The notes beneath the pieces were generated by a model. That model was given only the letters and a program-made list of their open reading frames with translations. It was not told the origin of the DNA and did no database searches. This document shows positions 1 through 64,000 of a DNA stretch of 64,000 bases, one piece after another. This DNA comes from a virus. A program made the translations under genes and the position numbers. Numbering within the stretch: position 1 is the first letter of the stretch; every line of letters begins with the position of its first letter. Where the stretch lies: IMG/VR virus record IMGVR_UViG_3300034102_003113; one strand, given 5' to 3'.

Positions 1-35
1 AGTCGTAACGGCCGAAAGAAGAGATATAGAGGTCA

Positions 36-59
36 AGGGCGCTGAGGCGCCTTTTTTTT
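36..59 (+). terminator. Rho-independent terminator
   Basis: AAGGGCGC-TGAG-GCGCC hairpin followed by a T8 run; lies next to the stop codon of the convergent - strand gene. Confidence 0.7.
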
Positions 60-60
60 A

Positions 61-1734
61 TCAGGCTGTCAGTGTAGTTCTGAGAATTCTTACTCCGATG
101 ATTGTATTCTCAGCCACTGCAGCAGCTGTGGGGGTCAGAGTTAGATTTACATTCCCACTGGCAATATTTGCATCAAGAGTACCGATAATAGCATCGTTGT
201 ACACTGCAGCATACTCAGTCATGTATACATTTCCGCCTGCATGCATTAGAAGAACTTCTGCGATATGATAGTCGGTTCCTTGTTTGATCTGGACGAGGTA
301 CTTACCACTTACAAAGGTTGCTGTTGCAAACGAGTTGATTGTCGTTGCAGTACTTGCCCCAGCCGCTATAGTTACATATGTTGTCTGGAGTTGGGTATTA
401 TCTTCATAAGTCCCAGCACCATTGGGACGGGTTTGTACTGTTATGGAATCTTCGAAACTTCCAGGTCCGTTGAAGGTTGCAGTTCCTTCAACTGTTAGGT
501 CTCCAGTGGCATATACATCGCCATCCTTATCGACACTAAACTTAGTGACCCCACCGACTTCTAGATCTAGGAGGAGGGAGTTAGCAGCAGAAGAAGTATC
601 AGTTACATCAAGCTTAATGGCAGTTTGTAGAGTACCACCAGTAAACTCAACTCTATTGCTAATTTTTCCGTAGGCATCTACAAAGAAGTCTCTATTAACC
701 CCGCCATCAAGGTTGAGGAGTTTTGACCCCGCAGCAAATGCTGTCTCAGTGATCTGAAGATCAATGCCTGTGAATACAGTTCCAACAGCATTCCAAGTAG
801 AGGCCGCGTAGATTGTTGTATCTTCAGCAACTCCGGCAATCGTTAGGGCAGCTTCAATAGTCCCGGTGTTGATAGCAACAGCACCGTCTTTTCTAACTAA
901 GAACTCCTGTACACCACCAACAGAAATATCAATCAGGCTCGATGCGGCAGCGGAGGCCGTATCTGTGATGTCGATGTCGATCGCTCTGAATGTTACTCCG
1001 GCACCATTCCATGTCTGATCGATGTCTAGAGCAGGGAGGGAGGTTGTTAAAGCGTCGGTGGGTTGGAGTTTGATATATTTTGCCTCAACACCACCCTTCT
1101 TACCAGTAAATACAGGAAGAGGAGAGCCATCATCTGCTTCTGTACTAGAGCCACCATAAGTGGTTTCAAGAAGGAAAGTGAAATGACCGGTAGTATCTTG
1201 GTAACCAAAGAAACCTTTCTTAGCAGTTCCACTTACGTAGTTAAACTCAATACCAAGATCTTGGTCTAGATCACGGAGAGGATTGAGAGTAAAGGAATCT
1301 GTTCCTGTAATGGTCTCAGAAAGCCCAGTAATGGCCGTTCCGCCCTGAGTAGTAGCAACTTGTACTCCTCTGTAATTAGAAGAAGTTACATCGGTAATTT
1401 TAGCAACAACGTAATAAGTTGTTCCTGCAGTTAACCCGGTGATATCCCCAGAGTTATACTTGATTGCGTCTCCGACAGCGATATCATCAAACGCTTCTGC
1501 GGGGAACTTGACATAAGTTCCACCAAGTAATGCTTCTGCTGTGTATGTCTTTCCAGCAGCTCCGAGGGTAATAATCGGATCTACGGCGGTGATTGTTCTT
1601 GTATCTACAATTGTAGACACACCTTGAACTGTTAAGTCATTGACAACAACATTGCGATTCTGGTCAACAAACGGAAGCCCATTGACGCTTATGCCATGTT
1701 TTACGTCAAATCTTTTGTAATTGGCAGTGGCCAT
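61..1734 (-). CDS. Virion structural / fibre-associated protein
   Basis: 557 aa, Gly/Thr-rich. N-terminal KRFDVKHGI resembles ORF 45268; C-terminal SGKYLVQ...EVLLMH...TEYA domain resembles the C-terminus of ORF 43225; GTTTAAAG motif upstream. Confidence 0.65.
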   Translation of the reverse strand: MATANYKRFDVKHGISVNGLPFVDQNRNVVVNDLTVQGVSTIVDTRTITAVDPIITLGAAGKTYTAEALLGGTYVKFPAEAFDDIAVGDAIKYNSGDITGLTAGTTYYVVAKITDVTSSNYRGVQVATTQGGTAITGLSETITGTDSFTLNPLRDLDQDLGIEFNYVSGTAKKGFFGYQDTTGHFTFLLETTYGGSSTEADDGSPLPVFTGKKGGVEAKYIKLQPTDALTTSLPALDIDQTWNGAGVTFRAIDIDITDTASAAASSLIDISVGGVQEFLVRKDGAVAINTGTIEAALTIAGVAEDTTIYAASTWNAVGTVFTGIDLQITETAFAAGSKLLNLDGGVNRDFFVDAYGKISNRVEFTGGTLQTAIKLDVTDTSSAANSLLLDLEVGGVTKFSVDKDGDVYATGDLTVEGTATFNGPGSFEDSITVQTRPNGAGTYEDNTQLQTTYVTIAAGASTATTINSFATATFVSGKYLVQIKQGTDYHIAEVLLMHAGGNVYMTEYAAVYNDAIIGTLDANIASGNVNLTLTPTAAAVAENTIIGVRILRTTLTA

Positions 1735-1761
1735 AACAATTTAACTCTATATCTCTCCTAT

Positions 1762-1769
1762 CTTTAAAC
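1762..1769 (-). promoter_or_regulatory. GTTTAAAG candidate late promoter
   Basis: 27 nt upstream of the ATG at 1734; recurrent motif. Confidence 0.6.
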
Positions 1770-1789
1770 TACCAACCCTAGGTGGATTA

Positions 1790-1798
1790 TGGTATAAT
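1790..1798 (+). promoter_or_regulatory. Extended -10 sigma70-type promoter (TGGTATAAT)
   Basis: Perfect TGnTATAAT upstream of the GlcG/HbpS gene. Confidence 0.6.
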
Positions 1799-1825
1799 CT
1801 TATTTGATAAACACAACGGACTTTT

Positions 1826-2248
1826 ATGTATTTTGCAGCAGCAATCCAGGCAGTAAACGCCGGGCTTAAGAAGAGCAATGAACTTGGCACTAAGATGAAT
1901 ATTGCCGTGGTTGATCGTGGTGGGAACCTAGTTGCCTTTGCCCGTGAAGACGGGGCATGGGTCGGAAGTGTGGATATCTCGGTTAAGAAGGCAAAAACTG
2001 CAACATTCTTTGACATGGAGACTCAAGAAATTGGAAAACTATCTCAGCCGGGTGGTAGTCTGTATAATATTGAACATTCTAATGGCGGCCTTATTACTTT
2101 TCCTGGCGGGATCCCTCTGACTGCGCCCGATGGCACGATTCTTGGTGGGGTTGGTGTTTCTGGGTCGACTGTTGAGGATGATAAAGTTGTTGCTAATGCT
2201 GCCGCCGAAGGGTTTAAAACCGCTTTTGTAGAAACTTCCGCAGAATAG
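1826..2248 (+). CDS. GlcG/HbpS family haem-binding protein (DUF336)
   Basis: [20 protein letters not shown]...[12 protein letters not shown]...[12 protein letters not shown]...GGVGVSG..VEDD matches the family pattern. Confidence 0.88.
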
Positions 2249-2285
2249 GTTAAAGATTGGGGGCTACGTGCCCCTCTTCCTATAG

Positions 2286-2361
2286 GCCTCTATAGCTCAG
2301 TGGCCAGAGCACTCGCCTTGTAAGCGAGCGGTCCTCGGTTCAAATCCGAGTGGGGGCTCCA
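2286..2361 (+). tRNA. tRNA-Thr(TGT)
   Basis: Cloverleaf; anticodon arm CTCGC-CT-TGT-AA-GCGAG, GGTTCAAATCC T-arm, encoded CCA. Confidence 0.95.
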
Positions 2362-2433
2362 CGGGATGTAGCGCAGCGGTAGCGCGCCTGCTTTGGGAGC
2401 AGGATGTCGCAGGTTCGATCCCTGCCATCCCGA
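2362..2433 (+). tRNA. tRNA-Pro(TGG)
   Basis: CGGGATG acceptor; CCTGC-TT-TGG-GA-GCAGG; directly abuts tRNA-Thr. Confidence 0.95.
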
Positions 2434-2441
2434 TCGTTTAA

Positions 2442-2449
2442 GTTTAAAG
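2442..2449 (+). promoter_or_regulatory. GTTTAAAG candidate late promoter
   Basis: 26 nt upstream of the ATG at 2476. Confidence 0.55.
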
Positions 2450-2475
2450 TATCTAGTATCTAGTATCTCACTAAA

Positions 2476-2970
2476 ATGGCTATCAATTACACTCTGAATA
2501 TCGGCTCGGTGAAGAAAAGACTCACTGAAGGCGAATTTTCTAACGTTATTGTCGAGGCATCTTTTGGCGTTTCGGCAAACTCTGATTCTGTGACTACAAC
2601 TGACTCAGAAGGAAATGAGATCATTACCACCCCAGCTTTTTCATACTCGTGCGGTGGGACAAAAACCTTCTCTGTAAGTGGTCTTGACGCTGAAAATTTT
2701 GTTGAGTTTGAAAGCGTAACTAAGGACACTATTGTTCAGTGGCTCCTTGCTGAGGAAGGCGTAACTTCCGTTGAAGATTTTAGTTATGTTAAGAGTTCTA
2801 TTCAAAATATTGCTCAGAGAATCTATGAGCATACTCTAGAGGTTCCTGAGAGTATTGCAGGTCAAGATCCTGCCGGCGCTTCGGACTATGTATATACTCC
2901 TCCTGCCCCCGCTCCAGAAGTTCCTGCTTCCGAAGAAATTATTAATGCTCCCGCTGAACCAATTGCATGA
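2476..2970 (+). CDS. Hypothetical protein, probably fibre-associated
   Basis: 164 aa; the ENFVEFESVTKDTIVQWL pattern resembles small phage proteins found beside fibre genes. Confidence 0.55.
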   Translation: MAINYTLNIGSVKKRLTEGEFSNVIVEASFGVSANSDSVTTTDSEGNEIITTPAFSYSCGGTKTFSVSGLDAENFVEFESVTKDTIVQWLLAEEGVTSVEDFSYVKSSIQNIAQRIYEHTLEVPESIAGQDPAGASDYVYTPPAPAPEVPASEEIINAPAEPIA

Positions 2971-3644
2971 ATCTAACTTACCAATCATACTTAGGTAAGA
3001 CAATCGTATTTTGCCTCCCAGGGTCTCATTATTCTGGGAGGTTTTTAGTAAGTTTTACCGAACTCATACTTACTTGTAAGCAACTTGGAATGAGTACTAT
3101 CATCTCCCAAGACTATAGCTCCATGGTTAATTACGCCAGATGCAAAGTTGCCGGGGCTGATGTCACTAGAGGCAAAAACCAAGCACCTTTTGGCGGAAAA
3201 GTTAACTATGATTACATGATGTGGATTGATAGTGACATAAGATTTAATACTGAGAATTTTATGTCATTACTCAAGATGGACAAAGATATTGCCTCTGGTT
3301 GGTACTCCCAACCTGGTGGTATGACGCCTGTTGTTGAGACAATGGACGAGGAGTACTTCAAATCCCATGGGTATTTTGAATTCATCTCTTCAGATGAGAT
3401 GTCCAAACGCTCAGACCTCTTTAAAGCTGACTATGTAGGTTTTGGATGGGTGTTGATTAAACGTGGAGTATTTGAATCAATTTCCTATCCGTGGTTCGCA
3501 CCAAAATTGCTAAAAATAGGTGAAGATTTAGAAGATATGTGTTCGGAGGACGTGTCCTTTTGCATAGACGCAAGACAAGTTGGACATGAGATATGGGTAG
3601 ATCCGACCGTAAGAGTCGGGCATGAAAAACTATTGACCATTTGA
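2967..3644 (+). CDS. GT-A fold glycosyltransferase-like protein
   Basis: YDYMMWIDSD (DxD motif), GFGWVLIKRGVFE, SEDVSFC, VRVGHEK. Confidence 0.8.
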   Translation: MNLTYQSYLGKTIVFCLPGSHYSGRFLVSFTELILTCKQLGMSTIISQDYSSMVNYARCKVAGADVTRGKNQAPFGGKVNYDYMMWIDSDIRFNTENFMSLLKMDKDIASGWYSQPGGMTPVVETMDEEYFKSHGYFEFISSDEMSKRSDLFKADYVGFGWVLIKRGVFESISYPWFAPKLLKIGEDLEDMCSEDVSFCIDARQVGHEIWVDPTVRVGHEKLLTI

Positions 3645-3747
3645 GGTTTTTCTGATAGAATATTCTCATGAGCAGCAAAGGTCCAAACTTTGCGTAAGTC
3701 TCGCCCCTCCTAAGCCTCTCAATGATGCTCAAATCTGGAGGTCTCTT

Positions 3748-3821
3748 GTCTCAGTAGCTCAGATGGATAGAGCATCTCACTTCTAATGAGTTGGTCGGGG
3801 GTTCGAGTCCCTCCTGAGACG
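3748..3821 (+). tRNA. tRNA-Arg(TCT)
   Basis: GTCTCAG/CTGAGAC acceptor; TCTCA-CT-TCT-AA-TGAGT anticodon arm. Confidence 0.93.
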
Positions 3822-3847
3822 TTGGAAACCAATAGGTTTTCAAATAT

Positions 3848-3919
3848 TCCACAATAGCTCAGCGGTAGAGTAGGTGACTGTTAATCACTTTGTCCCTGGT
3901 TCGAATCCAGGTTGTGGAG
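3848..3919 (+). tRNA. tRNA-Asn(GTT)
   Basis: TCCACAA/TTGTGGA acceptor; GGTGA-CT-GTT-AA-TCACT. Confidence 0.93.
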
Positions 3920-3975
3920 TTGGATGGACTTTAGTTCTTCCATACGAACCGGGATCATCATATCCGGTTCATCCT

Positions 3976-4046
3976 GCGGGCATGGTGTAGAGGTAACATC
4001 TCAGCCTTCCAAGCTGCAGTCACCGGTTCGATCCCGGTTGCCCGCT
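3976..4046 (+). tRNA. tRNA-Gly(TCC)
   Basis: GCGGGCA/TGCCCGC acceptor; CAGC-CT-TCC-AA-GCTG. Confidence 0.93.
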
Positions 4047-4096
4047 TCCCCACAGCATTTTGTGGGGTTCATTTGACCAATAATTATTAAAAAATA

Positions 4097-4978
4097 ATGA
4101 AACTTCAAACAATTTTTGCCGCTGGTATTGTTGCTGCTACTGCAGTCTCTCCTGCCATGGCCCAAGTCACCAGTGTCACTCAATTGCGTGATGTTCAACC
4201 CACCGAGTGGTCCTATCAGGCCATTTCTAATCTGGTATCGCGTTATGGTTGCGTTGCTGGTTATCCCAATGGCACCTTCCAACCTGGTCAACCTGCTACT
4301 CGTGCTGAACTCGCAGCTCTGACCAATGCTTGCCTTGATCGCATTGTAGAGTTCCAGACAGTCACTGATGCCCAACTCGCTGCAGCACTTCGTGCTGAGT
4401 TTGCTAAAGAACTGGGTGCAACTAATGTTCGTGTAGCCCGCCTTGAAAAGGCCGCTGCTCAAAAGGCCCAAGGCGTTGGCAACTACGTTGGCATCGGTGT
4501 TCTTCTGAATAAGCAGGGTGTTGATGGTGGTGGTTATACCGAAAACCGCACTATCTCTGGTGGTACTCTTCAGACCCGTTACGCAGCAAAAACCTTTAAA
4601 AACCTGAATGCAGTATCTGTTCGTCCTTACCTGAATGCTGTTGCTGGTCCTAATAGTGACATTGGTACTGCTGGTGGCGCTCTGATCTCCTATGACTGGA
4701 GTATTGCCAAAGCCAAATCTGGTGTAAGTAGCGCTAACATCTATACCGGCGTTGGTTACCAAGTCCCCTTCACCAATGATACCCAGGCCAACTATCAGTC
4801 CGCTATCGGCGAGAAAGGTCAAGTAGTCCTGGCACTCGGCATTGAAGGTCGTCTCACCAACTCCTTGGTTGGTTTCGCCGATCTGAAATTCCCCACCACT
4901 AACGCCGGTAACGCCTACGGTGGTAGTAACGCTGCCTACTCGCCTGTCTTCACCACTGGCCTTGGTTTCAAGTTCTGA
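4097..4978 (+). CDS. SLH-domain outer-membrane protein (cyanobacterial porin-type N-terminus plus short beta-barrel)
   Basis: Signal peptide (..SPAMA/Q); QVTSVTQLRDVQPTEWSYQAISNLVSRYGCVAGYPNGTF...RAELAALTNACLDRI is the SLH segment of cyanobacterial porins; coiled coil; amphipathic strands ending in C-terminal Phe (GLGFKF). Confidence 0.85.
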   Translation: MKLQTIFAAGIVAATAVSPAMAQVTSVTQLRDVQPTEWSYQAISNLVSRYGCVAGYPNGTFQPGQPATRAELAALTNACLDRIVEFQTVTDAQLAAALRAEFAKELGATNVRVARLEKAAAQKAQGVGNYVGIGVLLNKQGVDGGGYTENRTISGGTLQTRYAAKTFKNLNAVSVRPYLNAVAGPNSDIGTAGGALISYDWSIAKAKSGVSSANIYTGVGYQVPFTNDTQANYQSAIGEKGQVVLALGIEGRLTNSLVGFADLKFPTTNAGNAYGGSNAAYSPVFTTGLGFKF

Positions 4979-5196
4979 TGACTGTTACCTCTAACGAGTT
5001 CGGCCAACAAAACATGTGGGCTAAAGAGCCCGAAATGTACATCGATCCTATCATCCAAGAAAAAATGCAAAAAGAAGCCTACCAAACTCACAACGAACGC
5101 GCAGAGATGCTCAATGGCCGACTGGCTATGCTTGGCATCATCGCGGCCTTTGGCTCCTACGCCCTAACCGGTCAGATTATCCCTGGCATCTGGTGA
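4978..5196 (+). CDS. hli: High-light-inducible protein
   Basis: AEMLNGRLAMLG chlorophyll-binding helix motif and TGQIIPGIW C-terminus. Confidence 0.95.
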   Translation: MTVTSNEFGQQNMWAKEPEMYIDPIIQEKMQKEAYQTHNERAEMLNGRLAMLGIIAAFGSYALTGQIIPGIW

Positions 5197-5282
5197 TGGT
5201 TGAGACCATCTTCACAATTACGAGCATCAGCTTCCTGGTGCTCCTTTTTCACTCTATCAATCAACTCTCTGAGACCTACTGA
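5196..5282 (+). CDS. 28-aa hydrophobic peptide coupled to hli (MVETIFTITSISFLVLLFHSINQLSETY)
   Basis: TGATG stop/start overlap with hli, one hydrophobic helix, ends in the terminator; below the ORF-track cutoff. Confidence 0.6.
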   Translation: MVETIFTITSISFLVLLFHSINQLSETY

Positions 5283-5297
5283 CTTAGGTCTTTTTTT
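5272..5297 (+). terminator. Rho-independent terminator
   Basis: AGACCTA-CTGACT-TAGGTCT followed by a T run. Confidence 0.65.
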
Positions 5298-5384
5298 GGA
5301 AGGTCAAGCAGATTGGCGACTGCAGCGCTCTTGAAAAGCGTCGAGGTGTTAAAGCCCTTGGGAGTTCGACTCTCCCACCTTCCG
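5298..5384 (+). tRNA. tRNA-Ser(TGA)
   Basis: GGAAGGT/ACCTTCC acceptor; GCGCT-CT-TGA-AA-AGCGT; long variable arm. Confidence 0.92.
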
Positions 5385-5431
5385 TTGTTTAAAGATACTA
5401 TTGAGAATAGTTTGTATTTATATATACCAAA

Positions 5432-5848
5432 ATGGCCATTCCATTTAGGGGCCCAGATGTAAGACTGGCCGTTTTAGAGGAGAAACTTGGCGTCTATGAG
5501 GAACTCTCAAAAGAGATGTTAGCAAAACTCGAGACAGCAGTAGATAAGATTTCCGAAGCTAATCAGAATGTTGCTAAGATCTTGGTTCGTCATGAGGAGC
5601 GACTTGATCAGACTATTCAATCTGATAATGCTATAATGAAACTACTTGAGGAATTAAAAAAATCTCACGAGAAGGATAATGAGAAGATGGGAGATGAGAT
5701 TGTAGCAATAAATACAAGGATTGATGAGTTATCCAAATTTCGTTGGATTCTCGCCGGGATATTATTAGTTGTTGGTATTGTAGCTGGTCAGGTAAACGTC
5801 TTAGAGTCTATGTTCCCTCAACCTCCATCAGTTCATTCCTCACAATGA
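5432..5848 (+). CDS. Coiled-coil protein with C-terminal transmembrane helix
   Basis: Heptad-rich N-terminus; KFRWILAGILLVVGIVAG hydrophobic segment; GTTTAAAG at 5387-5394. Confidence 0.7.
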   Translation: MAIPFRGPDVRLAVLEEKLGVYEELSKEMLAKLETAVDKISEANQNVAKILVRHEERLDQTIQSDNAIMKLLEELKKSHEKDNEKMGDEIVAINTRIDELSKFRWILAGILLVVGIVAGQVNVLESMFPQPPSVHSSQ

Positions 5849-5932
5849 GAGGACAACGCGTAGGGTTTATATATAACAAAGCCTGGAAAAGTGGTATAAT
5901 ACAGTGCGTATCTGTTGAATTTCCAGGTTATT

Positions 5933-6094
5933 ATGCCGTATTTCTTGTCAAAGACTCCACTGGCGCAGTTATCCCCGTGGATTCACGAGACATTTCATAC
6001 CTATAGAATTGAAATCATAGGAGTTTTAAGTTTTCTATTGATATTTGTTCCTATCTATGGTATAATGGTCATACACCAGAAACCTGGTAAATGA
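5933..6094 (+). CDS. 53-aa membrane protein
   Basis: MPYFLSK...IIGVLSFLLIFVPIYGIMVIHQKPGK; follows TGGTATAAT at 5892-5900. Confidence 0.5.
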   Translation: MPYFLSKTPLAQLSPWIHETFHTYRIEIIGVLSFLLIFVPIYGIMVIHQKPGK

Positions 6095-6098
6095 GTTC

Positions 6099-6170
6099 GG
6101 GACTGTCGCCTATTGGTTAAGGCCCACTGCTTATAACGGTGTGAAGAGGGTTCAATTCCCTCCAGTCCTA
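6099..6170 (+). tRNA. tRNA-Ile(TAT)
   Basis: GGGACTG/CAGTCCT acceptor; CACTG-CT-TAT-AA-CGGTG. Confidence 0.9.
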
Positions 6171-6173
6171 TCT

Positions 6174-6246
6174 GCTCCTTTAGCAATCTGGCGAATGCAA
6201 TCGACTCATAATCGATCGGAGGTGAGTTCGATCCTCACAAGGAGCA
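6174..6246 (+). tRNA. tRNA(CAT), elongator Met (or Ile2)
   Basis: GCTCCTT/AAGGAGC acceptor with paired 1:72 and no 3GC anticodon stem, so not an initiator; ATCGA-CT-CAT-AA-TCGAT. Confidence 0.88.
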
Positions 6247-6249
6247 CCT

Positions 6250-6332
6250 GCACGAGTGGCGGAATTGGTAGACGCCCGGGTTTTAGGTACCCGTATCCTT
6301 GCGATGTGGAGGTTCAAGTCCTCTCTCGTGCA
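6250..6332 (+). tRNA. tRNA-Leu(TAG)
   Basis: GCACGAG/CTCGTGC acceptor; CGGGT-TT-TAG-GT-ACCCG; variable arm. Confidence 0.92.
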
Positions 6333-6366
6333 TTTTTAGGTTAAAGGTTGTTATTGCAAGGGGTTT

Positions 6367-6675
6367 ATGCTCTCTACACAAACAAGATTAAGGCTCGAAG
6401 CGATTGCTGAAAAAATTGCTTTTCATCAAGAAGTTTCTTTTGAAGAGATGCAATGGGCGCAAAAATGGGCCGAGAATAATCGCTCAGCCGCTTCAATTCT
6501 TAACAAAGCCCGCAGAATTGCAGTCAATGGTATACCAGAAAAAGACTCACTCGATGAGTTTATGAATGATCTCGATCTTGGTGATCCTGATCCTTCCAAT
6601 CACCTCATCGGACCACAAGACCCAGATACCTTAGCCAGATGGTTTAAAGCTCCGCCATGGCTGAAAAACGATTAA
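6367..6675 (+). CDS. Hypothetical protein
   Basis: 102-aa ORF with GGTTAAAG variant motif at 6339-6346. Confidence 0.7.
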   Translation: MLSTQTRLRLEAIAEKIAFHQEVSFEEMQWAQKWAENNRSAASILNKARRIAVNGIPEKDSLDEFMNDLDLGDPDPSNHLIGPQDPDTLARWFKAPPWLKND

Positions 6676-6800
6676 TCACAGAAGAGGAGTTTAAGAGGCT
6701 ATCAGAGATGGCTAATAGTCTCAAACTCCGAGAACTATTCGAAGAACCATCCACCTACGAAGACGAGTTAGAGGACGAACGCTATGGGTTTATTATCTAA
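6657..6800 (+). CDS. 47-aa hypothetical protein
   Basis: MAEKRLITEEEFKRLS...LRELFEEPSTYEDE; fills the gap; read by hand. Confidence 0.5.
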   Translation: MAEKRLITEEEFKRLSEMANSLKLRELFEEPSTYEDELEDERYGFII

Positions 6801-6933
6801 GCAAGACTATGACCGCGTTATAGAAGCCCTTGAGTATTACCTGGAGTCACATCAAGAGGCTCCAGATTTTGACTCTTTAGGGTATAATAATTTAGTTAAT
6901 TGGTTAAAAATTTGCGTCTCAAAGGGCGATTAA
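6784..6933 (+). CDS. 49-aa hypothetical protein
   Basis: MGLLSKQDYDRVIEALEYY...; GAGGA RBS; stop overlaps the tRNA-Val 5' end. Confidence 0.5.
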   Translation: MGLLSKQDYDRVIEALEYYLESHQEAPDFDSLGYNNLVNWLKICVSKGD

Positions 6934-6995
6934 CTCAGCGGTAGAGTGCCTCCTTTACACGGAGATGGTCACTGGTTCGAATCCAGTATCGCCCA
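6924..6995 (+). tRNA. tRNA-Val(TAC)
   Basis: GGGCGAT/ATCGCCC acceptor; CTCC-TT-TAC-AC-GGAG. Confidence 0.93.
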
Positions 6996-7039
6996 TGTCA
7001 GAAGATCCTGACAAATGCTTTTTTGTTTAAAGTAACCGT

Positions 7040-7225
7040 ATGGAAGATATTACTTTTTCAGACAGTATAAAAATTAAACCCGGCGGGAGCATTAGTTTTA
7101 CCGGTGATGCTAAAGCTACCCTCATTATTGACGATGAGGTAATCACTCTATCGGCCTCCACGTCACTAGAGACCTATTGCGAAAAACATCCAGGGGCGCC
7201 TGAATGCAAAATTTACGATGTGTAA
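7040..7225 (+). CDS. Protein with CP12-like C-terminal motif
   Basis: LETYCEKHPGAPECKIYDV (C-x8-C, ECxxYD) matches the CP12 C-terminus; AWDxVEEL core absent. Confidence 0.7.
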   Translation: MEDITFSDSIKIKPGGSISFTGDAKATLIIDDEVITLSASTSLETYCEKHPGAPECKIYDV

Positions 7226-7232
7226 ACTTCTC

Positions 7233-7262
7233 TTGACATGACCCTCATCCCTGGAGTATGAT
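7233..7262 (+). promoter_or_regulatory. sigma70-type promoter TTGACA-N18-TATGAT
   Basis: Near-consensus -35 and -10 upstream of the repair/replication cluster. Confidence 0.6.
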
Positions 7263-7284
7263 TGCTCTAGGGATTTTTTTTGTC

Positions 7285-7809
7285 ATGAACATCTTCTTCC
7301 TTGATCACGATCCTAAAACTGCTGCGGAGTACCACTGCGATAAGCATGTTAACAAGATGATTATCGAGCATCTCCAGATGATGAGTGTTGCTCTTGCGCA
7401 TCACGGGTTTGATCCGGCTCGGAAGAAAGATGGAGAGTTTTATAAGGTTCGTGGTTTTAAAAACCATCCTTGTACGCTTTGGGTTAAGGAATCCATGCCA
7501 AATTTTGTCTGGACATGGAAACTTACTTGGTATCTATGTGAGGAATTCAAGACCAGATATGGCAAAGAGCATTCTGGTAAAAATAGTCTAAAATCCATTG
7601 ATCTTGAGTCGGTACTACGTGACTACCCTGAGGTAGGTTTTACCTCTCCTGCCCAGGCCATGCCTGATTTTTGTAAAGTTCCTCATAACCCGGTTAAAGC
7701 CTATCGTAATTACTATAACTGGATGAAGTGGCGATTTGCCACATGGAAAACCGAAGAACCGGATTGGTGGGCCCCCAGTTGTCTTCTAGAAGCAAAAAAT
7801 GAATACTAA
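7285..7809 (+). CDS. Pyrimidine-dimer DNA glycosylase / DenV-related protein
   Basis: MNIFFLD..P..AAEYHCDKHVNKMIIE..QM, NHPCTLWV, QAMPD, AYRNYY motifs; start moved to MNIF. Confidence 0.75.
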   Translation: MNIFFLDHDPKTAAEYHCDKHVNKMIIEHLQMMSVALAHHGFDPARKKDGEFYKVRGFKNHPCTLWVKESMPNFVWTWKLTWYLCEEFKTRYGKEHSGKNSLKSIDLESVLRDYPEVGFTSPAQAMPDFCKVPHNPVKAYRNYYNWMKWRFATWKTEEPDWWAPSCLLEAKNEY

Positions 7810-8443
7810 ATATTGCCTGATCGGAGATCTTCATGGTCGAGTAGATACACTAGATAAGATACTTGACAAATCCAGTGGGTACAAGTACGTATTTATGGGT
7901 GATATTATCCACCACAAGCCATTCTTTAGAAGATCTAAGCGCTCCTCCCCGCTCAAAATGATGAGTAAGGTGAAGAGGTTGGTAAAGTCCGAAGATGCTC
8001 TGTTCATCTTAGGTAATAATGAAAATTATATTCTTAAAAACCTCCTCTTACCCGAGGAGGATATTCTTCAAAAAGAAGTTAAGTATACTCTTGGATGCCT
8101 AAGAGACCTTTCCCTTGAGGAGAGACTTGATTACCTCCATTGGTTAACCACCTCCCCATTAACTTTGGAGTTTGAGTCATATGGTAAGGTTTACCGTTGC
8201 GCCCATGCCTACTATAACCCCAACTACACACCAGAGACACGTAACTCTGTACTTACTGGGATAGGTTATCCTTGGTTTAAATTGGACAAACTTGAAGATC
8301 ACATTAAGCCTGATGCTGAGTATTTCTTTGGCCATTATGGATACCCCTACTTCCGTAAGAACTTAAAGATCATTGATGCGACCAACTTCGAAGGCGTCGG
8401 GGTATATTACACAGATCGTGAAGAGTTTTTAATCTACTACTAA
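7799..8443 (+). CDS. Calcineurin-like metallophosphoesterase
   Basis: IGDLHG, FMGD, LGNNE, CAHA, FFGH motifs. Confidence 0.8.
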   Translation: MNTKYCLIGDLHGRVDTLDKILDKSSGYKYVFMGDIIHHKPFFRRSKRSSPLKMMSKVKRLVKSEDALFILGNNENYILKNLLLPEEDILQKEVKYTLGCLRDLSLEERLDYLHWLTTSPLTLEFESYGKVYRCAHAYYNPNYTPETRNSVLTGIGYPWFKLDKLEDHIKPDAEYFFGHYGYPYFRKNLKIIDATNFEGVGVYYTDREEFLIYY

Positions 8444-8489
8444 CTGGCCTTCTGGCTATGATAAAATATTCCTATCCGCCATCTCCTCT

Positions 8490-11180
8490 ATGTCAAAACT
8501 AAACTCTCTTGGGTACGTTGTTCTTTCCGATGCAATGAACTCAAAGGTATTTGGTGAGGATACCAACTGTGCCTCTGTGTCCGATAAGAAACTCTCCTCT
8601 ATTAAAGAAGAGATGGAGAAGTTTGGCGTTGAGTTTCCTATTAAAAACCCAGACAACTTCTTTATCGAGGACTTCTCCCTTCCGCAGTTAAAATCTGGAA
8701 ATATTAAGGATCATTTTGACAAGATCTCAAAAGATCTCGCGGAGGATAACATCAAAGTGATGAAGGACTTTGCGTACACAGAGATCCCTGACGCACCTGA
8801 TAAAACCGAATTCTTTTTATATGCCGGTTGGGTCAAGTATCCTTTTGATGGTTCTCCAGAGGTAGTAGATGGCATTGAGGAGGATATCGCCATCTATGAC
8901 TGTGAGACTTTTGTTAAGGGTAGTGAATTCGGCCATCCCATCATGGCTACTGCAGTTACTCCTAAAGCTTACTATATCTGGATGCATCCAGCATTTGTAA
9001 ATACAAACCTTGATTACCAACCAACTCTTGTACCTATTGGTAGTAAGGATAAGATTCTTATTGCTCACAACGTAGCATTTGACCGGGCTCGCACCCAAGA
9101 AGCTTATACTCTTGGTAAGACTAATCTTTGGTTTGACACAATGTCCGCTCATATTAACGTGAGTGGGTTGGCATCTGGACAACGATGGTGGTATTTACAA
9201 AAAGCTGCTAAGAAAGCATCTTACAAAGCCGATCCCGTATGGGCTGATAAGGGTTCGATGAATAACCTCATCGACTGTTATAACTTCCATTGCCAACCCA
9301 TGGTCCCCCTTGAGCAGGAAGACAAGAAGATTCGTAATATCTTTGTAGATGCTTGCTCTATGCAGGAGTTTGTACCCGAACGTGACGAGCTTATTGCCTA
9401 TGCACTCAACGACGTAAAAATTACCTTCGAGTTATACTCAATCCTCTTCCTCAAGTACATCCAAAACAACCCTTCGCTCACGACTCTGATTGGACATTTT
9501 GGTATCGCTTCTGCCCATCTTCCTGTGGTCAATGATTGGGAAAAATGGTTCGCGGACTGCGAAAAGCAATGGGAGGATTCGATCTCGCGTCAGGAGGATA
9601 TTCTCAGTCAAATGGCCCAAGAGGTATATCAGTCGTGGAATGAAGGGGAACTGACCGACGAGGATATTAAAGCGGATCCATGGCTCTCACAACTTGATTG
9701 GGAGGCTAATTTTAAACTCACTAAGGCTGGGAAACCCAGTTCGAAGTGGTATGGGGTGCCTAAGTGGGTAAGGAGTGCCTCATCAAAAGATCTTGTGGAT
9801 GGAAAACCTGTTATCCAGGGTATCTCCACTAAAAACCGTCTATCTCATATCCTTCTCCGCCTTAAGTGGAACGATCAACCAATCCACTATTTCACTGACA
9901 AGGGTTGGTGCTTTATGGACGAGGAGTTGGGAGATTATATCCGTATTCCGCATACTGACGGGGAGGGGGTCAATGTTGGTGGTGTACTTACTAAGGATTA
10001 TGCTGATGACTTTGAATCGGGACAGTTGAGTTCCGATCTTGAAGAGGCTAGGGAACTCATCAAGTTAGCAATTAATGTTGCTTATTGGACTTCGGTGAGG
10101 AGCAGGGTGAGAGAACAACTTGTGGAAGTAATCAAAACCCCAGAAGGTAATTCTTTTAAGATGATTGTTCCCGCTGCAGTACCCCATAACACTTCTACTA
10201 ACCGAGCCGGAGAGAATCTATGGTTGACTGTCCCAGATCCTAAGTACGATAAGATTGGTAGCGAAATCAAGACTCGGGTCCAGGCCCCTGAAGGTTATGT
10301 ATTCGTCCAGTCCGACTTTGACGCCCAAGAAGCCGTAGTTGCCTCGATCTTTGCCGACTCATACCACAAGGTGGCCGGGAGCACTCAGTTCTCTCACTCG
10401 ATCCTTGCCGGGAGTAAAGACGATGGGACTGACATGCACTCTATGACTGCAAAGGCCATCGGAATCTCTCGTGCTATTGCCAAAGGTTGTAACTACGGAA
10501 TGCTTTATGGATGTGGAGCTAAGACTCTTGCCAATACCATTCGCAAGGGGAATAAAAACATCCCGATGAAGCAGGCCATTGACATGGGCAATAAACTCAT
10601 TAAGATTAAGAAGGGAGAGAAGGCCTCACGGACTTCTCAGACGCTCATCGGTGGGTCTGACTCCTATGCCTACAACGAGATGGCCCGTATCGCCAACCTA
10701 CCTTCCCCCATCAACCCTCTCAGTGGTACTAAGATGTCCACGGCTTTCCGTCCTACATCAGTGGGTACTGATTTCTGGACCATGCGTAATAACTGGTGCA
10801 TTCAATCCACAGGGAGCGCTATGCTCCATGCCTTCATGACGGCCATGGAGTGGTTGAATAAGGAGTACCGACTTGATGCGGAGTTCTGCATGAGTGTCCA
10901 TGACAGCATCCTCTATCTCTGCCCTGAGGCTCAGGCCGAGAAGGTTGCAGCCCTTTTCCAGGTAGCTCATGCTTGGTGTTGGGCCTGGATGCGGTATAAT
11001 TACGACATCTATGAGCTCCCAGTGGCAAATGCCTGGCTCTCTTCTATCGAGATCGATAGCATCTTCCGTAAAGCAGCCACAGCAAATACCAAAACTGTTT
11101 CTCAACAAAAAACTGAATCCGATGGACAATCAAGAACAATCCAAGAACTCATCCCAGTCCTCAACTCCCTCTTCGGGTAA
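8490..11180 (+). CDS. Family A DNA polymerase, mitochondrial Pol-gamma-like
   Basis: ExoI YDCET, ExoII AHNVAFDRAR, DTMSAH..VSGL, ExoIII YALNDV; IGSEIKTRVQAPEGY-motif A DFDAQE; GTDMHS.TAKAIGISR..AK..NYG..YG motif B; SVHD motif C. All are collinear with POLG-specific blocks. Confidence 0.93.
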   Translation: MSKLNSLGYVVLSDAMNSKVFGEDTNCASVSDKKLSSIKEEMEKFGVEFPIKNPDNFFIEDFSLPQLKSGNIKDHFDKISKDLAEDNIKVMKDFAYTEIPDAPDKTEFFLYAGWVKYPFDGSPEVVDGIEEDIAIYDCETFVKGSEFGHPIMATAVTPKAYYIWMHPAFVNTNLDYQPTLVPIGSKDKILIAHNVAFDRARTQEAYTLGKTNLWFDTMSAHINVSGLASGQRWWYLQKAAKKASYKADPVWADKGSMNNLIDCYNFHCQPMVPLEQEDKKIRNIFVDACSMQEFVPERDELIAYALNDVKITFELYSILFLKYIQNNPSLTTLIGHFGIASAHLPVVNDWEKWFADCEKQWEDSISRQEDILSQMAQEVYQSWNEGELTDEDIKADPWLSQLDWEANFKLTKAGKPSSKWYGVPKWVRSASSKDLVDGKPVIQGISTKNRLSHILLRLKWNDQPIHYFTDKGWCFMDEELGDYIRIPHTDGEGVNVGGVLTKDYADDFESGQLSSDLEEARELIKLAINVAYWTSVRSRVREQLVEVIKTPEGNSFKMIVPAAVPHNTSTNRAGENLWLTVPDPKYDKIGSEIKTRVQAPEGYVFVQSDFDAQEAVVASIFADSYHKVAGSTQFSHSILAGSKDDGTDMHSMTAKAIGISRAIAKGCNYGMLYGCGAKTLANTIRKGNKNIPMKQAIDMGNKLIKIKKGEKASRTSQTLIGGSDSYAYNEMARIANLPSPINPLSGTKMSTAFRPTSVGTDFWTMRNNWCIQSTGSAMLHAFMTAMEWLNKEYRLDAEFCMSVHDSILYLCPEAQAEKVAALFQVAHAWCWAWMRYNYDIYELPVANAWLSSIEIDSIFRKAATANTKTVSQQKTESDGQSRTIQELIPVLNSLFG

Positions 11181-11517
11181 GATGGGGTGGGTGGAGTACT
11201 ACGTCACTCACGTCTTTCCAACTGGCTGGAGGACGATTGGCTCAGCATTTAAGATCTGGAAAGACCTTATGGCCAATAACTTCGCCGATTATACCCTTCT
11301 CCATACCGATGATCCATTTGAAGAATGCTACGGGTGGTTCTGGGCCACTCTTGGTGAAGATGATGTGTACCCCAAGGAGTTTCTTGAGTACCTCCAAGAT
11401 CTTTGTGATAGGATTGATAGAGGTGAGGAAGAACTTATCCCTCTTGATATGGATCAGATGCAACGGATTATGGACCTTGTAGGCGATGTGGAGTTGGACG
11501 ACAATGACTTTAATTGA
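11122..11517 (+). CDS. Hypothetical protein
   Basis: ORF-track 10969 trimmed to a plausible ATG; aromatic/acidic composition. Confidence 0.65.
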   Translation: MDNQEQSKNSSQSSTPSSGKMGWVEYYVTHVFPTGWRTIGSAFKIWKDLMANNFADYTLLHTDDPFEECYGWFWATLGEDDVYPKEFLEYLQDLCDRIDRGEEELIPLDMDQMQRIMDLVGDVELDDNDFN

Positions 11518-11749
11518 CATCAAGCATAAGTATGATTTTGGCCATGAGTTGATATTTTCCCTACTCAAGGGGAAAACATATTCTGCTTTCCAACTCTCCC
11601 TTGACTGGAACGATTGTGGTGGTTGGCCTTATCTTCAAATGAGCGCTGGCATGGGGAGGGCATTTAGCTTCCTTCTCAGCATTGGAAGATTCGGTATCTC
11701 ATTTGACATCATTGGGTATACTTGGCCAGATGATTATTTACAGGATTAA
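11504..11749 (+). CDS. Hypothetical protein
   Basis: GGAG upstream; overlaps the previous stop. Confidence 0.6.
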   Translation: MTLIDIKHKYDFGHELIFSLLKGKTYSAFQLSLDWNDCGGWPYLQMSAGMGRAFSFLLSIGRFGISFDIIGYTWPDDYLQD

Positions 11750-11752
11750 TAA

Positions 11753-12001
11753 ATGATTTTCTTATCAAAGTTGATGAATTCGATTGAGATTAATCTCATG
11801 CAGATTGAACTGACTTATGATCTTTGGCAAGGGGTCATGATGTCATATAGTTGTACGCCATCTTATCAGCAACTTCTCCGCAGGGATTTTTTTGAAGAAT
11901 TAAACTATGGTTGGTACGCAGAGTACATCTATCCATACGACGATCTTTATGTACCCATAGTATCTAAAGAAAGAAAACTTCGTATCGGAGGTGCGATTTA
12001 A
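11753..12001 (+). CDS. Hypothetical protein
   Basis: Tightly packed ORF. Confidence 0.6.
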   Translation: MIFLSKLMNSIEINLMQIELTYDLWQGVMMSYSCTPSYQQLLRRDFFEELNYGWYAEYIYPYDDLYVPIVSKERKLRIGGAI

Positions 12002-12345
12002 TGGACATTTTAAGATCGATAAATAAATGGGTAATTGGATATTCCCCAATTAAACATACGATTTTATGGAATTGGTACAGACTTATTAACCACCGAGGTT
12101 GGAGACTTGACGATAGGCACCTCTACTATGATTTTTGGTATGTTTTAAATCATGGTTGGGAGCATATGACCTATGTTCACAAGTTTGAGGAATTTTGGGG
12201 TAAGGGATCTTATCCTCCTGAACGCATTGTCCTTTCGTCAAAAAACTTTGATGCCCTGATAGAGCGTCTAAATGCCCCTCCAGATCCTAAAGTCCAGGCA
12301 AGAATAAAGGAACTACTTGAACGTAAAGCACCATGGGAAATTTAA
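12001..12345 (+). CDS. Protein with DUF1778/TacA-antitoxin-like C-terminus
   Basis: ERIVLSSKNFDALIERLNAPPDP...IKELLERKAPWE resembles the TacA C-terminal region; no RHH N-terminus. Confidence 0.65.
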   Translation: MDILRSINKWVIGYSPIKHTILWNWYRLINHRGWRLDDRHLYYDFWYVLNHGWEHMTYVHKFEEFWGKGSYPPERIVLSSKNFDALIERLNAPPDPKVQARIKELLERKAPWEI

Positions 12346-12497
12346 ACTTTACTCACGAGCAATTAAAACTTATTTTTAATTCTGTAAGACGATATCAGAT
12401 TGAAAAATGCTCGGTGGGTGGGCAAGATTATGAACTCTGTGATTCTGTTCTCAATGTATTCTATCCGTTTGTATACACGCAATCTAAAGAAAAATAA
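12333..12497 (+). CDS. 54-aa hypothetical protein
   Basis: Fills the gap; TAATG coupling to the next ORF. Confidence 0.5.
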   Translation: MGNLNFTHEQLKLIFNSVRRYQIEKCSVGGQDYELCDSVLNVFYPFVYTQSKEK

Positions 12498-12709
12498 TGA
12501 CTTACGATGAACTCTATGGACACATCATCAACTATGTTGCAGATCCACATACTACTATTGTAGAGCACGATCATCGTCGTACTTGTTTAATTCTTGGCGC
12601 ATTTATGGAGTTTATTCTTGATTGTCAAGATGATGGTGTTGATGCGAATACTATTGATATCACTGATTTTATTCATGAAAAACTTGACGTCTTGGAAGGT
12701 AAAAAATGA
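12497..12709 (+). CDS. Hypothetical protein
   Basis: Coupled small-ORF array. Confidence 0.65.
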   Translation: MTYDELYGHIINYVADPHTTIVEHDHRRTCLILGAFMEFILDCQDDGVDANTIDITDFIHEKLDVLEGKK

Positions 12710-13143
12710 AAACCTACAATCTCACCATCACTGAAAAGCAGGCACGAGCACTTGTAGATGCTACTGATTTGCTTCAAAGAGTTCAACTTGGTCAGTGGAG
12801 GGAAATTCAAGATAATCTACCTCTTCAAAAACCAATTGATTATGAGGAACTCCATCAAGACATGAGAATTATTGGAGCAATTCTATCCAAACATATGATT
12901 GATGGTATTGATGGTGGTGCTTCCTCACTTGGAGTAGGACATCCAAACCTTCCAGAAAGCAATGGTATTCTTTACGACCTTCATCGGGTTATTCGTAGGA
13001 AACTTTCTGTGGAACGAGCAGTAGAACAGGGCATTATTGAGAATGAAAATGTTTCCAGAAATGAAATGCCTATCACAGTAGATTTTGATTTACCTATGAA
13101 ATGGGGCAATGAACCACTTGCTAAACTGGAAAGGGTCAGTTGA
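12706..13143 (+). CDS. Hypothetical protein
   Basis: ATGA overlap; 145 aa. Confidence 0.7.
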   Translation: MKTYNLTITEKQARALVDATDLLQRVQLGQWREIQDNLPLQKPIDYEELHQDMRIIGAILSKHMIDGIDGGASSLGVGHPNLPESNGILYDLHRVIRRKLSVERAVEQGIIENENVSRNEMPITVDFDLPMKWGNEPLAKLERVS

Positions 13144-13145
13144 AC

Positions 13146-13190
13146 AACTGGCACAAGACATCTCCACGGATGCCTTTTTCATTATATGAT
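13146..13190 (+). promoter_or_regulatory. Early promoter: AACTGGCACAAGAC-N25-TATGAT
   Basis: 14-nt exact repeat with 14804-14817 at identical spacing to the -10 box. Confidence 0.65.
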
Positions 13191-13211
13191 GACTTCAGTT
13201 CAAACAAAGCG

Positions 13212-13382
13212 ATGGACGACCAGCACACTCTCGATGTGAGGATTGCTGATACTTTGGAAAAAATTCAAGGTATCAATCCTGTTCTGTATGGTATGTGGTA
13301 TAGCAAACTATATCCTCCTCATGGTGACGACAAACACTGGACTACTAAAACTCTCACTCATCTGAATAATCTACTAAAATGA
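13212..13382 (+). CDS. Hypothetical protein
   Basis: First ATG downstream of the promoter, within ORF-track 13140. Confidence 0.55.
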   Translation: MDDQHTLDVRIADTLEKIQGINPVLYGMWYSKLYPPHGDDKHWTTKTLTHLNNLLK

Positions 13383-13621
13383 CTAAATCATTACCACAAA
13401 AAACACACGCAGAGACACTAATCAAGGTCACAGAAGAATACACTCTACGACCCAAAACAGGTGATCGTGTGGAGGTATGTATTACTGTTCTTCAGTATCT
13501 TCTGGATAACTTTGCTTATGATCACGAAACTTGCGATGAAGAAGACTGTGGTTATTCTGGTAGGTATGTAGATGCTGATGACATTAACCATCTCATTTAT
13601 GAACTGCAAAAACTGAAATGA
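13379..13621 (+). CDS. Hypothetical protein
   Basis: ATGA-coupled. Confidence 0.65.
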   Translation: MTKSLPQKTHAETLIKVTEEYTLRPKTGDRVEVCITVLQYLLDNFAYDHETCDEEDCGYSGRYVDADDINHLIYELQKLK

Positions 13622-13902
13622 CTGACCAAGAAGAACTCTCAGTATCAAACGAATTCATCACATTTGTGAGAATTCAACTTGACCACGAACAAAAACAACA
13701 ACTCAATCGTTTCCTGAACCTTCACTATCTTGGTGATGTGAATTGTAATGAGTATGATGAGAACTTCAAACTTGTTGCCAAATACCCAGAGAAAGAGACA
13801 GAAGAGTTCAAAAATGCTATGTGGAGAGCAAATATGGTCAATGAGTATCAAGTAAAAGTTGTATATGATGTAAATGGTAAATGTAAATTAGAGTTACTAT
13901 GA
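13618..13902 (+). CDS. Hypothetical protein
   Basis: ATGA-coupled. Confidence 0.65.
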   Translation: MTDQEELSVSNEFITFVRIQLDHEQKQQLNRFLNLHYLGDVNCNEYDENFKLVAKYPEKETEEFKNAMWRANMVNEYQVKVVYDVNGKCKLELL

Positions 13903-14171
13903 ACTACGAAACTGAAATCATAGATGGGCACAAAGCAGTTGTCCGTCATTTCTTCAAACCACACGAAATCCAAGTTGGTTCTCGTTGGGCACGGGCAGAT
14001 GGTTCCAAAGGTTATGTGACCGTTGAGGAAATTAAAGTCTATCCTGCTTCAGACCACGAAGAAAATCACTGGTATGAGATTTATTATTCTTGGGAAGAGA
14101 ATGGTGTGAAGAAAATTCACAATAAAGACCACTTTTCCTTTCAGTGTCGTTATTGTTTGATTGTAGAATGA
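13899..14171 (+). CDS. Hypothetical protein
   Basis: ATGA-coupled. Confidence 0.65.
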   Translation: MNYETEIIDGHKAVVRHFFKPHEIQVGSRWARADGSKGYVTVEEIKVYPASDHEENHWYEIYYSWEENGVKKIHNKDHFSFQCRYCLIVE

Positions 14172-14425
14172 AACTCTTTCAATACGACAAAAAAGTTTGG
14201 GATGATGGTGATACTGACCGCACCTGGCAGTTTGGTATCATTAATAACAAAACATTATTCTGGGTTCATTATGAAAACCCCAGTCGTTTAGTTTTTAGTG
14301 ATGGTGGATTACACATCCTATTCTCATTCTTTACTAATTCTTTATTTGGAGTAGATTTTCAAGTTGGTAAGGTTGGTTTGAGTTTTAACTTTTTTACTGA
14401 ATACTTTGATGGGTGGGATGACTGA
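14168..14425 (+). CDS. Hypothetical protein
   Basis: ATGA-coupled; aromatic beta-rich, resembles 11504..11749. Confidence 0.6.
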   Translation: MKLFQYDKKVWDDGDTDRTWQFGIINNKTLFWVHYENPSRLVFSDGGLHILFSFFTNSLFGVDFQVGKVGLSFNFFTEYFDGWDD

Positions 14426-14625
14426 TGTTTAACTTCAAAGAGGACTGGGAAGAACCAACTCATAAGGCAATTCAAAAAATGCTGTCTTATAAAGGATACA
14501 TTCCATCCAAAGACCTCAACGAGTATCAGTATCAAACCTATCTTCAAGTAGCATCACCATACGAACTGGAAAAAGACATTATCACCGAAAAGACGATGCT
14601 TAAAGTAAATGATGAGGTATTATGA
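14425..14625 (+). CDS. Hypothetical protein
   Basis: TGATG-coupled. Confidence 0.6.
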   Translation: MFNFKEDWEEPTHKAIQKMLSYKGYIPSKDLNEYQYQTYLQVASPYELEKDIITEKTMLKVNDEVL

Positions 14626-14804
14626 AACTCTACAATCGTCCTATGAACTTCTTTGAGAAAATCCAAGTTGGCTGGTGGTGGATTGGAGAAATCTTTGGTG
14701 AATGGTGCTATACTATGAGAAGTGAAGACGGAGAGTTCTTTAACTATCTTCAAAGTGATTATGTCCGTTATGAACAGGAAATGTATTATCAGGACACTTT
14801 CTAA
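14622..14804 (+). CDS. Hypothetical protein
   Basis: GAGGT RBS, ATGA-coupled. Confidence 0.6.
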   Translation: MKLYNRPMNFFEKIQVGWWWIGEIFGEWCYTMRSEDGEFFNYLQSDYVRYEQEMYYQDTF

Positions 14805-14848
14805 ACTGGCACAAGACCTCACCACAGACCTTGTGAGTGCCCTATAAT
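14804..14848 (+). promoter_or_regulatory. Early promoter: AACTGGCACAAGAC-N25-TATAAT
   Basis: Second copy of the 13146 element. Confidence 0.65.
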
Positions 14849-14870
14849 ACTCTCATAAGCAACCAAACCG

Positions 14871-15083
14871 ATGACTAATCCCATCATTCCCAAAGTCGCA
14901 TACATTCCTCTGGAATACCATATGTCCGTTGAAGACTTCTTGGAAGTTTGGAAGGATATGAAAATGGAAGAGGAACCCACACAAGAAGATTATGATACTT
15001 TTATTCTTGATAGGGGAAAATCGTATTTTTATGATATGAGAGGAGAACTTGAACTTTACATTCGTTTGACGGAGGACAACTAA
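14871..15083 (+). CDS. Hypothetical protein
   Basis: Follows the promoter; acidic. Confidence 0.65.
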   Translation: MTNPIIPKVAYIPLEYHMSVEDFLEVWKDMKMEEEPTQEDYDTFILDRGKSYFYDMRGELELYIRLTEDN

Positions 15084-15084
15084 A

Positions 15085-15231
15085 ATGTCTAACCCAACTG
15101 ACGAACAACTTGATGAACTCTGGGATGAGATTGGAGGTTATTACAATCTTTATTCCGAAGTTAGAAATACTATCCGTGAGGCACTCAATCGTTGGTGTAC
15201 ACAAGAACCAGAGGTAAAAGAAAATGCCTGA
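15085..15231 (+). CDS. 48-aa hypothetical protein
   Basis: GGAGG RBS; MSNPTDEQLDELW... Confidence 0.55.
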   Translation: MSNPTDEQLDELWDEIGGYYNLYSEVRNTIREALNRWCTQEPEVKENA

Positions 15232-15351
15232 CGACCTTCAAAGAGAAGAAGAACTATTCTTCAAAGCACTTGAAGAATACAAAGAGAAAAAATCACAAGA
15301 ACCAACAGACAAAACCACAAACACTCTACCAGCAGTAATCGCAGCAGTATT

Positions 15352-15576
15352 ATGACTAACCAACAAAAAGCAGAAGAGCTCCTAAAAGTTTTCTGGGAAA
15401 GTCAAGCACACAATCCTGCTTGGCTGCTCCAAGAAACTCTTCAACATCTTCGTAAGCAACTATCAGGAAATAATGTTCTTGATTTTTATGATGAGCAAGG
15501 TATGATGTATAATTATGGGTGGGATGACTGCCTCAAAGAGATCGATGCTATTTGTGATGAACTTTTAGAACTATGA
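15352..15576 (+). CDS. Hypothetical protein
   Basis: Coupled array. Confidence 0.6.
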   Translation: MTNQQKAEELLKVFWESQAHNPAWLLQETLQHLRKQLSGNNVLDFYDEQGMMYNYGWDDCLKEIDAICDELLEL

Positions 15577-15788
15577 CTACCAGAGCACAAAAAATCGTAG
15601 ATGCTACGATGGAACTTACACTACGACCACAACAAGGAGACAGAGCAAGAGTGATTGCTGCTGCTATTCGTGAGATTGCGAATGAGTTTCAATACTATCA
15701 GTGTTGTGAAGAAGAAGGTGTAGAAGATATGGTAGTTGATGCTCGGTTGCTTTATGAACTTGCTGATGAACTGGAGGCACTCAAATGA
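15573..15788 (+). CDS. Hypothetical protein
   Basis: ATGA-coupled; C-terminus ELADELEAL shared with 15991..16197. Confidence 0.6.
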   Translation: MTTRAQKIVDATMELTLRPQQGDRARVIAAAIREIANEFQYYQCCEEEGVEDMVVDARLLYELADELEALK

Positions 15789-15994
15789 TTTTAAATGAAG
15801 AAATCATCAAACTTGCTAACACCTATGGGTTTGATAGACACATAAGTAAAACAACACACGACATTTACTGGGAATGTGATGAAGAAGACCTCTTGAAGTT
15901 TGCCCAAAAAATCTATCAAATGGGTTATGATGATGGTTGCTACGAAACATCTTATTCCACTGGATACACTGGACTTTTTGGAGAACCACAATGA
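15785..15994 (+). CDS. Hypothetical protein, paralog of 16379..16552
   Basis: MILNEEIIKL...KFAQKIYQMGY. Confidence 0.65.
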   Translation: MILNEEIIKLANTYGFDRHISKTTHDIYWECDEEDLLKFAQKIYQMGYDDGCYETSYSTGYTGLFGEPQ

Positions 15995-16197
15995 CTGACA
16001 CAGCATACCAAATCTGGGAAACATTCAAAGCAGAATTGATTGTAGAACCCACAGATGATATGAAACAAGCATTAGCATCTTCTATTCGTGTGATTTCTTC
16101 TCTCATTCATAGAGATGGAGTGCTTGACCAAGAACCCTTGTTTATTCATATTGCTGATGAACTGAATGAACTTGCTGATAATGTGGAGGCACTATGA
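15991..16197 (+). CDS. Hypothetical protein
   Basis: GGAG RBS, ATGA-coupled. Confidence 0.6.
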   Translation: MTDTAYQIWETFKAELIVEPTDDMKQALASSIRVISSLIHRDGVLDQEPLFIHIADELNELADNVEAL

Positions 16198-16382
16198 TTA
16201 CTCTTGATACACTAAAAACTAAAGCATATGGTCTCCTCACATCAGAAAATGATGAGCAAATTTTGGAGATTATAGAAACTGCTTATCGTCTTGGATGGGA
16301 AAATGGGTATGATGAGGCAGGATTAAACTATCAACTAGTTATTGATAAACTTATGAGTTGTGTGGGGGAACTTGGAGGATGA
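16194..16382 (+). CDS. Hypothetical protein
   Basis: GGAGG RBS, ATGA-coupled. Confidence 0.6.
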   Translation: MITLDTLKTKAYGLLTSENDEQILEIIETAYRLGWENGYDEAGLNYQLVIDKLMSCVGELGG

Positions 16383-16552
16383 TTTTAGATGAAGAAGTCA
16401 TCAAACTTGTAAAAGAACACTTTGAAGAAGATTGGGATGAGAATGATGGTTGGGAGTATTCTGGAAACTTTGATGCTTTTGTGAAGTTTGCCCAAGAAAT
16501 CTTTCAAATGGGCTATAATGAAGGTAGTTATGATATGTCCTACTATGAGTGA
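16379..16552 (+). CDS. Hypothetical protein, paralog of 15785..15994
   Basis: MILDEEVIKL...KFAQEIFQMGY. Confidence 0.65.
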   Translation: MILDEEVIKLVKEHFEEDWDENDGWEYSGNFDAFVKFAQEIFQMGYNEGSYDMSYYE

Positions 16553-16653
16553 AATGAAACCGTTTATATTGTAGATACTATGATTTGGGAAAATCGTGTT
16601 GATGAACTTCATACAATTTGGCATAAAGGTAAAGACCCACGAAAGGTAGAAAA

Positions 16654-16857
16654 ATGACTAAACTATCAGCAGCAGACCTTATGGTAATTCATAACACTCT
16701 TTATAAAAGTTTGAGTGTCATTGGAAATAGCATTTGGACACAAGAAACCAGAGAAAGAGTTATGGATAAGGTGTCTATTATTATGGAGAATATGAACGCA
16801 GAAGTTGTCTATGGTGATGTAGAACCTATTGTAGTGAGTGGAGATTTGGGAGGATGA
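16654..16857 (+). CDS. Hypothetical protein
   Basis: Coupled array. Confidence 0.6.
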   Translation: MTKLSAADLMVIHNTLYKSLSVIGNSIWTQETRERVMDKVSIIMENMNAEVVYGDVEPIVVSGDLGG

Positions 16858-17078
16858 CCGAAGAACAACTCACACTTCTCCTCAAGGTTCTCAAAGAAGT
16901 AGCAGAGGTAAAACACTGCTATGAAGGTCTATTTGGAGATGATTATACTCCAAGTGCTGGTAGTTATGATGATGCCTTTGAAGATGGTTGTGCTTATGGT
17001 GAGATTACCTTTGCCCGCACTATGTTAGAATGTATTGGTGAAAAGTTTGAGTATCCTTGTATGAAAGAAAATGACTGA
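16854..17078 (+). CDS. Hypothetical protein
   Basis: Coupled array. Confidence 0.6.
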   Translation: MTEEQLTLLLKVLKEVAEVKHCYEGLFGDDYTPSAGSYDDAFEDGCAYGEITFARTMLECIGEKFEYPCMKEND

Positions 17079-17256
17079 ACGAGTAAAATTCAAAACTATC
17101 ACACGAGTGATTGACCCAAAGACACGCATTCATTATTTTGATGCTGTTGATGAGAATGGATACCACTGGACTGCTCAAATGCAAACTGGCGTAGAACCCT
17201 GGATTACATACAAAGAAACCTGGAAAAAAGATCCCCAACAACCCTATGACATTTGA
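17071..17256 (+). CDS. Hypothetical protein
   Basis: Coupled array. Confidence 0.6.
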   Translation: MTERVKFKTITRVIDPKTRIHYFDAVDENGYHWTAQMQTGVEPWITYKETWKKDPQQPYDI

Positions 17257-17488
17257 TATGGATGAATTCATTGAAAGAATGGTGGCAAAACACCAAGCAC
17301 AAAAACTTTTTAATAGATTGGTAGATGAACTTGGTTATGATTTTGATGCTTGTAATGATGTTGTAGATTTGGTAGAGGACTGGTTGCCGAAAGAACAATC
17401 AGCAGCAGGAAGTCAGAATGTAAATACTGAACTACTTGTGGATGGATACAATCACTGCTTACAAAAAATGAAGGAGATGCTACGATGA
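17246..17488 (+). CDS. Hypothetical protein
   Basis: Coupled array. Confidence 0.6.
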   Translation: MTFDMDEFIERMVAKHQAQKLFNRLVDELGYDFDACNDVVDLVEDWLPKEQSAAGSQNVNTELLVDGYNHCLQKMKEMLR

Positions 17489-17673
17489 CTGACCGAAACT
17501 TTACACAAGAACTCCTATACTCATATTATGCTGATATGGAAGGTGGAGACGATGTTGAGAGTATTGATTATCGTTCTTTGATTTATATCATCACCGAACT
17601 TCATAATAGGATTGAGAAACTTGAAAGGAAGTTAGAAAAGCAGGAAGAGTATGCTATGGAGCAAAATGACTGA
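17485..17673 (+). CDS. Hypothetical protein
   Basis: AGGAG RBS, ATGA-coupled. Confidence 0.6.
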   Translation: MTDRNFTQELLYSYYADMEGGDDVESIDYRSLIYIITELHNRIEKLERKLEKQEEYAMEQND

Positions 17674-17908
17674 AGAAGATAAGTATGCTCTCAAAGAGTT
17701 TCTCCGTGGTGTTAGTGTATTTCTTGGTGCCTCTGCTGTATTCATCATTATTCTGATTGTGCTGGCATATATCACTACCAATGGCAAACCAATCAACTCT
17801 GACTCATTTGAAGTGGTTGATAAGTACAAAGAGTGTGATGTGGTAAGATATGCTCCACACCAAGTAGCAGAGTATAAGTATTTCCTGTATTGTGAGAAGA
17901 ACAAATGA
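17666..17908 (+). CDS. Small membrane-anchored protein
   Basis: GVSVFLGASAVFIIILIVLAYI transmembrane segment. Confidence 0.65.
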   Translation: MTEEDKYALKEFLRGVSVFLGASAVFIIILIVLAYITTNGKPINSDSFEVVDKYKECDVVRYAPHQVAEYKYFLYCEKNK

Positions 17909-18402
17909 ATGAAGATATGCCGTGGGTTAATCTCACACAAGAAGAAGTAGAAGAACTCCGTAACAAAAAACACACGCTCACTGAATACGGCAAAGAACAA
18001 CTAAGGAAACTTATGAACAAAGAACCACTCCACGCAAAAGTATCTGAAGAAGATTATCAAAAAGTTTTGAATCTTATGAATAACCAAGAACCCTACCCTG
18101 ATGAAATGTTTGAAGAAGCCGCACGAAGAGAAGAGGCTCTACGCGTTTGCGAGGAACTTTTTGACGAACATGGGGAAGAAGATACCGAACGCCAAAAACT
18201 GGATAACCGGTGTGAGAGGGACATAGACGAGATCGTCCTAGAGGACCTCACAATGGCCCATTACGAGGTCATGGAGCCATATAAATCGGCCTGGTTGGGA
18301 TTTTATGGGGCCGATGGCATGATCCATCACCTCCATATCTATGTCCATGAACCTACTGGTGAACTTCGCACCATTTGGGACCCTAACACCAATGTGCCAT
18401 GA
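17905..18402 (+). CDS. Hypothetical protein, possibly chimeric
   Basis: AT-rich 5' half, GC-richer 3' half. Confidence 0.6.
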   Translation: MNEDMPWVNLTQEEVEELRNKKHTLTEYGKEQLRKLMNKEPLHAKVSEEDYQKVLNLMNNQEPYPDEMFEEAARREEALRVCEELFDEHGEEDTERQKLDNRCERDIDEIVLEDLTMAHYEVMEPYKSAWLGFYGADGMIHHLHIYVHEPTGELRTIWDPNTNVP

Positions 18403-18548
18403 CCATCAAAGTGTTTGAAAACCCTGACAATTCCCTTGACATCTCATGGGATAAGACAGACCCGGTTGAAAGTCAACTAAATACTTGGACAGAGGAAGAC
18501 TTTATCCAGGCAATTATGCAACAACTTAAAAAACATGGGCATGTTTGA
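18399..18548 (+). CDS. 49-aa hypothetical protein
   Basis: ATGA-coupled; MTIKVFENPDNSLDISWD... Confidence 0.55.
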   Translation: MTIKVFENPDNSLDISWDKTDPVESQLNTWTEEDFIQAIMQQLKKHGHV

Positions 18549-18951
18549 TTACGTTAGATCTTCTTATTCTTTGGGAGAAGATTTTACTGACGTGGAATGC
18601 CAATCCAAGGACATGGAGAGAGGGATAGGAGGGACTATGTCCCAGTACTGGATCGATCCGGCCGGTAGGCTTTGGAGAGTGGATTATAGGGATGCCTTTG
18701 ACTTTGGCGAGGATCCAGATTGGGTAGATGATGGGAGTAAGTTAGGTGCCTTATTTAAACATAGGTTTATGCCAAATGGCAAACATGGAAGGTTAGTACC
18801 TCATTCTCTTACAGACTACGTCTGTATATATCCTTCTCAATGGGACGGGGAGTGGGAGAAATGGCCAACCTGCCGAATTCATTTCTCAAACGGAATTTTA
18901 CAAACCTATGAAAACATCACAAAGTCAGAGCAATACCCCTCCTATGCTTAA
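18535..18951 (+). CDS. Conserved-type phage hypothetical protein
   Basis: MGMFDYV...QSKD...YWIDPAGRLW pattern. Confidence 0.7.
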   Translation: MGMFDYVRSSYSLGEDFTDVECQSKDMERGIGGTMSQYWIDPAGRLWRVDYRDAFDFGEDPDWVDDGSKLGALFKHRFMPNGKHGRLVPHSLTDYVCIYPSQWDGEWEKWPTCRIHFSNGILQTYENITKSEQYPSYA

Positions 18952-19029
18952 TCTAATACTCAAGGCAATTATTATATTTTCTTTTATCTCTTGGCTTATA
19001 TTCTGGGGACTTAATAACGCGTACGTACG

Positions 19030-19308
19030 ATGACTAACTTTGAAGATATCAATGATTATTTTATGGCAGAGCATGGTTTTGCCTTGTTTCTCATAGAAGA
19101 ACCATACCTGATGATGAGGAAAAGGAAAGTGGCAAGATGGGTTGGATCAACAGACCCAAATATTACATTACTTAAACGAAACGGAAGAGTGACCACCCGC
19201 TACCCCCGGTCTCATGGTATAATTATGAACGGGGGACATAGACCTATTTCCCTTGGTACACTGATCTCAAACTTGAAAGATGAGCGTCCGCTCTACTCGA
19301 AAGTTTAA
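19030..19308 (+). CDS. Hypothetical protein
   Basis: 92-aa ORF. Confidence 0.45.
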   Translation: MTNFEDINDYFMAEHGFALFLIEEPYLMMRKRKVARWVGSTDPNITLLKRNGRVTTRYPRSHGIIMNGGHRPISLGTLISNLKDERPLYSKV

Positions 19309-19462
19309 GAAAAGTTTAAAGTTAAATTCAACCGTTTGTTAAGTCACTGGGGCTCTGCCAATATACTTAACGGATTGTTGTCATGACATCTCTAATTCAT
19401 CTATAAACAATTGCAGATTGCAAAGATGACCCTGGAATGTTGTGTCCATTACTTCGGAGCTC

Positions 19463-19816
19463 ATGAAAAAAACACTAGTTACCCTAGCTATCGCTAGCCT
19501 TTCCTTTCTTCCTTTTTCTGCAAAAGCTGGACAACAATGTGGAGATGCAAGTTACTATGGCCTAGGGGACGGATATCAAGGTGGAATTACTGCATCTGGT
19601 CGGAGGTTTGACACATGGTCGAACCAGGCAGCTCACAAATGGCTACCTTTTGGTACAGTTGTTACAGTGACTGCTAATGGCCGTAGTACGAAAGCAGTGA
19701 TCACCGACCGTGGACCTTATGCCCATGGCAGGATCATCGACTTATCGGCGAAATCCTTTGGCGATCTTGGTCCGATATCTAGAGGAGTGCACAACGTTTG
19801 CATCTCTTGGAGATAA
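19463..19816 (+). CDS. RlpA-like (DPBB) lytic transglycosylase with signal peptide
   Basis: ASYYG...TASG..FD...AAHKWLPFGT...ITDRGPY..GRIIDLS; GGAG RBS before MKKTLVTL. Confidence 0.88.
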   Translation: MKKTLVTLAIASLSFLPFSAKAGQQCGDASYYGLGDGYQGGITASGRRFDTWSNQAAHKWLPFGTVVTVTANGRSTKAVITDRGPYAHGRIIDLSAKSFGDLGPISRGVHNVCISWR

Positions 19817-19835
19817 GACCAAATAACAACTGAAT

Positions 19836-19870
19836 AAAAAGATGGCCCCGAGCGTATGCCTGGGGCTTTA
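19836..19870. terminator. Probable bidirectional terminator
   Basis: GCCCC...GGGGC stem flanked by an A-run and TTT, between the convergent RlpA-like and Dps genes. Confidence 0.55.
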
Positions 19871-19875
19871 AAGTA

Positions 19876-20289
19876 TCAAAGTTCTTCTAGTATTGAGTTG
19901 AGCATATATCCTATGATGTTACAATCGGACAATATATCTTCTATGACATTTACAGCCCCATAGTTTCTCATGTCCTCGGTCTCATCCCTAAGTCTTTCTA
20001 GACCACCTTTAAAGTCATTATTAATAGTCTGTAGTTTTTTACAAAGATCTAGACTAGTCGCCCAGTCCAGTTCTGGCACCGAGTTAAAAATCCTAGAGTT
20101 GATCTCTACTCCTGCTCCTCTCGCCTGTTCAGCAAGGGTATCTACTTTAGCCTCTACCATCCCATAGATCCTCTCAAAGAGAAGATGGAATTGGTAAAAG
20201 TCCTTGCCAACAATATTCCAGTGGGCCAATCGACTAGCTCCTAGAAGATTATTCTGTAGTTCTAGAGCCTGTAAAAAGAGTTCTTCCAT
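19876..20289 (-). CDS. dps: Dps / ferritin-like protein
   Basis: AHWNIVGKDFYQFHLLFERIY...VDTLAE Dps signature with ferroxidase-centre H, H, D, E. Confidence 0.85.
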   Translation of the reverse strand: MEELFLQALELQNNLLGASRLAHWNIVGKDFYQFHLLFERIYGMVEAKVDTLAEQARGAGVEINSRIFNSVPELDWATSLDLCKKLQTINNDFKGGLERLRDETEDMRNYGAVNVIEDILSDCNIIGYMLNSILEEL

Positions 20290-20292
20290 GAG

Positions 20293-21222
20293 TTAGTTGT
20301 CGTATTCTTTGTTTATCCCGAAAGGGATCTCTTGCAATGCTGAGGTCAGTGGATTAGAATTAGGAACAGTTCCGGCTTCATTTCTCCATAATCCAGAGTC
20401 TATCCTTAACTTAAACCAATCTGGGTAGGAACTGGTACTATCTTTGTAACATTTCCATACTTTTTGTAGACTTCCAGATACCACTTTTGACTCATCAACA
20501 ACTCTTTGACCATTAGAGTTCATTGAATAGGCGTATCTTGGAATAAATCGGTAAGTTGCCAAGCCATTCTGCTGAGCATTACATGTTAATTCTAAAATAT
20601 CAGATATTTCTCTAGGACATCTGGGATCCTCTACAATATGCTCTTCTGTGGTATCTGTGTTTATCACTCGCCTCCAGACGGCCAACCCAGTCATTCTCTG
20701 GTCTGGGGAGAGAAGACATTTTCTCTTTGGCAAAAAATCTTCGATGGAAATGGGATCGAAAGCAGCACAAGGTTGGGAATAGAATCTACCATCAGAGATA
20801 ATTACCTCTATGGCGTATGTCTGCTCATAAATAAACTGAGAAGCCTCGGTTACTTGAACAAATCTCTCATTTTCTAGTTCAAATCCAGTCTGGAATTCAA
20901 GACCTGGCACTTCTGGCACCCATCCGGTCACAGCATCTGCAATAAGATCTAGGATAGGAAGAGAAAAACTATGCCCTTCTCGCTGGGTTTGTTTTTGAAT
21001 GAGAGTTATCGTATAACTGAGTTTCCTATTCCTAACCGTGGGAATATACGCGCCTTTATGGGGATTATTGGTACTACCTGAAGAAAAACTGACAATAATC
21101 ATGGCCTGTTCGGCAACTCTTCCAGAATCGTCGAGTTCCTCTGCAAGGCGAATAACCACAGCACTTTGCCCCAGAGTCCCATGGACTCTTTTATGGAGTT
21201 GATTTTCTATTTCTAGTAGCAT
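20293..21222 (-). CDS. Tail completion/terminator protein (Mu gp37-like N-terminus)
   Basis: Position after the head-tail adaptor; MLLEIENQL...ILDLIADAVTGWVP pattern. Confidence 0.55.
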   Translation of the reverse strand: MLLEIENQLHKRVHGTLGQSAVVIRLAEELDDSGRVAEQAMIIVSFSSGSTNNPHKGAYIPTVRNRKLSYTITLIQKQTQREGHSFSLPILDLIADAVTGWVPEVPGLEFQTGFELENERFVQVTEASQFIYEQTYAIEVIISDGRFYSQPCAAFDPISIEDFLPKRKCLLSPDQRMTGLAVWRRVINTDTTEEHIVEDPRCPREISDILELTCNAQQNGLATYRFIPRYAYSMNSNGQRVVDESKVVSGSLQKVWKCYKDSTSSYPDWFKLRIDSGLWRNEAGTVPNSNPLTSALQEIPFGINKEYDN

Positions 21223-21225
21223 AAA

Positions 21226-21564
21226 TTAAAACTCTCCGCCACTGATAAAATCTTGAAGTTCCCAGAATCCAGTTGTATGGTTGTAGAGTAGGGCGTCGCC
21301 AGGTTTTACATTACGAGTAAACTGCACGTTAGCAAGATCTTGGATCTTACGATTTGCCTCCAATTCAATAACATATTGTCTCAAGGAAGCTGCGTCTTGC
21401 TTATACGTAGATCCATCAGGAAAAACACCGATTCTCCCACCAAGAACACCATATGAAGAACCATAATAACATCCTCCGCTAGATCCATCTGCTACAAGAT
21501 AGAATCCGGCTCCGTCAGCGGCAGCAGGGTTGAAGGGATCATAGCCATAAGTTTGATTAGACAT
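21226..21564 (-). CDS. Hypothetical structural protein
   Basis: IQDLANV...GDALLYN..TGFW repeat-like segment; lies in the late operon. Confidence 0.6.
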   Translation of the reverse strand: MSNQTYGYDPFNPAAADGAGFYLVADGSSGGCYYGSSYGVLGGRIGVFPDGSTYKQDAASLRQYVIELEANRKIQDLANVQFTRNVKPGDALLYNHTTGFWELQDFISGGEF

Positions 21565-22358
21565 TAGAACGTATCTCCTGTTTGTAGTCCGTCGTAGTTA
21601 TCAAAGTTACCATCGGCAGACTCCGTGGTATTTGTTGCGTTAAGAGTATCTCCTTCTTGAGGATCTACCGCGTCCCCAGTGTTAGTAAACGCCGAGATGT
21701 CCCGTGTGGATTCAAGTGCATCAACCAACTCATTGATCTCAAGAGTTGACTGGGGCATTATGGACTCAATTCCGAGGGCATTTCCATCAAGCGCAGTTGA
21801 GTGAGTACGGGGTGAGGACATTGCTTCTTTCCTTGGGAATTGGAAGAAACGATTATTTGCACCTTCGTTTTGCACCCAGCGATTTGTTGAGTTTTCTGTA
21901 AAACTACGTCCTCTGCGATAGGAGCTTTTTGTCATTGAACAACCCCCACCCCAGTATCTGTATGCTTCTTGCCATTTGAGACCTGTAGAAGGAGACTCTT
22001 TGGCGGCCCATAACTCTAATTGCTGAAGGCATTTTTCAGCTGCATCTATGACTTGTTGTCTTGGACGAAGGATATCTAAATACCATCTAGCTAGGATGGC
22101 CTGAGTACGGCGATAAGACCCAGCTATAAGAATCTTACCCTGAGGAGGAGCTGTGAGGATATAATTATTGATCAGAGTCGCGGCGTCATTGAGCGCAATT
22201 TGGATCTTATCGTAGTTGATATCATTTCCCGTAGGATTATCAATGTTTGATAACTCTACTGCCTCTTGATATCCAAATACCTCGATAAAATAATCGACTG
22301 TTGCCGGATTGCAATTATCCGCCACTCCAAACTTATCTGGGTATGGGGAATTTGGCAT
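21564..22358 (-). CDS. Head-tail adaptor (Mu gp36/DUF1320-like)
   Basis: FG.QE.VELS...KIQIALNDAATLINNY...LARWYL; follows the capsid gene. Confidence 0.7.
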   Translation of the reverse strand: MPNSPYPDKFGVADNCNPATVDYFIEVFGYQEAVELSNIDNPTGNDINYDKIQIALNDAATLINNYILTAPPQGKILIAGSYRRTQAILARWYLDILRPRQQVIDAAEKCLQQLELWAAKESPSTGLKWQEAYRYWGGGCSMTKSSYRRGRSFTENSTNRWVQNEGANNRFFQFPRKEAMSSPRTHSTALDGNALGIESIMPQSTLEINELVDALESTRDISAFTNTGDAVDPQEGDTLNATNTTESADGNFDNYDGLQTGDTF

Positions 22359-22382
22359 AGTATCGGTCTATTCTATATATAG

Positions 22383-22390
22383 CTTTAAAC
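22383..22390 (-). promoter_or_regulatory. GTTTAAAG candidate late promoter
   Basis: Downstream of the capsid terminator, 24 nt upstream of the ATG at 22358. Confidence 0.65.
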
Positions 22391-22408
22391 TGGGGTCTAT
22401 AAACGCAT

Positions 22409-22432
22409 AAAAAAAAGAGGCCCGAAGGCCTC
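22409..22432 (-). terminator. Rho-independent terminator after the major capsid gene
   Basis: GAGGCC-TTCG-GGCCTC followed by T8 on the - strand (cUUCGg tetraloop). Confidence 0.9.
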
Positions 22433-22453
22433 AGAGGAATATGCGAGTTAGGC

Positions 22454-23437
22454 TCAAGCAACAGGGTTGTTGAAGATAAAGCCAGAACCACACTTGCCAT
22501 TTTCACCCATGCCGACGAGCTCGAAGCTACGCTCAACGAGGATGTCGCCGGTGAACACTCTACGCTCAATATTGAAGCGCTCAGGAGTGGCGATAGGATA
22601 GCCACTGAGAGTGTAGGTGTAGGCGAAAGCAGGGTTACCATAGTTGGCATCAAGAGCAGGCATGAAGCCATCAGTAGCTCCTGAAGGATGGTAGAAGAGA
22701 ACAGCAACGTTGTTGTAGATGTTCTCAAGAGCACCAGTGGACTGGTTGAGTTTGAGTCTGCGGGCTACGCGGATCTCATCAAGACCGAAGATTTGAGCAA
22801 GGGTCTTCTCGTCCACGAGCACACCGCGCTGCATGAAGTCGCGGATACGCTTGTTACGCTTGAGGGCGTTGAAAGCGTCAGGTGAGATCACCATCTTGTT
22901 AGGATAGATACCGATCTGTGAACGGACCTGTTCCTTGGCTTCGTCCATAAGGACTTCGATGTCAGCGGTTGGGCTGTTGAACTGATCAGCACCACCATTA
23001 TAGGTGGAGAGATCGAGAACGTTGTTGGTCTCGTATTGGGCAGAATCGGTCACGATAGTGGCGACCTGAACTTCCCAAGATTGCATGAGGCGGTTAGCAG
23101 CGTCCTTAGCAGCAAACTGACGAAGGTCAATTTGAGCAGCGCCATTCTTGGCTTCAGCAGCGATTTCTTCGGCGATTTCCCAGCTGATCGCTTCCTGACG
23201 GAGAGCGAATGAACGGGTTCCGAATTCGTTCTGGATCTTCTGGATGTTAGTTCCAGGAGCGCGGAGGAACGACTGAGCCGCAAAAGCCTCCTTACCAAAA
23301 ACGAGTGTACGTCCAGCTCTGGTATTCATAGATACCGAAGGAGCGAAGAATGTAGCTACGCCTTCAGCGTTCTTATAGCCTTGAGCGAGTTGCGTAAGAA
23401 TAGGGTCAATTACGCGTACCTGATCTAAATTCATCAT
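22454..23437 (-). CDS. Major capsid protein
   Basis: RVIDPILTQLAQGY N-terminus, 327 aa, strong codon bias, AAAGGAG RBS, position after protease and cement genes. Confidence 0.85.
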   Translation of the reverse strand: MMNLDQVRVIDPILTQLAQGYKNAEGVATFFAPSVSMNTRAGRTLVFGKEAFAAQSFLRAPGTNIQKIQNEFGTRSFALRQEAISWEIAEEIAAEAKNGAAQIDLRQFAAKDAANRLMQSWEVQVATIVTDSAQYETNNVLDLSTYNGGADQFNSPTADIEVLMDEAKEQVRSQIGIYPNKMVISPDAFNALKRNKRIRDFMQRGVLVDEKTLAQIFGLDEIRVARRLKLNQSTGALENIYNNVAVLFYHPSGATDGFMPALDANYGNPAFAYTYTLSGYPIATPERFNIERRVFTGDILVERSFELVGMGENGKCGSGFIFNNPVA

Positions 23438-23463
23438 AGTTAGTTACTCTCCTTTAATATCTA

Positions 23464-23955
23464 TCAAGCACCAGCTTCGTTACCGAGCTTAACGCGAATG
23501 TACTGACCAGCAGTAGCATTAACGGAAGCATCGAGAGCGCGACCAAGAACAACACCGGCACCGGCGGTCTTAGAAGCGGTTCCGGTAGCAGTAGCATATA
23601 CAGCGTCATCTACGCTAAAAGCGGTAGAAGCAGCATCTACTTCAACAATGACGATACCGGAAGTAACGATTGAAAGAAGACCTTGGTAAGGGAATACGCT
23701 GGTCTTGAAGGGGGTTGTGGAAGGGTTTAGTTGACCTTCGTAAACGAGAGTCGAACCATCATCAACCTGGTAGCCCTTGGCGGTGAGTTCACCTTGGCCA
23801 GGGGCGGCATAAACGCTAACACCGGCGGCATAAGCACCGGCAACAGGATAGGCACCGTTACGCTTTACGAATCTGTGAGCCTCAACAGCGGTTGTGGTCT
23901 GCACGGTTTCAACGTACTGGTGGTCAAAAGACATATAACGTGGGTCAGTTGCCAT
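23464..23955 (-). CDS. Capsid cement/decoration protein (DUF2190-like)
   Basis: Ala/Gly-rich; VDDAVYA...LGRALDA..AGQYIRVKL; between scaffold and capsid. Confidence 0.7.
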   Translation of the reverse strand: MATDPRYMSFDHQYVETVQTTTAVEAHRFVKRNGAYPVAGAYAAGVSVYAAPGQGELTAKGYQVDDGSTLVYEGQLNPSTTPFKTSVFPYQGLLSIVTSGIVIVEVDAASTAFSVDDAVYATATGTASKTAGAGVVLGRALDASVNATAGQYIRVKLGNEAGA

Positions 23956-23969
23956 TTTTAGTTTACTCC

Positions 23970-25370
23970 TTATGAGTTATCTGAGATAATTGCCTTCAGG
24001 GCAATGGTGTAATCAACTCCCTTGCTCTCAGCGTATTCCAACGCTTGGGCGTGGAGGTCGGCTGTAGAGGGGTCGTAGATATACCCATCGGCTGATGGCA
24101 TGATTGACTTCTTAGCTGCAGGAGCAGAAGCCTGGGTAGCGAATTCTTCAAAGCTGACCATTGAGGGTAGGTTCTCAAGGACATTTCTAAAGAAATCGAA
24201 TTGGGAAGTTTTGCCTGACTCTGAGAAATTCACAGAGTTCTTATTATTAAGAGTCTCCATGAAGCGCACAAGATCAGTCTTAGGAACGATTTGCTGAGTA
24301 AGCTTACCGCCCTCGTAGAGAGTTTCACAGAAATCAGAGATTTCCTTCTCTCTCATTAACTTCTTCTGTCTGGCTAGTTCTTCCTCCAACTCGGCTACCC
24401 GGGCTTGTAAATTGCCCTGAACTCCCATAGCGGATTCGCTATGATCCAGAGTTCCTGTAGCCTCTTCAGTGGTGGTCTCTTCCGCCATGTCGCTCTTCTT
24501 TTTCTCTTCTTCATCCTCTTCATAATCTTTACATCCCTCACCATTATCAGAAACCTCGGTCTCCTCGGCTTCCTCTTCGGCGTAGGTTTGCTCTCCCTTG
24601 GGTTCTTCGGCGCCTTTTACTTCCTCGGAAGTGGGGTGCTCGGCCTCAGAAGGCTTTTCACCTTCCTTAACTGTTTCGCCCATATCCTCGACTTTTTTCT
24701 CTTCATCCTCTTCACCATCTTTGCCTTCTTTTTTGGCTTCAATAGCTTTTTTAAGTCCTTCGGGCATTTCGCCATAGGACATATCTCCACCTTCCATCAT
24801 GGAAGCAGCATCGGTTTTAAGAGCTAGGGCCTTAATTAGCTCATCAATTTCATATTCTGAGGCGAGTTGAGCGATCTTTTGATCATCGTCTTGCATGTCT
24901 CCAGACACGTCGTCTGTTTCCATCTCAGGACCCTCATCTCCGCCATCTTCAGAAGGCTCAGTAGGAGGCATTTCCCCATCGGCATCGCCGACATCACCGG
25001 CGTCATCAGAACCATCACCGTCCATAGGTGACATATCAGAGTCGGAATCCTCACCATCGCCGGCACCATCATCTGGGCCGTCCATGGGCATATCCGAATC
25101 CTCACCATCGGTAGGAGGCATGTCACCACCATCTTCGGTGCTATCATCAGCCATGCTCATCATCGGATCGGTAGGAGGCATTTCTGCATCCATGCCATAA
25201 TCCATTTCATAATCAGCAGGGGCACCTGTTTCTGATACTTTATTTCCGCTATCATCGTATACGTTGGCGCCGGATTTACCACCGCCAATATTGATATTAA
25301 CAGTCATCCCCCCTTCGGAGTGTTCGATCACCGAAGCAGGAGTTTCTGTTTTGGTTTTTTTCCTAGCCAT
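23970..25370 (-). CDS. Putative nested in-frame scaffold protein (from Met179, MARKKTKT)
   Basis: Internal GTTTAAAG (25394-25401, - strand) 23 nt upstream, AGGA RBS, start right after the protease domain. Confidence 0.6.
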   Translation of the reverse strand: MARKKTKTETPASVIEHSEGGMTVNINIGGGKSGANVYDDSGNKVSETGAPADYEMDYGMDAEMPPTDPMMSMADDSTEDGGDMPPTDGEDSDMPMDGPDDGAGDGEDSDSDMSPMDGDGSDDAGDVGDADGEMPPTEPSEDGGDEGPEMETDDVSGDMQDDDQKIAQLASEYEIDELIKALALKTDAASMMEGGDMSYGEMPEGLKKAIEAKKEGKDGEEDEEKKVEDMGETVKEGEKPSEAEHPTSEEVKGAEEPKGEQTYAEEEAEETEVSDNGEGCKDYEEDEEEKKKSDMAEETTTEEATGTLDHSESAMGVQGNLQARVAELEEELARQKKLMREKEISDFCETLYEGGKLTQQIVPKTDLVRFMETLNNKNSVNFSESGKTSQFDFFRNVLENLPSMVSFEEFATQASAPAAKKSIMPSADGYIYDPSTADLHAQALEYAESKGVDYTIALKAIISDNS

Positions 25371-25904
25371 AGTTTGATTTTTTCCTAAGTGTTCTTTAAA
25401 CGAAATAGAAGACTCCCCTTCGGAGGGGGTGAATGTGATAGTCTCTGAATCAGAAATTTCAGAAAAAGCGGTTAGCCCTTTAACCGCTGGGATTGATACC
25501 AATCCAAGGTGACGAAGGGCTAAGTTCCCAGGTGTGGGATTTGTTTCCGCATCTGGTAAGTAGAAAGAACTACTTACTTTCTTAAAAACTCCATCTCGTA
25601 TTAGGTTTTCGGCCTTAGGGGTAAGTTCGACCTTACCCCAAAGCTCTTTTCCTTTTCTCCAGACTTTACGTACCCAACCAAGAGCAGGAGTTCCGTCATC
25701 TTGATCGTGACCGATAATCAACGGAGCTTCATGCTTATCAGGGTTGTATGTATTAACAACCTGCTCTAGATCCCCCTCTGTAAAGACCATTTTCTGGCCA
25801 GTAGAGGAGATCTGAGGGCCCGCTCTGAACATTTCGATAAAAACAACCTTTTTCGGTTGTTGAGATGAGAGGGGCTCTTTAGAATTGAGTACGTGTTCTT
25901 TCAT
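23970..25904 (-). CDS. Mu-like prohead protease fused to an acidic scaffold
   Basis: EMFRAG, APLIIGH, PALGWV, KKVSSSFY, LRHLGL..PAVKGL protease domain followed by an acidic/coiled-coil region. Confidence 0.85.
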   Translation of the reverse strand: MKEHVLNSKEPLSSQQPKKVVFIEMFRAGPQISSTGQKMVFTEGDLEQVVNTYNPDKHEAPLIIGHDQDDGTPALGWVRKVWRKGKELWGKVELTPKAENLIRDGVFKKVSSSFYLPDAETNPTPGNLALRHLGLVSIPAVKGLTAFSEISDSETITFTPSEGESSISFKEHLGKNQTMARKKTKTETPASVIEHSEGGMTVNINIGGGKSGANVYDDSGNKVSETGAPADYEMDYGMDAEMPPTDPMMSMADDSTEDGGDMPPTDGEDSDMPMDGPDDGAGDGEDSDSDMSPMDGDGSDDAGDVGDADGEMPPTEPSEDGGDEGPEMETDDVSGDMQDDDQKIAQLASEYEIDELIKALALKTDAASMMEGGDMSYGEMPEGLKKAIEAKKEGKDGEEDEEKKVEDMGETVKEGEKPSEAEHPTSEEVKGAEEPKGEQTYAEEEAEETEVSDNGEGCKDYEEDEEEKKKSDMAEETTTEEATGTLDHSESAMGVQGNLQARVAELEEELARQKKLMREKEISDFCETLYEGGKLTQQIVPKTDLVRFMETLNNKNSVNFSESGKTSQFDFFRNVLENLPSMVSFEEFATQASAPAAKKSIMPSADGYIYDPSTADLHAQALEYAESKGVDYTIALKAIISDNS

Positions 25905-25907
25905 TTA

Positions 25908-28900
25908 TCAGAAAACTGATGTAGTATTAAGGAGATAATTAAATCTCTCCTCGTTTCTGGAGAATGAATCGCTCAGTTGAGCAACTTGTCCTGCAGGCGT
26001 TCTTACAATAGTAACGAGTAGGCGCTCTAGGGTCGGGCTTGTAGCCACGTATACGTCGAGTCTTACAGAACCTCTTTCAAGGTCTTCGTTAGCATTGTTA
26101 GCCGATGAGCAGACCACAAGATAGGCCTGTTCAGGTCTCGAGCCAAATAGGGCTCCTTGACGGAAGAATTGTCCGCATACCTGAGAGGCAATGGACTTAA
26201 CTCTTGCATAGACAGTACCCGCTGAGTCAATCTGCTCAAATAGGATGTCATCAAAGCTACGTCCTAGGACGTCAATGAGAACGTTAAGGATCGCGCGAGT
26301 ATTAACAAATTTAAACAGAGGATTGCTAGAGAGGGTTCTAGCTCCCCAAGTTACGATGCCACGATTAGGAAGTGAACGGATTGGGTTCAGACCTAGTGCG
26401 TAAGTAACTTCTTGTTGCTGAGCTGAAATCTCAAACTTCAGACCAGCAGCTCCACGAAGAGGGTAACGAGCACCTGCAGGAGGTTGTTGGAAACCTTCAT
26501 TGATATATCTTGAGCAGGCAATACCAGCTACATAGCTCGAAGGAGCAATATAACGATCATCAAGGTTCTTGACATATGGGGCATAGTATGCACCATGGCC
26601 GTAAGGCACTCCGGCGATTGACTTGAGATAATCAAGTTCATCTTGGACGTTTGTGAGAGAGATCTCATCAGCTCCGCAGTCAATTAGAGCAATGTGTTGA
26701 GTTCCAACAATTCCCTCGGTAGGACCAAGTTTGCCTTCGGCAGCCTTGATAAGAGCCTGAGTGACTTTAACCCGTTCTTGACGAGCTTCGGCTTTACTTG
26801 CCAAATCACCACCGGCCTCGTAGGTGAGTACGGTATAAGCTTCAGGAGCAAAAACAAATCCAGGGGCAAGAATTCTTGAATCCATACCTTGCTCGATTGC
26901 GTAGACAAAGTCATTTGCCTTAGCAGTCTGAGTGTACTTGTAGGACTCATAACCAGGGTTCTGATCAACAGAAACCAGCTTAATAACATTAGAGTCGGGT
27001 AATCCTGCTCTTGTAGTACCTGGGTTTACAGGTGAACTAATGCCATTGCGGGAAGTAATCTTTACCTTCAAGATGTACTCATGTGAGTAGAATCCGTTAG
27101 GAATAGATTTGTCCAAGGCGTATGAAGCTCCTGCAGCAATAGTGATATTTGCTGGAGTTACTGTGGCAGTGTCATCATCTGCTACGTTAGTAACAGTAAA
27201 TCTGATACCATTAGCAGTAAATACATCACCTTCTGCGAGTTCAGTAGTAAACTCTGTGAGGGTTCCAGTTACTGTTCCTGCGCTAACAGCAATAGTTCCA
27301 GTAAGTGCAATATCAGCAAGTTCTGGACGAAGGTAAGGAGTTCCGGCATCGGCAGTTAGAAGGGCTACCTGGTGGCCATTATTAGGAACGTGGACATTGC
27401 CTGAAACATTAGTCTCAGAAGCAATAGTCTCTACCTCATAATATCCATCGAGTTCCTTCTCGGTAAGAATGGCTTGGATTTGATCTCTAAGCCCTTCAGC
27501 TAACTCATCAGGAGTAGCTCCGTTTACGATGATTACTCTATCTTCTCCAGCAACATTCACATAGAATGCTTGGACTGAGTCGGGAAGGTATCCTGTACGG
27601 GTTGTTACATTACCAAGTGTAGTTACCTCACCGCTTGGAACGGCATCTTGACCACCACTCTGAACCTTAGAGAAGGTAGTTGTACCTAGATCATATCTCC
27701 AGTAAGCAGCACTGGCATTAGCCCAAGATGTAGGAGCAGTGTTTCCGGTGGATAGATCCTTAGAAACTGCAACAATTTTATCATCGGGGATAGATGCAGC
27801 GTTAGCGTAGACATTCTGGTCAATAAGGAAAGCCTTGACAATGCTTGATTGCTCAGTGGCAGGGTTATAGGCAAGTTTTCTTACAGTAACAGCAGCTCCA
27901 GGAGCACCGGTGAAGTTAACCGCACCACCACCAAGAGTAGATTCTAGCTTGATTACATTTCCGGTCTTATTAACAACGTAATATACCGAGTTTAATGTAA
28001 GGCTCAATGTGCCAACATTTGTAGTCTCAAGAACAACTTTGTCGCCATTTGCAAGTCCAGTTGAACTATCTAAGGTGATAGTGTCTGCAAGTGCGTCAAA
28101 GGCAGTAGTTCCAGCGTTATAAGTGGTTGAACTCTCAAGCAGGAAGGAACTTAGTTGACTTCCAGATACGAAAAGTACACCTTCTCCGGTGGCTTGATCT
28201 CTAGAAACACAACGGAAGTTAATTTCTTTAACCGAAGTGTAGAACTTAACGACGCTTTGTGTGTTAAGATTTAGAGGAGAGGCATAATTTGTATCACTAA
28301 ATTGATAAGCAACAAATCTTTCTACCTGCGGAAGACTTCTTGTATCTCTTGAGAAGATTCTAAATTTACCCTGAGTTGCCTCAGTAACGTTTTGCTCAAT
28401 ACGGTAGTAATCAGCGAAACTATCGCCATTCCCTGCAAGGAAGAGATATAGATCGCGAGCATTATCAACAGCATCAAGAGCAGTTGTGGTGATCACACGG
28501 ATCTCATCACCATCTACATCATTTACTCCGATAGGGGTTCCAAAGTATCTGCCATTGATCTTAAGAGCAAAGGCGTTATATCCAGCACCAGCACCAGAGG
28601 CGGCAATGTCAATAACAGTCTCAGGAGTTGGAGTTACTCTTGTAAAATAAAGAATACCATTAACACCTACGTTATCAAAGAAGGCTCTTACAGCATCGTA
28701 AGATGCAGTAGCTCCTTTATTTCCTACGGGAACATTTCCACCAACCTTTTCAAGGTAATCGGCTACAGAACCGACTTGGGTTGGGGCGTAAGGCTCCAGA
28801 GCGGAATAGGCATTAATAGCATCCTCTCCATAATAATCTTCGGTGGGAGTTGTACCAAAGACATATCCCACTGCATGTGTAGCGATGGGTTGCGGAAGAG

Positions 28901-28976
28901 AGCCAGTTGTTGTTTGAGCAACAAAGACTCCCGGCCTATTCAATGTCGCGGCATTGATTCTGATTGGATTGGCCAT
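25908..28976 (-). CDS. Contractile tail sheath protein with inserted domains
   Basis: RPGVFV N-terminus; PPAG, LNPIRSLPNRGIVTWGARTLS, FVNTR, LFEQ, AYLVVCS..NN C-terminal sheath motifs. Confidence 0.9.
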   Translation of the reverse strand: MANPIRINAATLNRPGVFVAQTTTGSLPQPIATHAVGYVFGTTPTEDYYGEDAINAYSALEPYAPTQVGSVADYLEKVGGNVPVGNKGATASYDAVRAFFDNVGVNGILYFTRVTPTPETVIDIAASGAGAGYNAFALKINGRYFGTPIGVNDVDGDEIRVITTTALDAVDNARDLYLFLAGNGDSFADYYRIEQNVTEATQGKFRIFSRDTRSLPQVERFVAYQFSDTNYASPLNLNTQSVVKFYTSVKEINFRCVSRDQATGEGVLFVSGSQLSSFLLESSTTYNAGTTAFDALADTITLDSSTGLANGDKVVLETTNVGTLSLTLNSVYYVVNKTGNVIKLESTLGGGAVNFTGAPGAAVTVRKLAYNPATEQSSIVKAFLIDQNVYANAASIPDDKIVAVSKDLSTGNTAPTSWANASAAYWRYDLGTTTFSKVQSGGQDAVPSGEVTTLGNVTTRTGYLPDSVQAFYVNVAGEDRVIIVNGATPDELAEGLRDQIQAILTEKELDGYYEVETIASETNVSGNVHVPNNGHQVALLTADAGTPYLRPELADIALTGTIAVSAGTVTGTLTEFTTELAEGDVFTANGIRFTVTNVADDDTATVTPANITIAAGASYALDKSIPNGFYSHEYILKVKITSRNGISSPVNPGTTRAGLPDSNVIKLVSVDQNPGYESYKYTQTAKANDFVYAIEQGMDSRILAPGFVFAPEAYTVLTYEAGGDLASKAEARQERVKVTQALIKAAEGKLGPTEGIVGTQHIALIDCGADEISLTNVQDELDYLKSIAGVPYGHGAYYAPYVKNLDDRYIAPSSYVAGIACSRYINEGFQQPPAGARYPLRGAAGLKFEISAQQQEVTYALGLNPIRSLPNRGIVTWGARTLSSNPLFKFVNTRAILNVLIDVLGRSFDDILFEQIDSAGTVYARVKSIASQVCGQFFRQGALFGSRPEQAYLVVCSSANNANEDLERGSVRLDVYVATSPTLERLLVTIVRTPAGQVAQLSDSFSRNEERFNYLLNTTSVF

Positions 28977-29039
28977 AGAGGTTTGAAGACACTATATCTT
29001 TCACTATTATCCTTAAACAAACGTCGGATTATAACTTGT

Positions 29040-29282
29040 TTATATTGTTACGTCTTTTTTATAGAGAATAAATAACTCGTTCATAAGCCAATCAGGACAA
29101 GAACTATGCCCACAGCGCTTATACTCAAGGAGTTTCATTGACTTACGAAGAATTTTATTAAAATCGTTGGTATCAACGTATCTTGCGCAAACTTTTACAA
29201 AAGAATTTAATTCTACTTGGTCTTGCTCGATGCAGATAGAGCATAAAATAAGGATGAGTTTTAGCTTATCTGAATCAGTCAT
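29040..29282 (-). CDS. Hypothetical protein
   Basis: Coupled to the upstream ORF. Confidence 0.6.
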   Translation of the reverse strand: MTDSDKLKLILILCSICIEQDQVELNSFVKVCARYVDTNDFNKILRKSMKLLEYKRCGHSSCPDWLMNELFILYKKDVTI

Positions 29283-29730
29283 TATTTTTTATTGAGTCCA
29301 CCGCTTCTCTATGGATTTGAGTCATTGCAATAAATTTTGTCATAGGGACTTTTTCCATGTCGAGCACATTCATAAAGGACCCATTTTGAATGCCATAACA
29401 GGCCTTCAACCAAGAGTACTTAGGGATGTAATTGCATAAAATATGTTCTTTGATGCAATTAAAGATCTTGATAATTGTTTTTTGTGTTAAGACTCCAGAA
29501 CTAATCCCGTCTAAATTGAGATAGTCAATTATCCTCTGGATATCTTCAAATGAAACTCTTTTTTGCTCTTCTTTTAGATCCTCACCTTCGTTATCTAGAA
29601 TCACATCAAAATATTCTAGGTCTTCTCCGGTTATGTCTCTGAAGTTTATTTCTCTTCCTCTTTGGTCTCTTACCGTGATTGTGTAATCGTAATTGCGGAT
29701 TACTTCAAAATCACTGTTCTCCATCTCCAC
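29275..29730 (-). CDS. Hypothetical protein, possible tail assembly chaperone
   Basis: INFRDITGEDL resembles the LKEPSADDL segment of its neighbour. Confidence 0.45.
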   Translation of the reverse strand: MEMENSDFEVIRNYDYTITVRDQRGREINFRDITGEDLEYFDVILDNEGEDLKEEQKRVSFEDIQRIIDYLNLDGISSGVLTQKTIIKIFNCIKEHILCNYIPKYSWLKACYGIQNGSFMNVLDMEKVPMTKFIAMTQIHREAVDSIKNND

Positions 29731-30064
29731 CTAATCCTAAGAGTTGGTTGATTGCTTCACCCAACATCTTGAGTTGTTTGGCGCGGAGTCTTTTAGCATC
29801 CTTCAACGATAACCGTCTTTGTCCGCTGGAAGGGGCATGGAGGATACAGATAGTTTGCAAAGTAGCCTCTACTTCAGAGATTTTTCTATCTTCTGAAATA
29901 CGCGAGATCTCAATAAGATCATCGGCTGAAGGTTCTTTTAGGCATAAAAACTTTCCAGGAGCGATCTCTACTGGAATAACTTCAGGCTCACCAAAATCAA
30001 ACGCGTCCTCTTCGAACGAACTCGTGTCCTCTAGGGTACCCCGAGACATTTTGCTTACTGCCAT
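29711..30064 (-). CDS. Probable tail assembly chaperone
   Basis: LCLKEPSADDL...AINQLL pattern; GTTTAAAG 22 nt upstream. Confidence 0.5.
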   Translation of the reverse strand: MAVSKMSRGTLEDTSSFEEDAFDFGEPEVIPVEIAPGKFLCLKEPSADDLIEISRISEDRKISEVEATLQTICILHAPSSGQRRLSLKDAKRLRAKQLKMLGEAINQLLGLGGDGEQ

Positions 30065-30086
30065 TGTGTTTATATAGTGTCCTTTT

Positions 30087-30108
30087 CTTTAAACCCTTTT
30101 GTTTAAAT
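30087..30108. promoter_or_regulatory. Back-to-back divergent GTTTAAA(G/T) motifs
   Basis: - copy 30087-30094 and + copy 30101-30108 between divergent genes. Confidence 0.6.
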
Positions 30109-30121
30109 TTAAGATAGATAG

Positions 30122-30529
30122 ATGGGGTATAGCGTGGCAGTAAATAACAATCCCTATGAGGCTTGGCAGAAACTCCGCCAAAATTCCGATTATAGATCTA
30201 CAGATACTCAGATAAATTCTCTGGTTCGTCAGCAACTCTCCCAGGATGAGTATCTGCGATCTTCAAACAGAGTTAATTCTGGCCCTAGACAGACAACTCG
30301 AGTTAACATGGCAAAAAATTCTCCCCAATCTCCCCATGTTTTAGCACCTGAGGATATGTGGGGTTGGCAAAACTGGGCCAATGCTCCGTCATCTGCTCAA
30401 TCAAGTTTGGCAACAGGATTAAAAGAAGAAAATACATCTACTGATATTCCAGGAGCTTCTTACCCTCCAGGTTATAATGTTGGAGGAATGTCTGGTGGAT
30501 GTAGTTCATGTAGACGTAGGAGATATTAA
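30122..30529 (+). CDS. Hypothetical protein
   Basis: 135 aa with C-terminal GGCSSCRRRRY. Confidence 0.65.
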   Translation: MGYSVAVNNNPYEAWQKLRQNSDYRSTDTQINSLVRQQLSQDEYLRSSNRVNSGPRQTTRVNMAKNSPQSPHVLAPEDMWGWQNWANAPSSAQSSLATGLKEENTSTDIPGASYPPGYNVGGMSGGCSSCRRRRY

Positions 30530-30840
30530 TGACTTATAAACGCAAACCACGTAATCAAAAAATGGAAGATCAGGATCAGTCCTTTCAGGAAAATATTACA
30601 GAAGAAAAAAATCTTCCCACAGTAGAGGAAGTAGAAGAAAATATTAGAAAAGTTATTGAGATCGACAAGATGCTTGAAGAAACACTTGAAAAGCTTGAGG
30701 CTCTACAATCCATCTCACAACCACCAGCACCCACTGGAAAGGTATTTATTGGCGAAGAGGATAAGCGCTTATTTAAAAAGTTCAATCAACATATAATTAA
30801 GAAACTCGGGATCTCTGGAAACCGGTCTTTTAAGTTGTGA
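30529..30840 (+). CDS. Hypothetical protein
   Basis: AGGAG RBS, TAATG-coupled. Confidence 0.6.
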   Translation: MTYKRKPRNQKMEDQDQSFQENITEEKNLPTVEEVEENIRKVIEIDKMLEETLEKLEALQSISQPPAPTGKVFIGEEDKRLFKKFNQHIIKKLGISGNRSFKL

Positions 30841-30867
30841 TATAATTGTATCAGAGATAACAATTTT

Positions 30868-31278
30868 ATGAAACCTGAGCTTATCGATGCTTACATGGAT
30901 ATTGCGGAGAGATTCGCTCAGGTCTCTAAATGTGAGAGGTTGAAAGTTGGTGCTATCATTGTTAAAAATGGTAGCATTCTAGCTCATGGGTGGAATGGAA
31001 CCCCGAGTGGTTACAGGACTAATTGTTGTGAGGATGAAAATGGTGTGACATCTCCATTTGTTCTCCACGCTGAGCAAAATGTCCTAGTTAAGATGGCAAA
31101 GTCTACGGAGTCTATTGAAGGGGCAGAATTATTCTGCACTCATTCGCCATGTTCAGAATGCTCAAAGCTTTTAGCGCAGAGTGGGATTAAAAAGGTCTAC
31201 TTTAAGCATAGATATCGAATCACTGAAGGCATTGATGTACTTAATGCTTTAGGTGTAGAGACTCAAGAGGTCCCATGA
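30868..31278 (+). CDS. dCMP deaminase family protein
   Basis: SKC.RLKVGAII, GWNGTP, HAEQN, PCSEC zinc motifs; TGATATAAT promoter at 30838-30846. Confidence 0.92.
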   Translation: MKPELIDAYMDIAERFAQVSKCERLKVGAIIVKNGSILAHGWNGTPSGYRTNCCEDENGVTSPFVLHAEQNVLVKMAKSTESIEGAELFCTHSPCSECSKLLAQSGIKKVYFKHRYRITEGIDVLNALGVETQEVP

Positions 31279-31637
31279 ACTTTAACACCCAAGAAGAAAA
31301 AGAAGCACTTAAACAGTCACTTCTCAACACAGAGGACCTTAATGAAACTCTGGAATGCCTAGAACACGTTTTAATCCATAGGACTCCATTTGCCTTGTAT
31401 GTTGCAACAGCGGATAGGTCTGATTGCATGTGGATTTTTGACCCAGAAACTGTCTATCAGATGGTAGGTGGGGAAAAGAAATATAAAAGCGTATATGAAG
31501 AGATGTTCCCTATTGAGGAGGTTGAGTCTATTGGTGTTGTATTTTTTATATTAAAAAAAGTCGGACCTTTATACTCGATCCGACTTGATATTGAGGTTAT
31601 AGAAGAAGTTATTGCTGAGTTATACGAAAATATTTAG
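31275..31637 (+). CDS. Hypothetical protein
   Basis: GAGGT RBS, ATGA-coupled. Confidence 0.65.
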   Translation: MNFNTQEEKEALKQSLLNTEDLNETLECLEHVLIHRTPFALYVATADRSDCMWIFDPETVYQMVGGEKKYKSVYEEMFPIEEVESIGVVFFILKKVGPLYSIRLDIEVIEEVIAELYENI

Positions 31638-32498
31638 TTTCTGTAAGGCAAAGATAATCTCGTTCGTTTTCTTTGCAAGAAGTCTATTAATATCTCGTTT
31701 GAAAGATGATCCAGCATTCACTGTTTTGTTAGTTGGTGTAACAGACATTTTAACACTAGGCGTTGTAGTATCAAAGGCTCTTACTTGAAACTCCACGTCC
31801 AATCCGGCAGCATCCTTAGCAATAAAGATATCACCAACAACCAACTCGGTAAAGAAATCTGTACTTGTACCAGTTACTGCGCCAGCAGAAATGCCGATTG
31901 TACCCGAGTAGTACATTGAGTTTTGCTCAATCTCAAGTGCATCTACTACCTCTGTAGGCACTTCTACAACTGGGGTTTCTAACGCAGACACTCTAGATGA
32001 GAGAGTTTGAATATCTACGTCATGAATAGAAACTCTATCCAAGAGACTATTTTGATTGATAGTAAGTTCTTGGATTTTTTCTCTTTCACTAGAGATATTA
32101 CTCTGTAGATTTTCCTCAAGGGAATTTATATCATCCTCAAGGAGCTGAAATGCTGTCTCAAGATTAGAGATGGATGTGGAAGTAGCTTCGGAAAGAGCAG
32201 ATTGGGCAGAAGCGATAGCGGTGGTAAAAATTCTTAGATCGCGAACTTTTGCGTATGTTCTGTCTCCGTAACGTACGTTAAGTACGCCCATTTCTGTAGT
32301 AGGATCAACAGCCTCGACTAGACTAACACCAAGTTTGAGTCCGCTTTTAACTCCACTACCATCCTCTACAAAGATTGTTCCTTCTGTTGTAAGTCCGTCT
32401 TGAGAGAGGACTTCTCCGGTTGTTGAGATTTCTTGCCTGGAGATGTTAAGCAGTCCCCCTGCATAATCCTCAATAAATCTAAAACGTAGGTCAGCCAT
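31620..32498 (-). CDS. Coiled-coil structural protein with a beta-domain shared with the sheath
   Basis: Central heptads; C-terminal GTIGISAGAVTGTSTDFFTEL..GD domain. Confidence 0.65.
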   Translation of the reverse strand: MADLRFRFIEDYAGGLLNISRQEISTTGEVLSQDGLTTEGTIFVEDGSGVKSGLKLGVSLVEAVDPTTEMGVLNVRYGDRTYAKVRDLRIFTTAIASAQSALSEATSTSISNLETAFQLLEDDINSLEENLQSNISSEREKIQELTINQNSLLDRVSIHDVDIQTLSSRVSALETPVVEVPTEVVDALEIEQNSMYYSGTIGISAGAVTGTSTDFFTELVVGDIFIAKDAAGLDVEFQVRAFDTTTPSVKMSVTPTNKTVNAGSSFKRDINRLLAKKTNEIIFALQKLNIFV

Positions 32499-33306
32499 AG
32501 TATTCTTTAATCAGAGATTCTTCAAGATTGGTGGTAAAAAATGCGTACATTTGAGGAGGGATAATCGAAGCAGGAGGCGGATTGTCCCAAAGCACTAACC
32601 AATTATTACATAATAACATTCTTATTTTTGAGGCAACTCTTCTATTCCCCCAATCGATCTCACTCCCTCTCATATCGAGAATCGTCTCATATTGCTTTCT
32701 AAACATTGAAAATTGAGCGTTAGACGAAGCAGTGTATGTTGGCCTAAAGTCCCGAAGAAGCCGTTCTTGTAAAGCCGATGAGAGATTGCAATTTTTTGCA
32801 ATAAGTGCTTTGATAGATCGATTGTTACCTAGATTAATAACATCTAATGCTTGACAGTTTGAGATATTAAGCACCTCAAGTTGAGGAGCATCATGGATAA
32901 AAACTCCTCTCATGCTTTTATTACCTTCAAGGTTAATGTGCTTCAAACCATTTCTTGTTAGGTTGAAATTAGCATGAACTAATTTGTTTTTTTGCAAATT
33001 AATTCGCTCGATCTTGGGATCTATGAGTTTATTTGAGTTTGCATCAATCCAGTGATCCTCCCAGGTAAGAATATCCTGATTGGTTAGTTTTAGTTCTTTA
33101 AGTGGACCACTATATCTTCCGTCAATACCCACCTCTAACAGAAATGAGTCTGTCATCTGCTTGTAAAGTTTCGCCGAATTGTTTACATAAGACAAAGACG
33201 GGTCAGGTAAATCTAGATAATTGAAGTTTTCAGATAATTTTAGTCCGAAAGACAACGTTTTTACATCTTTTGATGCTACTTTAAAAAATGAGTGAAGTTT
33301 TTTCAT
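32491..33306 (-). CDS. Leucine-rich repeat protein
   Basis: LKELKLTNQ, IERINLQKN, LKHINLEGN, LEVLNISNC, LDVINLGNN, IKALIAKNC repeats. Confidence 0.75.
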   Translation of the reverse strand: MKKLHSFFKVASKDVKTLSFGLKLSENFNYLDLPDPSLSYVNNSAKLYKQMTDSFLLEVGIDGRYSGPLKELKLTNQDILTWEDHWIDANSNKLIDPKIERINLQKNKLVHANFNLTRNGLKHINLEGNKSMRGVFIHDAPQLEVLNISNCQALDVINLGNNRSIKALIAKNCNLSSALQERLLRDFRPTYTASSNAQFSMFRKQYETILDMRGSEIDWGNRRVASKIRMLLCNNWLVLWDNPPPASIIPPQMYAFFTTNLEESLIKEYYG

Positions 33307-36300
33307 TATTTTAACTTTCCTCCAGCGAGTGTCTTGGGACAGAAGTCTAAGGAATACTTACCCTCAAATGGCAGAGCAAATTTCTTACATTTAATGATAT
33401 TCATGCATATCTGATATTCAAATGGAGAGTCGAACATTGCACAATTAAACTCTGTATTTTTTTCTAATCTTGCTCTTATTCCTTCAATAACTCCAAATTC
33501 TGTATTATTATATTCGCTAAGTTCACCTCCTCCAGAATCAAAAACAAGAGGAGTGGAGAAGATCTGGGATGTTATTGGTTCGCCTTTGTTCCCAAATCCT
33601 TCTAGTTTCTGGCCAAGTAGCGATACGTAAGTAGAAGGCGTATTATATTGCGATGTAGAAACGAAAGATTTAGAAGGTTTGAAGTCTACAAAAGAACCTA
33701 GAGGTCTGTCTATAGAAATCGCGGTTGGTGAGACACCAGGAATTGATTTATACTCTTCTGGGAAGAGAGATTTATTTAGTTCTGTTACGCATCTCTCAGC
33801 AACTCCTTCATATAGTTCTTGGCAGTCATTTCCACCAAATCTCTGACAGGAAGTCACAGGATCGAATTGACCTAATAACTCTTGTGGTATTGGCGTTTCA
33901 AACGTACTTTGTTGCTTGTATGAAACTCCAAGGATATTAGAGGTGATCTTATCTGTCATTCCCTCTTCATCGAGGTAAATGCCAGGTACTTTGTATTCTA
34001 ACGAAGGGACTTTAATGTCAGTAGGTGGAGTCTCGTAGGCAGAAACAGGTTGCCATGAAGTCGTTTTATTAGATGCATTAATAAGACTAGAGGACTCATC
34101 TGTCTGATTTATTAAATTTATTAACTTATTCCCCTCGGCAAACTTTATAAAGTTATTGATTAGACTCGAGGTTGCATCTTTGGAGAGATTCTCGATAGTT
34201 GAGGTAGAGACTGTTCCTTGGGTAAATAAGACTCTATACTGTTCTGCAGTTATTGAGTTGGTTGCTGGAATCCTATTAGGTAGTCTGGAGTTTCCAATAC
34301 CCGGTGATTCTAGGATCGGAGCATTACCAGCAAACCCCTTAATTGCTATTAGATTTTCCTCATCGACAGAGGACAATAATTGAGATACAGTGTCGCTCAA
34401 TGACTCATATGTTTTATTCTGAGCATTTAAAAGTGTCTGTAATCTTTCATTTTTGTCCGATGTGTATGTATAGTCTAAGTTTGATTCAAAGATAATATTG
34501 ATGATATTAATAGCTTCTACAGCGCTCTCCAACCCCTCAAGTAGTGGCAAAATACCAAGTGATGGAGAAGTAGATTCTAACTTAAAATTATTTAATTGAG
34601 TGGAATTCTTATAATACCCAAGTTTTATCCCTAGGCCTGTTATGTTGGCATACTGAATAAATCTTGTAAAATTCCCCCCATTAAACCCATCTAACATCTG
34701 TCCCAATGGAGTTGTTGGCGAAGTTGTACCAAGAATTTGAAGCAACTCCTTTGCTGTCAGTCCAACGGACCGATCATAAAGACCTTTGATAAAATCCACA
34801 GATGGGATGTTACCTAAATTATCTCCAAGTAATTGCGTCCATTGCTTGAGGGCAATGGGAACAGTTTTATTTGTCTGTGGATAGGTCAGATCTGGTGATG
34901 AGAAAGGATCAAAGTAGTTACCTTGTATAATCTGATTGATGATTGGCTGAAGTAATTCAATGTTATCTCTAGACTTGATAATGCTATCTTGCCCAGATTC
35001 AAAGAGATACGTAATCGACTCAAGTAGAGTGAGATTATTTTGCCCAAGAATCTTTGTAAACTTTATGAGTTGATTTGGATCTATTGCATAAGTAAGTCCT
35101 ATGAGCAAACCAACTAACTTAGGATATTGACTGATCTGAACATAAGTAGCTTTAGATTTATCCTTTTGAGCGATGGAAAGTATATTGAGTAAACCATCAA
35201 TATCAGAGGTTGAGTATAGGAAAGACAGATAGGCGTTTATTCCGTCCTCTCCTCCTATTTCATAGATCAACTGAGATAACTCAAAGCCTTTTAAGAACGA
35301 CTTAAGGTCATCTGAGTCAGATAATGGTGCAAAAGACGATACCAACTCTGCAAAACTATTTGCTTGAAGAAGGTTGTTGATTTCCGAGTCTTTAAATCCT
35401 AGAGATCTAAGAAAACTAATAATTGATGTGTTCTGAGATTGGAAGGATTTATTTGAGATATTTGGTATATATGAGAACGAAGATATACTGAGCTTTTTAA
35501 TTGTATCTATTATGCTATTTATTTGCTCACTAATAGCGGATGAGACTTTTAAAATAAACTCTAGTGACTTGCCTGGTAATTGTGAATAGATAAATGTCTT
35601 AGAGAGACTTGAATACGACTCGAGTAGGAATTTAATGCTTCCAGACAACCCAGGAGCTACTCCTGGTCCTAGGTCATTTATGTAAGGACTTGGTGGAAAG
35701 ACTCTTTGCAACTCTTTGAGTTGTGGTTCTATAGAACCCAAACCATCGTACCCTTTAAGTTTTCCTCTATCATCTAGGGAGTCAAGCGTAGCTTTAACTA
35801 AATCTCCTAGATAAAGATATCTATTATATAGAGTCTCTAGGCTAGAGAGAAGAAGATCAAGTTCGGGTGTTAAAGTGTAACTATCTTTTTTAATTTTAGG
35901 GACATATCTATCCTTGACTCCGTTCTTGAACTGGGTGTAAACTGGGTTGTAATTGATCGTCTGTTTTGAAATGTCAATACCATCTCCAATCTGCTGACCA
36001 TGGACAAACGACTTGAGTTTTAAGAATCCCTTTAGGAAATTTAGACCAGGGATTCTATTTGTTGTTATTTTAGATACAAATAATATATCGAATCTTCCGA
36101 ATGATGTTTGATTGTTGATAATTTCAAACATATTACCTTCGTTTCTACCATAGGCGCATGCGAGTAGGTACTCTGAGTACTTTGTAATATATTCAATCCC
36201 GCCCACAATAGACCCTTCATATGATCCGAAGTAGTCCCCAAGCGCTTTTAGTCTCTTAATCGAACTAAAAAGTGCTTTACCCTCACCACCAAATGTTGTG

Positions 36301-37202
36301 GAGAGAAGGTCTTCATTTACAATAACTGGGACAGAATACTCCTCAACTTTTGAATCTGAAGAAATTGAGTTGATATCAAATCCATTTTCTAAAAACCCAA
36401 CATAATATTGCTCGATGTTTTTATTAAAAACTTCTTTGAATTTACTTAATGAATTAAGTCTCTTGGATGTGTATTTGGTCCACTGATCAGGTTCAAATGT
36501 CTCTCGTGAGGGAGAAGAAACATCAGAGTTTAATTTGTACAATTCGCCATTGTAGATGATTAAATCATCGTAGTTGATTGCTAAGCGATATGACGGTTTG
36601 CCAATGCGCCCTGCGACTCTATTATAACTCAGGGGTGAGTATGATGTTGTGTCTGAAAGTTGCTGAAAAGTTTCCCAATACCTCTCTTTAGGAAAAAGAG
36701 TATAGAGTTTTCTTTCATTCTCATCTACTTGCTTAGGTGAAAAGTAAAATTGATCTTCAGAATACTGGTATTGTTCTGGAGTCTGGAGGATATCAAAAAC
36801 AGATGACGCAGAGAAAAAATTAATATCTGAGACGGACTCTTTAATTAACCTACCATATTCCTTTATGCTTCTTAAGAACTCTGTGTATTCACCAGGAAGT
36901 TCTTGTGTATAAGTCTCTATTGTTTCAATAATCGACTCAAATAATTCCACAGGGTACGGTTGGCCGATACCCACCGCGAACAGTCCTTCAAGGATGATTA
37001 TTTTGAATGGGTCGATGGTAACAGGATCAGAGTTATCTATACGCTCAATGATCAGCGGAAATAATCTGCTAACAACCTTTTCCAGGTCTTTACGTTGTTT
37101 GTCTGTTTTAAACGTCCCATACTTTCTCTCATACAGGGAAAATCCCTGAGAGATAACCAAAGAGATCCTAGGACTCAGTATTTCTATCAGAGACGAACTC
37201 AT
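33306..37202 (-). CDS. 1298-aa protein of unknown function
   Basis: Long ORF, Ser/Leu/Ile-rich, Cys-rich C-terminus, late-type motif upstream. Confidence 0.8.
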   Translation of the reverse strand: MSSSLIEILSPRISLVISQGFSLYERKYGTFKTDKQRKDLEKVVSRLFPLIIERIDNSDPVTIDPFKIIILEGLFAVGIGQPYPVELFESIIETIETYTQELPGEYTEFLRSIKEYGRLIKESVSDINFFSASSVFDILQTPEQYQYSEDQFYFSPKQVDENERKLYTLFPKERYWETFQQLSDTTSYSPLSYNRVAGRIGKPSYRLAINYDDLIIYNGELYKLNSDVSSPSRETFEPDQWTKYTSKRLNSLSKFKEVFNKNIEQYYVGFLENGFDINSISSDSKVEEYSVPVIVNEDLLSTTFGGEGKALFSSIKRLKALGDYFGSYEGSIVGGIEYITKYSEYLLACAYGRNEGNMFEIINNQTSFGRFDILFVSKITTNRIPGLNFLKGFLKLKSFVHGQQIGDGIDISKQTINYNPVYTQFKNGVKDRYVPKIKKDSYTLTPELDLLLSSLETLYNRYLYLGDLVKATLDSLDDRGKLKGYDGLGSIEPQLKELQRVFPPSPYINDLGPGVAPGLSGSIKFLLESYSSLSKTFIYSQLPGKSLEFILKVSSAISEQINSIIDTIKKLSISSFSYIPNISNKSFQSQNTSIISFLRSLGFKDSEINNLLQANSFAELVSSFAPLSDSDDLKSFLKGFELSQLIYEIGGEDGINAYLSFLYSTSDIDGLLNILSIAQKDKSKATYVQISQYPKLVGLLIGLTYAIDPNQLIKFTKILGQNNLTLLESITYLFESGQDSIIKSRDNIELLQPIINQIIQGNYFDPFSSPDLTYPQTNKTVPIALKQWTQLLGDNLGNIPSVDFIKGLYDRSVGLTAKELLQILGTTSPTTPLGQMLDGFNGGNFTRFIQYANITGLGIKLGYYKNSTQLNNFKLESTSPSLGILPLLEGLESAVEAINIINIIFESNLDYTYTSDKNERLQTLLNAQNKTYESLSDTVSQLLSSVDEENLIAIKGFAGNAPILESPGIGNSRLPNRIPATNSITAEQYRVLFTQGTVSTSTIENLSKDATSSLINNFIKFAEGNKLINLINQTDESSSLINASNKTTSWQPVSAYETPPTDIKVPSLEYKVPGIYLDEEGMTDKITSNILGVSYKQQSTFETPIPQELLGQFDPVTSCQRFGGNDCQELYEGVAERCVTELNKSLFPEEYKSIPGVSPTAISIDRPLGSFVDFKPSKSFVSTSQYNTPSTYVSLLGQKLEGFGNKGEPITSQIFSTPLVFDSGGGELSEYNNTEFGVIEGIRARLEKNTEFNCAMFDSPFEYQICMNIIKCKKFALPFEGKYSLDFCPKTLAGGKLK

Positions 37203-37224
37203 CTGCCGCGCTTACTTTTCTAAA

Positions 37225-37245
37225 CTTTAAACTTTAAGTTTAAAG
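37225..37245. promoter_or_regulatory. Back-to-back divergent GTTTAAAG motifs
   Basis: - copy 37225-37232 and + copy 37238-37245, each 22 nt from its start codon. Confidence 0.7.
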
Positions 37246-37267
37246 CTATGGGACTTAAATCGATAAA

Positions 37268-37717
37268 ATGCAATCAAAAATTTCTGTGCTCCTCCTCAAA
37301 GGGAAGAATGTCGATGAGATGTCGGACATGAATAAGATGGCCGTGCATCTAGAGCAGGTGCTTACAGAAAAAGATGGTGTGGATCTAAAAACAAGGCAGG
37401 GATTAACCGATCCGGCTATCAAATCTTCAGATTTTATCGTGTTCTGCGGGTATGATTGTGGGATACTAGGAGAATTTTTTAAAGCTCTGAGCGTTATTGA
37501 GTCCCTAGACGGTAAAGAAGGCCCAGTGCTTTTCCTTTATGAAGAACCTGGTAATTCTATTTATGAGCATCTCAACCGAGTTTTAACGTCCGGCATGGAT
37601 CTTAAAAGAATTGAGTCTAAGGTTTTTGACAAAATCATCGACACTAACACCTATCGTGATATAATAGGCTATATCGACGTCTCTCTGCGTAAACTTGGAA
37701 CTTCAGCAGTTAATTAG
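37268..37717 (+). CDS. Degenerate LOG/SLOG-fold protein
   Basis: SDFIVFCGYDCGILGEFF...GPVLFL...IYEHL parallels LOG SDAFIALPGGxGTLEELF...KPI.LL...YYD.L. Confidence 0.45.
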   Translation: MQSKISVLLLKGKNVDEMSDMNKMAVHLEQVLTEKDGVDLKTRQGLTDPAIKSSDFIVFCGYDCGILGEFFKALSVIESLDGKEGPVLFLYEEPGNSIYEHLNRVLTSGMDLKRIESKVFDKIIDTNTYRDIIGYIDVSLRKLGTSAVN

Positions 37718-38672
37718 TATTGCTTCAGAGCTTAGGACAGAATCGGCCTACGAAACCATCTTAGACAAACTGATCGAGTATGATCGTTGGAAGACTGAAG
37801 CTACATTCATCCATGAATTAAAACTAGAGGAAATCAGACAAAGTTCCTCTGGACAACGTCGGTCTATTCCATCAAAACTTGAGTCGGAGTTCTCTGATGA
37901 AGATAAAAAGTTTAATATTATCAGTTCATATGGTGCCTGCGTTGATAAGCATCTAGGATTGATTTCTAAAACTAAAGTTTGGGAAGGTGCAAATGAACGT
38001 TCCTCGCGATTATTTGAAGATTGGTATTCCCACATCCAAGATAATAACATCATCCCACTCAAAGACCTTAAAGAAGGTAGAATTAAGACCTTACTCTTGG
38101 CCTTTTTATGGGCCTCGGGATGCGCGCATAGAGCCAATAAGTGGCCAGAAGCCTCTGATGCCCACTTCACAGAAGCGCTTAAAAAAGACCTAAACGAGAG
38201 ATTCTCTAAATTCAGTCGGCATAGCATTGTAGCAGCTTATGAATCCCTTAAAGTCTTCTGGAAAGAGATCAATGACTATGAGCAATGTCCATTCAACGTA
38301 ACGCTCATAGGCGATATTTTAGATGATGCGTATCAATATGTCTCGGAAAAAACTACAGAGGAGAATAAGCACGATATTAAAAACTCGCCATTATTCTCTG
38401 AATTTGAAAAAACTTTCTCCTATGTCCCTTTGGAAACATTGGAAAAATACTATACGAAGAATCGCAAGAACTTTGTAGCTGCGGGAGTGGGGGCCTTGCG
38501 AAAAGTCTTCACTACCCACCTACCAGAGGAGTTGGAGCATCGATACTCAACAACTGAGTGGCCAAAGAAATGGCATCTTCATATTGCCTCATTTGAAGAG
38601 AAGTGGCAACAACAACTTTATGATATTATGAACTCTATTCGCGAGGATCAAGAAAAATGGAAAAAGGCATAA
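37695..38672 (+). CDS. Hypothetical protein
   Basis: 325 aa, TTG start, TGATATAAT at 37657-37665. Confidence 0.7.
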   Translation: MELQQLISIASELRTESAYETILDKLIEYDRWKTEATFIHELKLEEIRQSSSGQRRSIPSKLESEFSDEDKKFNIISSYGACVDKHLGLISKTKVWEGANERSSRLFEDWYSHIQDNNIIPLKDLKEGRIKTLLLAFLWASGCAHRANKWPEASDAHFTEALKKDLNERFSKFSRHSIVAAYESLKVFWKEINDYEQCPFNVTLIGDILDDAYQYVSEKTTEENKHDIKNSPLFSEFEKTFSYVPLETLEKYYTKNRKNFVAAGVGALRKVFTTHLPEELEHRYSTTEWPKKWHLHIASFEEKWQQQLYDIMNSIREDQEKWKKA

Positions 38673-38848
38673 ACATTCTAACATTGGGGCAAAATGTAAT
38701 CGTCGATGGAGCAGAAGAAGCCATCCAACGCTACGAGAATGGTGAGATCTCCGCCGAAGAACTCCGCGACATCATCCTTGATTTAGATGTAGTCTATATC
38801 GATCAGTCTAAGTTTAAAGATAGAAAAGATGATAAACCCTTAGAGTAG
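38657..38848 (+). CDS. Hypothetical protein
   Basis: 63 aa; GAGGA upstream. Confidence 0.55.
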   Translation: MEKGINILTLGQNVIVDGAEEAIQRYENGEISAEELRDIILDLDVVYIDQSKFKDRKDDKPLE

Positions 38849-38856
38849 GTAAAAGA

Positions 38857-40791
38857 ATGGCCGACGACCGCCCTTCAATAACAAAACCAAAGACTGGATA
38901 TTATGACAGATACTTCGGTCTAGGAGTAGGTCAGGGTGGTCTTGCGGGGTATAAGGCCGATCCTTATGCCTTTGCTGGTAATGGATACATCACAGGTGGC
39001 ACAATCCTTCCTCGCCGTGATGATGTTCTAATTGAGGAAGGTGGTGGCGGGCCTCGAGCAATCGAGAAATACATGCGACTGTTTAACGACAGTCAAATTA
39101 TCTCTGCGTGGGAAAAACTAACCGGGGAGATTATTCAGCGGAAGTGGGAAGTTGATCCTGCGAGTCCCTCCGATCGTGATGAGGAGGTAGCAGAATTTGT
39201 CCGTCAAGTGCTTTACCGCATGGGGACTAATACTCGCCAAGCATATGGCAAGGAGATGCTTGTCAGTTCTAACTCTGCTTTTGATACGTTTATCAGAGGG
39301 TTATGTGAATCTCTGATTCTTGGTATCAGCATTGGTGAGATTTGCTGGATGCGCCAAGGAAACTACATTGTCCCATCGGAAGTAAAGATTCGTGACCCAC
39401 GTAGGTTCTTATTTGTCCTTAATGAGGATGGCACAATCTCCCCACGCCTTCTCACTGTGGAAAGTTCGGTAGAAGGGATTGCGTTACCCCTCCGCTCTAT
39501 GGTCATTCATAGACACTGGACCTATAGTAATTTTATGGATCCGTATGGCACGGGTCTTGGTCGCCAACTCTACAGTCTTGTGGAGTTCAGACGGACGCTA
39601 ATGTCCTTCTGGTTACAGTATGCTGATAAGCACACAACCCCTACCGCAGTTGGTAAATTCTCTCTTGGCACCCCAGAAGATGAGGTAAATTCACTCTTTA
39701 CTGCTCTCCAACGTCTTGGTCAAGAAACAGCAATTGTTATCCCAGACGAGATGGATATCAAGTGGCTAGAGAGCCAAGGTCGTTCTGAAGTATATGAAAA
39801 ACTTATTGACTACGTCGATCAGCAGATTAGTTTTGTAATCAACGGTGAGAATACAGTAGGCCAGGAGACAGGCAATGTCGGATCGTATGCTCGTGATCAG
39901 ATCTCTGATTCGGTTCGGATGCGTAAGGCTAAAGCGTTTTCGGAAGAACTTGACGAGACGCTTAATGCAACTCTTATTCGCTGGATTGTTGAACTTAACT
40001 ATCCAGGGGCACCGGTTCCTAGACTTCGTAGAAGCTTTGATGATCTAGAGCAACGCGAAGATCCAGTTAAGATCGTGCAAATGCTCACCCAGCTCCAGGC
40101 CATTGGGTACGAGGTCAAAGACCTTGATTGGGTAAGGGATAAGCTTGAGATTCCATCTCTGGCTAAGGTAGATATGAATCAGATGATGGGCGGAGCACCT
40201 GGTGGTATGCCTCCTGGAACTCAACAGGCACCAATGGCCGAGGATAAAAACCCAGAGGACGTTGAAAATGGTTCTATGGGAGCATTCGGAGCCGATCCTG
40301 GTGCCCATCTCGAGTTGTTTGACTTCTCCGAGTTTGATGAAGATAATGACCTTGATGACAAAACCAAGAAGGACAAGGTTGCTAAGATCATTGCCTCCAA
40401 ATTCGATGGTGGACTCGATGATGTTGGTTTCCAGAGAATTATCTCGACAGGGGATTCGGAAGCGGACGCCTCTAACTCCAGACTCCATATTGATGAGTAC
40501 ACTTCACCCGGTGAGATCGCCCACGGAGCCCGTAGACTCATCGAAGAGATTAAGAAAGTTCCTTACATTCTCCCAGAAGACTCCATGCTGAGTTCCTCAT
40601 TCGAGATGGAGTTGGCCTCTATTGAAGCCCAGGTGAGGGTGGATCGGATTAATGGGTGCGATGTTCAACGCCTTATTGACCTCTACAAGAAGATTTACCG
40701 TCTTGACCGCAAGGTGGTGTACAAAGAATGCGTTGTGGTGGATTGCCAAAAGGCCGGATATATGAAGTACTTCGCTCCATACTTTATGTAG
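38857..40791 (+). CDS. Portal protein (DUF935 / Mu gp29-like)
   Basis: WEVDPAS, GISIGEICW, PYGTGLGR.LY, WLQYADKH..P..VGK, AIVIPDEM.I, GSYA...S.VR, TLIRWIVELN; GTTTAAAG at 38812-38819. Confidence 0.88.
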   Translation: MADDRPSITKPKTGYYDRYFGLGVGQGGLAGYKADPYAFAGNGYITGGTILPRRDDVLIEEGGGGPRAIEKYMRLFNDSQIISAWEKLTGEIIQRKWEVDPASPSDRDEEVAEFVRQVLYRMGTNTRQAYGKEMLVSSNSAFDTFIRGLCESLILGISIGEICWMRQGNYIVPSEVKIRDPRRFLFVLNEDGTISPRLLTVESSVEGIALPLRSMVIHRHWTYSNFMDPYGTGLGRQLYSLVEFRRTLMSFWLQYADKHTTPTAVGKFSLGTPEDEVNSLFTALQRLGQETAIVIPDEMDIKWLESQGRSEVYEKLIDYVDQQISFVINGENTVGQETGNVGSYARDQISDSVRMRKAKAFSEELDETLNATLIRWIVELNYPGAPVPRLRRSFDDLEQREDPVKIVQMLTQLQAIGYEVKDLDWVRDKLEIPSLAKVDMNQMMGGAPGGMPPGTQQAPMAEDKNPEDVENGSMGAFGADPGAHLELFDFSEFDEDNDLDDKTKKDKVAKIIASKFDGGLDDVGFQRIISTGDSEADASNSRLHIDEYTSPGEIAHGARRLIEEIKKVPYILPEDSMLSSSFEMELASIEAQVRVDRINGCDVQRLIDLYKKIYRLDRKVVYKECVVVDCQKAGYMKYFAPYFM

Positions 40792-40840
40792 TAGGGCTTA
40801 GTTTAAATATACATTAGATATAACGTTTAGTTATCCCATC

Positions 40841-41269
40841 ATGTTAAATTATAAGCCCGTAGCTCAATCACAATTTTGGATTCAGGCTTCTCCCTTCGCC
40901 CACTATTTCACAAATTTTAGTGGCATCAGAGACACTGCTGGAACCTCCCAATACGCTGACGGTGTAAGAGGCCGTATTTTCAACCTTCGCGGACCTCGCA
41001 CCCTCTCCGAAGTTACTCTTTCTGTACCTTTCGATCCCGAAAAGCACGCTGATATCGTCGACTTCTGGAAGGCCTATGGTTGTGAGTTCGTAACTCTAAC
41101 CATCACTCCCGTCTCTTGCGGTGAAGACCCTCAACCCCTCGGTCAACGCACCATCACCATTCCCGATGCTCAGATGACAAGTCTTAACTTCGGCGCCGCG
41201 GATCGTACCTCATCCAACCCTGCAACCATCGAACTTACGTTCGTAATGGACACATTCACTTATAACTGA
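40841..41269 (+). CDS. Tail tube protein
   Basis: 142 aa; FTNFSG...SEVTLS.PFDP...ADRTSSNPATIELTF; late-type motif at 40801. Confidence 0.65.
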   Translation: MLNYKPVAQSQFWIQASPFAHYFTNFSGIRDTAGTSQYADGVRGRIFNLRGPRTLSEVTLSVPFDPEKHADIVDFWKAYGCEFVTLTITPVSCGEDPQPLGQRTITIPDAQMTSLNFGAADRTSSNPATIELTFVMDTFTYN

Positions 41270-41291
41270 TCGCTATTTGAGAGGTTGAAGT

Positions 41292-42365
41292 ATGTCTCTC
41301 TCCAACCTCTACTTTCGCGGGTGCTTTGAGCAACCCTCTCAAGAGCAGATTGATGCCATTGAGGGGATAGATGGTGGGAACGTTGAAACAGGCGTAGTAG
41401 ATAGGTCTTGTGCCAGAGAAGACCTGAATACTTGTGGGATTAGTATTCAAGAGTTATTTGACACGTACTCTATCTACTCAACGCAGAAGGGGTTATATAA
41501 GACGTGGGGGGAGATTGAGTTTCCTTGGGAAATATCTGCCCTCACTCCAGATTTATTTTTTGAACTCACCGATGATAAATGGTCGGTGGGAACGTATCGT
41601 CGTATCACGGCTTACGCTGAAGGCGTAAGAGTCCTTCTCATAGAAGATGATGGGTATGAGGTAGGGTTATACCAGGCAAATCAGGATGTTGTTTCCATCT
41701 CTGGACCATTTGATTATTCAAAATGGGATAAGATCTGCGGAGTAAAAACAACCATTCCCGTAGGATTACCGACAGTAGAGGAGTTACGTGAGAGATACGC
41801 TCCATACGCCCTTGAGTATTTCTATGATGAGTGGGAGGAGGTAGATAGCGCTTGGTCGGAAGGTACGTACGAGTTATCTCTGCAAGATTGCCAGTCTCAA
41901 GGTGGGACTCTCGGAGATTTTGAGAAGTGCATGAGAGACTCCAGCTCAGATGTATGGAAAGACGCGCGTGTAAGAAGGGAATTCTTTTATAAACGTGGAG
42001 ATACTATCCTAGTTGAGGGAGAATGCGAAGATGCAATCTGTGTTTGGATTGCTATTCAAGACATGCCGGCTACTGAGACAATATATAATGAGTATGCCAA
42101 GTTTGCCCCTGGACCATATTGGCAGAAAATATATTGCGTAAATAGTAATAGAAATAAATGTCTCGAGTACCAGAGACAAAAAGAACCGGCTTTAGGCTAC
42201 GATGTTGTTCAAATCGGGTCATTGGGACATTACGTCGAGGTCCCTGTCCCCTATAGATTAAAACCCAACACCCCCAGTCTTGATGAGAGAGCGCAAACTC
42301 GCTCTGCTCCGGTGATCCTTACACAAGACCAAATCGACGCTCTTACCCAACCTACGGAGGAATAA
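41292..42365 (+). CDS. Hypothetical structural protein
   Basis: In the late operon; two aromatic CBM5/12-like segments. Confidence 0.6.
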   Translation: MSLSNLYFRGCFEQPSQEQIDAIEGIDGGNVETGVVDRSCAREDLNTCGISIQELFDTYSIYSTQKGLYKTWGEIEFPWEISALTPDLFFELTDDKWSVGTYRRITAYAEGVRVLLIEDDGYEVGLYQANQDVVSISGPFDYSKWDKICGVKTTIPVGLPTVEELRERYAPYALEYFYDEWEEVDSAWSEGTYELSLQDCQSQGGTLGDFEKCMRDSSSDVWKDARVRREFFYKRGDTILVEGECEDAICVWIAIQDMPATETIYNEYAKFAPGPYWQKIYCVNSNRNKCLEYQRQKEPALGYDVVQIGSLGHYVEVPVPYRLKPNTPSLDERAQTRSAPVILTQDQIDALTQPTEE

Positions 42366-42371
42366 GATATA

Positions 42372-43208
42372 ATGGCAAATGTTTTTGGCGGAGGAGGCGG
42401 TAATTGTGGCACGGGTGGAGTCCAACGTGTCCTACCCACATCTCCTGATGCTACTCAGAGTAACGCTTCTCAGACATTTTCTACACAACCTAATGTCTAC
42501 GCCAAGCCCAAAGCTGGGACGGATGGGATAAATCTTCGTGATTTTTACACCAAGTCGGATATTAATAAGTTCCTTAAGACTAAGGCGGATATTGGTTCGG
42601 TATATGACAAGAGTGAGGTTGACAGTCTACTGGCGGCTTTGCAGGCCAGTGTAAACTCCTCTATCCTACCACTCGTTACAGAAGCAGAGTTGGCTTCTGC
42701 TTTGAGTTCTCTATCACAGACACTTCTAGCAGAGGTACAGAGTAACTACTATACCAAGGATGTTCTATATACAAAATATGAACTAGATATACTTTTTGCG
42801 GATGCAACAACTGACCCAGATGACTTTGTCTCTAAATCCCCAACGCTCCTTCTGCAAAATACAATCGATCCGGGTTCTTCCCAGGCGATTCCACTCACCC
42901 TTGTAGCATCGGAATCTACTCAGGTTGATGTAGTTCAGCAATGGATTGATCACGAGGCAAATTCTATAGGCCGGATTAGAAAATCTGGACAGGTGGAGTT
43001 CTATGGTAATCTGATCCTTGGCGAGAACATCGAGTCTTGGAGACCTGCTCTAGATGCAAGTGAGAGACGGATTGCCGGTGTCGCCGATCCTATTCACACC
43101 CTTGACGCCGTTAACAAGGGATTCATGGAGGATTACGTTACTGAAGTTATTGATAATGTAGTCCAAGGAGATGATAAGAACTATATCATCGACGCTTTAG
43201 TCTATTAA
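42372..43208 (+). CDS. Structural protein with Y(T/D)K repeats
   Basis: FYTKSDI, VYDKSEVD, YYTKD, LYTKYELD; IAGVADP...DAVNKGF fibre-type motif. Confidence 0.6.
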   Translation: MANVFGGGGGNCGTGGVQRVLPTSPDATQSNASQTFSTQPNVYAKPKAGTDGINLRDFYTKSDINKFLKTKADIGSVYDKSEVDSLLAALQASVNSSILPLVTEAELASALSSLSQTLLAEVQSNYYTKDVLYTKYELDILFADATTDPDDFVSKSPTLLLQNTIDPGSSQAIPLTLVASESTQVDVVQQWIDHEANSIGRIRKSGQVEFYGNLILGENIESWRPALDASERRIAGVADPIHTLDAVNKGFMEDYVTEVIDNVVQGDDKNYIIDALVY

Positions 43209-43224
43209 AATATACCACAATCCC

Positions 43225-45225
43225 ATGGCAGAACTTAGAGACCGCATTTACCACCGTCGCTCACCTATCGTTTCAAAAAGACCACAACTTTTTGACATCG
43301 ATGACGGAGAGTTAGCGCTCAACTATAATACCAACGAGCCCGGTCTCTACTTCAAAGATCTTGCGGATGATGGCACAAGGCGGATTAGGAAGATTGGTCC
43401 GATTCACTTTGGACCTACTCCGCCAAATTATTACGCCGCATCCCAAGGATATCCCACTGAGTTATCAAATGGGGAATGTTGGATAGATACAAGTGGTGGA
43501 GTAGAAGAATATATTCTTAAAGTATGGAACGCAGCGTCTTCTCAGTGGATAGAAACATCAGCGATTTATGCCCGCAGAGATGAAAATCTTGACCAGTTTC
43601 TTGACGGTGAGGATGGAGATGACTTTATCCATACCGACGGGATAAGATTAAAAATCAATAATAAGACCGCATTAGCAGGATTCTCCACGGCCGACGGTGA
43701 TAAACTTATTATCAATGAGGACAATAAATTTGCTAATGGCGTAGAAGTAAATGGCACGTCATTCCTCCTCACGACTGAACAAATTGAGGCGATTGGTAAC
43801 GATATCATCCTCAAGCCCCATGAGGGCTATATGTTTACAACAGATAGTGCTACTGGAACGACTCAGACTATCTTTGGTTATAATTCCCATGGTCTTTTTA
43901 ACGGGGAAAGAATTTACGTCCAAGGTACCCTCATCAACGGAACTACGCCATCCCCTGTTGCTGCTGGGGAGTACTTTGTGGCCGATGCAACCACAAACAC
44001 ATTCCGTCTGAAGACAGCCGGTGGGGCATATGTAGGCTCAACAGGGAATATTTATATCTCCTACTCACCGGAAATAATTGTTGATAGGGACCGGAATGTT
44101 ATCCAGGCCGGTAATTTTGGTCTAAAGAGCATCGATGACATTATCAATCTCTCTTCAAATCAGATTTCTGAGCAGACTTGGGATGTGTTTCACAACCCTA
44201 CAAACGGAAATGTTCGCGTCTTTGCCAGAGTTGGTAATGAAGTAGAGCAGATCGAGACATCAATATTATCTATCGATGTGAAGAGCGCGGAGACATCCGA
44301 CTCTATTGAGATTGGCGATCCAGTCTACTACGTAGGAAAAGACTTTGCTACAGGTCTTACCAAGGTGGCCAGGGCAAAAGCCTCAGATAACACAAAAATG
44401 AGAGCGATTGGAGTGGCCCAGGCCGAGATTTCTCCCAACTCCAAAGGCTCTATTACTCTTCTCGGTGAAGTGAAAGGGTTCAATACAACTAATCTTGATG
44501 GGGCATTGCCAGGCGGCACTAGTAATGTCGGCAGAGTGGTATACGTGGCAGAGAATGGTGGCTTACGTCTCTCTCAGCCAAATACAGTTACCAATATCTC
44601 CCAGCAGATCGGCATTCTTATCCGTGAAGATGCTACTGACGGTGCCATCATGGTCAACCATCCCAGCTCCTTTGTATCTCTCCCCAACCTTTCAGAGAAT
44701 TACATGTGGGCGGGTATTACTAATGATATAGCAACTGCCCACTATCTACTCCCAACAACTTTTAAGCGGACATACAATAGCCTCACTGGAGTCTGGAGTA
44801 TTGGTCTTGCAGATAATATTGAGTTTGGTGGGTATAAGTTTGGGTCGGATGGAGCAACCGGGTCAGGAATCGAGACATTCATCGAGACGACATCAGTCCC
44901 TGCGCCAACTTACACCCCACTAGACGTTGAGAGATTTAGTACGTCGTATAGATCAGCAAAGTACATTGTCCAGGTGACAGGAGTTAGTGCCGATGGTACT
45001 GATTCCCCGGTGTACCAAGTTGGGGAGATTCTTATCATCCATAATGGGGTAGATGCATTTGTTGTAGAGTATGGCATGGTGAGTACATATGCCAATGAGA
45101 GACTGGGGCAGTTTGATGCATACATAGACGGAGGGGATTCAGAGGTTGTACTCACCTTCCAGAAGTTTCCACTCGTCACGGGATCAGTAGAAATTAAAGC
45201 AGTTCGTACCTCTATTTTAGTTTAA
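43225..45225 (+). CDS. Tail fibre/baseplate-attached structural protein
   Basis: KRP...DGELALNYN..EPGLYFKD N-terminal anchor; C-terminal YRSAKYIVQ...EILIIHNG...EYG domain. Confidence 0.7.
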   Translation: MAELRDRIYHRRSPIVSKRPQLFDIDDGELALNYNTNEPGLYFKDLADDGTRRIRKIGPIHFGPTPPNYYAASQGYPTELSNGECWIDTSGGVEEYILKVWNAASSQWIETSAIYARRDENLDQFLDGEDGDDFIHTDGIRLKINNKTALAGFSTADGDKLIINEDNKFANGVEVNGTSFLLTTEQIEAIGNDIILKPHEGYMFTTDSATGTTQTIFGYNSHGLFNGERIYVQGTLINGTTPSPVAAGEYFVADATTNTFRLKTAGGAYVGSTGNIYISYSPEIIVDRDRNVIQAGNFGLKSIDDIINLSSNQISEQTWDVFHNPTNGNVRVFARVGNEVEQIETSILSIDVKSAETSDSIEIGDPVYYVGKDFATGLTKVARAKASDNTKMRAIGVAQAEISPNSKGSITLLGEVKGFNTTNLDGALPGGTSNVGRVVYVAENGGLRLSQPNTVTNISQQIGILIREDATDGAIMVNHPSSFVSLPNLSENYMWAGITNDIATAHYLLPTTFKRTYNSLTGVWSIGLADNIEFGGYKFGSDGATGSGIETFIETTSVPAPTYTPLDVERFSTSYRSAKYIVQVTGVSADGTDSPVYQVGEILIIHNGVDAFVVEYGMVSTYANERLGQFDAYIDGGDSEVVLTFQKFPLVTGSVEIKAVRTSILV

Positions 45226-45267
45226 AGCCATATAGATTCTATATGCTCGGGGGAGCTGTGAACCCGT

Positions 45268-45489
45268 ATGGCAAACAACAAAAAATTTAATGTCAGGCAC
45301 GGCCTGAGTTCTGGTGCTGGGGTCACTCAGCGTGATATTGTAAGCGATGTTGGTGAGGTGTTGGATGTTGGTGTGCTCACCAACCTTACTACTGTCACGA
45401 AGACAAATGTCGTAGCGGCCATCAATGAGATTAATGATGGTAACGCCAAGATCGACGATGTCATCGCCCTATCCATAGCACTGGGTTGA
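45268..45489 (+). CDS. Small fibre connector protein
   Basis: KKFNVRHGL start, LTT..KTNVVAAINE, DDVIALSIALG end; GTTTAAAG at 45220-45227. Confidence 0.65.
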   Translation: MANNKKFNVRHGLSSGAGVTQRDIVSDVGEVLDVGVLTNLTTVTKTNVVAAINEINDGNAKIDDVIALSIALG

Positions 45490-45500
45490 GAGACTGATCC

Positions 45501-45881
45501 ATGGCAAACACTTTTAAGGCCTATTCAAAAGCTTCCGTAGGCACTACTCCGACAACAGCATACCAGGTTGAGTTGGGTGCGGCTACGGGCAAAACGGCTA
45601 TTGTGATTGGTATCTCCCTGGCAAACAGAGCAGCGACTCCGATTAATGTTGATGTGCAGATCGATAGACCTGCGGCAGGCACTACTGCAGCTCCTCGGGA
45701 CGATGTCTACCTCGCCAAGGCTATCCCCATTCCCAGTGGGAGCACCCTGGAGGTTATGGCCGGGCAAAAACTCATCCTGGAGTATAATGGCACCGCGGCG
45801 GCAGGAGATAAAATTGTAGTTACATCAGACACCGCCTCGTCGCTTGATGTGATCGTAAACGCACTAGAAATCACCTCGTAG
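45501..45881 (+). CDS. Small beta-sandwich virion protein
   Basis: MANTFK...IPSGSTLEV..GQKLIL...SLDVIV..LEI pattern. Confidence 0.65.
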   Translation: MANTFKAYSKASVGTTPTTAYQVELGAATGKTAIVIGISLANRAATPINVDVQIDRPAAGTTAAPRDDVYLAKAIPIPSGSTLEVMAGQKLILEYNGTAAAGDKIVVTSDTASSLDVIVNALEITS

Positions 45882-45901
45882 GGTAAGGAGTAGCACTCAT
45901 T

Positions 45902-48712
45902 ATGGCGTATCTTGGCAACGATGTAGACTCGATTTTTATTCCAGGTAGTGTTAATACCTCAACAAGCCTGACGATTACAGGAGGAGGACTGACTCAGACA
46001 GGTGGTGATGTCAACTTTGATAGCGGGACATTATTCATCGATGAGGATCTTAATAGAGTTGGTATTGGAATTACCAGTCCATCTAACAATTTACACGTAT
46101 ATTCCTCTGCATCGACATCAACTCTCATAGAGTCTACAAATTCTTCTGGATATTCTACATTTGGGGTAAAATCTGGGGATATTGAGGCTCTATTATATGC
46201 AAGTTCTGCGGAAAACGCAATAATTTTAAGAAATAATAGCAATACAACTGCTGCCGCGTTGGCACTTGCAGCAACTAGGAGTAGTGGTGCTGATCTTACA
46301 ATTTTCAGAAGTACAAGAAACGTAGTTATTGGAAATAATCCAACAGAAGCATCTCAGACGGGGACTGCGGGTCAAAAATTACAAGTTCAAAGTGGTGCTT
46401 ACTTTTCTGGCAATGTAGGTATTGGCACTACCAATCCGGTATCAAAATTGGATGTTAATGGAAAGGTATCAATTACCCCGCCAACTTCTCTACCAACAAC
46501 ATTAGATACTGGTTTTAGTATTACAAATACTTCCACAAAAACCTATCCATCAACAACGCCCTTTCAGGTCACTCCTGGTTTGCACCAAGACATTCAGATC
46601 GGCACAAGCCAAACAATTCCATCTGGTGCTGGCGTTGGAACTATTCGTGGCATTTACAATAGACTTATAAAAAATGACGGAACCACCACAAACCTTTCTG
46701 GGGTAGGTGTTGTTGGTACAAGTAACATCATTGAATGGAGTGACGCAAACTTAGCAGCCAATTACTCGGGCATTCAAAATCTTTTAACTATATCTGGCAC
46801 AAATATTAGTGGCAATAGTACAAATTTAACTGGTGTAGTTAACAGTGTAAATGTCACAAATCCGAGTAATACTTCTATTGCCATAGGACTCTCAAACGGG
46901 ATTAGTTCAAATCTAAACTTAGGTACTTACGGATCGACTTCTCAAACAATATCTATTACCACTCATGCGGGAGTTGTTTCAGCAATACAAGCTCCACACA
47001 ACCAAGTTGGAAAGAACCTGAACATTGCGACAGTTTATGGCTTCAGATCATTTCTCTCTTTTGGTGGTAACTTTTCAGGATATGATGGCAGCAACTGTGT
47101 TACTACTATCAGCAATCTATATCATTTTGAAGGGACAGGGTATCTAGGATCGTTAGGCACTGGATCCACGACTACGATTACAAATCTATATGGACTATTC
47201 CTTGGCGCTCCAACAACACATGCTGGAACCACAATTACAAATAACTGGGGCATTTACCAGAACTGGGGTACTGCCAAAAACTACTTTGCTGGGAACGTTG
47301 GTATTGGGACGAATAACCCCCAGCAAGCCCTTCACGTTTTTCAATCCGGTGGTAATGGATTTGTTGGAGTCAGAGCCCAGAACAGCAATAGTGGTATAGG
47401 CACTGCTGGTATTGAATTTTCATCCGACGTAACGTACGCAAAAGCTGCAATAGCTCAGATTCGTGGTGATGCAAATGGCAAAGGCGACTTAGCGTTTTAC
47501 ATTGACTCAAGCAATGACGCCGCAAACTGGTCGACAGATGATGAAAAAGTCCGTATCGATAGCTCCGGCAGGTTGTTGGTGGGGACAACTCTTGCGCGTG
47601 CAAACTTCTATAATGGTGCTAATACTGCGCGGATTCAACTAGAGGGAACCAACTACCAAAACGCTGCTTTTGCCATCGTTTGCAACGCAAACTCTAATGA
47701 CAAAGGTTCCCTAATTCTTGCCAAGAATCGAGGCACAACCATTGGCTCAAATACAATCGTTCAAGATGGCGACGACTTGGGCTCAATTGAGTTTCAAGGG
47801 TCCGATGGTGCCGAGTTTGTTCAGGCTGCAAATATCAAGGCCGAAGTAGACGGCACCCCCGGCGCTAACGACATGCCGGGCCGTTTAGTGTTCTCCACTA
47901 CCGCCGATGGAGCGAGCAACCCGACTGAGCGGATGAGGATTACGTCGGGAGGAAATGTTGGCATAGGAACCACAAATCCAATAGCGTTTTCTGGTCAAAC
48001 ACATCATACCGTTAATTATTCTGGAGATGGAACACAGGTTTCTGGATATAATTTAATGGTGAATGGTACAAGATATGCTTCATTCATATCTTATCCAAGC
48101 AATTCGGAAGCGTTGAGGATTTCCTCTCATTCAACTAGTCTTCCGATGATTTTTCAGACGAATGACCAGACAAGAATTACAATTAAAGCAGATGGAAATG
48201 TCGGTATAGGAACCACAAATCCATCACAACCATTGCATGTTATAGGTAATGTAAGAATTGGTGCATCTTCTAGTGGTTCTCAATATTCAACTTTATCAGT
48301 TTTTGGGGACACTTCTATACAATCTGCTTCTCCTCTGTTAAACATGACAGTTGCAGATGGTTCTAATAGACTAGCATATATTTCTCATTCTGGGATAGGA
48401 AGTAATCTTTATATTTTAAATCAACAAAATAGTACTCTTAGATTTGGAACCAATAACCAAGAGTACTTGATTTTATCTACAACTGGAAACTTTACTCCAA
48501 GTTTCGATGCAACTCAAAATCTTGGTTCTCCCTCAGCCCGCTGGGCCAACATTTATTCTGCTGACCTTCAACTATCCAATGAAGGCTCCGACGGGAATGA
48601 TGTTGATGGGACATGGGGTGCCTATACCATCCAGGAGGGTGAGGAGAACTTATATCTCATTAACCGGCGATCTGGTAAGAAGTTTAAGTTTGTATTAGAA
48701 GAGGTTAAATAA
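45902..48712 (+). CDS. Tail fibre protein with GNVGIGT repeats
   Basis: MAYLG start; about 5 canonical repeats; C-terminal NDVDGTWG.YTIQEGEENLYLIN. Confidence 0.8.
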   Translation: MAYLGNDVDSIFIPGSVNTSTSLTITGGGLTQTGGDVNFDSGTLFIDEDLNRVGIGITSPSNNLHVYSSASTSTLIESTNSSGYSTFGVKSGDIEALLYASSAENAIILRNNSNTTAAALALAATRSSGADLTIFRSTRNVVIGNNPTEASQTGTAGQKLQVQSGAYFSGNVGIGTTNPVSKLDVNGKVSITPPTSLPTTLDTGFSITNTSTKTYPSTTPFQVTPGLHQDIQIGTSQTIPSGAGVGTIRGIYNRLIKNDGTTTNLSGVGVVGTSNIIEWSDANLAANYSGIQNLLTISGTNISGNSTNLTGVVNSVNVTNPSNTSIAIGLSNGISSNLNLGTYGSTSQTISITTHAGVVSAIQAPHNQVGKNLNIATVYGFRSFLSFGGNFSGYDGSNCVTTISNLYHFEGTGYLGSLGTGSTTTITNLYGLFLGAPTTHAGTTITNNWGIYQNWGTAKNYFAGNVGIGTNNPQQALHVFQSGGNGFVGVRAQNSNSGIGTAGIEFSSDVTYAKAAIAQIRGDANGKGDLAFYIDSSNDAANWSTDDEKVRIDSSGRLLVGTTLARANFYNGANTARIQLEGTNYQNAAFAIVCNANSNDKGSLILAKNRGTTIGSNTIVQDGDDLGSIEFQGSDGAEFVQAANIKAEVDGTPGANDMPGRLVFSTTADGASNPTERMRITSGGNVGIGTTNPIAFSGQTHHTVNYSGDGTQVSGYNLMVNGTRYASFISYPSNSEALRISSHSTSLPMIFQTNDQTRITIKADGNVGIGTTNPSQPLHVIGNVRIGASSSGSQYSTLSVFGDTSIQSASPLLNMTVADGSNRLAYISHSGIGSNLYILNQQNSTLRFGTNNQEYLILSTTGNFTPSFDATQNLGSPSARWANIYSADLQLSNEGSDGNDVDGTWGAYTIQEGEENLYLINRRSGKKFKFVLEEVK

Positions 48713-48715
48713 CCC

Positions 48716-50014
48716 ATGGCAATTTATGGTTCCCTTGGTGGGCAAGATTCAACATCTACTGGTTATCCATCTATTCGACCAACTCTTGATTTAAATTTTG
48801 CTCAGACTAAAACCCTAGATCCTAGAGTTACTTTCTATAGAGATTCTCTTGGAACTTATGTAGATTCTCAAGGAATTATTCGCACTGTTACAGCAAATGT
48901 TCCGAGGTTTGATCACAATCCCATCACTGGAGAAAGTTTAGGACTATTGATTGAAGAGAGTAGGACTAATTTAGAATTGAATTCTCAAGATTTTACGCAA
49001 TCAAATTGGACAAAAACTAATTGTAGTATCAATTCTATAAACAATACTATTGCTCCTGATGGAACTTTAACCGCTAATAAAATTGCAGAATCTACCGGGA
49101 CTATTACATCAGGTGGAGTAGTATATGCAATAACTGGAACAAACAATGGAATAACGTATACAATAAGTGTATATGCAAAAGCAGCAGGTAGAAATTACCT
49201 AGCTATTGATGGATATCTTGCACCTTATCAAACAGCAATTTTTAACTTATCAAATGGCACTGTGACTACTAGTGCTGGAGTATCTTGTTCTATAGTTTCA
49301 GTTGGAAATGGATGGTATAGATGCATTTTTGTTATCACATCTACTGGATACACTGGAGGTCCATCGTTCCGTTTTCAGAATGATGTAGCTTCAACTTCAT
49401 ACACTGGAGATGGAAATTCTGGAATTTATTTATGGGGAGCACAAGTAGAAGCAGGTTCTTTCCCAACTTCATATATTCCAACCTCAGGATCCGCAGTAAC
49501 TCGCAGTGCTGATACTGCATATATGGATGGAGTTAATTTAACAAGTTGGTATAGCATTTTAGAATCTACTATGTTCATACAAGCTTCAAATGATTATTTT
49601 GGTTCTTTTTCCTCACATGCTGGAAGTGGAATAGAACTGCATTCTGGAGTTTTTCAATCTCAAATGATTGCATTCGGTGGAAAACGGGACCATTTATATT
49701 ATCCCGCTGGACTGTTAGATATTTTTAGTTCTAGTGGTGCTTCTGTTTATGGAGGTGGTCCAGTTAATACCAGAACAAATGCAAGTATAGTTTATAAAAC
49801 TGCATATGCATATAAGTCTGGAAGCTTGGCAGTTTCTGCAGATGGATATAATGCTGGAACATCATCTAGCACATTTACTCATCCAACTATAACTAGGCTA
49901 CAATTTGGGTCAAATTTTTATGCTTATGATCCATTTAATGGAAAAATATCCAGATTAATGTATTACCCAAAAACCCTTACTGCTAGTCAACTTAAAAACC
50001 TAACGGCACTCTAA
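48716..50014 (+). CDS. Spike/fibre protein with CBM-like and concanavalin-like domains
   Basis: PTLDLNFA, PRFDHNP.TGESLGLLIEESRTN, GNGWYRC, WGAQVEAG.FPTSYIPT. Confidence 0.75.
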   Translation: MAIYGSLGGQDSTSTGYPSIRPTLDLNFAQTKTLDPRVTFYRDSLGTYVDSQGIIRTVTANVPRFDHNPITGESLGLLIEESRTNLELNSQDFTQSNWTKTNCSINSINNTIAPDGTLTANKIAESTGTITSGGVVYAITGTNNGITYTISVYAKAAGRNYLAIDGYLAPYQTAIFNLSNGTVTTSAGVSCSIVSVGNGWYRCIFVITSTGYTGGPSFRFQNDVASTSYTGDGNSGIYLWGAQVEAGSFPTSYIPTSGSAVTRSADTAYMDGVNLTSWYSILESTMFIQASNDYFGSFSSHAGSGIELHSGVFQSQMIAFGGKRDHLYYPAGLLDIFSSSGASVYGGGPVNTRTNASIVYKTAYAYKSGSLAVSADGYNAGTSSSTFTHPTITRLQFGSNFYAYDPFNGKISRLMYYPKTLTASQLKNLTAL

Positions 50015-50037
50015 ATAATACAGGAGAATAATAAACA

Positions 50038-52422
50038 ATGCCTAATCTTATTGGAACTGGTAATAATCAAGTCCCAACAAATGGAATGTTGGGTGGATTG
50101 GCATACCAATCTCCTGATAATGCAGTCATCAAAACTCTAGAACTTACTAATTTATCGGGCCATAATTCAGTAATTCCAAGTAATGCTATAGATGTTTTTG
50201 TGTATGATACTCGCAAAGACTCTGATGGTGGGCAATGGCGCAAGCGCACACAACATACCTCTTGGTACAATGAAACACTAAATACCGAAATTCGTGGAAG
50301 TCGTAGAGATTTTCCTGCGGTTGCTGTGATTGTTGCTACTACTACCACCATAACGATTTATGACGGCGATGATCCTGATATGCCAATGTGGATCGTTATA
50401 GCCAGAAATCCTGGAACTCTATTTTTAACAGATGGATATTCATGTTTAATTTCATCTATAACTGCATTAAATGGCATAATAAGTGTTGGTATTTATGCCA
50501 CAAATGAAGTTGGATACTATGGCGGATTAATTACTTTAAATCTTGTAAAAGATATAGGATTTAAATATGGGGGGAATAGTATTTTCTATAGCGGTAGAGG
50601 TAGTTATGGAACAAAACTTCGTGATATTGTTAACCCAACTTGGTATCAATTATTTTTATCTCCTAGTACATTTAGTCTTGTAAGCGGATATACAAATGAC
50701 GTGGCAATGACAGTGCTTCCAAATGCACCCATTGATAGTACTACGGGTCTTCCAGTTCCTACGATTGTTGTTGCTACTACTAGTGGTGTTAATATCATCA
50801 AGGATGATGGGACCATTATAAGTTGGTTGACAACAGTTGGTAATGTTAGTCGAGTATCAATATCAAAAAATTATGAAATCTTTGCCGGTGGTGGGGGTGG
50901 TATTGCATTTTATGCCTGGTATAATAAAACAATTCCAACATTATCTTCAAATAATTCTGATGCTATTTTTGGAACATTATATTCTTCTACATCATTACCA
51001 AGACTAGGTTCTAATGGAAATAGTGTTGTAGGTGATAAAAGTATATTTTCAAATGATACCATATATTTTTCTGAATACGCAGGTATCTCAACAAATGACA
51101 AATTAATCATACTCAATCAAAATACTTCACATTTTGGAAATAGTTTGGTTGCGTATCTTACTTCATCTTATAACACAGGATGGATGTACGGAGACATCAA
51201 AGGTGCTTTTCTGTCTGATACAAGTACTGCAAGTGTGACTGGAACTGAACTCGTTACAAATGGAACTTTTATTAGTGATGCAAGTGGATGGACTACAACT
51301 GGGGTGAGTTCTTCAGTTTCAAGTGGCAGATTACGAATTACTAATACAACAGTAACAAATGGAGAAGTGTATCAAGGATTTGCAACTCAAGTAGGTAAAA
51401 AATATGTTTTAACATTAGAATGTTATAGCGGAACAAGTAATGCATCATTTTTTATATCAAATGCTGCTCCCGATAACTACTTAGGAGATTTGGGATATGT
51501 AAGTCCTGCATCTGGTTCCTATACTATGTACTTTACTGCGTCTGCAACTACAACCTATTTAAGATTAGAAAATGTTAATACTCCTATTGGCGCGTATTCG
51601 GAATATGACAATATTTCAGTCCGTCTTGTCGAACCAGACCGCAGTGTAAACAACAAAGGACTTGCAGTATACGGAACCATCACTAAGACTCCTGTTGCAA
51701 CTGGTTCAAATCTGGTTGCCTATAGTGGATGGTCCAACTCCAATTATTCGCTCAGACCGGCAGGTGTTACTGACTTAAATAATTCCTCAATGACATTTAT
51801 GAGTTGGTATAAAGGAGGTAGTTATGCTGGAGAAGAAGTTATCGTAAGTACTGGAGATTATGGTAGTGCAAGTGAAGTTAGAAGTATATATTTAACCCCT
51901 AGTGGAGTTCCTGGATTTGCCGGGTGGAGTAATGATTATAATCCAGGTAATAGTATTAGGGATAATACTTGGCATTTTATATGTGTAGTAATTCAATATG
52001 TATCAGGAACAACTTATAATATTTCTGTATATGTGGATGGAGTTCTAACGGGCACAACTAGTAAGTCTTTATCTACATTTACAAATACGGCAATAAATGT
52101 TGGTGGGGGGTCTATTCCAGGAACATATTTTGCCAATGGTTCTTTATCTTTAGTTAGAGTTTCAACAACAATTCCATCTCCAGAACAAATCAAAAAAATC
52201 TATGAGGACGAGAAGGCCCTCTTCCAATCAAATTCACAGGCCACCCTTTTTGGCTCTTCGGATATCGTCACGGCCCTGGCCTACGATGATACAACATCGC
52301 TACTTCACGTGGGCACATCGTCGGGCCGTTCTGAGTTTAAAGGACTGAAAAGAGTGGGTAATACCACAACCGCAGTGACCACATCCATCTCCGCCTCAAA
52401 TGGCCTTGTAGCAGAGCAATAA
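50038..52422 (+). CDS. LamG-domain structural protein
   Basis: VFVYDTRKDSDGGQWRKR N-terminus; WHFICVV...VYVDG...GSLSLVR LamG-like segment. Confidence 0.7.
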   Translation: MPNLIGTGNNQVPTNGMLGGLAYQSPDNAVIKTLELTNLSGHNSVIPSNAIDVFVYDTRKDSDGGQWRKRTQHTSWYNETLNTEIRGSRRDFPAVAVIVATTTTITIYDGDDPDMPMWIVIARNPGTLFLTDGYSCLISSITALNGIISVGIYATNEVGYYGGLITLNLVKDIGFKYGGNSIFYSGRGSYGTKLRDIVNPTWYQLFLSPSTFSLVSGYTNDVAMTVLPNAPIDSTTGLPVPTIVVATTSGVNIIKDDGTIISWLTTVGNVSRVSISKNYEIFAGGGGGIAFYAWYNKTIPTLSSNNSDAIFGTLYSSTSLPRLGSNGNSVVGDKSIFSNDTIYFSEYAGISTNDKLIILNQNTSHFGNSLVAYLTSSYNTGWMYGDIKGAFLSDTSTASVTGTELVTNGTFISDASGWTTTGVSSSVSSGRLRITNTTVTNGEVYQGFATQVGKKYVLTLECYSGTSNASFFISNAAPDNYLGDLGYVSPASGSYTMYFTASATTTYLRLENVNTPIGAYSEYDNISVRLVEPDRSVNNKGLAVYGTITKTPVATGSNLVAYSGWSNSNYSLRPAGVTDLNNSSMTFMSWYKGGSYAGEEVIVSTGDYGSASEVRSIYLTPSGVPGFAGWSNDYNPGNSIRDNTWHFICVVIQYVSGTTYNISVYVDGVLTGTTSKSLSTFTNTAINVGGGSIPGTYFANGSLSLVRVSTTIPSPEQIKKIYEDEKALFQSNSQATLFGSSDIVTALAYDDTTSLLHVGTSSGRSEFKGLKRVGNTTTAVTTSISASNGLVAEQ

Positions 52423-52425
52423 CCC

Positions 52426-53550
52426 ATGGCAGTACGCATACAAAAACCAACAGTTAACGTCAGAGAAAAGTTAGCAGAACTTGAGAGACCTATTGGGATA
52501 AATGGGGCCGCTTTGATGGCCACCAATACTCCTCAAGATGCATTTAGTTTGATTGGTGCTGGTAGAAAAAATATATTAATTAATGGCGGAATGCAAATAT
52601 GGCAAAGAGGAACATCTTTTTTAAATTTGCCAAATCAAGGAGCAACAAACTATACCGCAGATAGATGGAATGCAACTAGGTATTCATCTGGGGACCATGA
52701 TGTTACCAGACAAGAAGTTAATTATCTCGGATTTCAATATGCATTGAGATCTGAAAGAAGCACTGGAGATTCAAGTAATACATCTAGATATATAAATCAT
52801 CCTATAGAAAGTTCTATCTCTAGAACTCTTGCTGGAAAAAATGTAGTATTATCTTTTTATGCCAGAAGAGGTGCTGGTGCAGCAACAACTGCTGCAGTTA
52901 ATGGATCACATATAACTGCATATATAGTATATCATGTTGATAATAGTTTTTTGGATGATGGGATGTTTTACGTTGGATTTAAAAATGCATCCACATCAAC
53001 AGCAGCATTTAAAGCCATAATTTTGTCAACAGACTTTCAAAAATTTGAACTTACTGGATTTATTCCATCAAATGTTAGGCAAATTGGAATTGCTTTTGGA
53101 ACACCAGAAGGTATTCCAACTGCAGTTGCAAATGATTATTTTGATATTACTGGAGTTCAATTAGAAGAAGGCAGAGTTGCTACACCCTTTGAGCATCGTA
53201 GTATTGGTGAAGAACTTGCATTGTGTCAGAGGTATTTTTATACTTTAGAACAGCAGCAAAATTCTGGAGGAATAACAGGAACAGCTACAAATACTGTTAC
53301 TAGGTATCAATTTCCAGTTGAAATGAGAGTTGCACCGACTGCATCTATTATTACTGCAGGAAGCTGGATTCTTGGCAATGATTACAGTAGTAATTACACG
53401 GCATCCACAGCAAGTATTATAGCATCCTCATTAACAAAAAAAGGTGGAAGAATTGTAATTGGTGGATTTGCTGCCTTTAATACTAATTTTTTCGTAGCGG
53501 GTACAGATTCTTCTGGCACAGCTATTATTGGGTTAAATTCTGAACTATAA
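52426..53550 (+). CDS. Fibre-associated protein
   Basis: RKNILINGGMQIWQRGT...ITGVQLEEG..ATPFEHRS.GEELALCQRYF. Confidence 0.75.
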   Translation: MAVRIQKPTVNVREKLAELERPIGINGAALMATNTPQDAFSLIGAGRKNILINGGMQIWQRGTSFLNLPNQGATNYTADRWNATRYSSGDHDVTRQEVNYLGFQYALRSERSTGDSSNTSRYINHPIESSISRTLAGKNVVLSFYARRGAGAATTAAVNGSHITAYIVYHVDNSFLDDGMFYVGFKNASTSTAAFKAIILSTDFQKFELTGFIPSNVRQIGIAFGTPEGIPTAVANDYFDITGVQLEEGRVATPFEHRSIGEELALCQRYFYTLEQQQNSGGITGTATNTVTRYQFPVEMRVAPTASIITAGSWILGNDYSSNYTASTASIIASSLTKKGGRIVIGGFAAFNTNFFVAGTDSSGTAIIGLNSEL

Positions 53551-53554
53551 AAAT

Positions 53555-54286
53555 ATGAAATATAAACTAACACAAAGCAATACGCATCGTCTTTCCGACA
53601 ACGCTTTTATTCCATCAGACCCAGCAAACTCGGACTACCAAAAATTCATCCAAGACGTTGCTGAGCAAGGAATACAAATCGTAGAAGGTCCAGACATTAT
53701 CGAACCTTCCTACGTTGAACTCAGACAACAAGAGTATCCTCCTCTACAAGAACAACAGGATATGCAGTACTGGGACCAAATCAATGGAACCACAATCTGG
53801 CAAGACACAATAACTGAAATCAAAGAACAGTATCCAAAGACTATCACGGGTGGGGTGACGATCGGTCCGGTGCCATCCTGGGTCCAGGAGGCCGCGGATA
53901 ACTGGATGTTTAATAAGCAACTCAGGGACTATGCTGGTGCCGTAGATCGCTTGGCCCAATACATCCTTGCGGAAGGCCGCCCCGAACTCACAGAAGAGAT
54001 CATAGTTGGCGAGGAGCCTATGCTCGATGAGAACGACCTCCCCACCCTTGACGAGGAGGGCAACCCTCTCACCATCCCCGTCACCCAGACCATCACCATC
54101 CAGATGGCAATCGATCCGCTACCGGAGTTTATCGAGGTGACCACCGGGTTTGACATCGAGACTGGCGATCCCATCACCGAGAAGGTCCGTAACCCCGATA
54201 TCGTCAGGGACGAGGAGGAGAGAGCCGCGGCTCAGCGTACTATCGACTCTACCCCTCAGGCCATAGTGGACGCTTTCTGGGGCTAG
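53555..54286 (+). CDS. Fibre assembly-type protein
   Basis: AFIP.DPANSDYQ and RQQEYP...EQ.DMQYWD motifs; chimeric GC content. Confidence 0.6.
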   Translation: MKYKLTQSNTHRLSDNAFIPSDPANSDYQKFIQDVAEQGIQIVEGPDIIEPSYVELRQQEYPPLQEQQDMQYWDQINGTTIWQDTITEIKEQYPKTITGGVTIGPVPSWVQEAADNWMFNKQLRDYAGAVDRLAQYILAEGRPELTEEIIVGEEPMLDENDLPTLDEEGNPLTIPVTQTITIQMAIDPLPEFIEVTTGFDIETGDPITEKVRNPDIVRDEEERAAAQRTIDSTPQAIVDAFWG

Positions 54287-54300
54287 TAGTGAGCCACTAA

Positions 54301-54308
54301 GTTTAAAG
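54301..54308 (+). promoter_or_regulatory. GTTTAAAG candidate late promoter
   Basis: 32 nt upstream of the ATG at 54341. Confidence 0.6.
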
Positions 54309-54340
54309 TCTATGAAGAAACGTAGGAAAGAGCGCAGCGC

Positions 54341-57300
54341 ATGGCCTATTTAGGAAGAAATCCGGCAATTGGAACGCAAAAGATGCTCGATTCGCTCGAG
54401 TCGCAGTTCAATGGCGTCCTTACCACCTTCAACCTAAGGTTCAACGCCCAACCAACCTACCCAACTCTCTCAGCCTCGCTCATAGTCTCCCTTGGAGGCG
54501 TCCTCCAGGAACCCGGGCAGGCCTATTATGTATCATCGGACACAATTGTGTTTTCCGAGGCGCCCGCCGCTGGGACGGATTGTTGGATCCTGCTCTATAG
54601 TGAGTATGGGGCTGGTATCATCCCCGACCAACAAGGGAATTTTGGCGCTGCTACTCTGACACTTACCGGGGAACTCCGTGGCCCCAGCACCTTCATCATC
54701 GATCCGGCGGTAGTGGGTGATGATACGGGGGACGTGGTTATTAAGGGTAACCTGACCGTCCAGGGTGCCACCACCACAATTAACTCCACAACGCTGACAG
54801 TTGACGATAAGAATATAGTCCTTGCTGATTCAGCCTCGCCGACCGACGCCCTAGCAGATGGAGGCGGCATAACGCTGAAAGGCACCACGGATAAAACGAT
54901 TAACTGGGTCGATGCCACAGACGCTTGGACAAGTAGTGAGCGATTTAGTTACCCTTTGGGTAGCGCTACTGCTCCGGCGCTAACTTTCACTGGCGATCCC
55001 AACACCGGCATCTATTCCCCTGGCGCAGACCAAGTAGCCATCTCGACTAATGGCACTGGGCGGTTGTTTGTTGATGCGAGTGGCAGGATTGGTATTGGGA
55101 CGACGAACCCTAATGGAACTTTAGAGGTCGCAAATGGTGATGCATACATTACCAAAAACTCTGGGGGTGATGCTGGGGGCGTCACGTCCCAGTCTCTTTA
55201 CATAAGAACGCAGAGCGGAAATCTTGCTCGCCTGTACTCAATTAGTTCTGGAAGTGGAGGTCCAAATGGTTTTGGGGGAACTCTTTATATTCAAACTAAG
55301 GTTGATAACGGAAGCCTTGCTGATCACGTTGTTATTACACAGGCTGGCTTGGTGGGTATTGGGACGACGAGTCCCAGCGAGAAGGTCACTATTGGGGCAG
55401 GCTTGGAGACAGGGAGGCAATATCTTCGTCTTAATTTTTCCAATACAGATACATACATCGGACAAAGTAACGGAACCATATTTGGTCTTACTTCTGGCAA
55501 TGGTAGTTTTATTGTCTCTGACGCTGGAGTACCTCTTGGTGTTGGCACAGTAACAAGTCAGTCTCTGATTCTAGGTACAAACGGCCTAGAACGCGCTCGC
55601 ATCGACAGCTCCGGCCGCGTTGGCATTGGCATTACTAACCCAAGCGAGTTACTACATGTAAATGGAAACCTTGCGTTAGATAACGCTGTGCTTAACACGC
55701 CCAAGTACATCAAGTTTAATGCAAACGCAATCGGAAATCCCTATGGAGGAATTACATGGTACAATTATCAATGGGACTCCACCAAGCGAGCCGAGATCTC
55801 TTCTGGTCCTGATGGTGCTGTAGCCGCTGGCTATCTTGCTTTTTCCACGGGGTCCGGTGGTATAACCGAACGCCTCCGCATCACCTCCGCTGGTAATGTT
55901 GGTATTGGCACAGATAATCCAACTGCAAAATTAGAAGTTTCAAATTCTTCTGGAACAACTGGAATTTTAATATCTAATAATGTCGCAATATCACTCAAAG
56001 ACTCAACTGGAGCTGCTAGAAGAACAGCTTTACTGAGTGATTCTAATAATTTTTATTATGGAGATGTAGATAATGCAACATCCGGTGGAAATTTATTTTT
56101 ACTATCAAAAGGAAATATAAATTTCTTTAATAATGGAACAAATAATGTAACATTTAGTTCAACCGGATTTGTCGGTATCGGAACGGCAAATCCAACTGCA
56201 AAATTAGATGTCAGAGGTCCTGCTTATTTTGTAGGATCAAATACAAACAGAAGCACTACAATTGACACTAGCGTTTATATCAAAGGTGAATTGGGTGGAT
56301 GGGTCGAAGGTTATTATTTCAGAGGTTCTAGTAATACCAACCTAGGCGGATTTGGTATATACGGAAACAATGACACAACCGCGTATTTTTGGATAGGACC
56401 ATCTTATTCTTCTCCGTCATTAGTAATAGCTTCAAATGGAAATGTTGGAATTGGAACAGCCAGCATTGCAGAAAAATTACATATACACAATCCAGATACC
56501 GGATTGGCTGCAATTAGATTATCTGGTTCAGCTGGTTCACAGACCCCGTATAACATCCGACAGGGTGTAGTCGGTGTTTCTAATGGGGGATTTAGTATTT
56601 GGGATGTTACTGCGGCGGCTACTAGATTTGCAATTGATTCTGCTGGAAATATTGGTATTGGTACTGATGCTCCAATAGATAAATTACATGTATCAGGCGG
56701 ACAAACTAGAATATCCTCTAGAGCAAAAACTCTAACTGGTGATATTTTAGTACTATCCACTACAGAATCGGCTAACCGCATGGAATTACTAATTTCACAT
56801 GCGGCAACTAATTACCATAGAATTCAATCTGTGCATCAGGGCGTGGCATATACTGCGCTATGTTTGCAAAATGATGGCGGAAATGTTGGAATCGGAGTAA
56901 CAAATCCGTCAGAAAAACTTGAAGTTAATGGAAATCTAAGGGTAACTTTAGATGCTGGAAGTCAAAAAAACGTTGCAAGGATAGTAGAATTAGGATACTC
57001 GGGAATTACTGGAGCAAAAAATTGGGCACTTAGGGGAGTTTATCAACATCCATCTGGTGTTAGTGTTAATGCAGATGGTGGAGATTTGGATCTTATCAAA
57101 TCTTTAAATGGAAATACCATCCTTGCAACAAAAACTGATGGAACTGCACTTGGTAATGTTGGCATAGGGACCACAAATCCAACTTCAGCTCTTCATGTAA
57201 TTGGCAGTGGCACTTTTACTGGATCGGTTTCTGCTGCAGGAACTAGTGGATTTTACAGTAGTACGTTTGCAAATAATGTAAGAAACCCCATCTGGAGATT

Positions 57301-59503
57301 TGCAAATGCTGATGGTTATGGACTTAGTTATTTCCAAGGTAGTGCAGGAGTAAGTCCGGCAGGGGGCGGAGATACTATTGGTTTCCATTTTGGAACTGCA
57401 ACTGCTGCGGCATCTCTTCTACAATTAAATAATGGCCATGGTGCAGTTGTTAATGGTAATTTTGCTGCAACTGGAAATGTTGGCATCGGTACAACAAATC
57501 CAAGTGAAAAATTATATGTAGTTGGCACTATCGTCGGGGCTAGTAATGACAATTATTTCGGCAATTTTTCATCTGGAGCATATGTAGACATTGGCAATTT
57601 AGCCACAACTGAGGCATGGATAGATACTAGAAGTTCTTCTCTTGCTACTGTTGATCTCAACATGCGAACTAAGGGAAATGGGCAGATAAAATTTATAACG
57701 GGTGTTGAAGAGCGTCTTAGAATTACTGGAGCTGGAAATGTCGGCATAGGAACCACAAATCCAGAAATGGCTCTTCATGTATTTACTCCATCTGACACTG
57801 TTCCAGTAAGAATTGCAAGCAATGGTGGAGATTCTTCCATCGGATTTAAAGCTGCAGCAGATGCATTAACCTACAATACGAGATGCGGTTCATATCAAGG
57901 TGCTGGATTTGGCATTTGGACTGCAAATACTCTTAGATTTGTGTTAAATAATAGTGGGTACGTTGGAATTGGAACCAATAACCCAACCGCAAAATTAGTT
58001 GTTGATGGAGGAGGGCCAAGTTCAATTGCTTTTAGAGACGACTCTATTGAAAACCATAAGTCCGACTCTGATTCAGCCGCATTAGTTCTCAATTACTATG
58101 GATTGAATGGAGGAACAAGTAGGTTTAGAGACGTTGCTATCTATAATGGTAAGGGTGGATTTATTTCTATTTTTGATGGATCCAGTGGTAATGTCGGTAT
58201 AGGAACCACAAATCCACTTTCTAAACTTCATATAACAGGTCAATTACAAACAGCAAACCCATCTACATATTCAGCAATTACAGGTATTGACTATGGAAAC
58301 AGTTATCCAATTTACTGCACTGAAGTAAATGCCGGTTCTGGTGGATTTACTCCTTTCATACTACAAAGAACGGTTGTTAATAGCGGATATAGACAAATTT
58401 TAAGCATTGGTTCTTATAGAGCAAATGGTGGTAGTTATACTGGAGGTGCTTATATTGCACCTGGAGGAGGAAGTGATTCTAGTCCGACTGATTATTTCTT
58501 ATTCTCATACCAAGGTTCTCTGAGTTACAGTGGAGGAACAATCTCTTTCCCTGGACAGATTCAATCGACCCAAGGAAACAATGCTGCAACTGGTGGTGGT
58601 CAAATATACCTGAATGGGTCAACAGGGAATAGAATTGACTTTAATACTAGCGGTGTTGCTCCACCGGCCCTTGTTGGGACTGGAGGTGCTACCCGAAGTG
58701 CTGGAACCAAGATCGTGTTATATCCTGGGGGTTCTCCTTCTTACGCTGATGCTGGATTTGGTATTGAAGATAATACTTTATGGTCCTCCATTTGGGGTAC
58801 AGCACATCAATTCAAATGGTACGCAGGGACTACTAATATCGCAACATTAACTGGTGGTGGTAACCTAACTGTTACTGGAGAAATTCAAGCAACACTCTTT
58901 AGAGATTATAATGATAATAACTATTACGTAAATCCTGCAGGTACAAGTAGATTAAATACTCTGAGAATTTTTTCTAACTCTAGCGCTGATTGGGACGCAA
59001 TACAAATCTCTACTGACGGAGTTAGTGGATTAATCCAGGGTCTTGGTGATGAAGTCGGATTGAAACTAAGGTCTGAGTTAGGTAATATCATTCTTGCCGA
59101 TGATAGAGGTAATGTTGGCATCGGAACCACGAACCCAGCGTACAAACTCGAAGTTAACGGGTCATTCGCCGCCACTACGAAGTCCTTTGTAATCCCCCAC
59201 CCGACTAAGGAGGGCTATCGCCTCCGCTACGGAAGCCTCGAAGGCCCTGAGAACGGCGTCTATGTTCGTGGCAGAAGCAAGGTTTCTGTTATCGAGTTAC
59301 CTGAGTACTGGACAAAGCTCGTGGACCCAGACTCCATCACGGTGAACCTTACCCCGATAGGCAAAACTCAGACGCTCTGGGTTGAAAGCATTGAGGAGAA
59401 TACGGTGTATGTTGGATCAGAGTGCTCCGAGGTGGAGTACTTTTATACGATATTTGCCGAACGAGCTGATGTAGATAGACTAGAAGTAGAACTGGAGGGA
59501 TGA
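54341..59503 (+). CDS. Long tail fibre with 14 GxVGIG repeats and a C-terminal chaperone-like domain
   Basis: MAYLGRNP start; repeats; KSFVIPHPTK...LRYGSLEGPENGVYVRG...LPEYW C-terminus. Confidence 0.85.
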   Translation: MAYLGRNPAIGTQKMLDSLESQFNGVLTTFNLRFNAQPTYPTLSASLIVSLGGVLQEPGQAYYVSSDTIVFSEAPAAGTDCWILLYSEYGAGIIPDQQGNFGAATLTLTGELRGPSTFIIDPAVVGDDTGDVVIKGNLTVQGATTTINSTTLTVDDKNIVLADSASPTDALADGGGITLKGTTDKTINWVDATDAWTSSERFSYPLGSATAPALTFTGDPNTGIYSPGADQVAISTNGTGRLFVDASGRIGIGTTNPNGTLEVANGDAYITKNSGGDAGGVTSQSLYIRTQSGNLARLYSISSGSGGPNGFGGTLYIQTKVDNGSLADHVVITQAGLVGIGTTSPSEKVTIGAGLETGRQYLRLNFSNTDTYIGQSNGTIFGLTSGNGSFIVSDAGVPLGVGTVTSQSLILGTNGLERARIDSSGRVGIGITNPSELLHVNGNLALDNAVLNTPKYIKFNANAIGNPYGGITWYNYQWDSTKRAEISSGPDGAVAAGYLAFSTGSGGITERLRITSAGNVGIGTDNPTAKLEVSNSSGTTGILISNNVAISLKDSTGAARRTALLSDSNNFYYGDVDNATSGGNLFLLSKGNINFFNNGTNNVTFSSTGFVGIGTANPTAKLDVRGPAYFVGSNTNRSTTIDTSVYIKGELGGWVEGYYFRGSSNTNLGGFGIYGNNDTTAYFWIGPSYSSPSLVIASNGNVGIGTASIAEKLHIHNPDTGLAAIRLSGSAGSQTPYNIRQGVVGVSNGGFSIWDVTAAATRFAIDSAGNIGIGTDAPIDKLHVSGGQTRISSRAKTLTGDILVLSTTESANRMELLISHAATNYHRIQSVHQGVAYTALCLQNDGGNVGIGVTNPSEKLEVNGNLRVTLDAGSQKNVARIVELGYSGITGAKNWALRGVYQHPSGVSVNADGGDLDLIKSLNGNTILATKTDGTALGNVGIGTTNPTSALHVIGSGTFTGSVSAAGTSGFYSSTFANNVRNPIWRFANADGYGLSYFQGSAGVSPAGGGDTIGFHFGTATAAASLLQLNNGHGAVVNGNFAATGNVGIGTTNPSEKLYVVGTIVGASNDNYFGNFSSGAYVDIGNLATTEAWIDTRSSSLATVDLNMRTKGNGQIKFITGVEERLRITGAGNVGIGTTNPEMALHVFTPSDTVPVRIASNGGDSSIGFKAAADALTYNTRCGSYQGAGFGIWTANTLRFVLNNSGYVGIGTNNPTAKLVVDGGGPSSIAFRDDSIENHKSDSDSAALVLNYYGLNGGTSRFRDVAIYNGKGGFISIFDGSSGNVGIGTTNPLSKLHITGQLQTANPSTYSAITGIDYGNSYPIYCTEVNAGSGGFTPFILQRTVVNSGYRQILSIGSYRANGGSYTGGAYIAPGGGSDSSPTDYFLFSYQGSLSYSGGTISFPGQIQSTQGNNAATGGGQIYLNGSTGNRIDFNTSGVAPPALVGTGGATRSAGTKIVLYPGGSPSYADAGFGIEDNTLWSSIWGTAHQFKWYAGTTNIATLTGGGNLTVTGEIQATLFRDYNDNNYYVNPAGTSRLNTLRIFSNSSADWDAIQISTDGVSGLIQGLGDEVGLKLRSELGNIILADDRGNVGIGTTNPAYKLEVNGSFAATTKSFVIPHPTKEGYRLRYGSLEGPENGVYVRGRSKVSVIELPEYWTKLVDPDSITVNLTPIGKTQTLWVESIEENTVYVGSECSEVEYFYTIFAERADVDRLEVELEG

Positions 59504-59507
59504 TCTC

Positions 59508-60755
59508 ATGTCACTAGGACACTCACCATCTATTGTTACCAACGGATTAGTTCTTTGCTTAGATGCTGCGAACTACAAGAGTTTTAAGGGTGTTAACGCA
59601 ACTAATGTTTTAAACTCTATAGCCTATACTCAAGGCAATGTCAATAACTCTTTATACAAATACATCCAAGGTTCTGAAAATGTTAATATACCATCAATTG
59701 GGTATGTAAATTGTCCCTATGTGGATATTTACAATGACTATAATGGCGGTTCTGGAAATTGTTGTCCTAACTTATTCTCGTATGGAACCTCACTATCAGT
59801 TTCTCCAAATACAACATACACATACTCAATAATTTATAAAACTACCACAGGGTACAGTAACCCAAACTACATGTATCGGTATGAATATACAAGTAGTGGT
59901 GCTTATGCTGGAGAAGCTGGAGTACATAGCACCAGCAACAGAACATCCCTAGGGGACGGTTGGTGGTTTGCTTGGGGTCAATTTACTACTGGTCCGTCAA
60001 CAGCGATTCTAAATACTTACCTATTTCATTATGAATATGCAACACAAAACCGAGTTTATGTCTATCGTGCCGCATTATACCAGGGAACATATATAATCCC
60101 ACCAGAGCATATGCTCAATGTTGGTCAGGTGAGAGGAACCACCGTGGCAACAGGCGGTGGTTGGGCAGATTTAACTGGTACTAGTAATCATGGTGAATTG
60201 GTAAATGGACCAACTTATAATAGTTCCAATGGTGGTTCTTTGGTTTTTGATGGAAGTAATGATATGATTATTATTCCCGAAAACTCAGCACTAAATACTC
60301 AGACACCATCAGTTGAAGTTTGGGTAAAAACAAATGCAACCACACAGAATGGATTTTGGTTTGAAAAGGGAACTGTAAACACTCAATACTCATTATTCCA
60401 AGAAGGTGGTGTTATACAATGGAGACAAAATTTTAGTGGTAGTGGTACTACTAACTTAAGTACAACAACTGCAACTTATATGAACACCTCAAATTGGTAT
60501 CAAGTTGTTGGAACTTTTACCTCTGGAGCAAGAAGATTATACATTAATGGCGTTTTAGTTAATTCAGACACTCAGGGCGGGACAATTACTACTAATGCGA
60601 ATGGTATGTCTATAGGTGTTTATGGGGGATTCAATGGTAGTAGAGGATATTATTATAATGGAAATATTTCTGCAGTAAAAATTTATAATAAAGAACTAAC
60701 AGCGGCAGAAGTTCAACAAAATTTTAATGCAACCAGAGGGAGGTTTGGAATCTAA
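59508..60755 (+). CDS. LamG/concanavalin-like domain protein
   Basis: NGLVLCLDAAN, FDGSND, WYQVVGT, LYINGVL, IYNKELT..EVQQNFNA.RGRFGI. Confidence 0.8.
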   Translation: MSLGHSPSIVTNGLVLCLDAANYKSFKGVNATNVLNSIAYTQGNVNNSLYKYIQGSENVNIPSIGYVNCPYVDIYNDYNGGSGNCCPNLFSYGTSLSVSPNTTYTYSIIYKTTTGYSNPNYMYRYEYTSSGAYAGEAGVHSTSNRTSLGDGWWFAWGQFTTGPSTAILNTYLFHYEYATQNRVYVYRAALYQGTYIIPPEHMLNVGQVRGTTVATGGGWADLTGTSNHGELVNGPTYNSSNGGSLVFDGSNDMIIIPENSALNTQTPSVEVWVKTNATTQNGFWFEKGTVNTQYSLFQEGGVIQWRQNFSGSGTTNLSTTTATYMNTSNWYQVVGTFTSGARRLYINGVLVNSDTQGGTITTNANGMSIGVYGGFNGSRGYYYNGNISAVKIYNKELTAAEVQQNFNATRGRFGI

Positions 60756-62512
60756 TGGCAGTAGCATATAACCCACAAACAGCAACAAACGGACTCGTAT
60801 TCTCATTTGATGCAGCGAATCAAAAGTGTATTTCTCCATTAGGTTGCACAGGATTCAATACTGCACCACAACTTGTAAAGAATTTGATGTCTCAGTCTGA
60901 TGCAATTAATTCTTACAATGGAGTTAAACTCGGTAACCTTAGTTACTATACCGCTTTTGCTATTAATTATCCCGAAAGTTCTTTTGGTGGTGATGCTGCA
61001 AGTAGAGAAGGAATAACTCCAGGATATAATGTTAGAAGTGGAACTAAACTTTTTGATTATGAAAGAGCATTGAACTACGCAGTTTATAATAATCCAACAC
61101 AATCTTGGGTAAAAACTACAGTTTATGATACATATCTATATGCCTCAGAAGTCGATAGATTTGTTACTGAGTATGCAACTGCTGTAGCTACGTACCCAGA
61201 TGCTGTTCATATTGTTGCTGGTTCACACAGAGATTCATATCATAATGCTGCACAATATAATATTTTAAGAGATTTAGGTGCTCCAAGTAATGTGGATTCA
61301 ATTATTGGATTTGCTTCTCCAGAATGGATTTTAGTTGGAAAACCTGGATTGGGTGCAGGAAATGCTTATGGGTGGGTATTTGAAAATTATTCTACAAATC
61401 CAACCGAAGTTGCTCACTTAAATTTTGGATTGCCGATTTATGGTGGTACTGGCAATTACTTAGAGTTTGATGGTGCGGATGATTTTATCACAACTTCAAA
61501 TACTACAATAGCTGGAAGTCAAACATTTTCTGTTTGGATGTCAGTTGGAACAACAACTCCAAATGCTCCCGCTGGAGTTCTTACTCAACATAACTATGCT
61601 TCCACTGCTAATTTTGGAATTAATCATGTTGCAGGAAATAGACTTGCTGCTTCAATTGGTTATACAAATGATACTAGAGAATATGATAATAAATATACAA
61701 CATTTACCCCTACAGTAAATACTATTTTTAACGCAGTTTTAGTATATAATGCAGGAGAAAATAAAATTTATTGGTACATAAATGGGTCTTTAGATTCATC
61801 ATATACATTACCAGCAACTCCAAAATCAACAAACTATCCAATTTGTCTTGGTAGATGGGATGCTGGATACGGTGCTTATTATTTTAATGGAAAAGTATAC
61901 TCGGCAACAATACATAATACAGCACTTACTGCAGACCAGATCAAACAGAACTTTAATGCATTAAAGGGTAGATTTACATATGAACAATTAACTTATATTA
62001 TAAGTGGAAATTTAACAGTAACTGGAAATGGAACTGCAAATGTAAATATATTTAAAACCTCTGGGTCGAGTTCTTGGGACAATCAAGCATATAGCACAAC
62101 CTCATTTACTGCACCTTGCACTATAGAGTTTAACAAACAAGCGGAATCTGCAGATTATGGTACAGCTTACGCTATGATTGGGTGGAATGAAGATCCAACT
62201 GCAAATGCAAGTTATGCTAGCATAGATTATGCTTCCTATCCTTATGCCACTAGTAATTACCAAGTATATCACAACGGATCTCTAGTTCAAAATGGAGGAA
62301 CCTGGAGTACATCAAATAGGTTCTATATTGTCTATGGAACTGATGGTTTCATAAGACATTATAATGGTTCTACATTACTTTATTCCGTTAATTATGGTAC
62401 AGGAAGAACTGTATATGTTGATAGTAGTTTTTATTCTGTTAATTCTACATTTGGTGGATTTTCCAATATTAAAGTAATTAGATCTACTTGGAACGGATCT
62501 TCTTATGTTTAA
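60755..62512 (+). CDS. LamG domain protein with an inserted (ILEI-like) domain
   Basis: NGLVFSFDAAN...FDGADD...QNFNALKGRF. Confidence 0.75.
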   Translation: MAVAYNPQTATNGLVFSFDAANQKCISPLGCTGFNTAPQLVKNLMSQSDAINSYNGVKLGNLSYYTAFAINYPESSFGGDAASREGITPGYNVRSGTKLFDYERALNYAVYNNPTQSWVKTTVYDTYLYASEVDRFVTEYATAVATYPDAVHIVAGSHRDSYHNAAQYNILRDLGAPSNVDSIIGFASPEWILVGKPGLGAGNAYGWVFENYSTNPTEVAHLNFGLPIYGGTGNYLEFDGADDFITTSNTTIAGSQTFSVWMSVGTTTPNAPAGVLTQHNYASTANFGINHVAGNRLAASIGYTNDTREYDNKYTTFTPTVNTIFNAVLVYNAGENKIYWYINGSLDSSYTLPATPKSTNYPICLGRWDAGYGAYYFNGKVYSATIHNTALTADQIKQNFNALKGRFTYEQLTYIISGNLTVTGNGTANVNIFKTSGSSSWDNQAYSTTSFTAPCTIEFNKQAESADYGTAYAMIGWNEDPTANASYASIDYASYPYATSNYQVYHNGSLVQNGGTWSTSNRFYIVYGTDGFIRHYNGSTLLYSVNYGTGRTVYVDSSFYSVNSTFGGFSNIKVIRSTWNGSSYV

Positions 62513-62533
62513 CATCTAAATACTTAAAAAACT

Positions 62534-62869
62534 ATGTACAAATCAAGAAATTTTATAATCTTCTCAGTAGAAGAAATCAACAAAATTGACTTTAATTCTG
62601 TTCTAGAAACGTCACCAGATACTTTGAGAAGATCTGCTGATGGGACTAAAACTTTTGTCAAATGGGATCAGGCACCATTTGATCCGACTCCATATACAAT
62701 TATAAATGCAGAGACAGGTGAGGAACAAACTATTATTCCACAAGAACCCACTCCACCAAGTTTTATAAATGATCTTCAAACAAAAGAAGGTCCTTATACA
62801 TATGAAGAAATGCTGGCGATTTTAAATGGTCCAGAATGGACTGCACCTATGCCAATGGGAGAGGAGTAA
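62534..62869 (+). CDS. Small protein associated with LamG arrays
   Basis: IDFNSVLETS.DTLRRS.DGTKTFVKW...GPYTYEEML.IL. Confidence 0.7.
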   Translation: MYKSRNFIIFSVEEINKIDFNSVLETSPDTLRRSADGTKTFVKWDQAPFDPTPYTIINAETGEEQTIIPQEPTPPSFINDLQTKEGPYTYEEMLAILNGPEWTAPMPMGEE

Positions 62870-62870
62870 A

Positions 62871-64000
62871 GTGGGAGTTTATTCAGGGCCTGATATAAAC
62901 GAAAATGGGTTAATTTTGGCATTTGATGGTGCCAACTATAAAAGTTTTAAAGGTGAAGGAACCATTAATTTAATTCCATCTCCAACAATTAATGCATATC
63001 CAACAACTGGAAATGGTTGGGGAAGTTATAATACAAATCAATATGGTTCAGGAACTTATTTTTCTATTGGAACTGTAAGTAATGTAACAAATAATATCAT
63101 TACGATGACATCTGCTCATTCGTTAAGAACCTATGATGTAATGCAACCACAAACAACTGGTGGTGGAGTAAATGCGGGAGTTAATTATTTTATAAAGAAA
63201 GTATCAAGTACTTCATTTACTCTTCATGCATATAATAGCTCTCAAGATGGTTCTCAAGGATACATAAGTTCATCCACAGGAACTCATAAAGTTTATGATA
63301 GTATTGCAAATGACGTAAGAGTACCAGTAAATTCCTCAAGTTTTCCTACGATGTGGTGGGGGTATCCTCACTTACCAAACTCTGGTCTTGTGAAAGAATT
63401 AAGATACGGTGAGTTTAATGCAATACCAAATCTTCCAGCAAATGATTGTATTCGTCTTCATTACATAAGAACCGACGGAGTTATGGATGGGATGTCATAT
63501 GGAGTAGATTGTTCAATAACCCCAGGTTCTCCGGTCACGGTATCTTTTTACACCAGAGCAGCAAATGCAAACGCTGTTGGTAAACAGATTCAGTATCAAA
63601 TTTATAATTATACTGGAGGAAGTGCTACTTGGTCTGCTTGGAATTTTACCTTAGGTGCGCTTGGGATGTGGGAAAGGCAAACTTTTACATACACTCCCGC
63701 ATACGCAAATATGATTTCTTACTGGTTTGCTGCGAGTGTCGGCGTGTATGCCTGGGATTGGTCTTGTATGCAGGTAGAGCAAAAGTCTTATTCTACTAGC
63801 TTTGTTGCTGGTACAAGAGGTACTACTATAGCAACAGGTGGTGGTTGGGCAAATTTAACTGGAAGTGGAAATAATGCAGAACTTATAAATGGAGTGAGAG
63901 AGAGCAATGATAAGTTGGGATCTTTAAGTTTTGATGGAATGGATGATTATGTGAATTGTGGGGCATTATCTGGGTCATTTTCCTCATTTACAATAATTAC
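62871..64000 (+). CDS. LamG domain protein, partial (runs off the window)
   Basis: GTG start after GAGGAG; NGLILAFDGANYKSFKG...RGTTIATGGGWANLTG, paralogous to 59508. Confidence 0.75.
   Translation, partial: MGVYSGPDINENGLILAFDGANYKSFKGEGTINLIPSPTINAYPTTGNGWGSYNTNQYGSGTYFSIGTVSNVTNNIITMTSAHSLRTYDVMQPQTTGGGVNAGVNYFIKKVSSTSFTLHAYNSSQDGSQGYISSSTGTHKVYDSIANDVRVPVNSSSFPTMWWGYPHLPNSGLVKELRYGEFNAIPNLPANDCIRLHYIRTDGVMDGMSYGVDCSITPGSPVTVSFYTRAANANAVGKQIQYQIYNYTGGSATWSAWNFTLGALGMWERQTFTYTPAYANMISYWFAASVGVYAWDWSCMQVEQKSYSTSFVAGTRGTTIATGGGWANLTGSGNNAELINGVRESNDKLGSLSFDGMDDYVNCGALSGSFSSFTII

Follow-up and report, generated by a model that had tools for sequence, protein, structure and literature searches.

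Phage sigma factors that act on late promoters are well represented by gp28 and gp33-34 of the Bacillus phage SPO1 and by gp36 of phiEco32. Sigma factors of this type send the host core RNA polymerase to phage-specific middle or late promoters, which are two-part and combine a -35-like with a -10-like box. Two-part promoters are also utilized by Bacillus SigB, with the arrangement GTTTAA-N12-15-GGGWAW, and GTTTAA is the -35 consensus of SigB in both Bacillus and Staphylococcus. For cyanobacterial SigF, a promoter with TAGGC at -32 and GGTAA at -12 has been described (PMC2532724). The late promoters of T4, TATAAATA, which are also found in T4-like cyanophages, are read by gp55 together with gp33 and the gp45 clamp. 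About 50 of them are present in the T4 genome and 32 of these are perfect (PMC2988020).

TIM5-like phages are a widespread cyanophage lineage, separate from the T4-like ones. In the searchable literature, which does not include the 2012 S-TIM5 paper, we found no description of gene regulation in TIM5-like phages and no promoter tied to S-TIM5, and the same literature holds no transcriptome or transcript 5'-end data for a TIM5-like phage. A 2022 paper on TIM5-like phages mentions neither promoters nor motifs, and 'sigma' occurs there only inside a supplier's name. Here, we analyzed a 64,000-nucleotide stretch of the IMG/VR virus record IMGVR_UViG_3300034102_003113, referred to below as the window. 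The window phage is a marine TIM5-like cyanomyovirus with a portal protein 63% identical to that of S-TIM5; its closest complete relative, G001 (159 kb, portal 91%), stands in for its whole genome, and a genome of a sister clade, G007, was compared alongside S-TIM5 and G001. In this phage and its relatives, the word GTTTAAAG is found 20–45 bases ahead of nearly all blocks of virion genes. We propose that it is probably the core of the TIM5-like late (morphogenesis-gene) promoter, a lone 8-bp box unaccompanied by a -35 element, for which a SigF-like sigma factor encoded by the phage itself would be the reader. A first-pass annotation of the window had proposed a single-element late promoter read by a phage sigma factor or activator, a reading that the analysis supports and for which we infer the start sites and the reader.

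Distribution of the box in the window and its relatives

All 13 exact copies of the 8-base word GTTTAAAG listed in the first-pass annotation proved correct in coordinate, strand and start-codon distance, as did the four one-mismatch variants (29011-, 40801+, 30101+ and 6339+). Two further exact copies, 6642+ and 52335+, are both coding and in sense orientation. The resulting 15 copies compare with 3.08 ± 1.67 in dinucleotide shuffles, none of 100 of which reaches 15. Ten of them are wholly non-coding in a window that is only 5.4% non-coding (binomial p = 5e-10), 11 lie at most 60 nt, and all of these within 40 nt, upstream of a same-strand start codon, and the wholly coding copies are all in sense orientation (4/4). 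Within 60 nt upstream of the window genes, GTTTAAAG ranks first among all oriented 8-mers (11/15, p = 4e-13), and it is likewise the top oriented upstream 8-mer of S-TIM5 (24/36, p = 2e-27) and G001 (23/34, p = 1e-26), the corresponding word in G007 being GTTGAAAG / TTGAAAGC (p = 1e-27). The box is thus strongly enriched, oriented and restricted in position, and the shuffles, the upstream ranking and the non-coding bias together rule out chance or base composition as the source of the copies. Complete genomes carry 34–36 exact copies each, with variants in addition, and 10–19 copies per genome fall in coding sequence.

In the morphogenesis region, six of six transcription-unit heads carry the box or a one-mismatch variant, including both divergent junctions and the site beside the capsid-gene terminator. 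At this last site, an exact box (22383..22390, - strand) lies 24 nt before the head-tail adaptor gene 21564-22358 and has orthologs in S-TIM5 (41609-) and G001 (39748-). The terminator, a GC-rich hairpin with a T-run past the major capsid gene (22417..22432, - strand), is found 26 nt upstream of it, as had been noted. The protease/scaffold ORF 23970-25904 contains a further exact copy (25394..25401, -), which is kept in S-TIM5 (44488-) and G001 (43068-) and is followed at 23 nt by an in-frame internal ATG, and the tail sheath gene 25908-28976 is preceded at 34 nt by the variant GTTTAAGG (29011..29018, -), with an exact box in S-TIM5 (48472-). The back-to-back pairs reported for both divergent junctions are confirmed. 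At the first, an exact left arm (30087..30094, -) lies 22 nt before gene 29711-30064 and a right arm with the variant GTTTAAAT (30101..30108, +) 13 nt before gene 30122-30529, the homolog of the S-TIM5 virion protein gp146. At the second, both arms are exact (37225..37232, - and 37238..37245, +) and each lies 22 nt before its gene, encoding a 1298-aa virion protein (33306-37202) on the left and 37268-37717 on the right; this pair is kept in all T-type lineages, as we call those with GTTTAAAG, and the sister clade has CTTTCAAC / GTTGAAAG. In a 65-bp divergent junction, the two boxes are the sole conserved words. A palindromic operator at these junctions was rejected, since the spacing of the arms varies (5, 6, 8, 11 and 17 nt) and most sites are single copies.

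To the right of the second junction, the portal gene 38857-40791 is preceded at 37 nt by an exact box (38812..38819, +) overlapping the 3' end of ORF 38657-38848; all T-type relatives keep it, and the sister clade has GTTGAAAG(C) in its stead. The variant GTTTAAAT (40801..40808, +) precedes the tail tube gene 40841-41269 by 32 nt, a form shared throughout the window clade and S-TIM5, with GTTTAAAG in L026/L036, a T-type lineage that is itself sister to the GTTGAAAGC clade, and GTTGAAAGC in most loci of that clade. Exact copies are also found at 45220..45227 (+), overlapping the stop codon of 43225-45225 and 40 nt before gene 45268-45489 (S-TIM5 virion protein gp131), and at 54301..54308 (+), 32 nt before the 1720-aa virion protein gene 54341-59503 (S-TIM5 gp127; S-TIM5 box 72263+). 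The copy at 52335..52342 (+), in the 3' end of ORF 50038-52422 and 83 nt before gene 52426-53550, is a candidate site.

On the tRNA and replication side, an exact minus-strand box (1762..1769) lies 27 nt before gene 61-1734, which encodes a baseplate wedge or tail-fibre connector (the structural protein gp024 in S-TIM5). Several plus-strand boxes, exact in the window unless given as a variant, follow tRNA genes: 2442..2449, 8 nt past tRNA-Pro and 26 nt before gene 2476-2970, with GTTTAAGG at the orthologous place in S-TIM5 and no box in G001; 5387..5394, 1 nt past tRNA-Ser and 37 nt before gene 5432-5848, conserved in G001 (17762+); the variant GGTTAAAG at 6339..6346, 5 nt past tRNA-Leu and 20 nt before gene 6367-6675, with the same variant in G001; and 7025..7032, 29 nt past tRNA-Val and 7 nt before ORF 7040-7225, with GTTTAAGG and an identical 7-nt gap in G001. 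The copy at 6642..6649 (+), within the 3' end of ORF 6367-6675 and kept in G001 (19509+), is followed 7 nt downstream by the ATG of a conserved 47-aa ORF. Directly past the gp157 homolog, an exact box at 19314..19321 (+), kept in G001 (36682+) and S-TIM5 (39537+), lies 120 nt before the RlpA-like lipoprotein gene 19442-19816.

Two claims on gene timing need to be restricted. The box had been described as absent before the replication genes, which is not strictly so, since 7025+ heads a block that runs into genes for a DNA-binding protein and DNA polymerase. Early genes had been said to carry TGnTATAAT instead; the window has 10 sites with this word where 4.2 are expected, a count matched in 3 of 100 shuffles, which gives the claim weak support, and only one of the ten (19215) is near the small-gene block. 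As a counterpoint to a purely late role, several exact copies, namely those at the post-tRNA sites and 7025+, head genes that are not obviously late.

Conservation, clade switch and anatomy of the proposed promoter

The box is found at orthologous sites in S-TIM5, G001 and dozens of IMG/VR contigs while its flanks diverge. Sites retained between varying non-coding flanks include those of the portal, tube and gp131 genes, both divergent junctions, the site past the capsid terminator and the one inside the protease gene; since the copies at the portal and protease genes run into coding sequence, the encoded protein may account for some of their conservation. Where T-type phages have GTTTAAAG, the sister clade uses GTTGAAAGC-N4-TAG (G-type), with G replacing T at box position 4 at all sites. 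This clade is monophyletic (13 loci, SH-aLRT 100), the substitution is a single change on the portal tree, and such a concerted T-to-G change across all sites of one clade points to one trans-acting reader. The box is also associated with virion genes: 16 of the 25 box-headed genes of S-TIM5 encode proteomically defined virion proteins, compared with 31 of 187 others (Fisher p = 1.6e-6).

Across positions -25 to +45, profiles of 123 T-type and 83 G-type de-duplicated instances reveal neither a conserved -35 box nor a second hexamer. Besides the box, conserved signals are limited to C9 and T14-A15-G16, both in the sister clade. The distance from box to start codon has a sharp floor of 20–22 nt, a mode of 21–22 nt and an upper range of 45–57 nt, and a floor this low leaves no space for a -35 element or for an activator site upstream. 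The box does not match a -10 element of host sigma-A: if A is kept at -11, with box positions 4–9 as the hexamer, position 9 is not a conserved T; it varies among T-type boxes, and 70% of the G-type ones have C there. Matches to sigma-70-type promoters are not enriched in the morphogenesis region either (44 vs 39.8 expected). Nor does the box belong to a two-part promoter of group 3 sigma factors, with two boxes 12–17 bp apart; no second conserved block is present on either side, and with only 18–22 nt before the ATG none could be accommodated. Clear intrinsic terminators lie directly upstream of the box in several genomes, although their number is modest (7 of 85 boxes vs 18 of 577 control windows). 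Leaderless mRNAs were considered because two copies have an ATG exactly 7 nt past the box, yet ATG at +7 is not enriched overall and the idea was dropped.

A phage sigma factor as the presumed reader

In six-frame searches, G001, S-TIM5 and G007 each have exactly one gene with a Sigma70_r2 domain above the cut-off, and homologs were detected in 9 of the 10 large relatives searched; by hmmscan the domain is borderline (23.7 vs a cut-off of 24 bits). The gene lies outside the region syntenic with the window, in agreement with the earlier placement of the reader. It encodes a three-domain protein of 240–260 aa of the S-TIM5 gp108 family, with SigF and SigB/F/G as nearest families (weak NCBIfam matches). 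An AlphaFold model (mean pLDDT 78) has a sigma2-sigma3-sigma4 fold, and Foldseek aligns it to full-length holoenzyme sigma factors over 217–241 columns with probability 1.0. The family is narrow: of 1.8 billion representatives searched, about 30 clusters match at E <= 1e-10. One homolog, P0006, belongs to a distant phage with a different intergenic word; two lineages (P0001 and P0002) were left out of the comparison because their contigs are too short, and for a third (P0005) the search gave no viral contig. The sigma4-like domain is kept despite the absence of a visible -35 box, a counterpoint to the late-promoter reading.

Within region 2.3/2.4, 24 T-type loci share one sigma peptide and 13 G-type loci share another, the two being distinguished by five residues, so that box GTTTAAAG is paired with WVNRCLQFHMLNY and box GTTGAAAGC with WLNRSLTFQLLNY. 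The link between sigma and box is nevertheless circumstantial, as these sequences record a single evolutionary switch. The sigma factor shows an excess divergence of about 24 points in the G-type clade, second among 48 orthologs, but six other non-structural proteins show a similar excess (21–28 points), which argues for a module-wide history rather than specific co-evolution.

Hence, we hypothesize that the host core RNA polymerase together with the SigF-like sigma factor, encoded outside the window, recognizes the box as an extended -10-like element, with positions 4–9 in the role of the hexamer from -12 to -7 and GTT extending it upstream. Transcription would start about 7–8 nt past the box, where the sister clade keeps T14-A15-G16, so that leaders would measure at least about 14 nt. 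In both genomes checked, S-TIM5 and G001, the sigma operon is preceded by the host-type extended -10 word TGGTATAAT, so the host holoenzyme could produce the sigma factor at an earlier stage, and the sigma factor could then turn on roughly 25–35 box-headed units. It is possible, if not quite probable, that this three-domain sigma reads a single 8-bp extended -10-type box without contacting a -35 element, the two natural sigma/box pairs differing by one base and five region 2.3/2.4 residues. If true, the two pairs would be ready-made orthogonal sigma/promoter specificities and a new model for recognition of the -12 position in cyanobacterial RNA polymerase.

Other readings of the box have to be weighed against this one. 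It could act at the RNA level in the 5' leader of late mRNAs, where an endoribonuclease of phage or host might cleave it, or where it might serve as an AU-rich translational enhancer or operator placed at a set distance from the start codon. Its strict co-orientation with the mRNA, extending to the sense copies inside coding sequence, and an ATG distance that is sharply bounded and peaks as expected for an element tied to ribosome loading would both suit such a role, and primary and processed 5' ends are inseparable from sequence alone. However, the boxes at divergent junctions lie only 5–17 nt apart in spacers of 60–90 bp, so that the actual promoters would need to sit inside the opposite gene, and RNA crossing these junctions would fold both boxes into a perfect hairpin. 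Strong intrinsic terminators also directly precede several boxes, which little RNA from upstream should then reach; the gaps are not fixed; and no other conserved word in the spacers could serve as the promoter, host-type matches being at background. A role in RNA therefore seems unlikely. A role as -35 element in a two-part SigB/SigF-type promoter, with a weakly conserved -10 and many leaderless late mRNAs, is in turn highly improbable. The sigma4 domain of the model and the family matches of the sigma factor are compatible with this arrangement, and with a 12–14-bp spacer the modal gap would end near the expected start site, but neither class of instances has information content at positions 19–30 from the box start, the many gaps of 18–22 nt would place the ATG upstream of the start site, and T14-A15-G16, the only conserved downstream signal, lies 5 nt past the box and is too close for a -10 hexamer.

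Alternatively, the box may be the DNA site of another late phage protein, such as an activator, an appropriator diverting the host sigma-A holoenzyme, or a phage RNA polymerase that has escaped recognition. The circumstantial nature of the sigma-box link, with its one switch event and module-wide divergence, leaves room for such a protein, and these phages encode many proteins of unknown function along with an annotated DNA-binding protein (S-TIM5 gp160; window 7258-7809). A search for T7-type RNA polymerases carries no weight either way, since control genomes gave no match either. On the other hand, a box end 20–22 nt from many start codons is the position of a core promoter and not of an activator site, and no host-type -10 hexamer follows the box. 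The S-TIM5 annotation contains no RNA polymerase. Moreover, one dedicated sigma factor is conserved in the large genomes, with a DNA-reading helix frozen within each box class. We regard a reader other than the sigma factor as quite improbable, and retain the phage sigma factor as the presumed one.

Comparison with known promoter systems

As a marker, the box word labels late transcription units in isolates and metagenomic contigs and helps to call gene starts, nested products such as that of the protease/scaffold gene, and small ORFs. It also allows a simple test, in which the phage sigma factor and Synechococcus core polymerase are combined on box-bearing templates. The one-base clade switch and the frozen sigma helix provide a natural specificity pair for the study of promoter recognition and for orthogonal cyanobacterial expression parts.

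Among described systems, the T4 late promoters resemble the TIM5-like sites in having a single 8-bp box at -10 without a -35 element, A/T-rich bases downstream, and tens of copies that lie on either strand ahead of late genes and tolerate single-base variants. In contrast, the enriched word here is GTTTAAAG and not TATAAATA, which occurs twice in the window (4.3 expected) and heads no gene, so the earlier distinction from the gp55 promoter holds. The presumed reader, a 240–260-aa three-domain SigF-like sigma factor, also differs from the small gp55 of T4, and the S-TIM5 annotation, on which this point is based, lists neither gp55 nor gp33 and no coupling to the clamp. The box opens with the six bases of the Bacillus SigB -35 hexamer, but unlike promoters of group 3 sigma factors it has no second box at any spacing, and its start-codon geometry is at odds with use as a -35 element; nor does it resemble the SigF promoter of Synechocystis. 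As in SPO1 and phiEco32, a phage-encoded sigma-70-family protein would redirect the host core RNA polymerase, whereas only one box is conserved here in place of their two. Since phage sigma factors with phage-specific late promoters are well known, the TIM5-like system would be a solid new instance with an unusual anatomy rather than a new kind of system.

Enrichment and conservation of the box

The 8-base word GTTTAAAG (the box), which lies ahead of virion-gene blocks, is a regulatory word across the whole lineage and acts most probably as a late promoter made of a single box and recognised by a phage sigma factor. The first-pass annotation had proposed a single-element late promoter with a phage-encoded reader; the enrichment, orientation, position and conservation of the word are confirmed, and this interpretation is supported. 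In the window the box occurs 15 times versus 3.1 expected, with no shuffle near 15, and 10 copies lie entirely within the non-coding DNA that makes up 5.4% of the window (p = 5e-10). In an unbiased scan of all oriented 8-mers in the 60 nt upstream of every gene, run per genome, GTTTAAAG is the top upstream word in the window (11 of 15 copies within 60 nt of a same-strand gene, p = 4e-13), in cyanophage S-TIM5 (24 of 36, p = 2e-27; 172 kb, loci L001-L004) and in G001, a 159-kb IMG/VR genome with terminal repeats, rated 100% complete, whose portal is 91% identical (23 of 34, p = 1e-26). The coordinates, strands, start-codon distances and four one-mismatch variants first reported are all correct, and two further copies were found in coding sequence (6642+ and 52335+). 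TATAAATA, the late box of T4, shows no enrichment, and the proposal that early genes carry TGnTATAAT is only weakly supported (10 copies versus 4.2 expected, most in the tRNA region).

Other words were seen in these genomes. Across the S-TIM5 genome GATTAAAG is enriched upstream of genes (8 of 16 copies) and is probably a tolerated box variant, and the likewise enriched TGATATAA and GATATAAT resemble early promoters of the host-type extended -10 kind. In the window, TGATGAAC occurs five times at 15111-16607, near the 3' ends of small neighbouring ORFs; it was rejected as a promoter word and represents a repeat within the coding sequence of a small family of paralogous genes.

In its portal protein (38857-40791) the window shares 63% identity with S-TIM5 and its three sequenced relatives, with far lower similarity to any isolate outside this group, and the gene order of the window is that of S-TIM5 over about 13.7 to 90 kb. 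Exact boxes are common to both phages at nine orthologous positions: after the gp157 homolog, after the capsid-gene terminator, within the protease gene, on one arm of the first divergent junction and both arms of the second, and ahead of the genes for the portal and the virion proteins gp131 and gp127. The sheath and gp146 (virion protein) sites carry the exact box in S-TIM5 and a one-mismatch variant in the window, and the tube-gene site has the same variant, GTTTAAAT, across the entire window clade and S-TIM5. In a survey of 47 IMG/VR portal-region loci, the box ahead of the portal gene is kept in all lineages whose portal identity is 78% or higher, both arms of the divergent junction are kept in most loci that extend to it, and in spacer alignments the box is conspicuous against flanks that vary. 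All three genomes compared at the site immediately past the gp157 homolog retain the box (window 19314+, S-TIM5 39537+, G001 36682+); in the window and G001 it lies about 120 nt ahead of a gene for an RlpA-like lipoprotein, and in S-TIM5 it has no annotated downstream gene and points antisense into gp156.

DNA-level matches of the window to known phages are confined to short tail-fibre segments. Those at about 47835 and about 55030-55110 are 89-92% identical to the Synechococcus podophages S-CBP3, S-CBP4 and KBS-S-2A, which suggests that receptor-binding segments have been exchanged between unrelated cyanophage families. For structural proteins, G001 is at much the same distance from S-TIM5 and from G007, a 123-kb sister-clade contig, whereas for replication and regulatory proteins G007 is the more distant by 13-28 identity points; the history of the clades is therefore modular (mosaic).

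Genes behind the box

Box-headed genes of the window encode the baseplate/tail-fibre connector, head-tail adaptor, tube, portal, sheath and large virion proteins. In S-TIM5, virion proteins, taken as annotated in its record, are encoded by 16 of 25 box-headed genes versus 31 of 187 others (p = 1.6e-6), and most other virion genes sit downstream within the same box-headed units. Some copies precede genes that are not obviously late: the box at 7025+ heads a block with a DNA-binding protein and a DNA polymerase, and at 2433-7032, of the five ends of tRNA clusters, four (Pro, Ser, Leu, Val) have a box or one-mismatch variant at most 30 nt further on. In S-TIM5, GTTGAAAG, GATTAAAG and GTTTAAGG lie after three of the tRNAs. 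An Rfam abiF RNA motif (RF03085; 52.7 bits, gathering score 37) lies at 3706-3742 (+), between the gene at 2967-3644 and tRNA-Arg (3747).

Within the protease/scaffold ORF (23970-25904, -), the box at 25394- is followed at 23 nt by an in-frame ATG (25370), an arrangement also present at S-TIM5 44488- and G001 43068-, which suggests a nested C-terminal product from an internal promoter, like that of Mu-like head modules. At 6642-6659 and 7025-7042 (+), an ATG opening a small ORF (47 and 61 aa) follows the box by exactly 7 nt, about the predicted start site. G001 keeps the box and the gap at both sites, and the sequence of the first ORF as well, and these units may yield leaderless mRNAs; an ATG at +7 is not enriched across all box instances.

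Geometry of the proposed promoter and its candidate reader

In the window morphogenesis region, all six transcription-unit heads (1762-, 22383-, 30087-, 30101+, 37225- and 37238+) carry the box or a variant, and Sigma-70-type promoter matches are at background level. Two boxes are the sole conserved words of the 65-bp spacer 37203-37267, and the box at 22383- lies 26 nt downstream of a strong terminator that follows the capsid gene, a layout with counterparts in S-TIM5, G001 and G007. Loci lacking GTTTAAAG have, at equivalent places, GTTGAAAG (G for T at position 4; hence G-type and T-type), usually as GTTGAAAGC-N4-TAG, and in G007 no upstream 8-mer ranks higher (25 of 40 copies, p = 1e-27). 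In the portal tree the G-type loci group as a single clade (13 rows, SH-aLRT 100), with the T-type lineage L026/L036 as sister, and the base change is needed just once. That dozens of sites changed in concert argues for one reader acting in trans, although the clade-wide switch is one event and not repeated co-variation.

Profiles of de-duplicated instances (123 T-type, 83 G-type) contain no conserved upstream box or second hexamer; the sole extra signals are, in the T-type class, weak ones for T/A at positions 10-11 and for A at 15-17 and, in the G-type class, a C at position 9 and the bases T-A-G at positions 14-16. The gap to the start codon has a floor of 20-22 nt and peaks at 22 nt (T-type) or 21 nt (G-type), a geometry that rules out an activator-site or -35 role. 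Bases 1-6 match the SigB -35 hexamer, but the geometry and the missing -10 partner count against a SigB-type reading. The spacing fits initiation at the box, used as a -10-like element, with transcription that would begin about 7-8 nt past it and 5' leaders at least about 14 nt long.

The candidate reader, which would recognise the box as a late promoter, is the family of S-TIM5 gp108, an annotated sigma factor (SigF in newer records) whose gene adjoins the terminase gene. Homologs were found in nine of ten large relatives searched, and G001, S-TIM5 and G007 each have exactly one gene with a Sigma70_r2 match. The G001 gene lies about 52 kb past the portal, a position that would fall outside the window. 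The family is small (about 30 clusters at E <= 1e-10 among 1.8 billion representatives) and its matches are weak, borderline for Sigma70_r2 and far under cut-offs for SigF and SigB/F/G. The predicted structure (built on 30 sequences, pLDDT 78) comprises the domains sigma2, sigma3 and sigma4, and can be aligned with full-length sigmas from holoenzyme structures. Relative to cyanobacterial SigA, R and C replace the two conserved tryptophans of the -10-reading helix. This helix is invariant within classes (WVNRCLQFHMLNY in 24 T-type loci, WLNRSLTFQLLNY in 13 G-type loci), whereas identity elsewhere in the protein falls to 59-78% within the classes. Six other non-structural proteins share the extra divergence of the sigma in the G-type genome, which counts against specific co-evolution of sigma and box. 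In S-TIM5 and G001, TGGTATAAT lies upstream of the sigma operon, compatible with its earlier expression by the host enzyme. A more distant phage (contig L103) encodes a sigma relative (P0006, 35% identity), again adjoining the terminase gene, and the intergenic regions of this phage have TATAATATACA-like words in place of GTTNAAAG.

Comparison with known promoters

The Synechocystis host-type SigF promoter is two-part, with TAGGC and GGTAA (PMC2532724), and the phage box is unlike it. The closest anatomy is that of the T4 late promoter, an 8-bp box at -10 without a -35 element and with A/T-rich downstream sequence, present at about 50 sites on both strands (PMC2988020), although the box sequence and the presumed reader differ.
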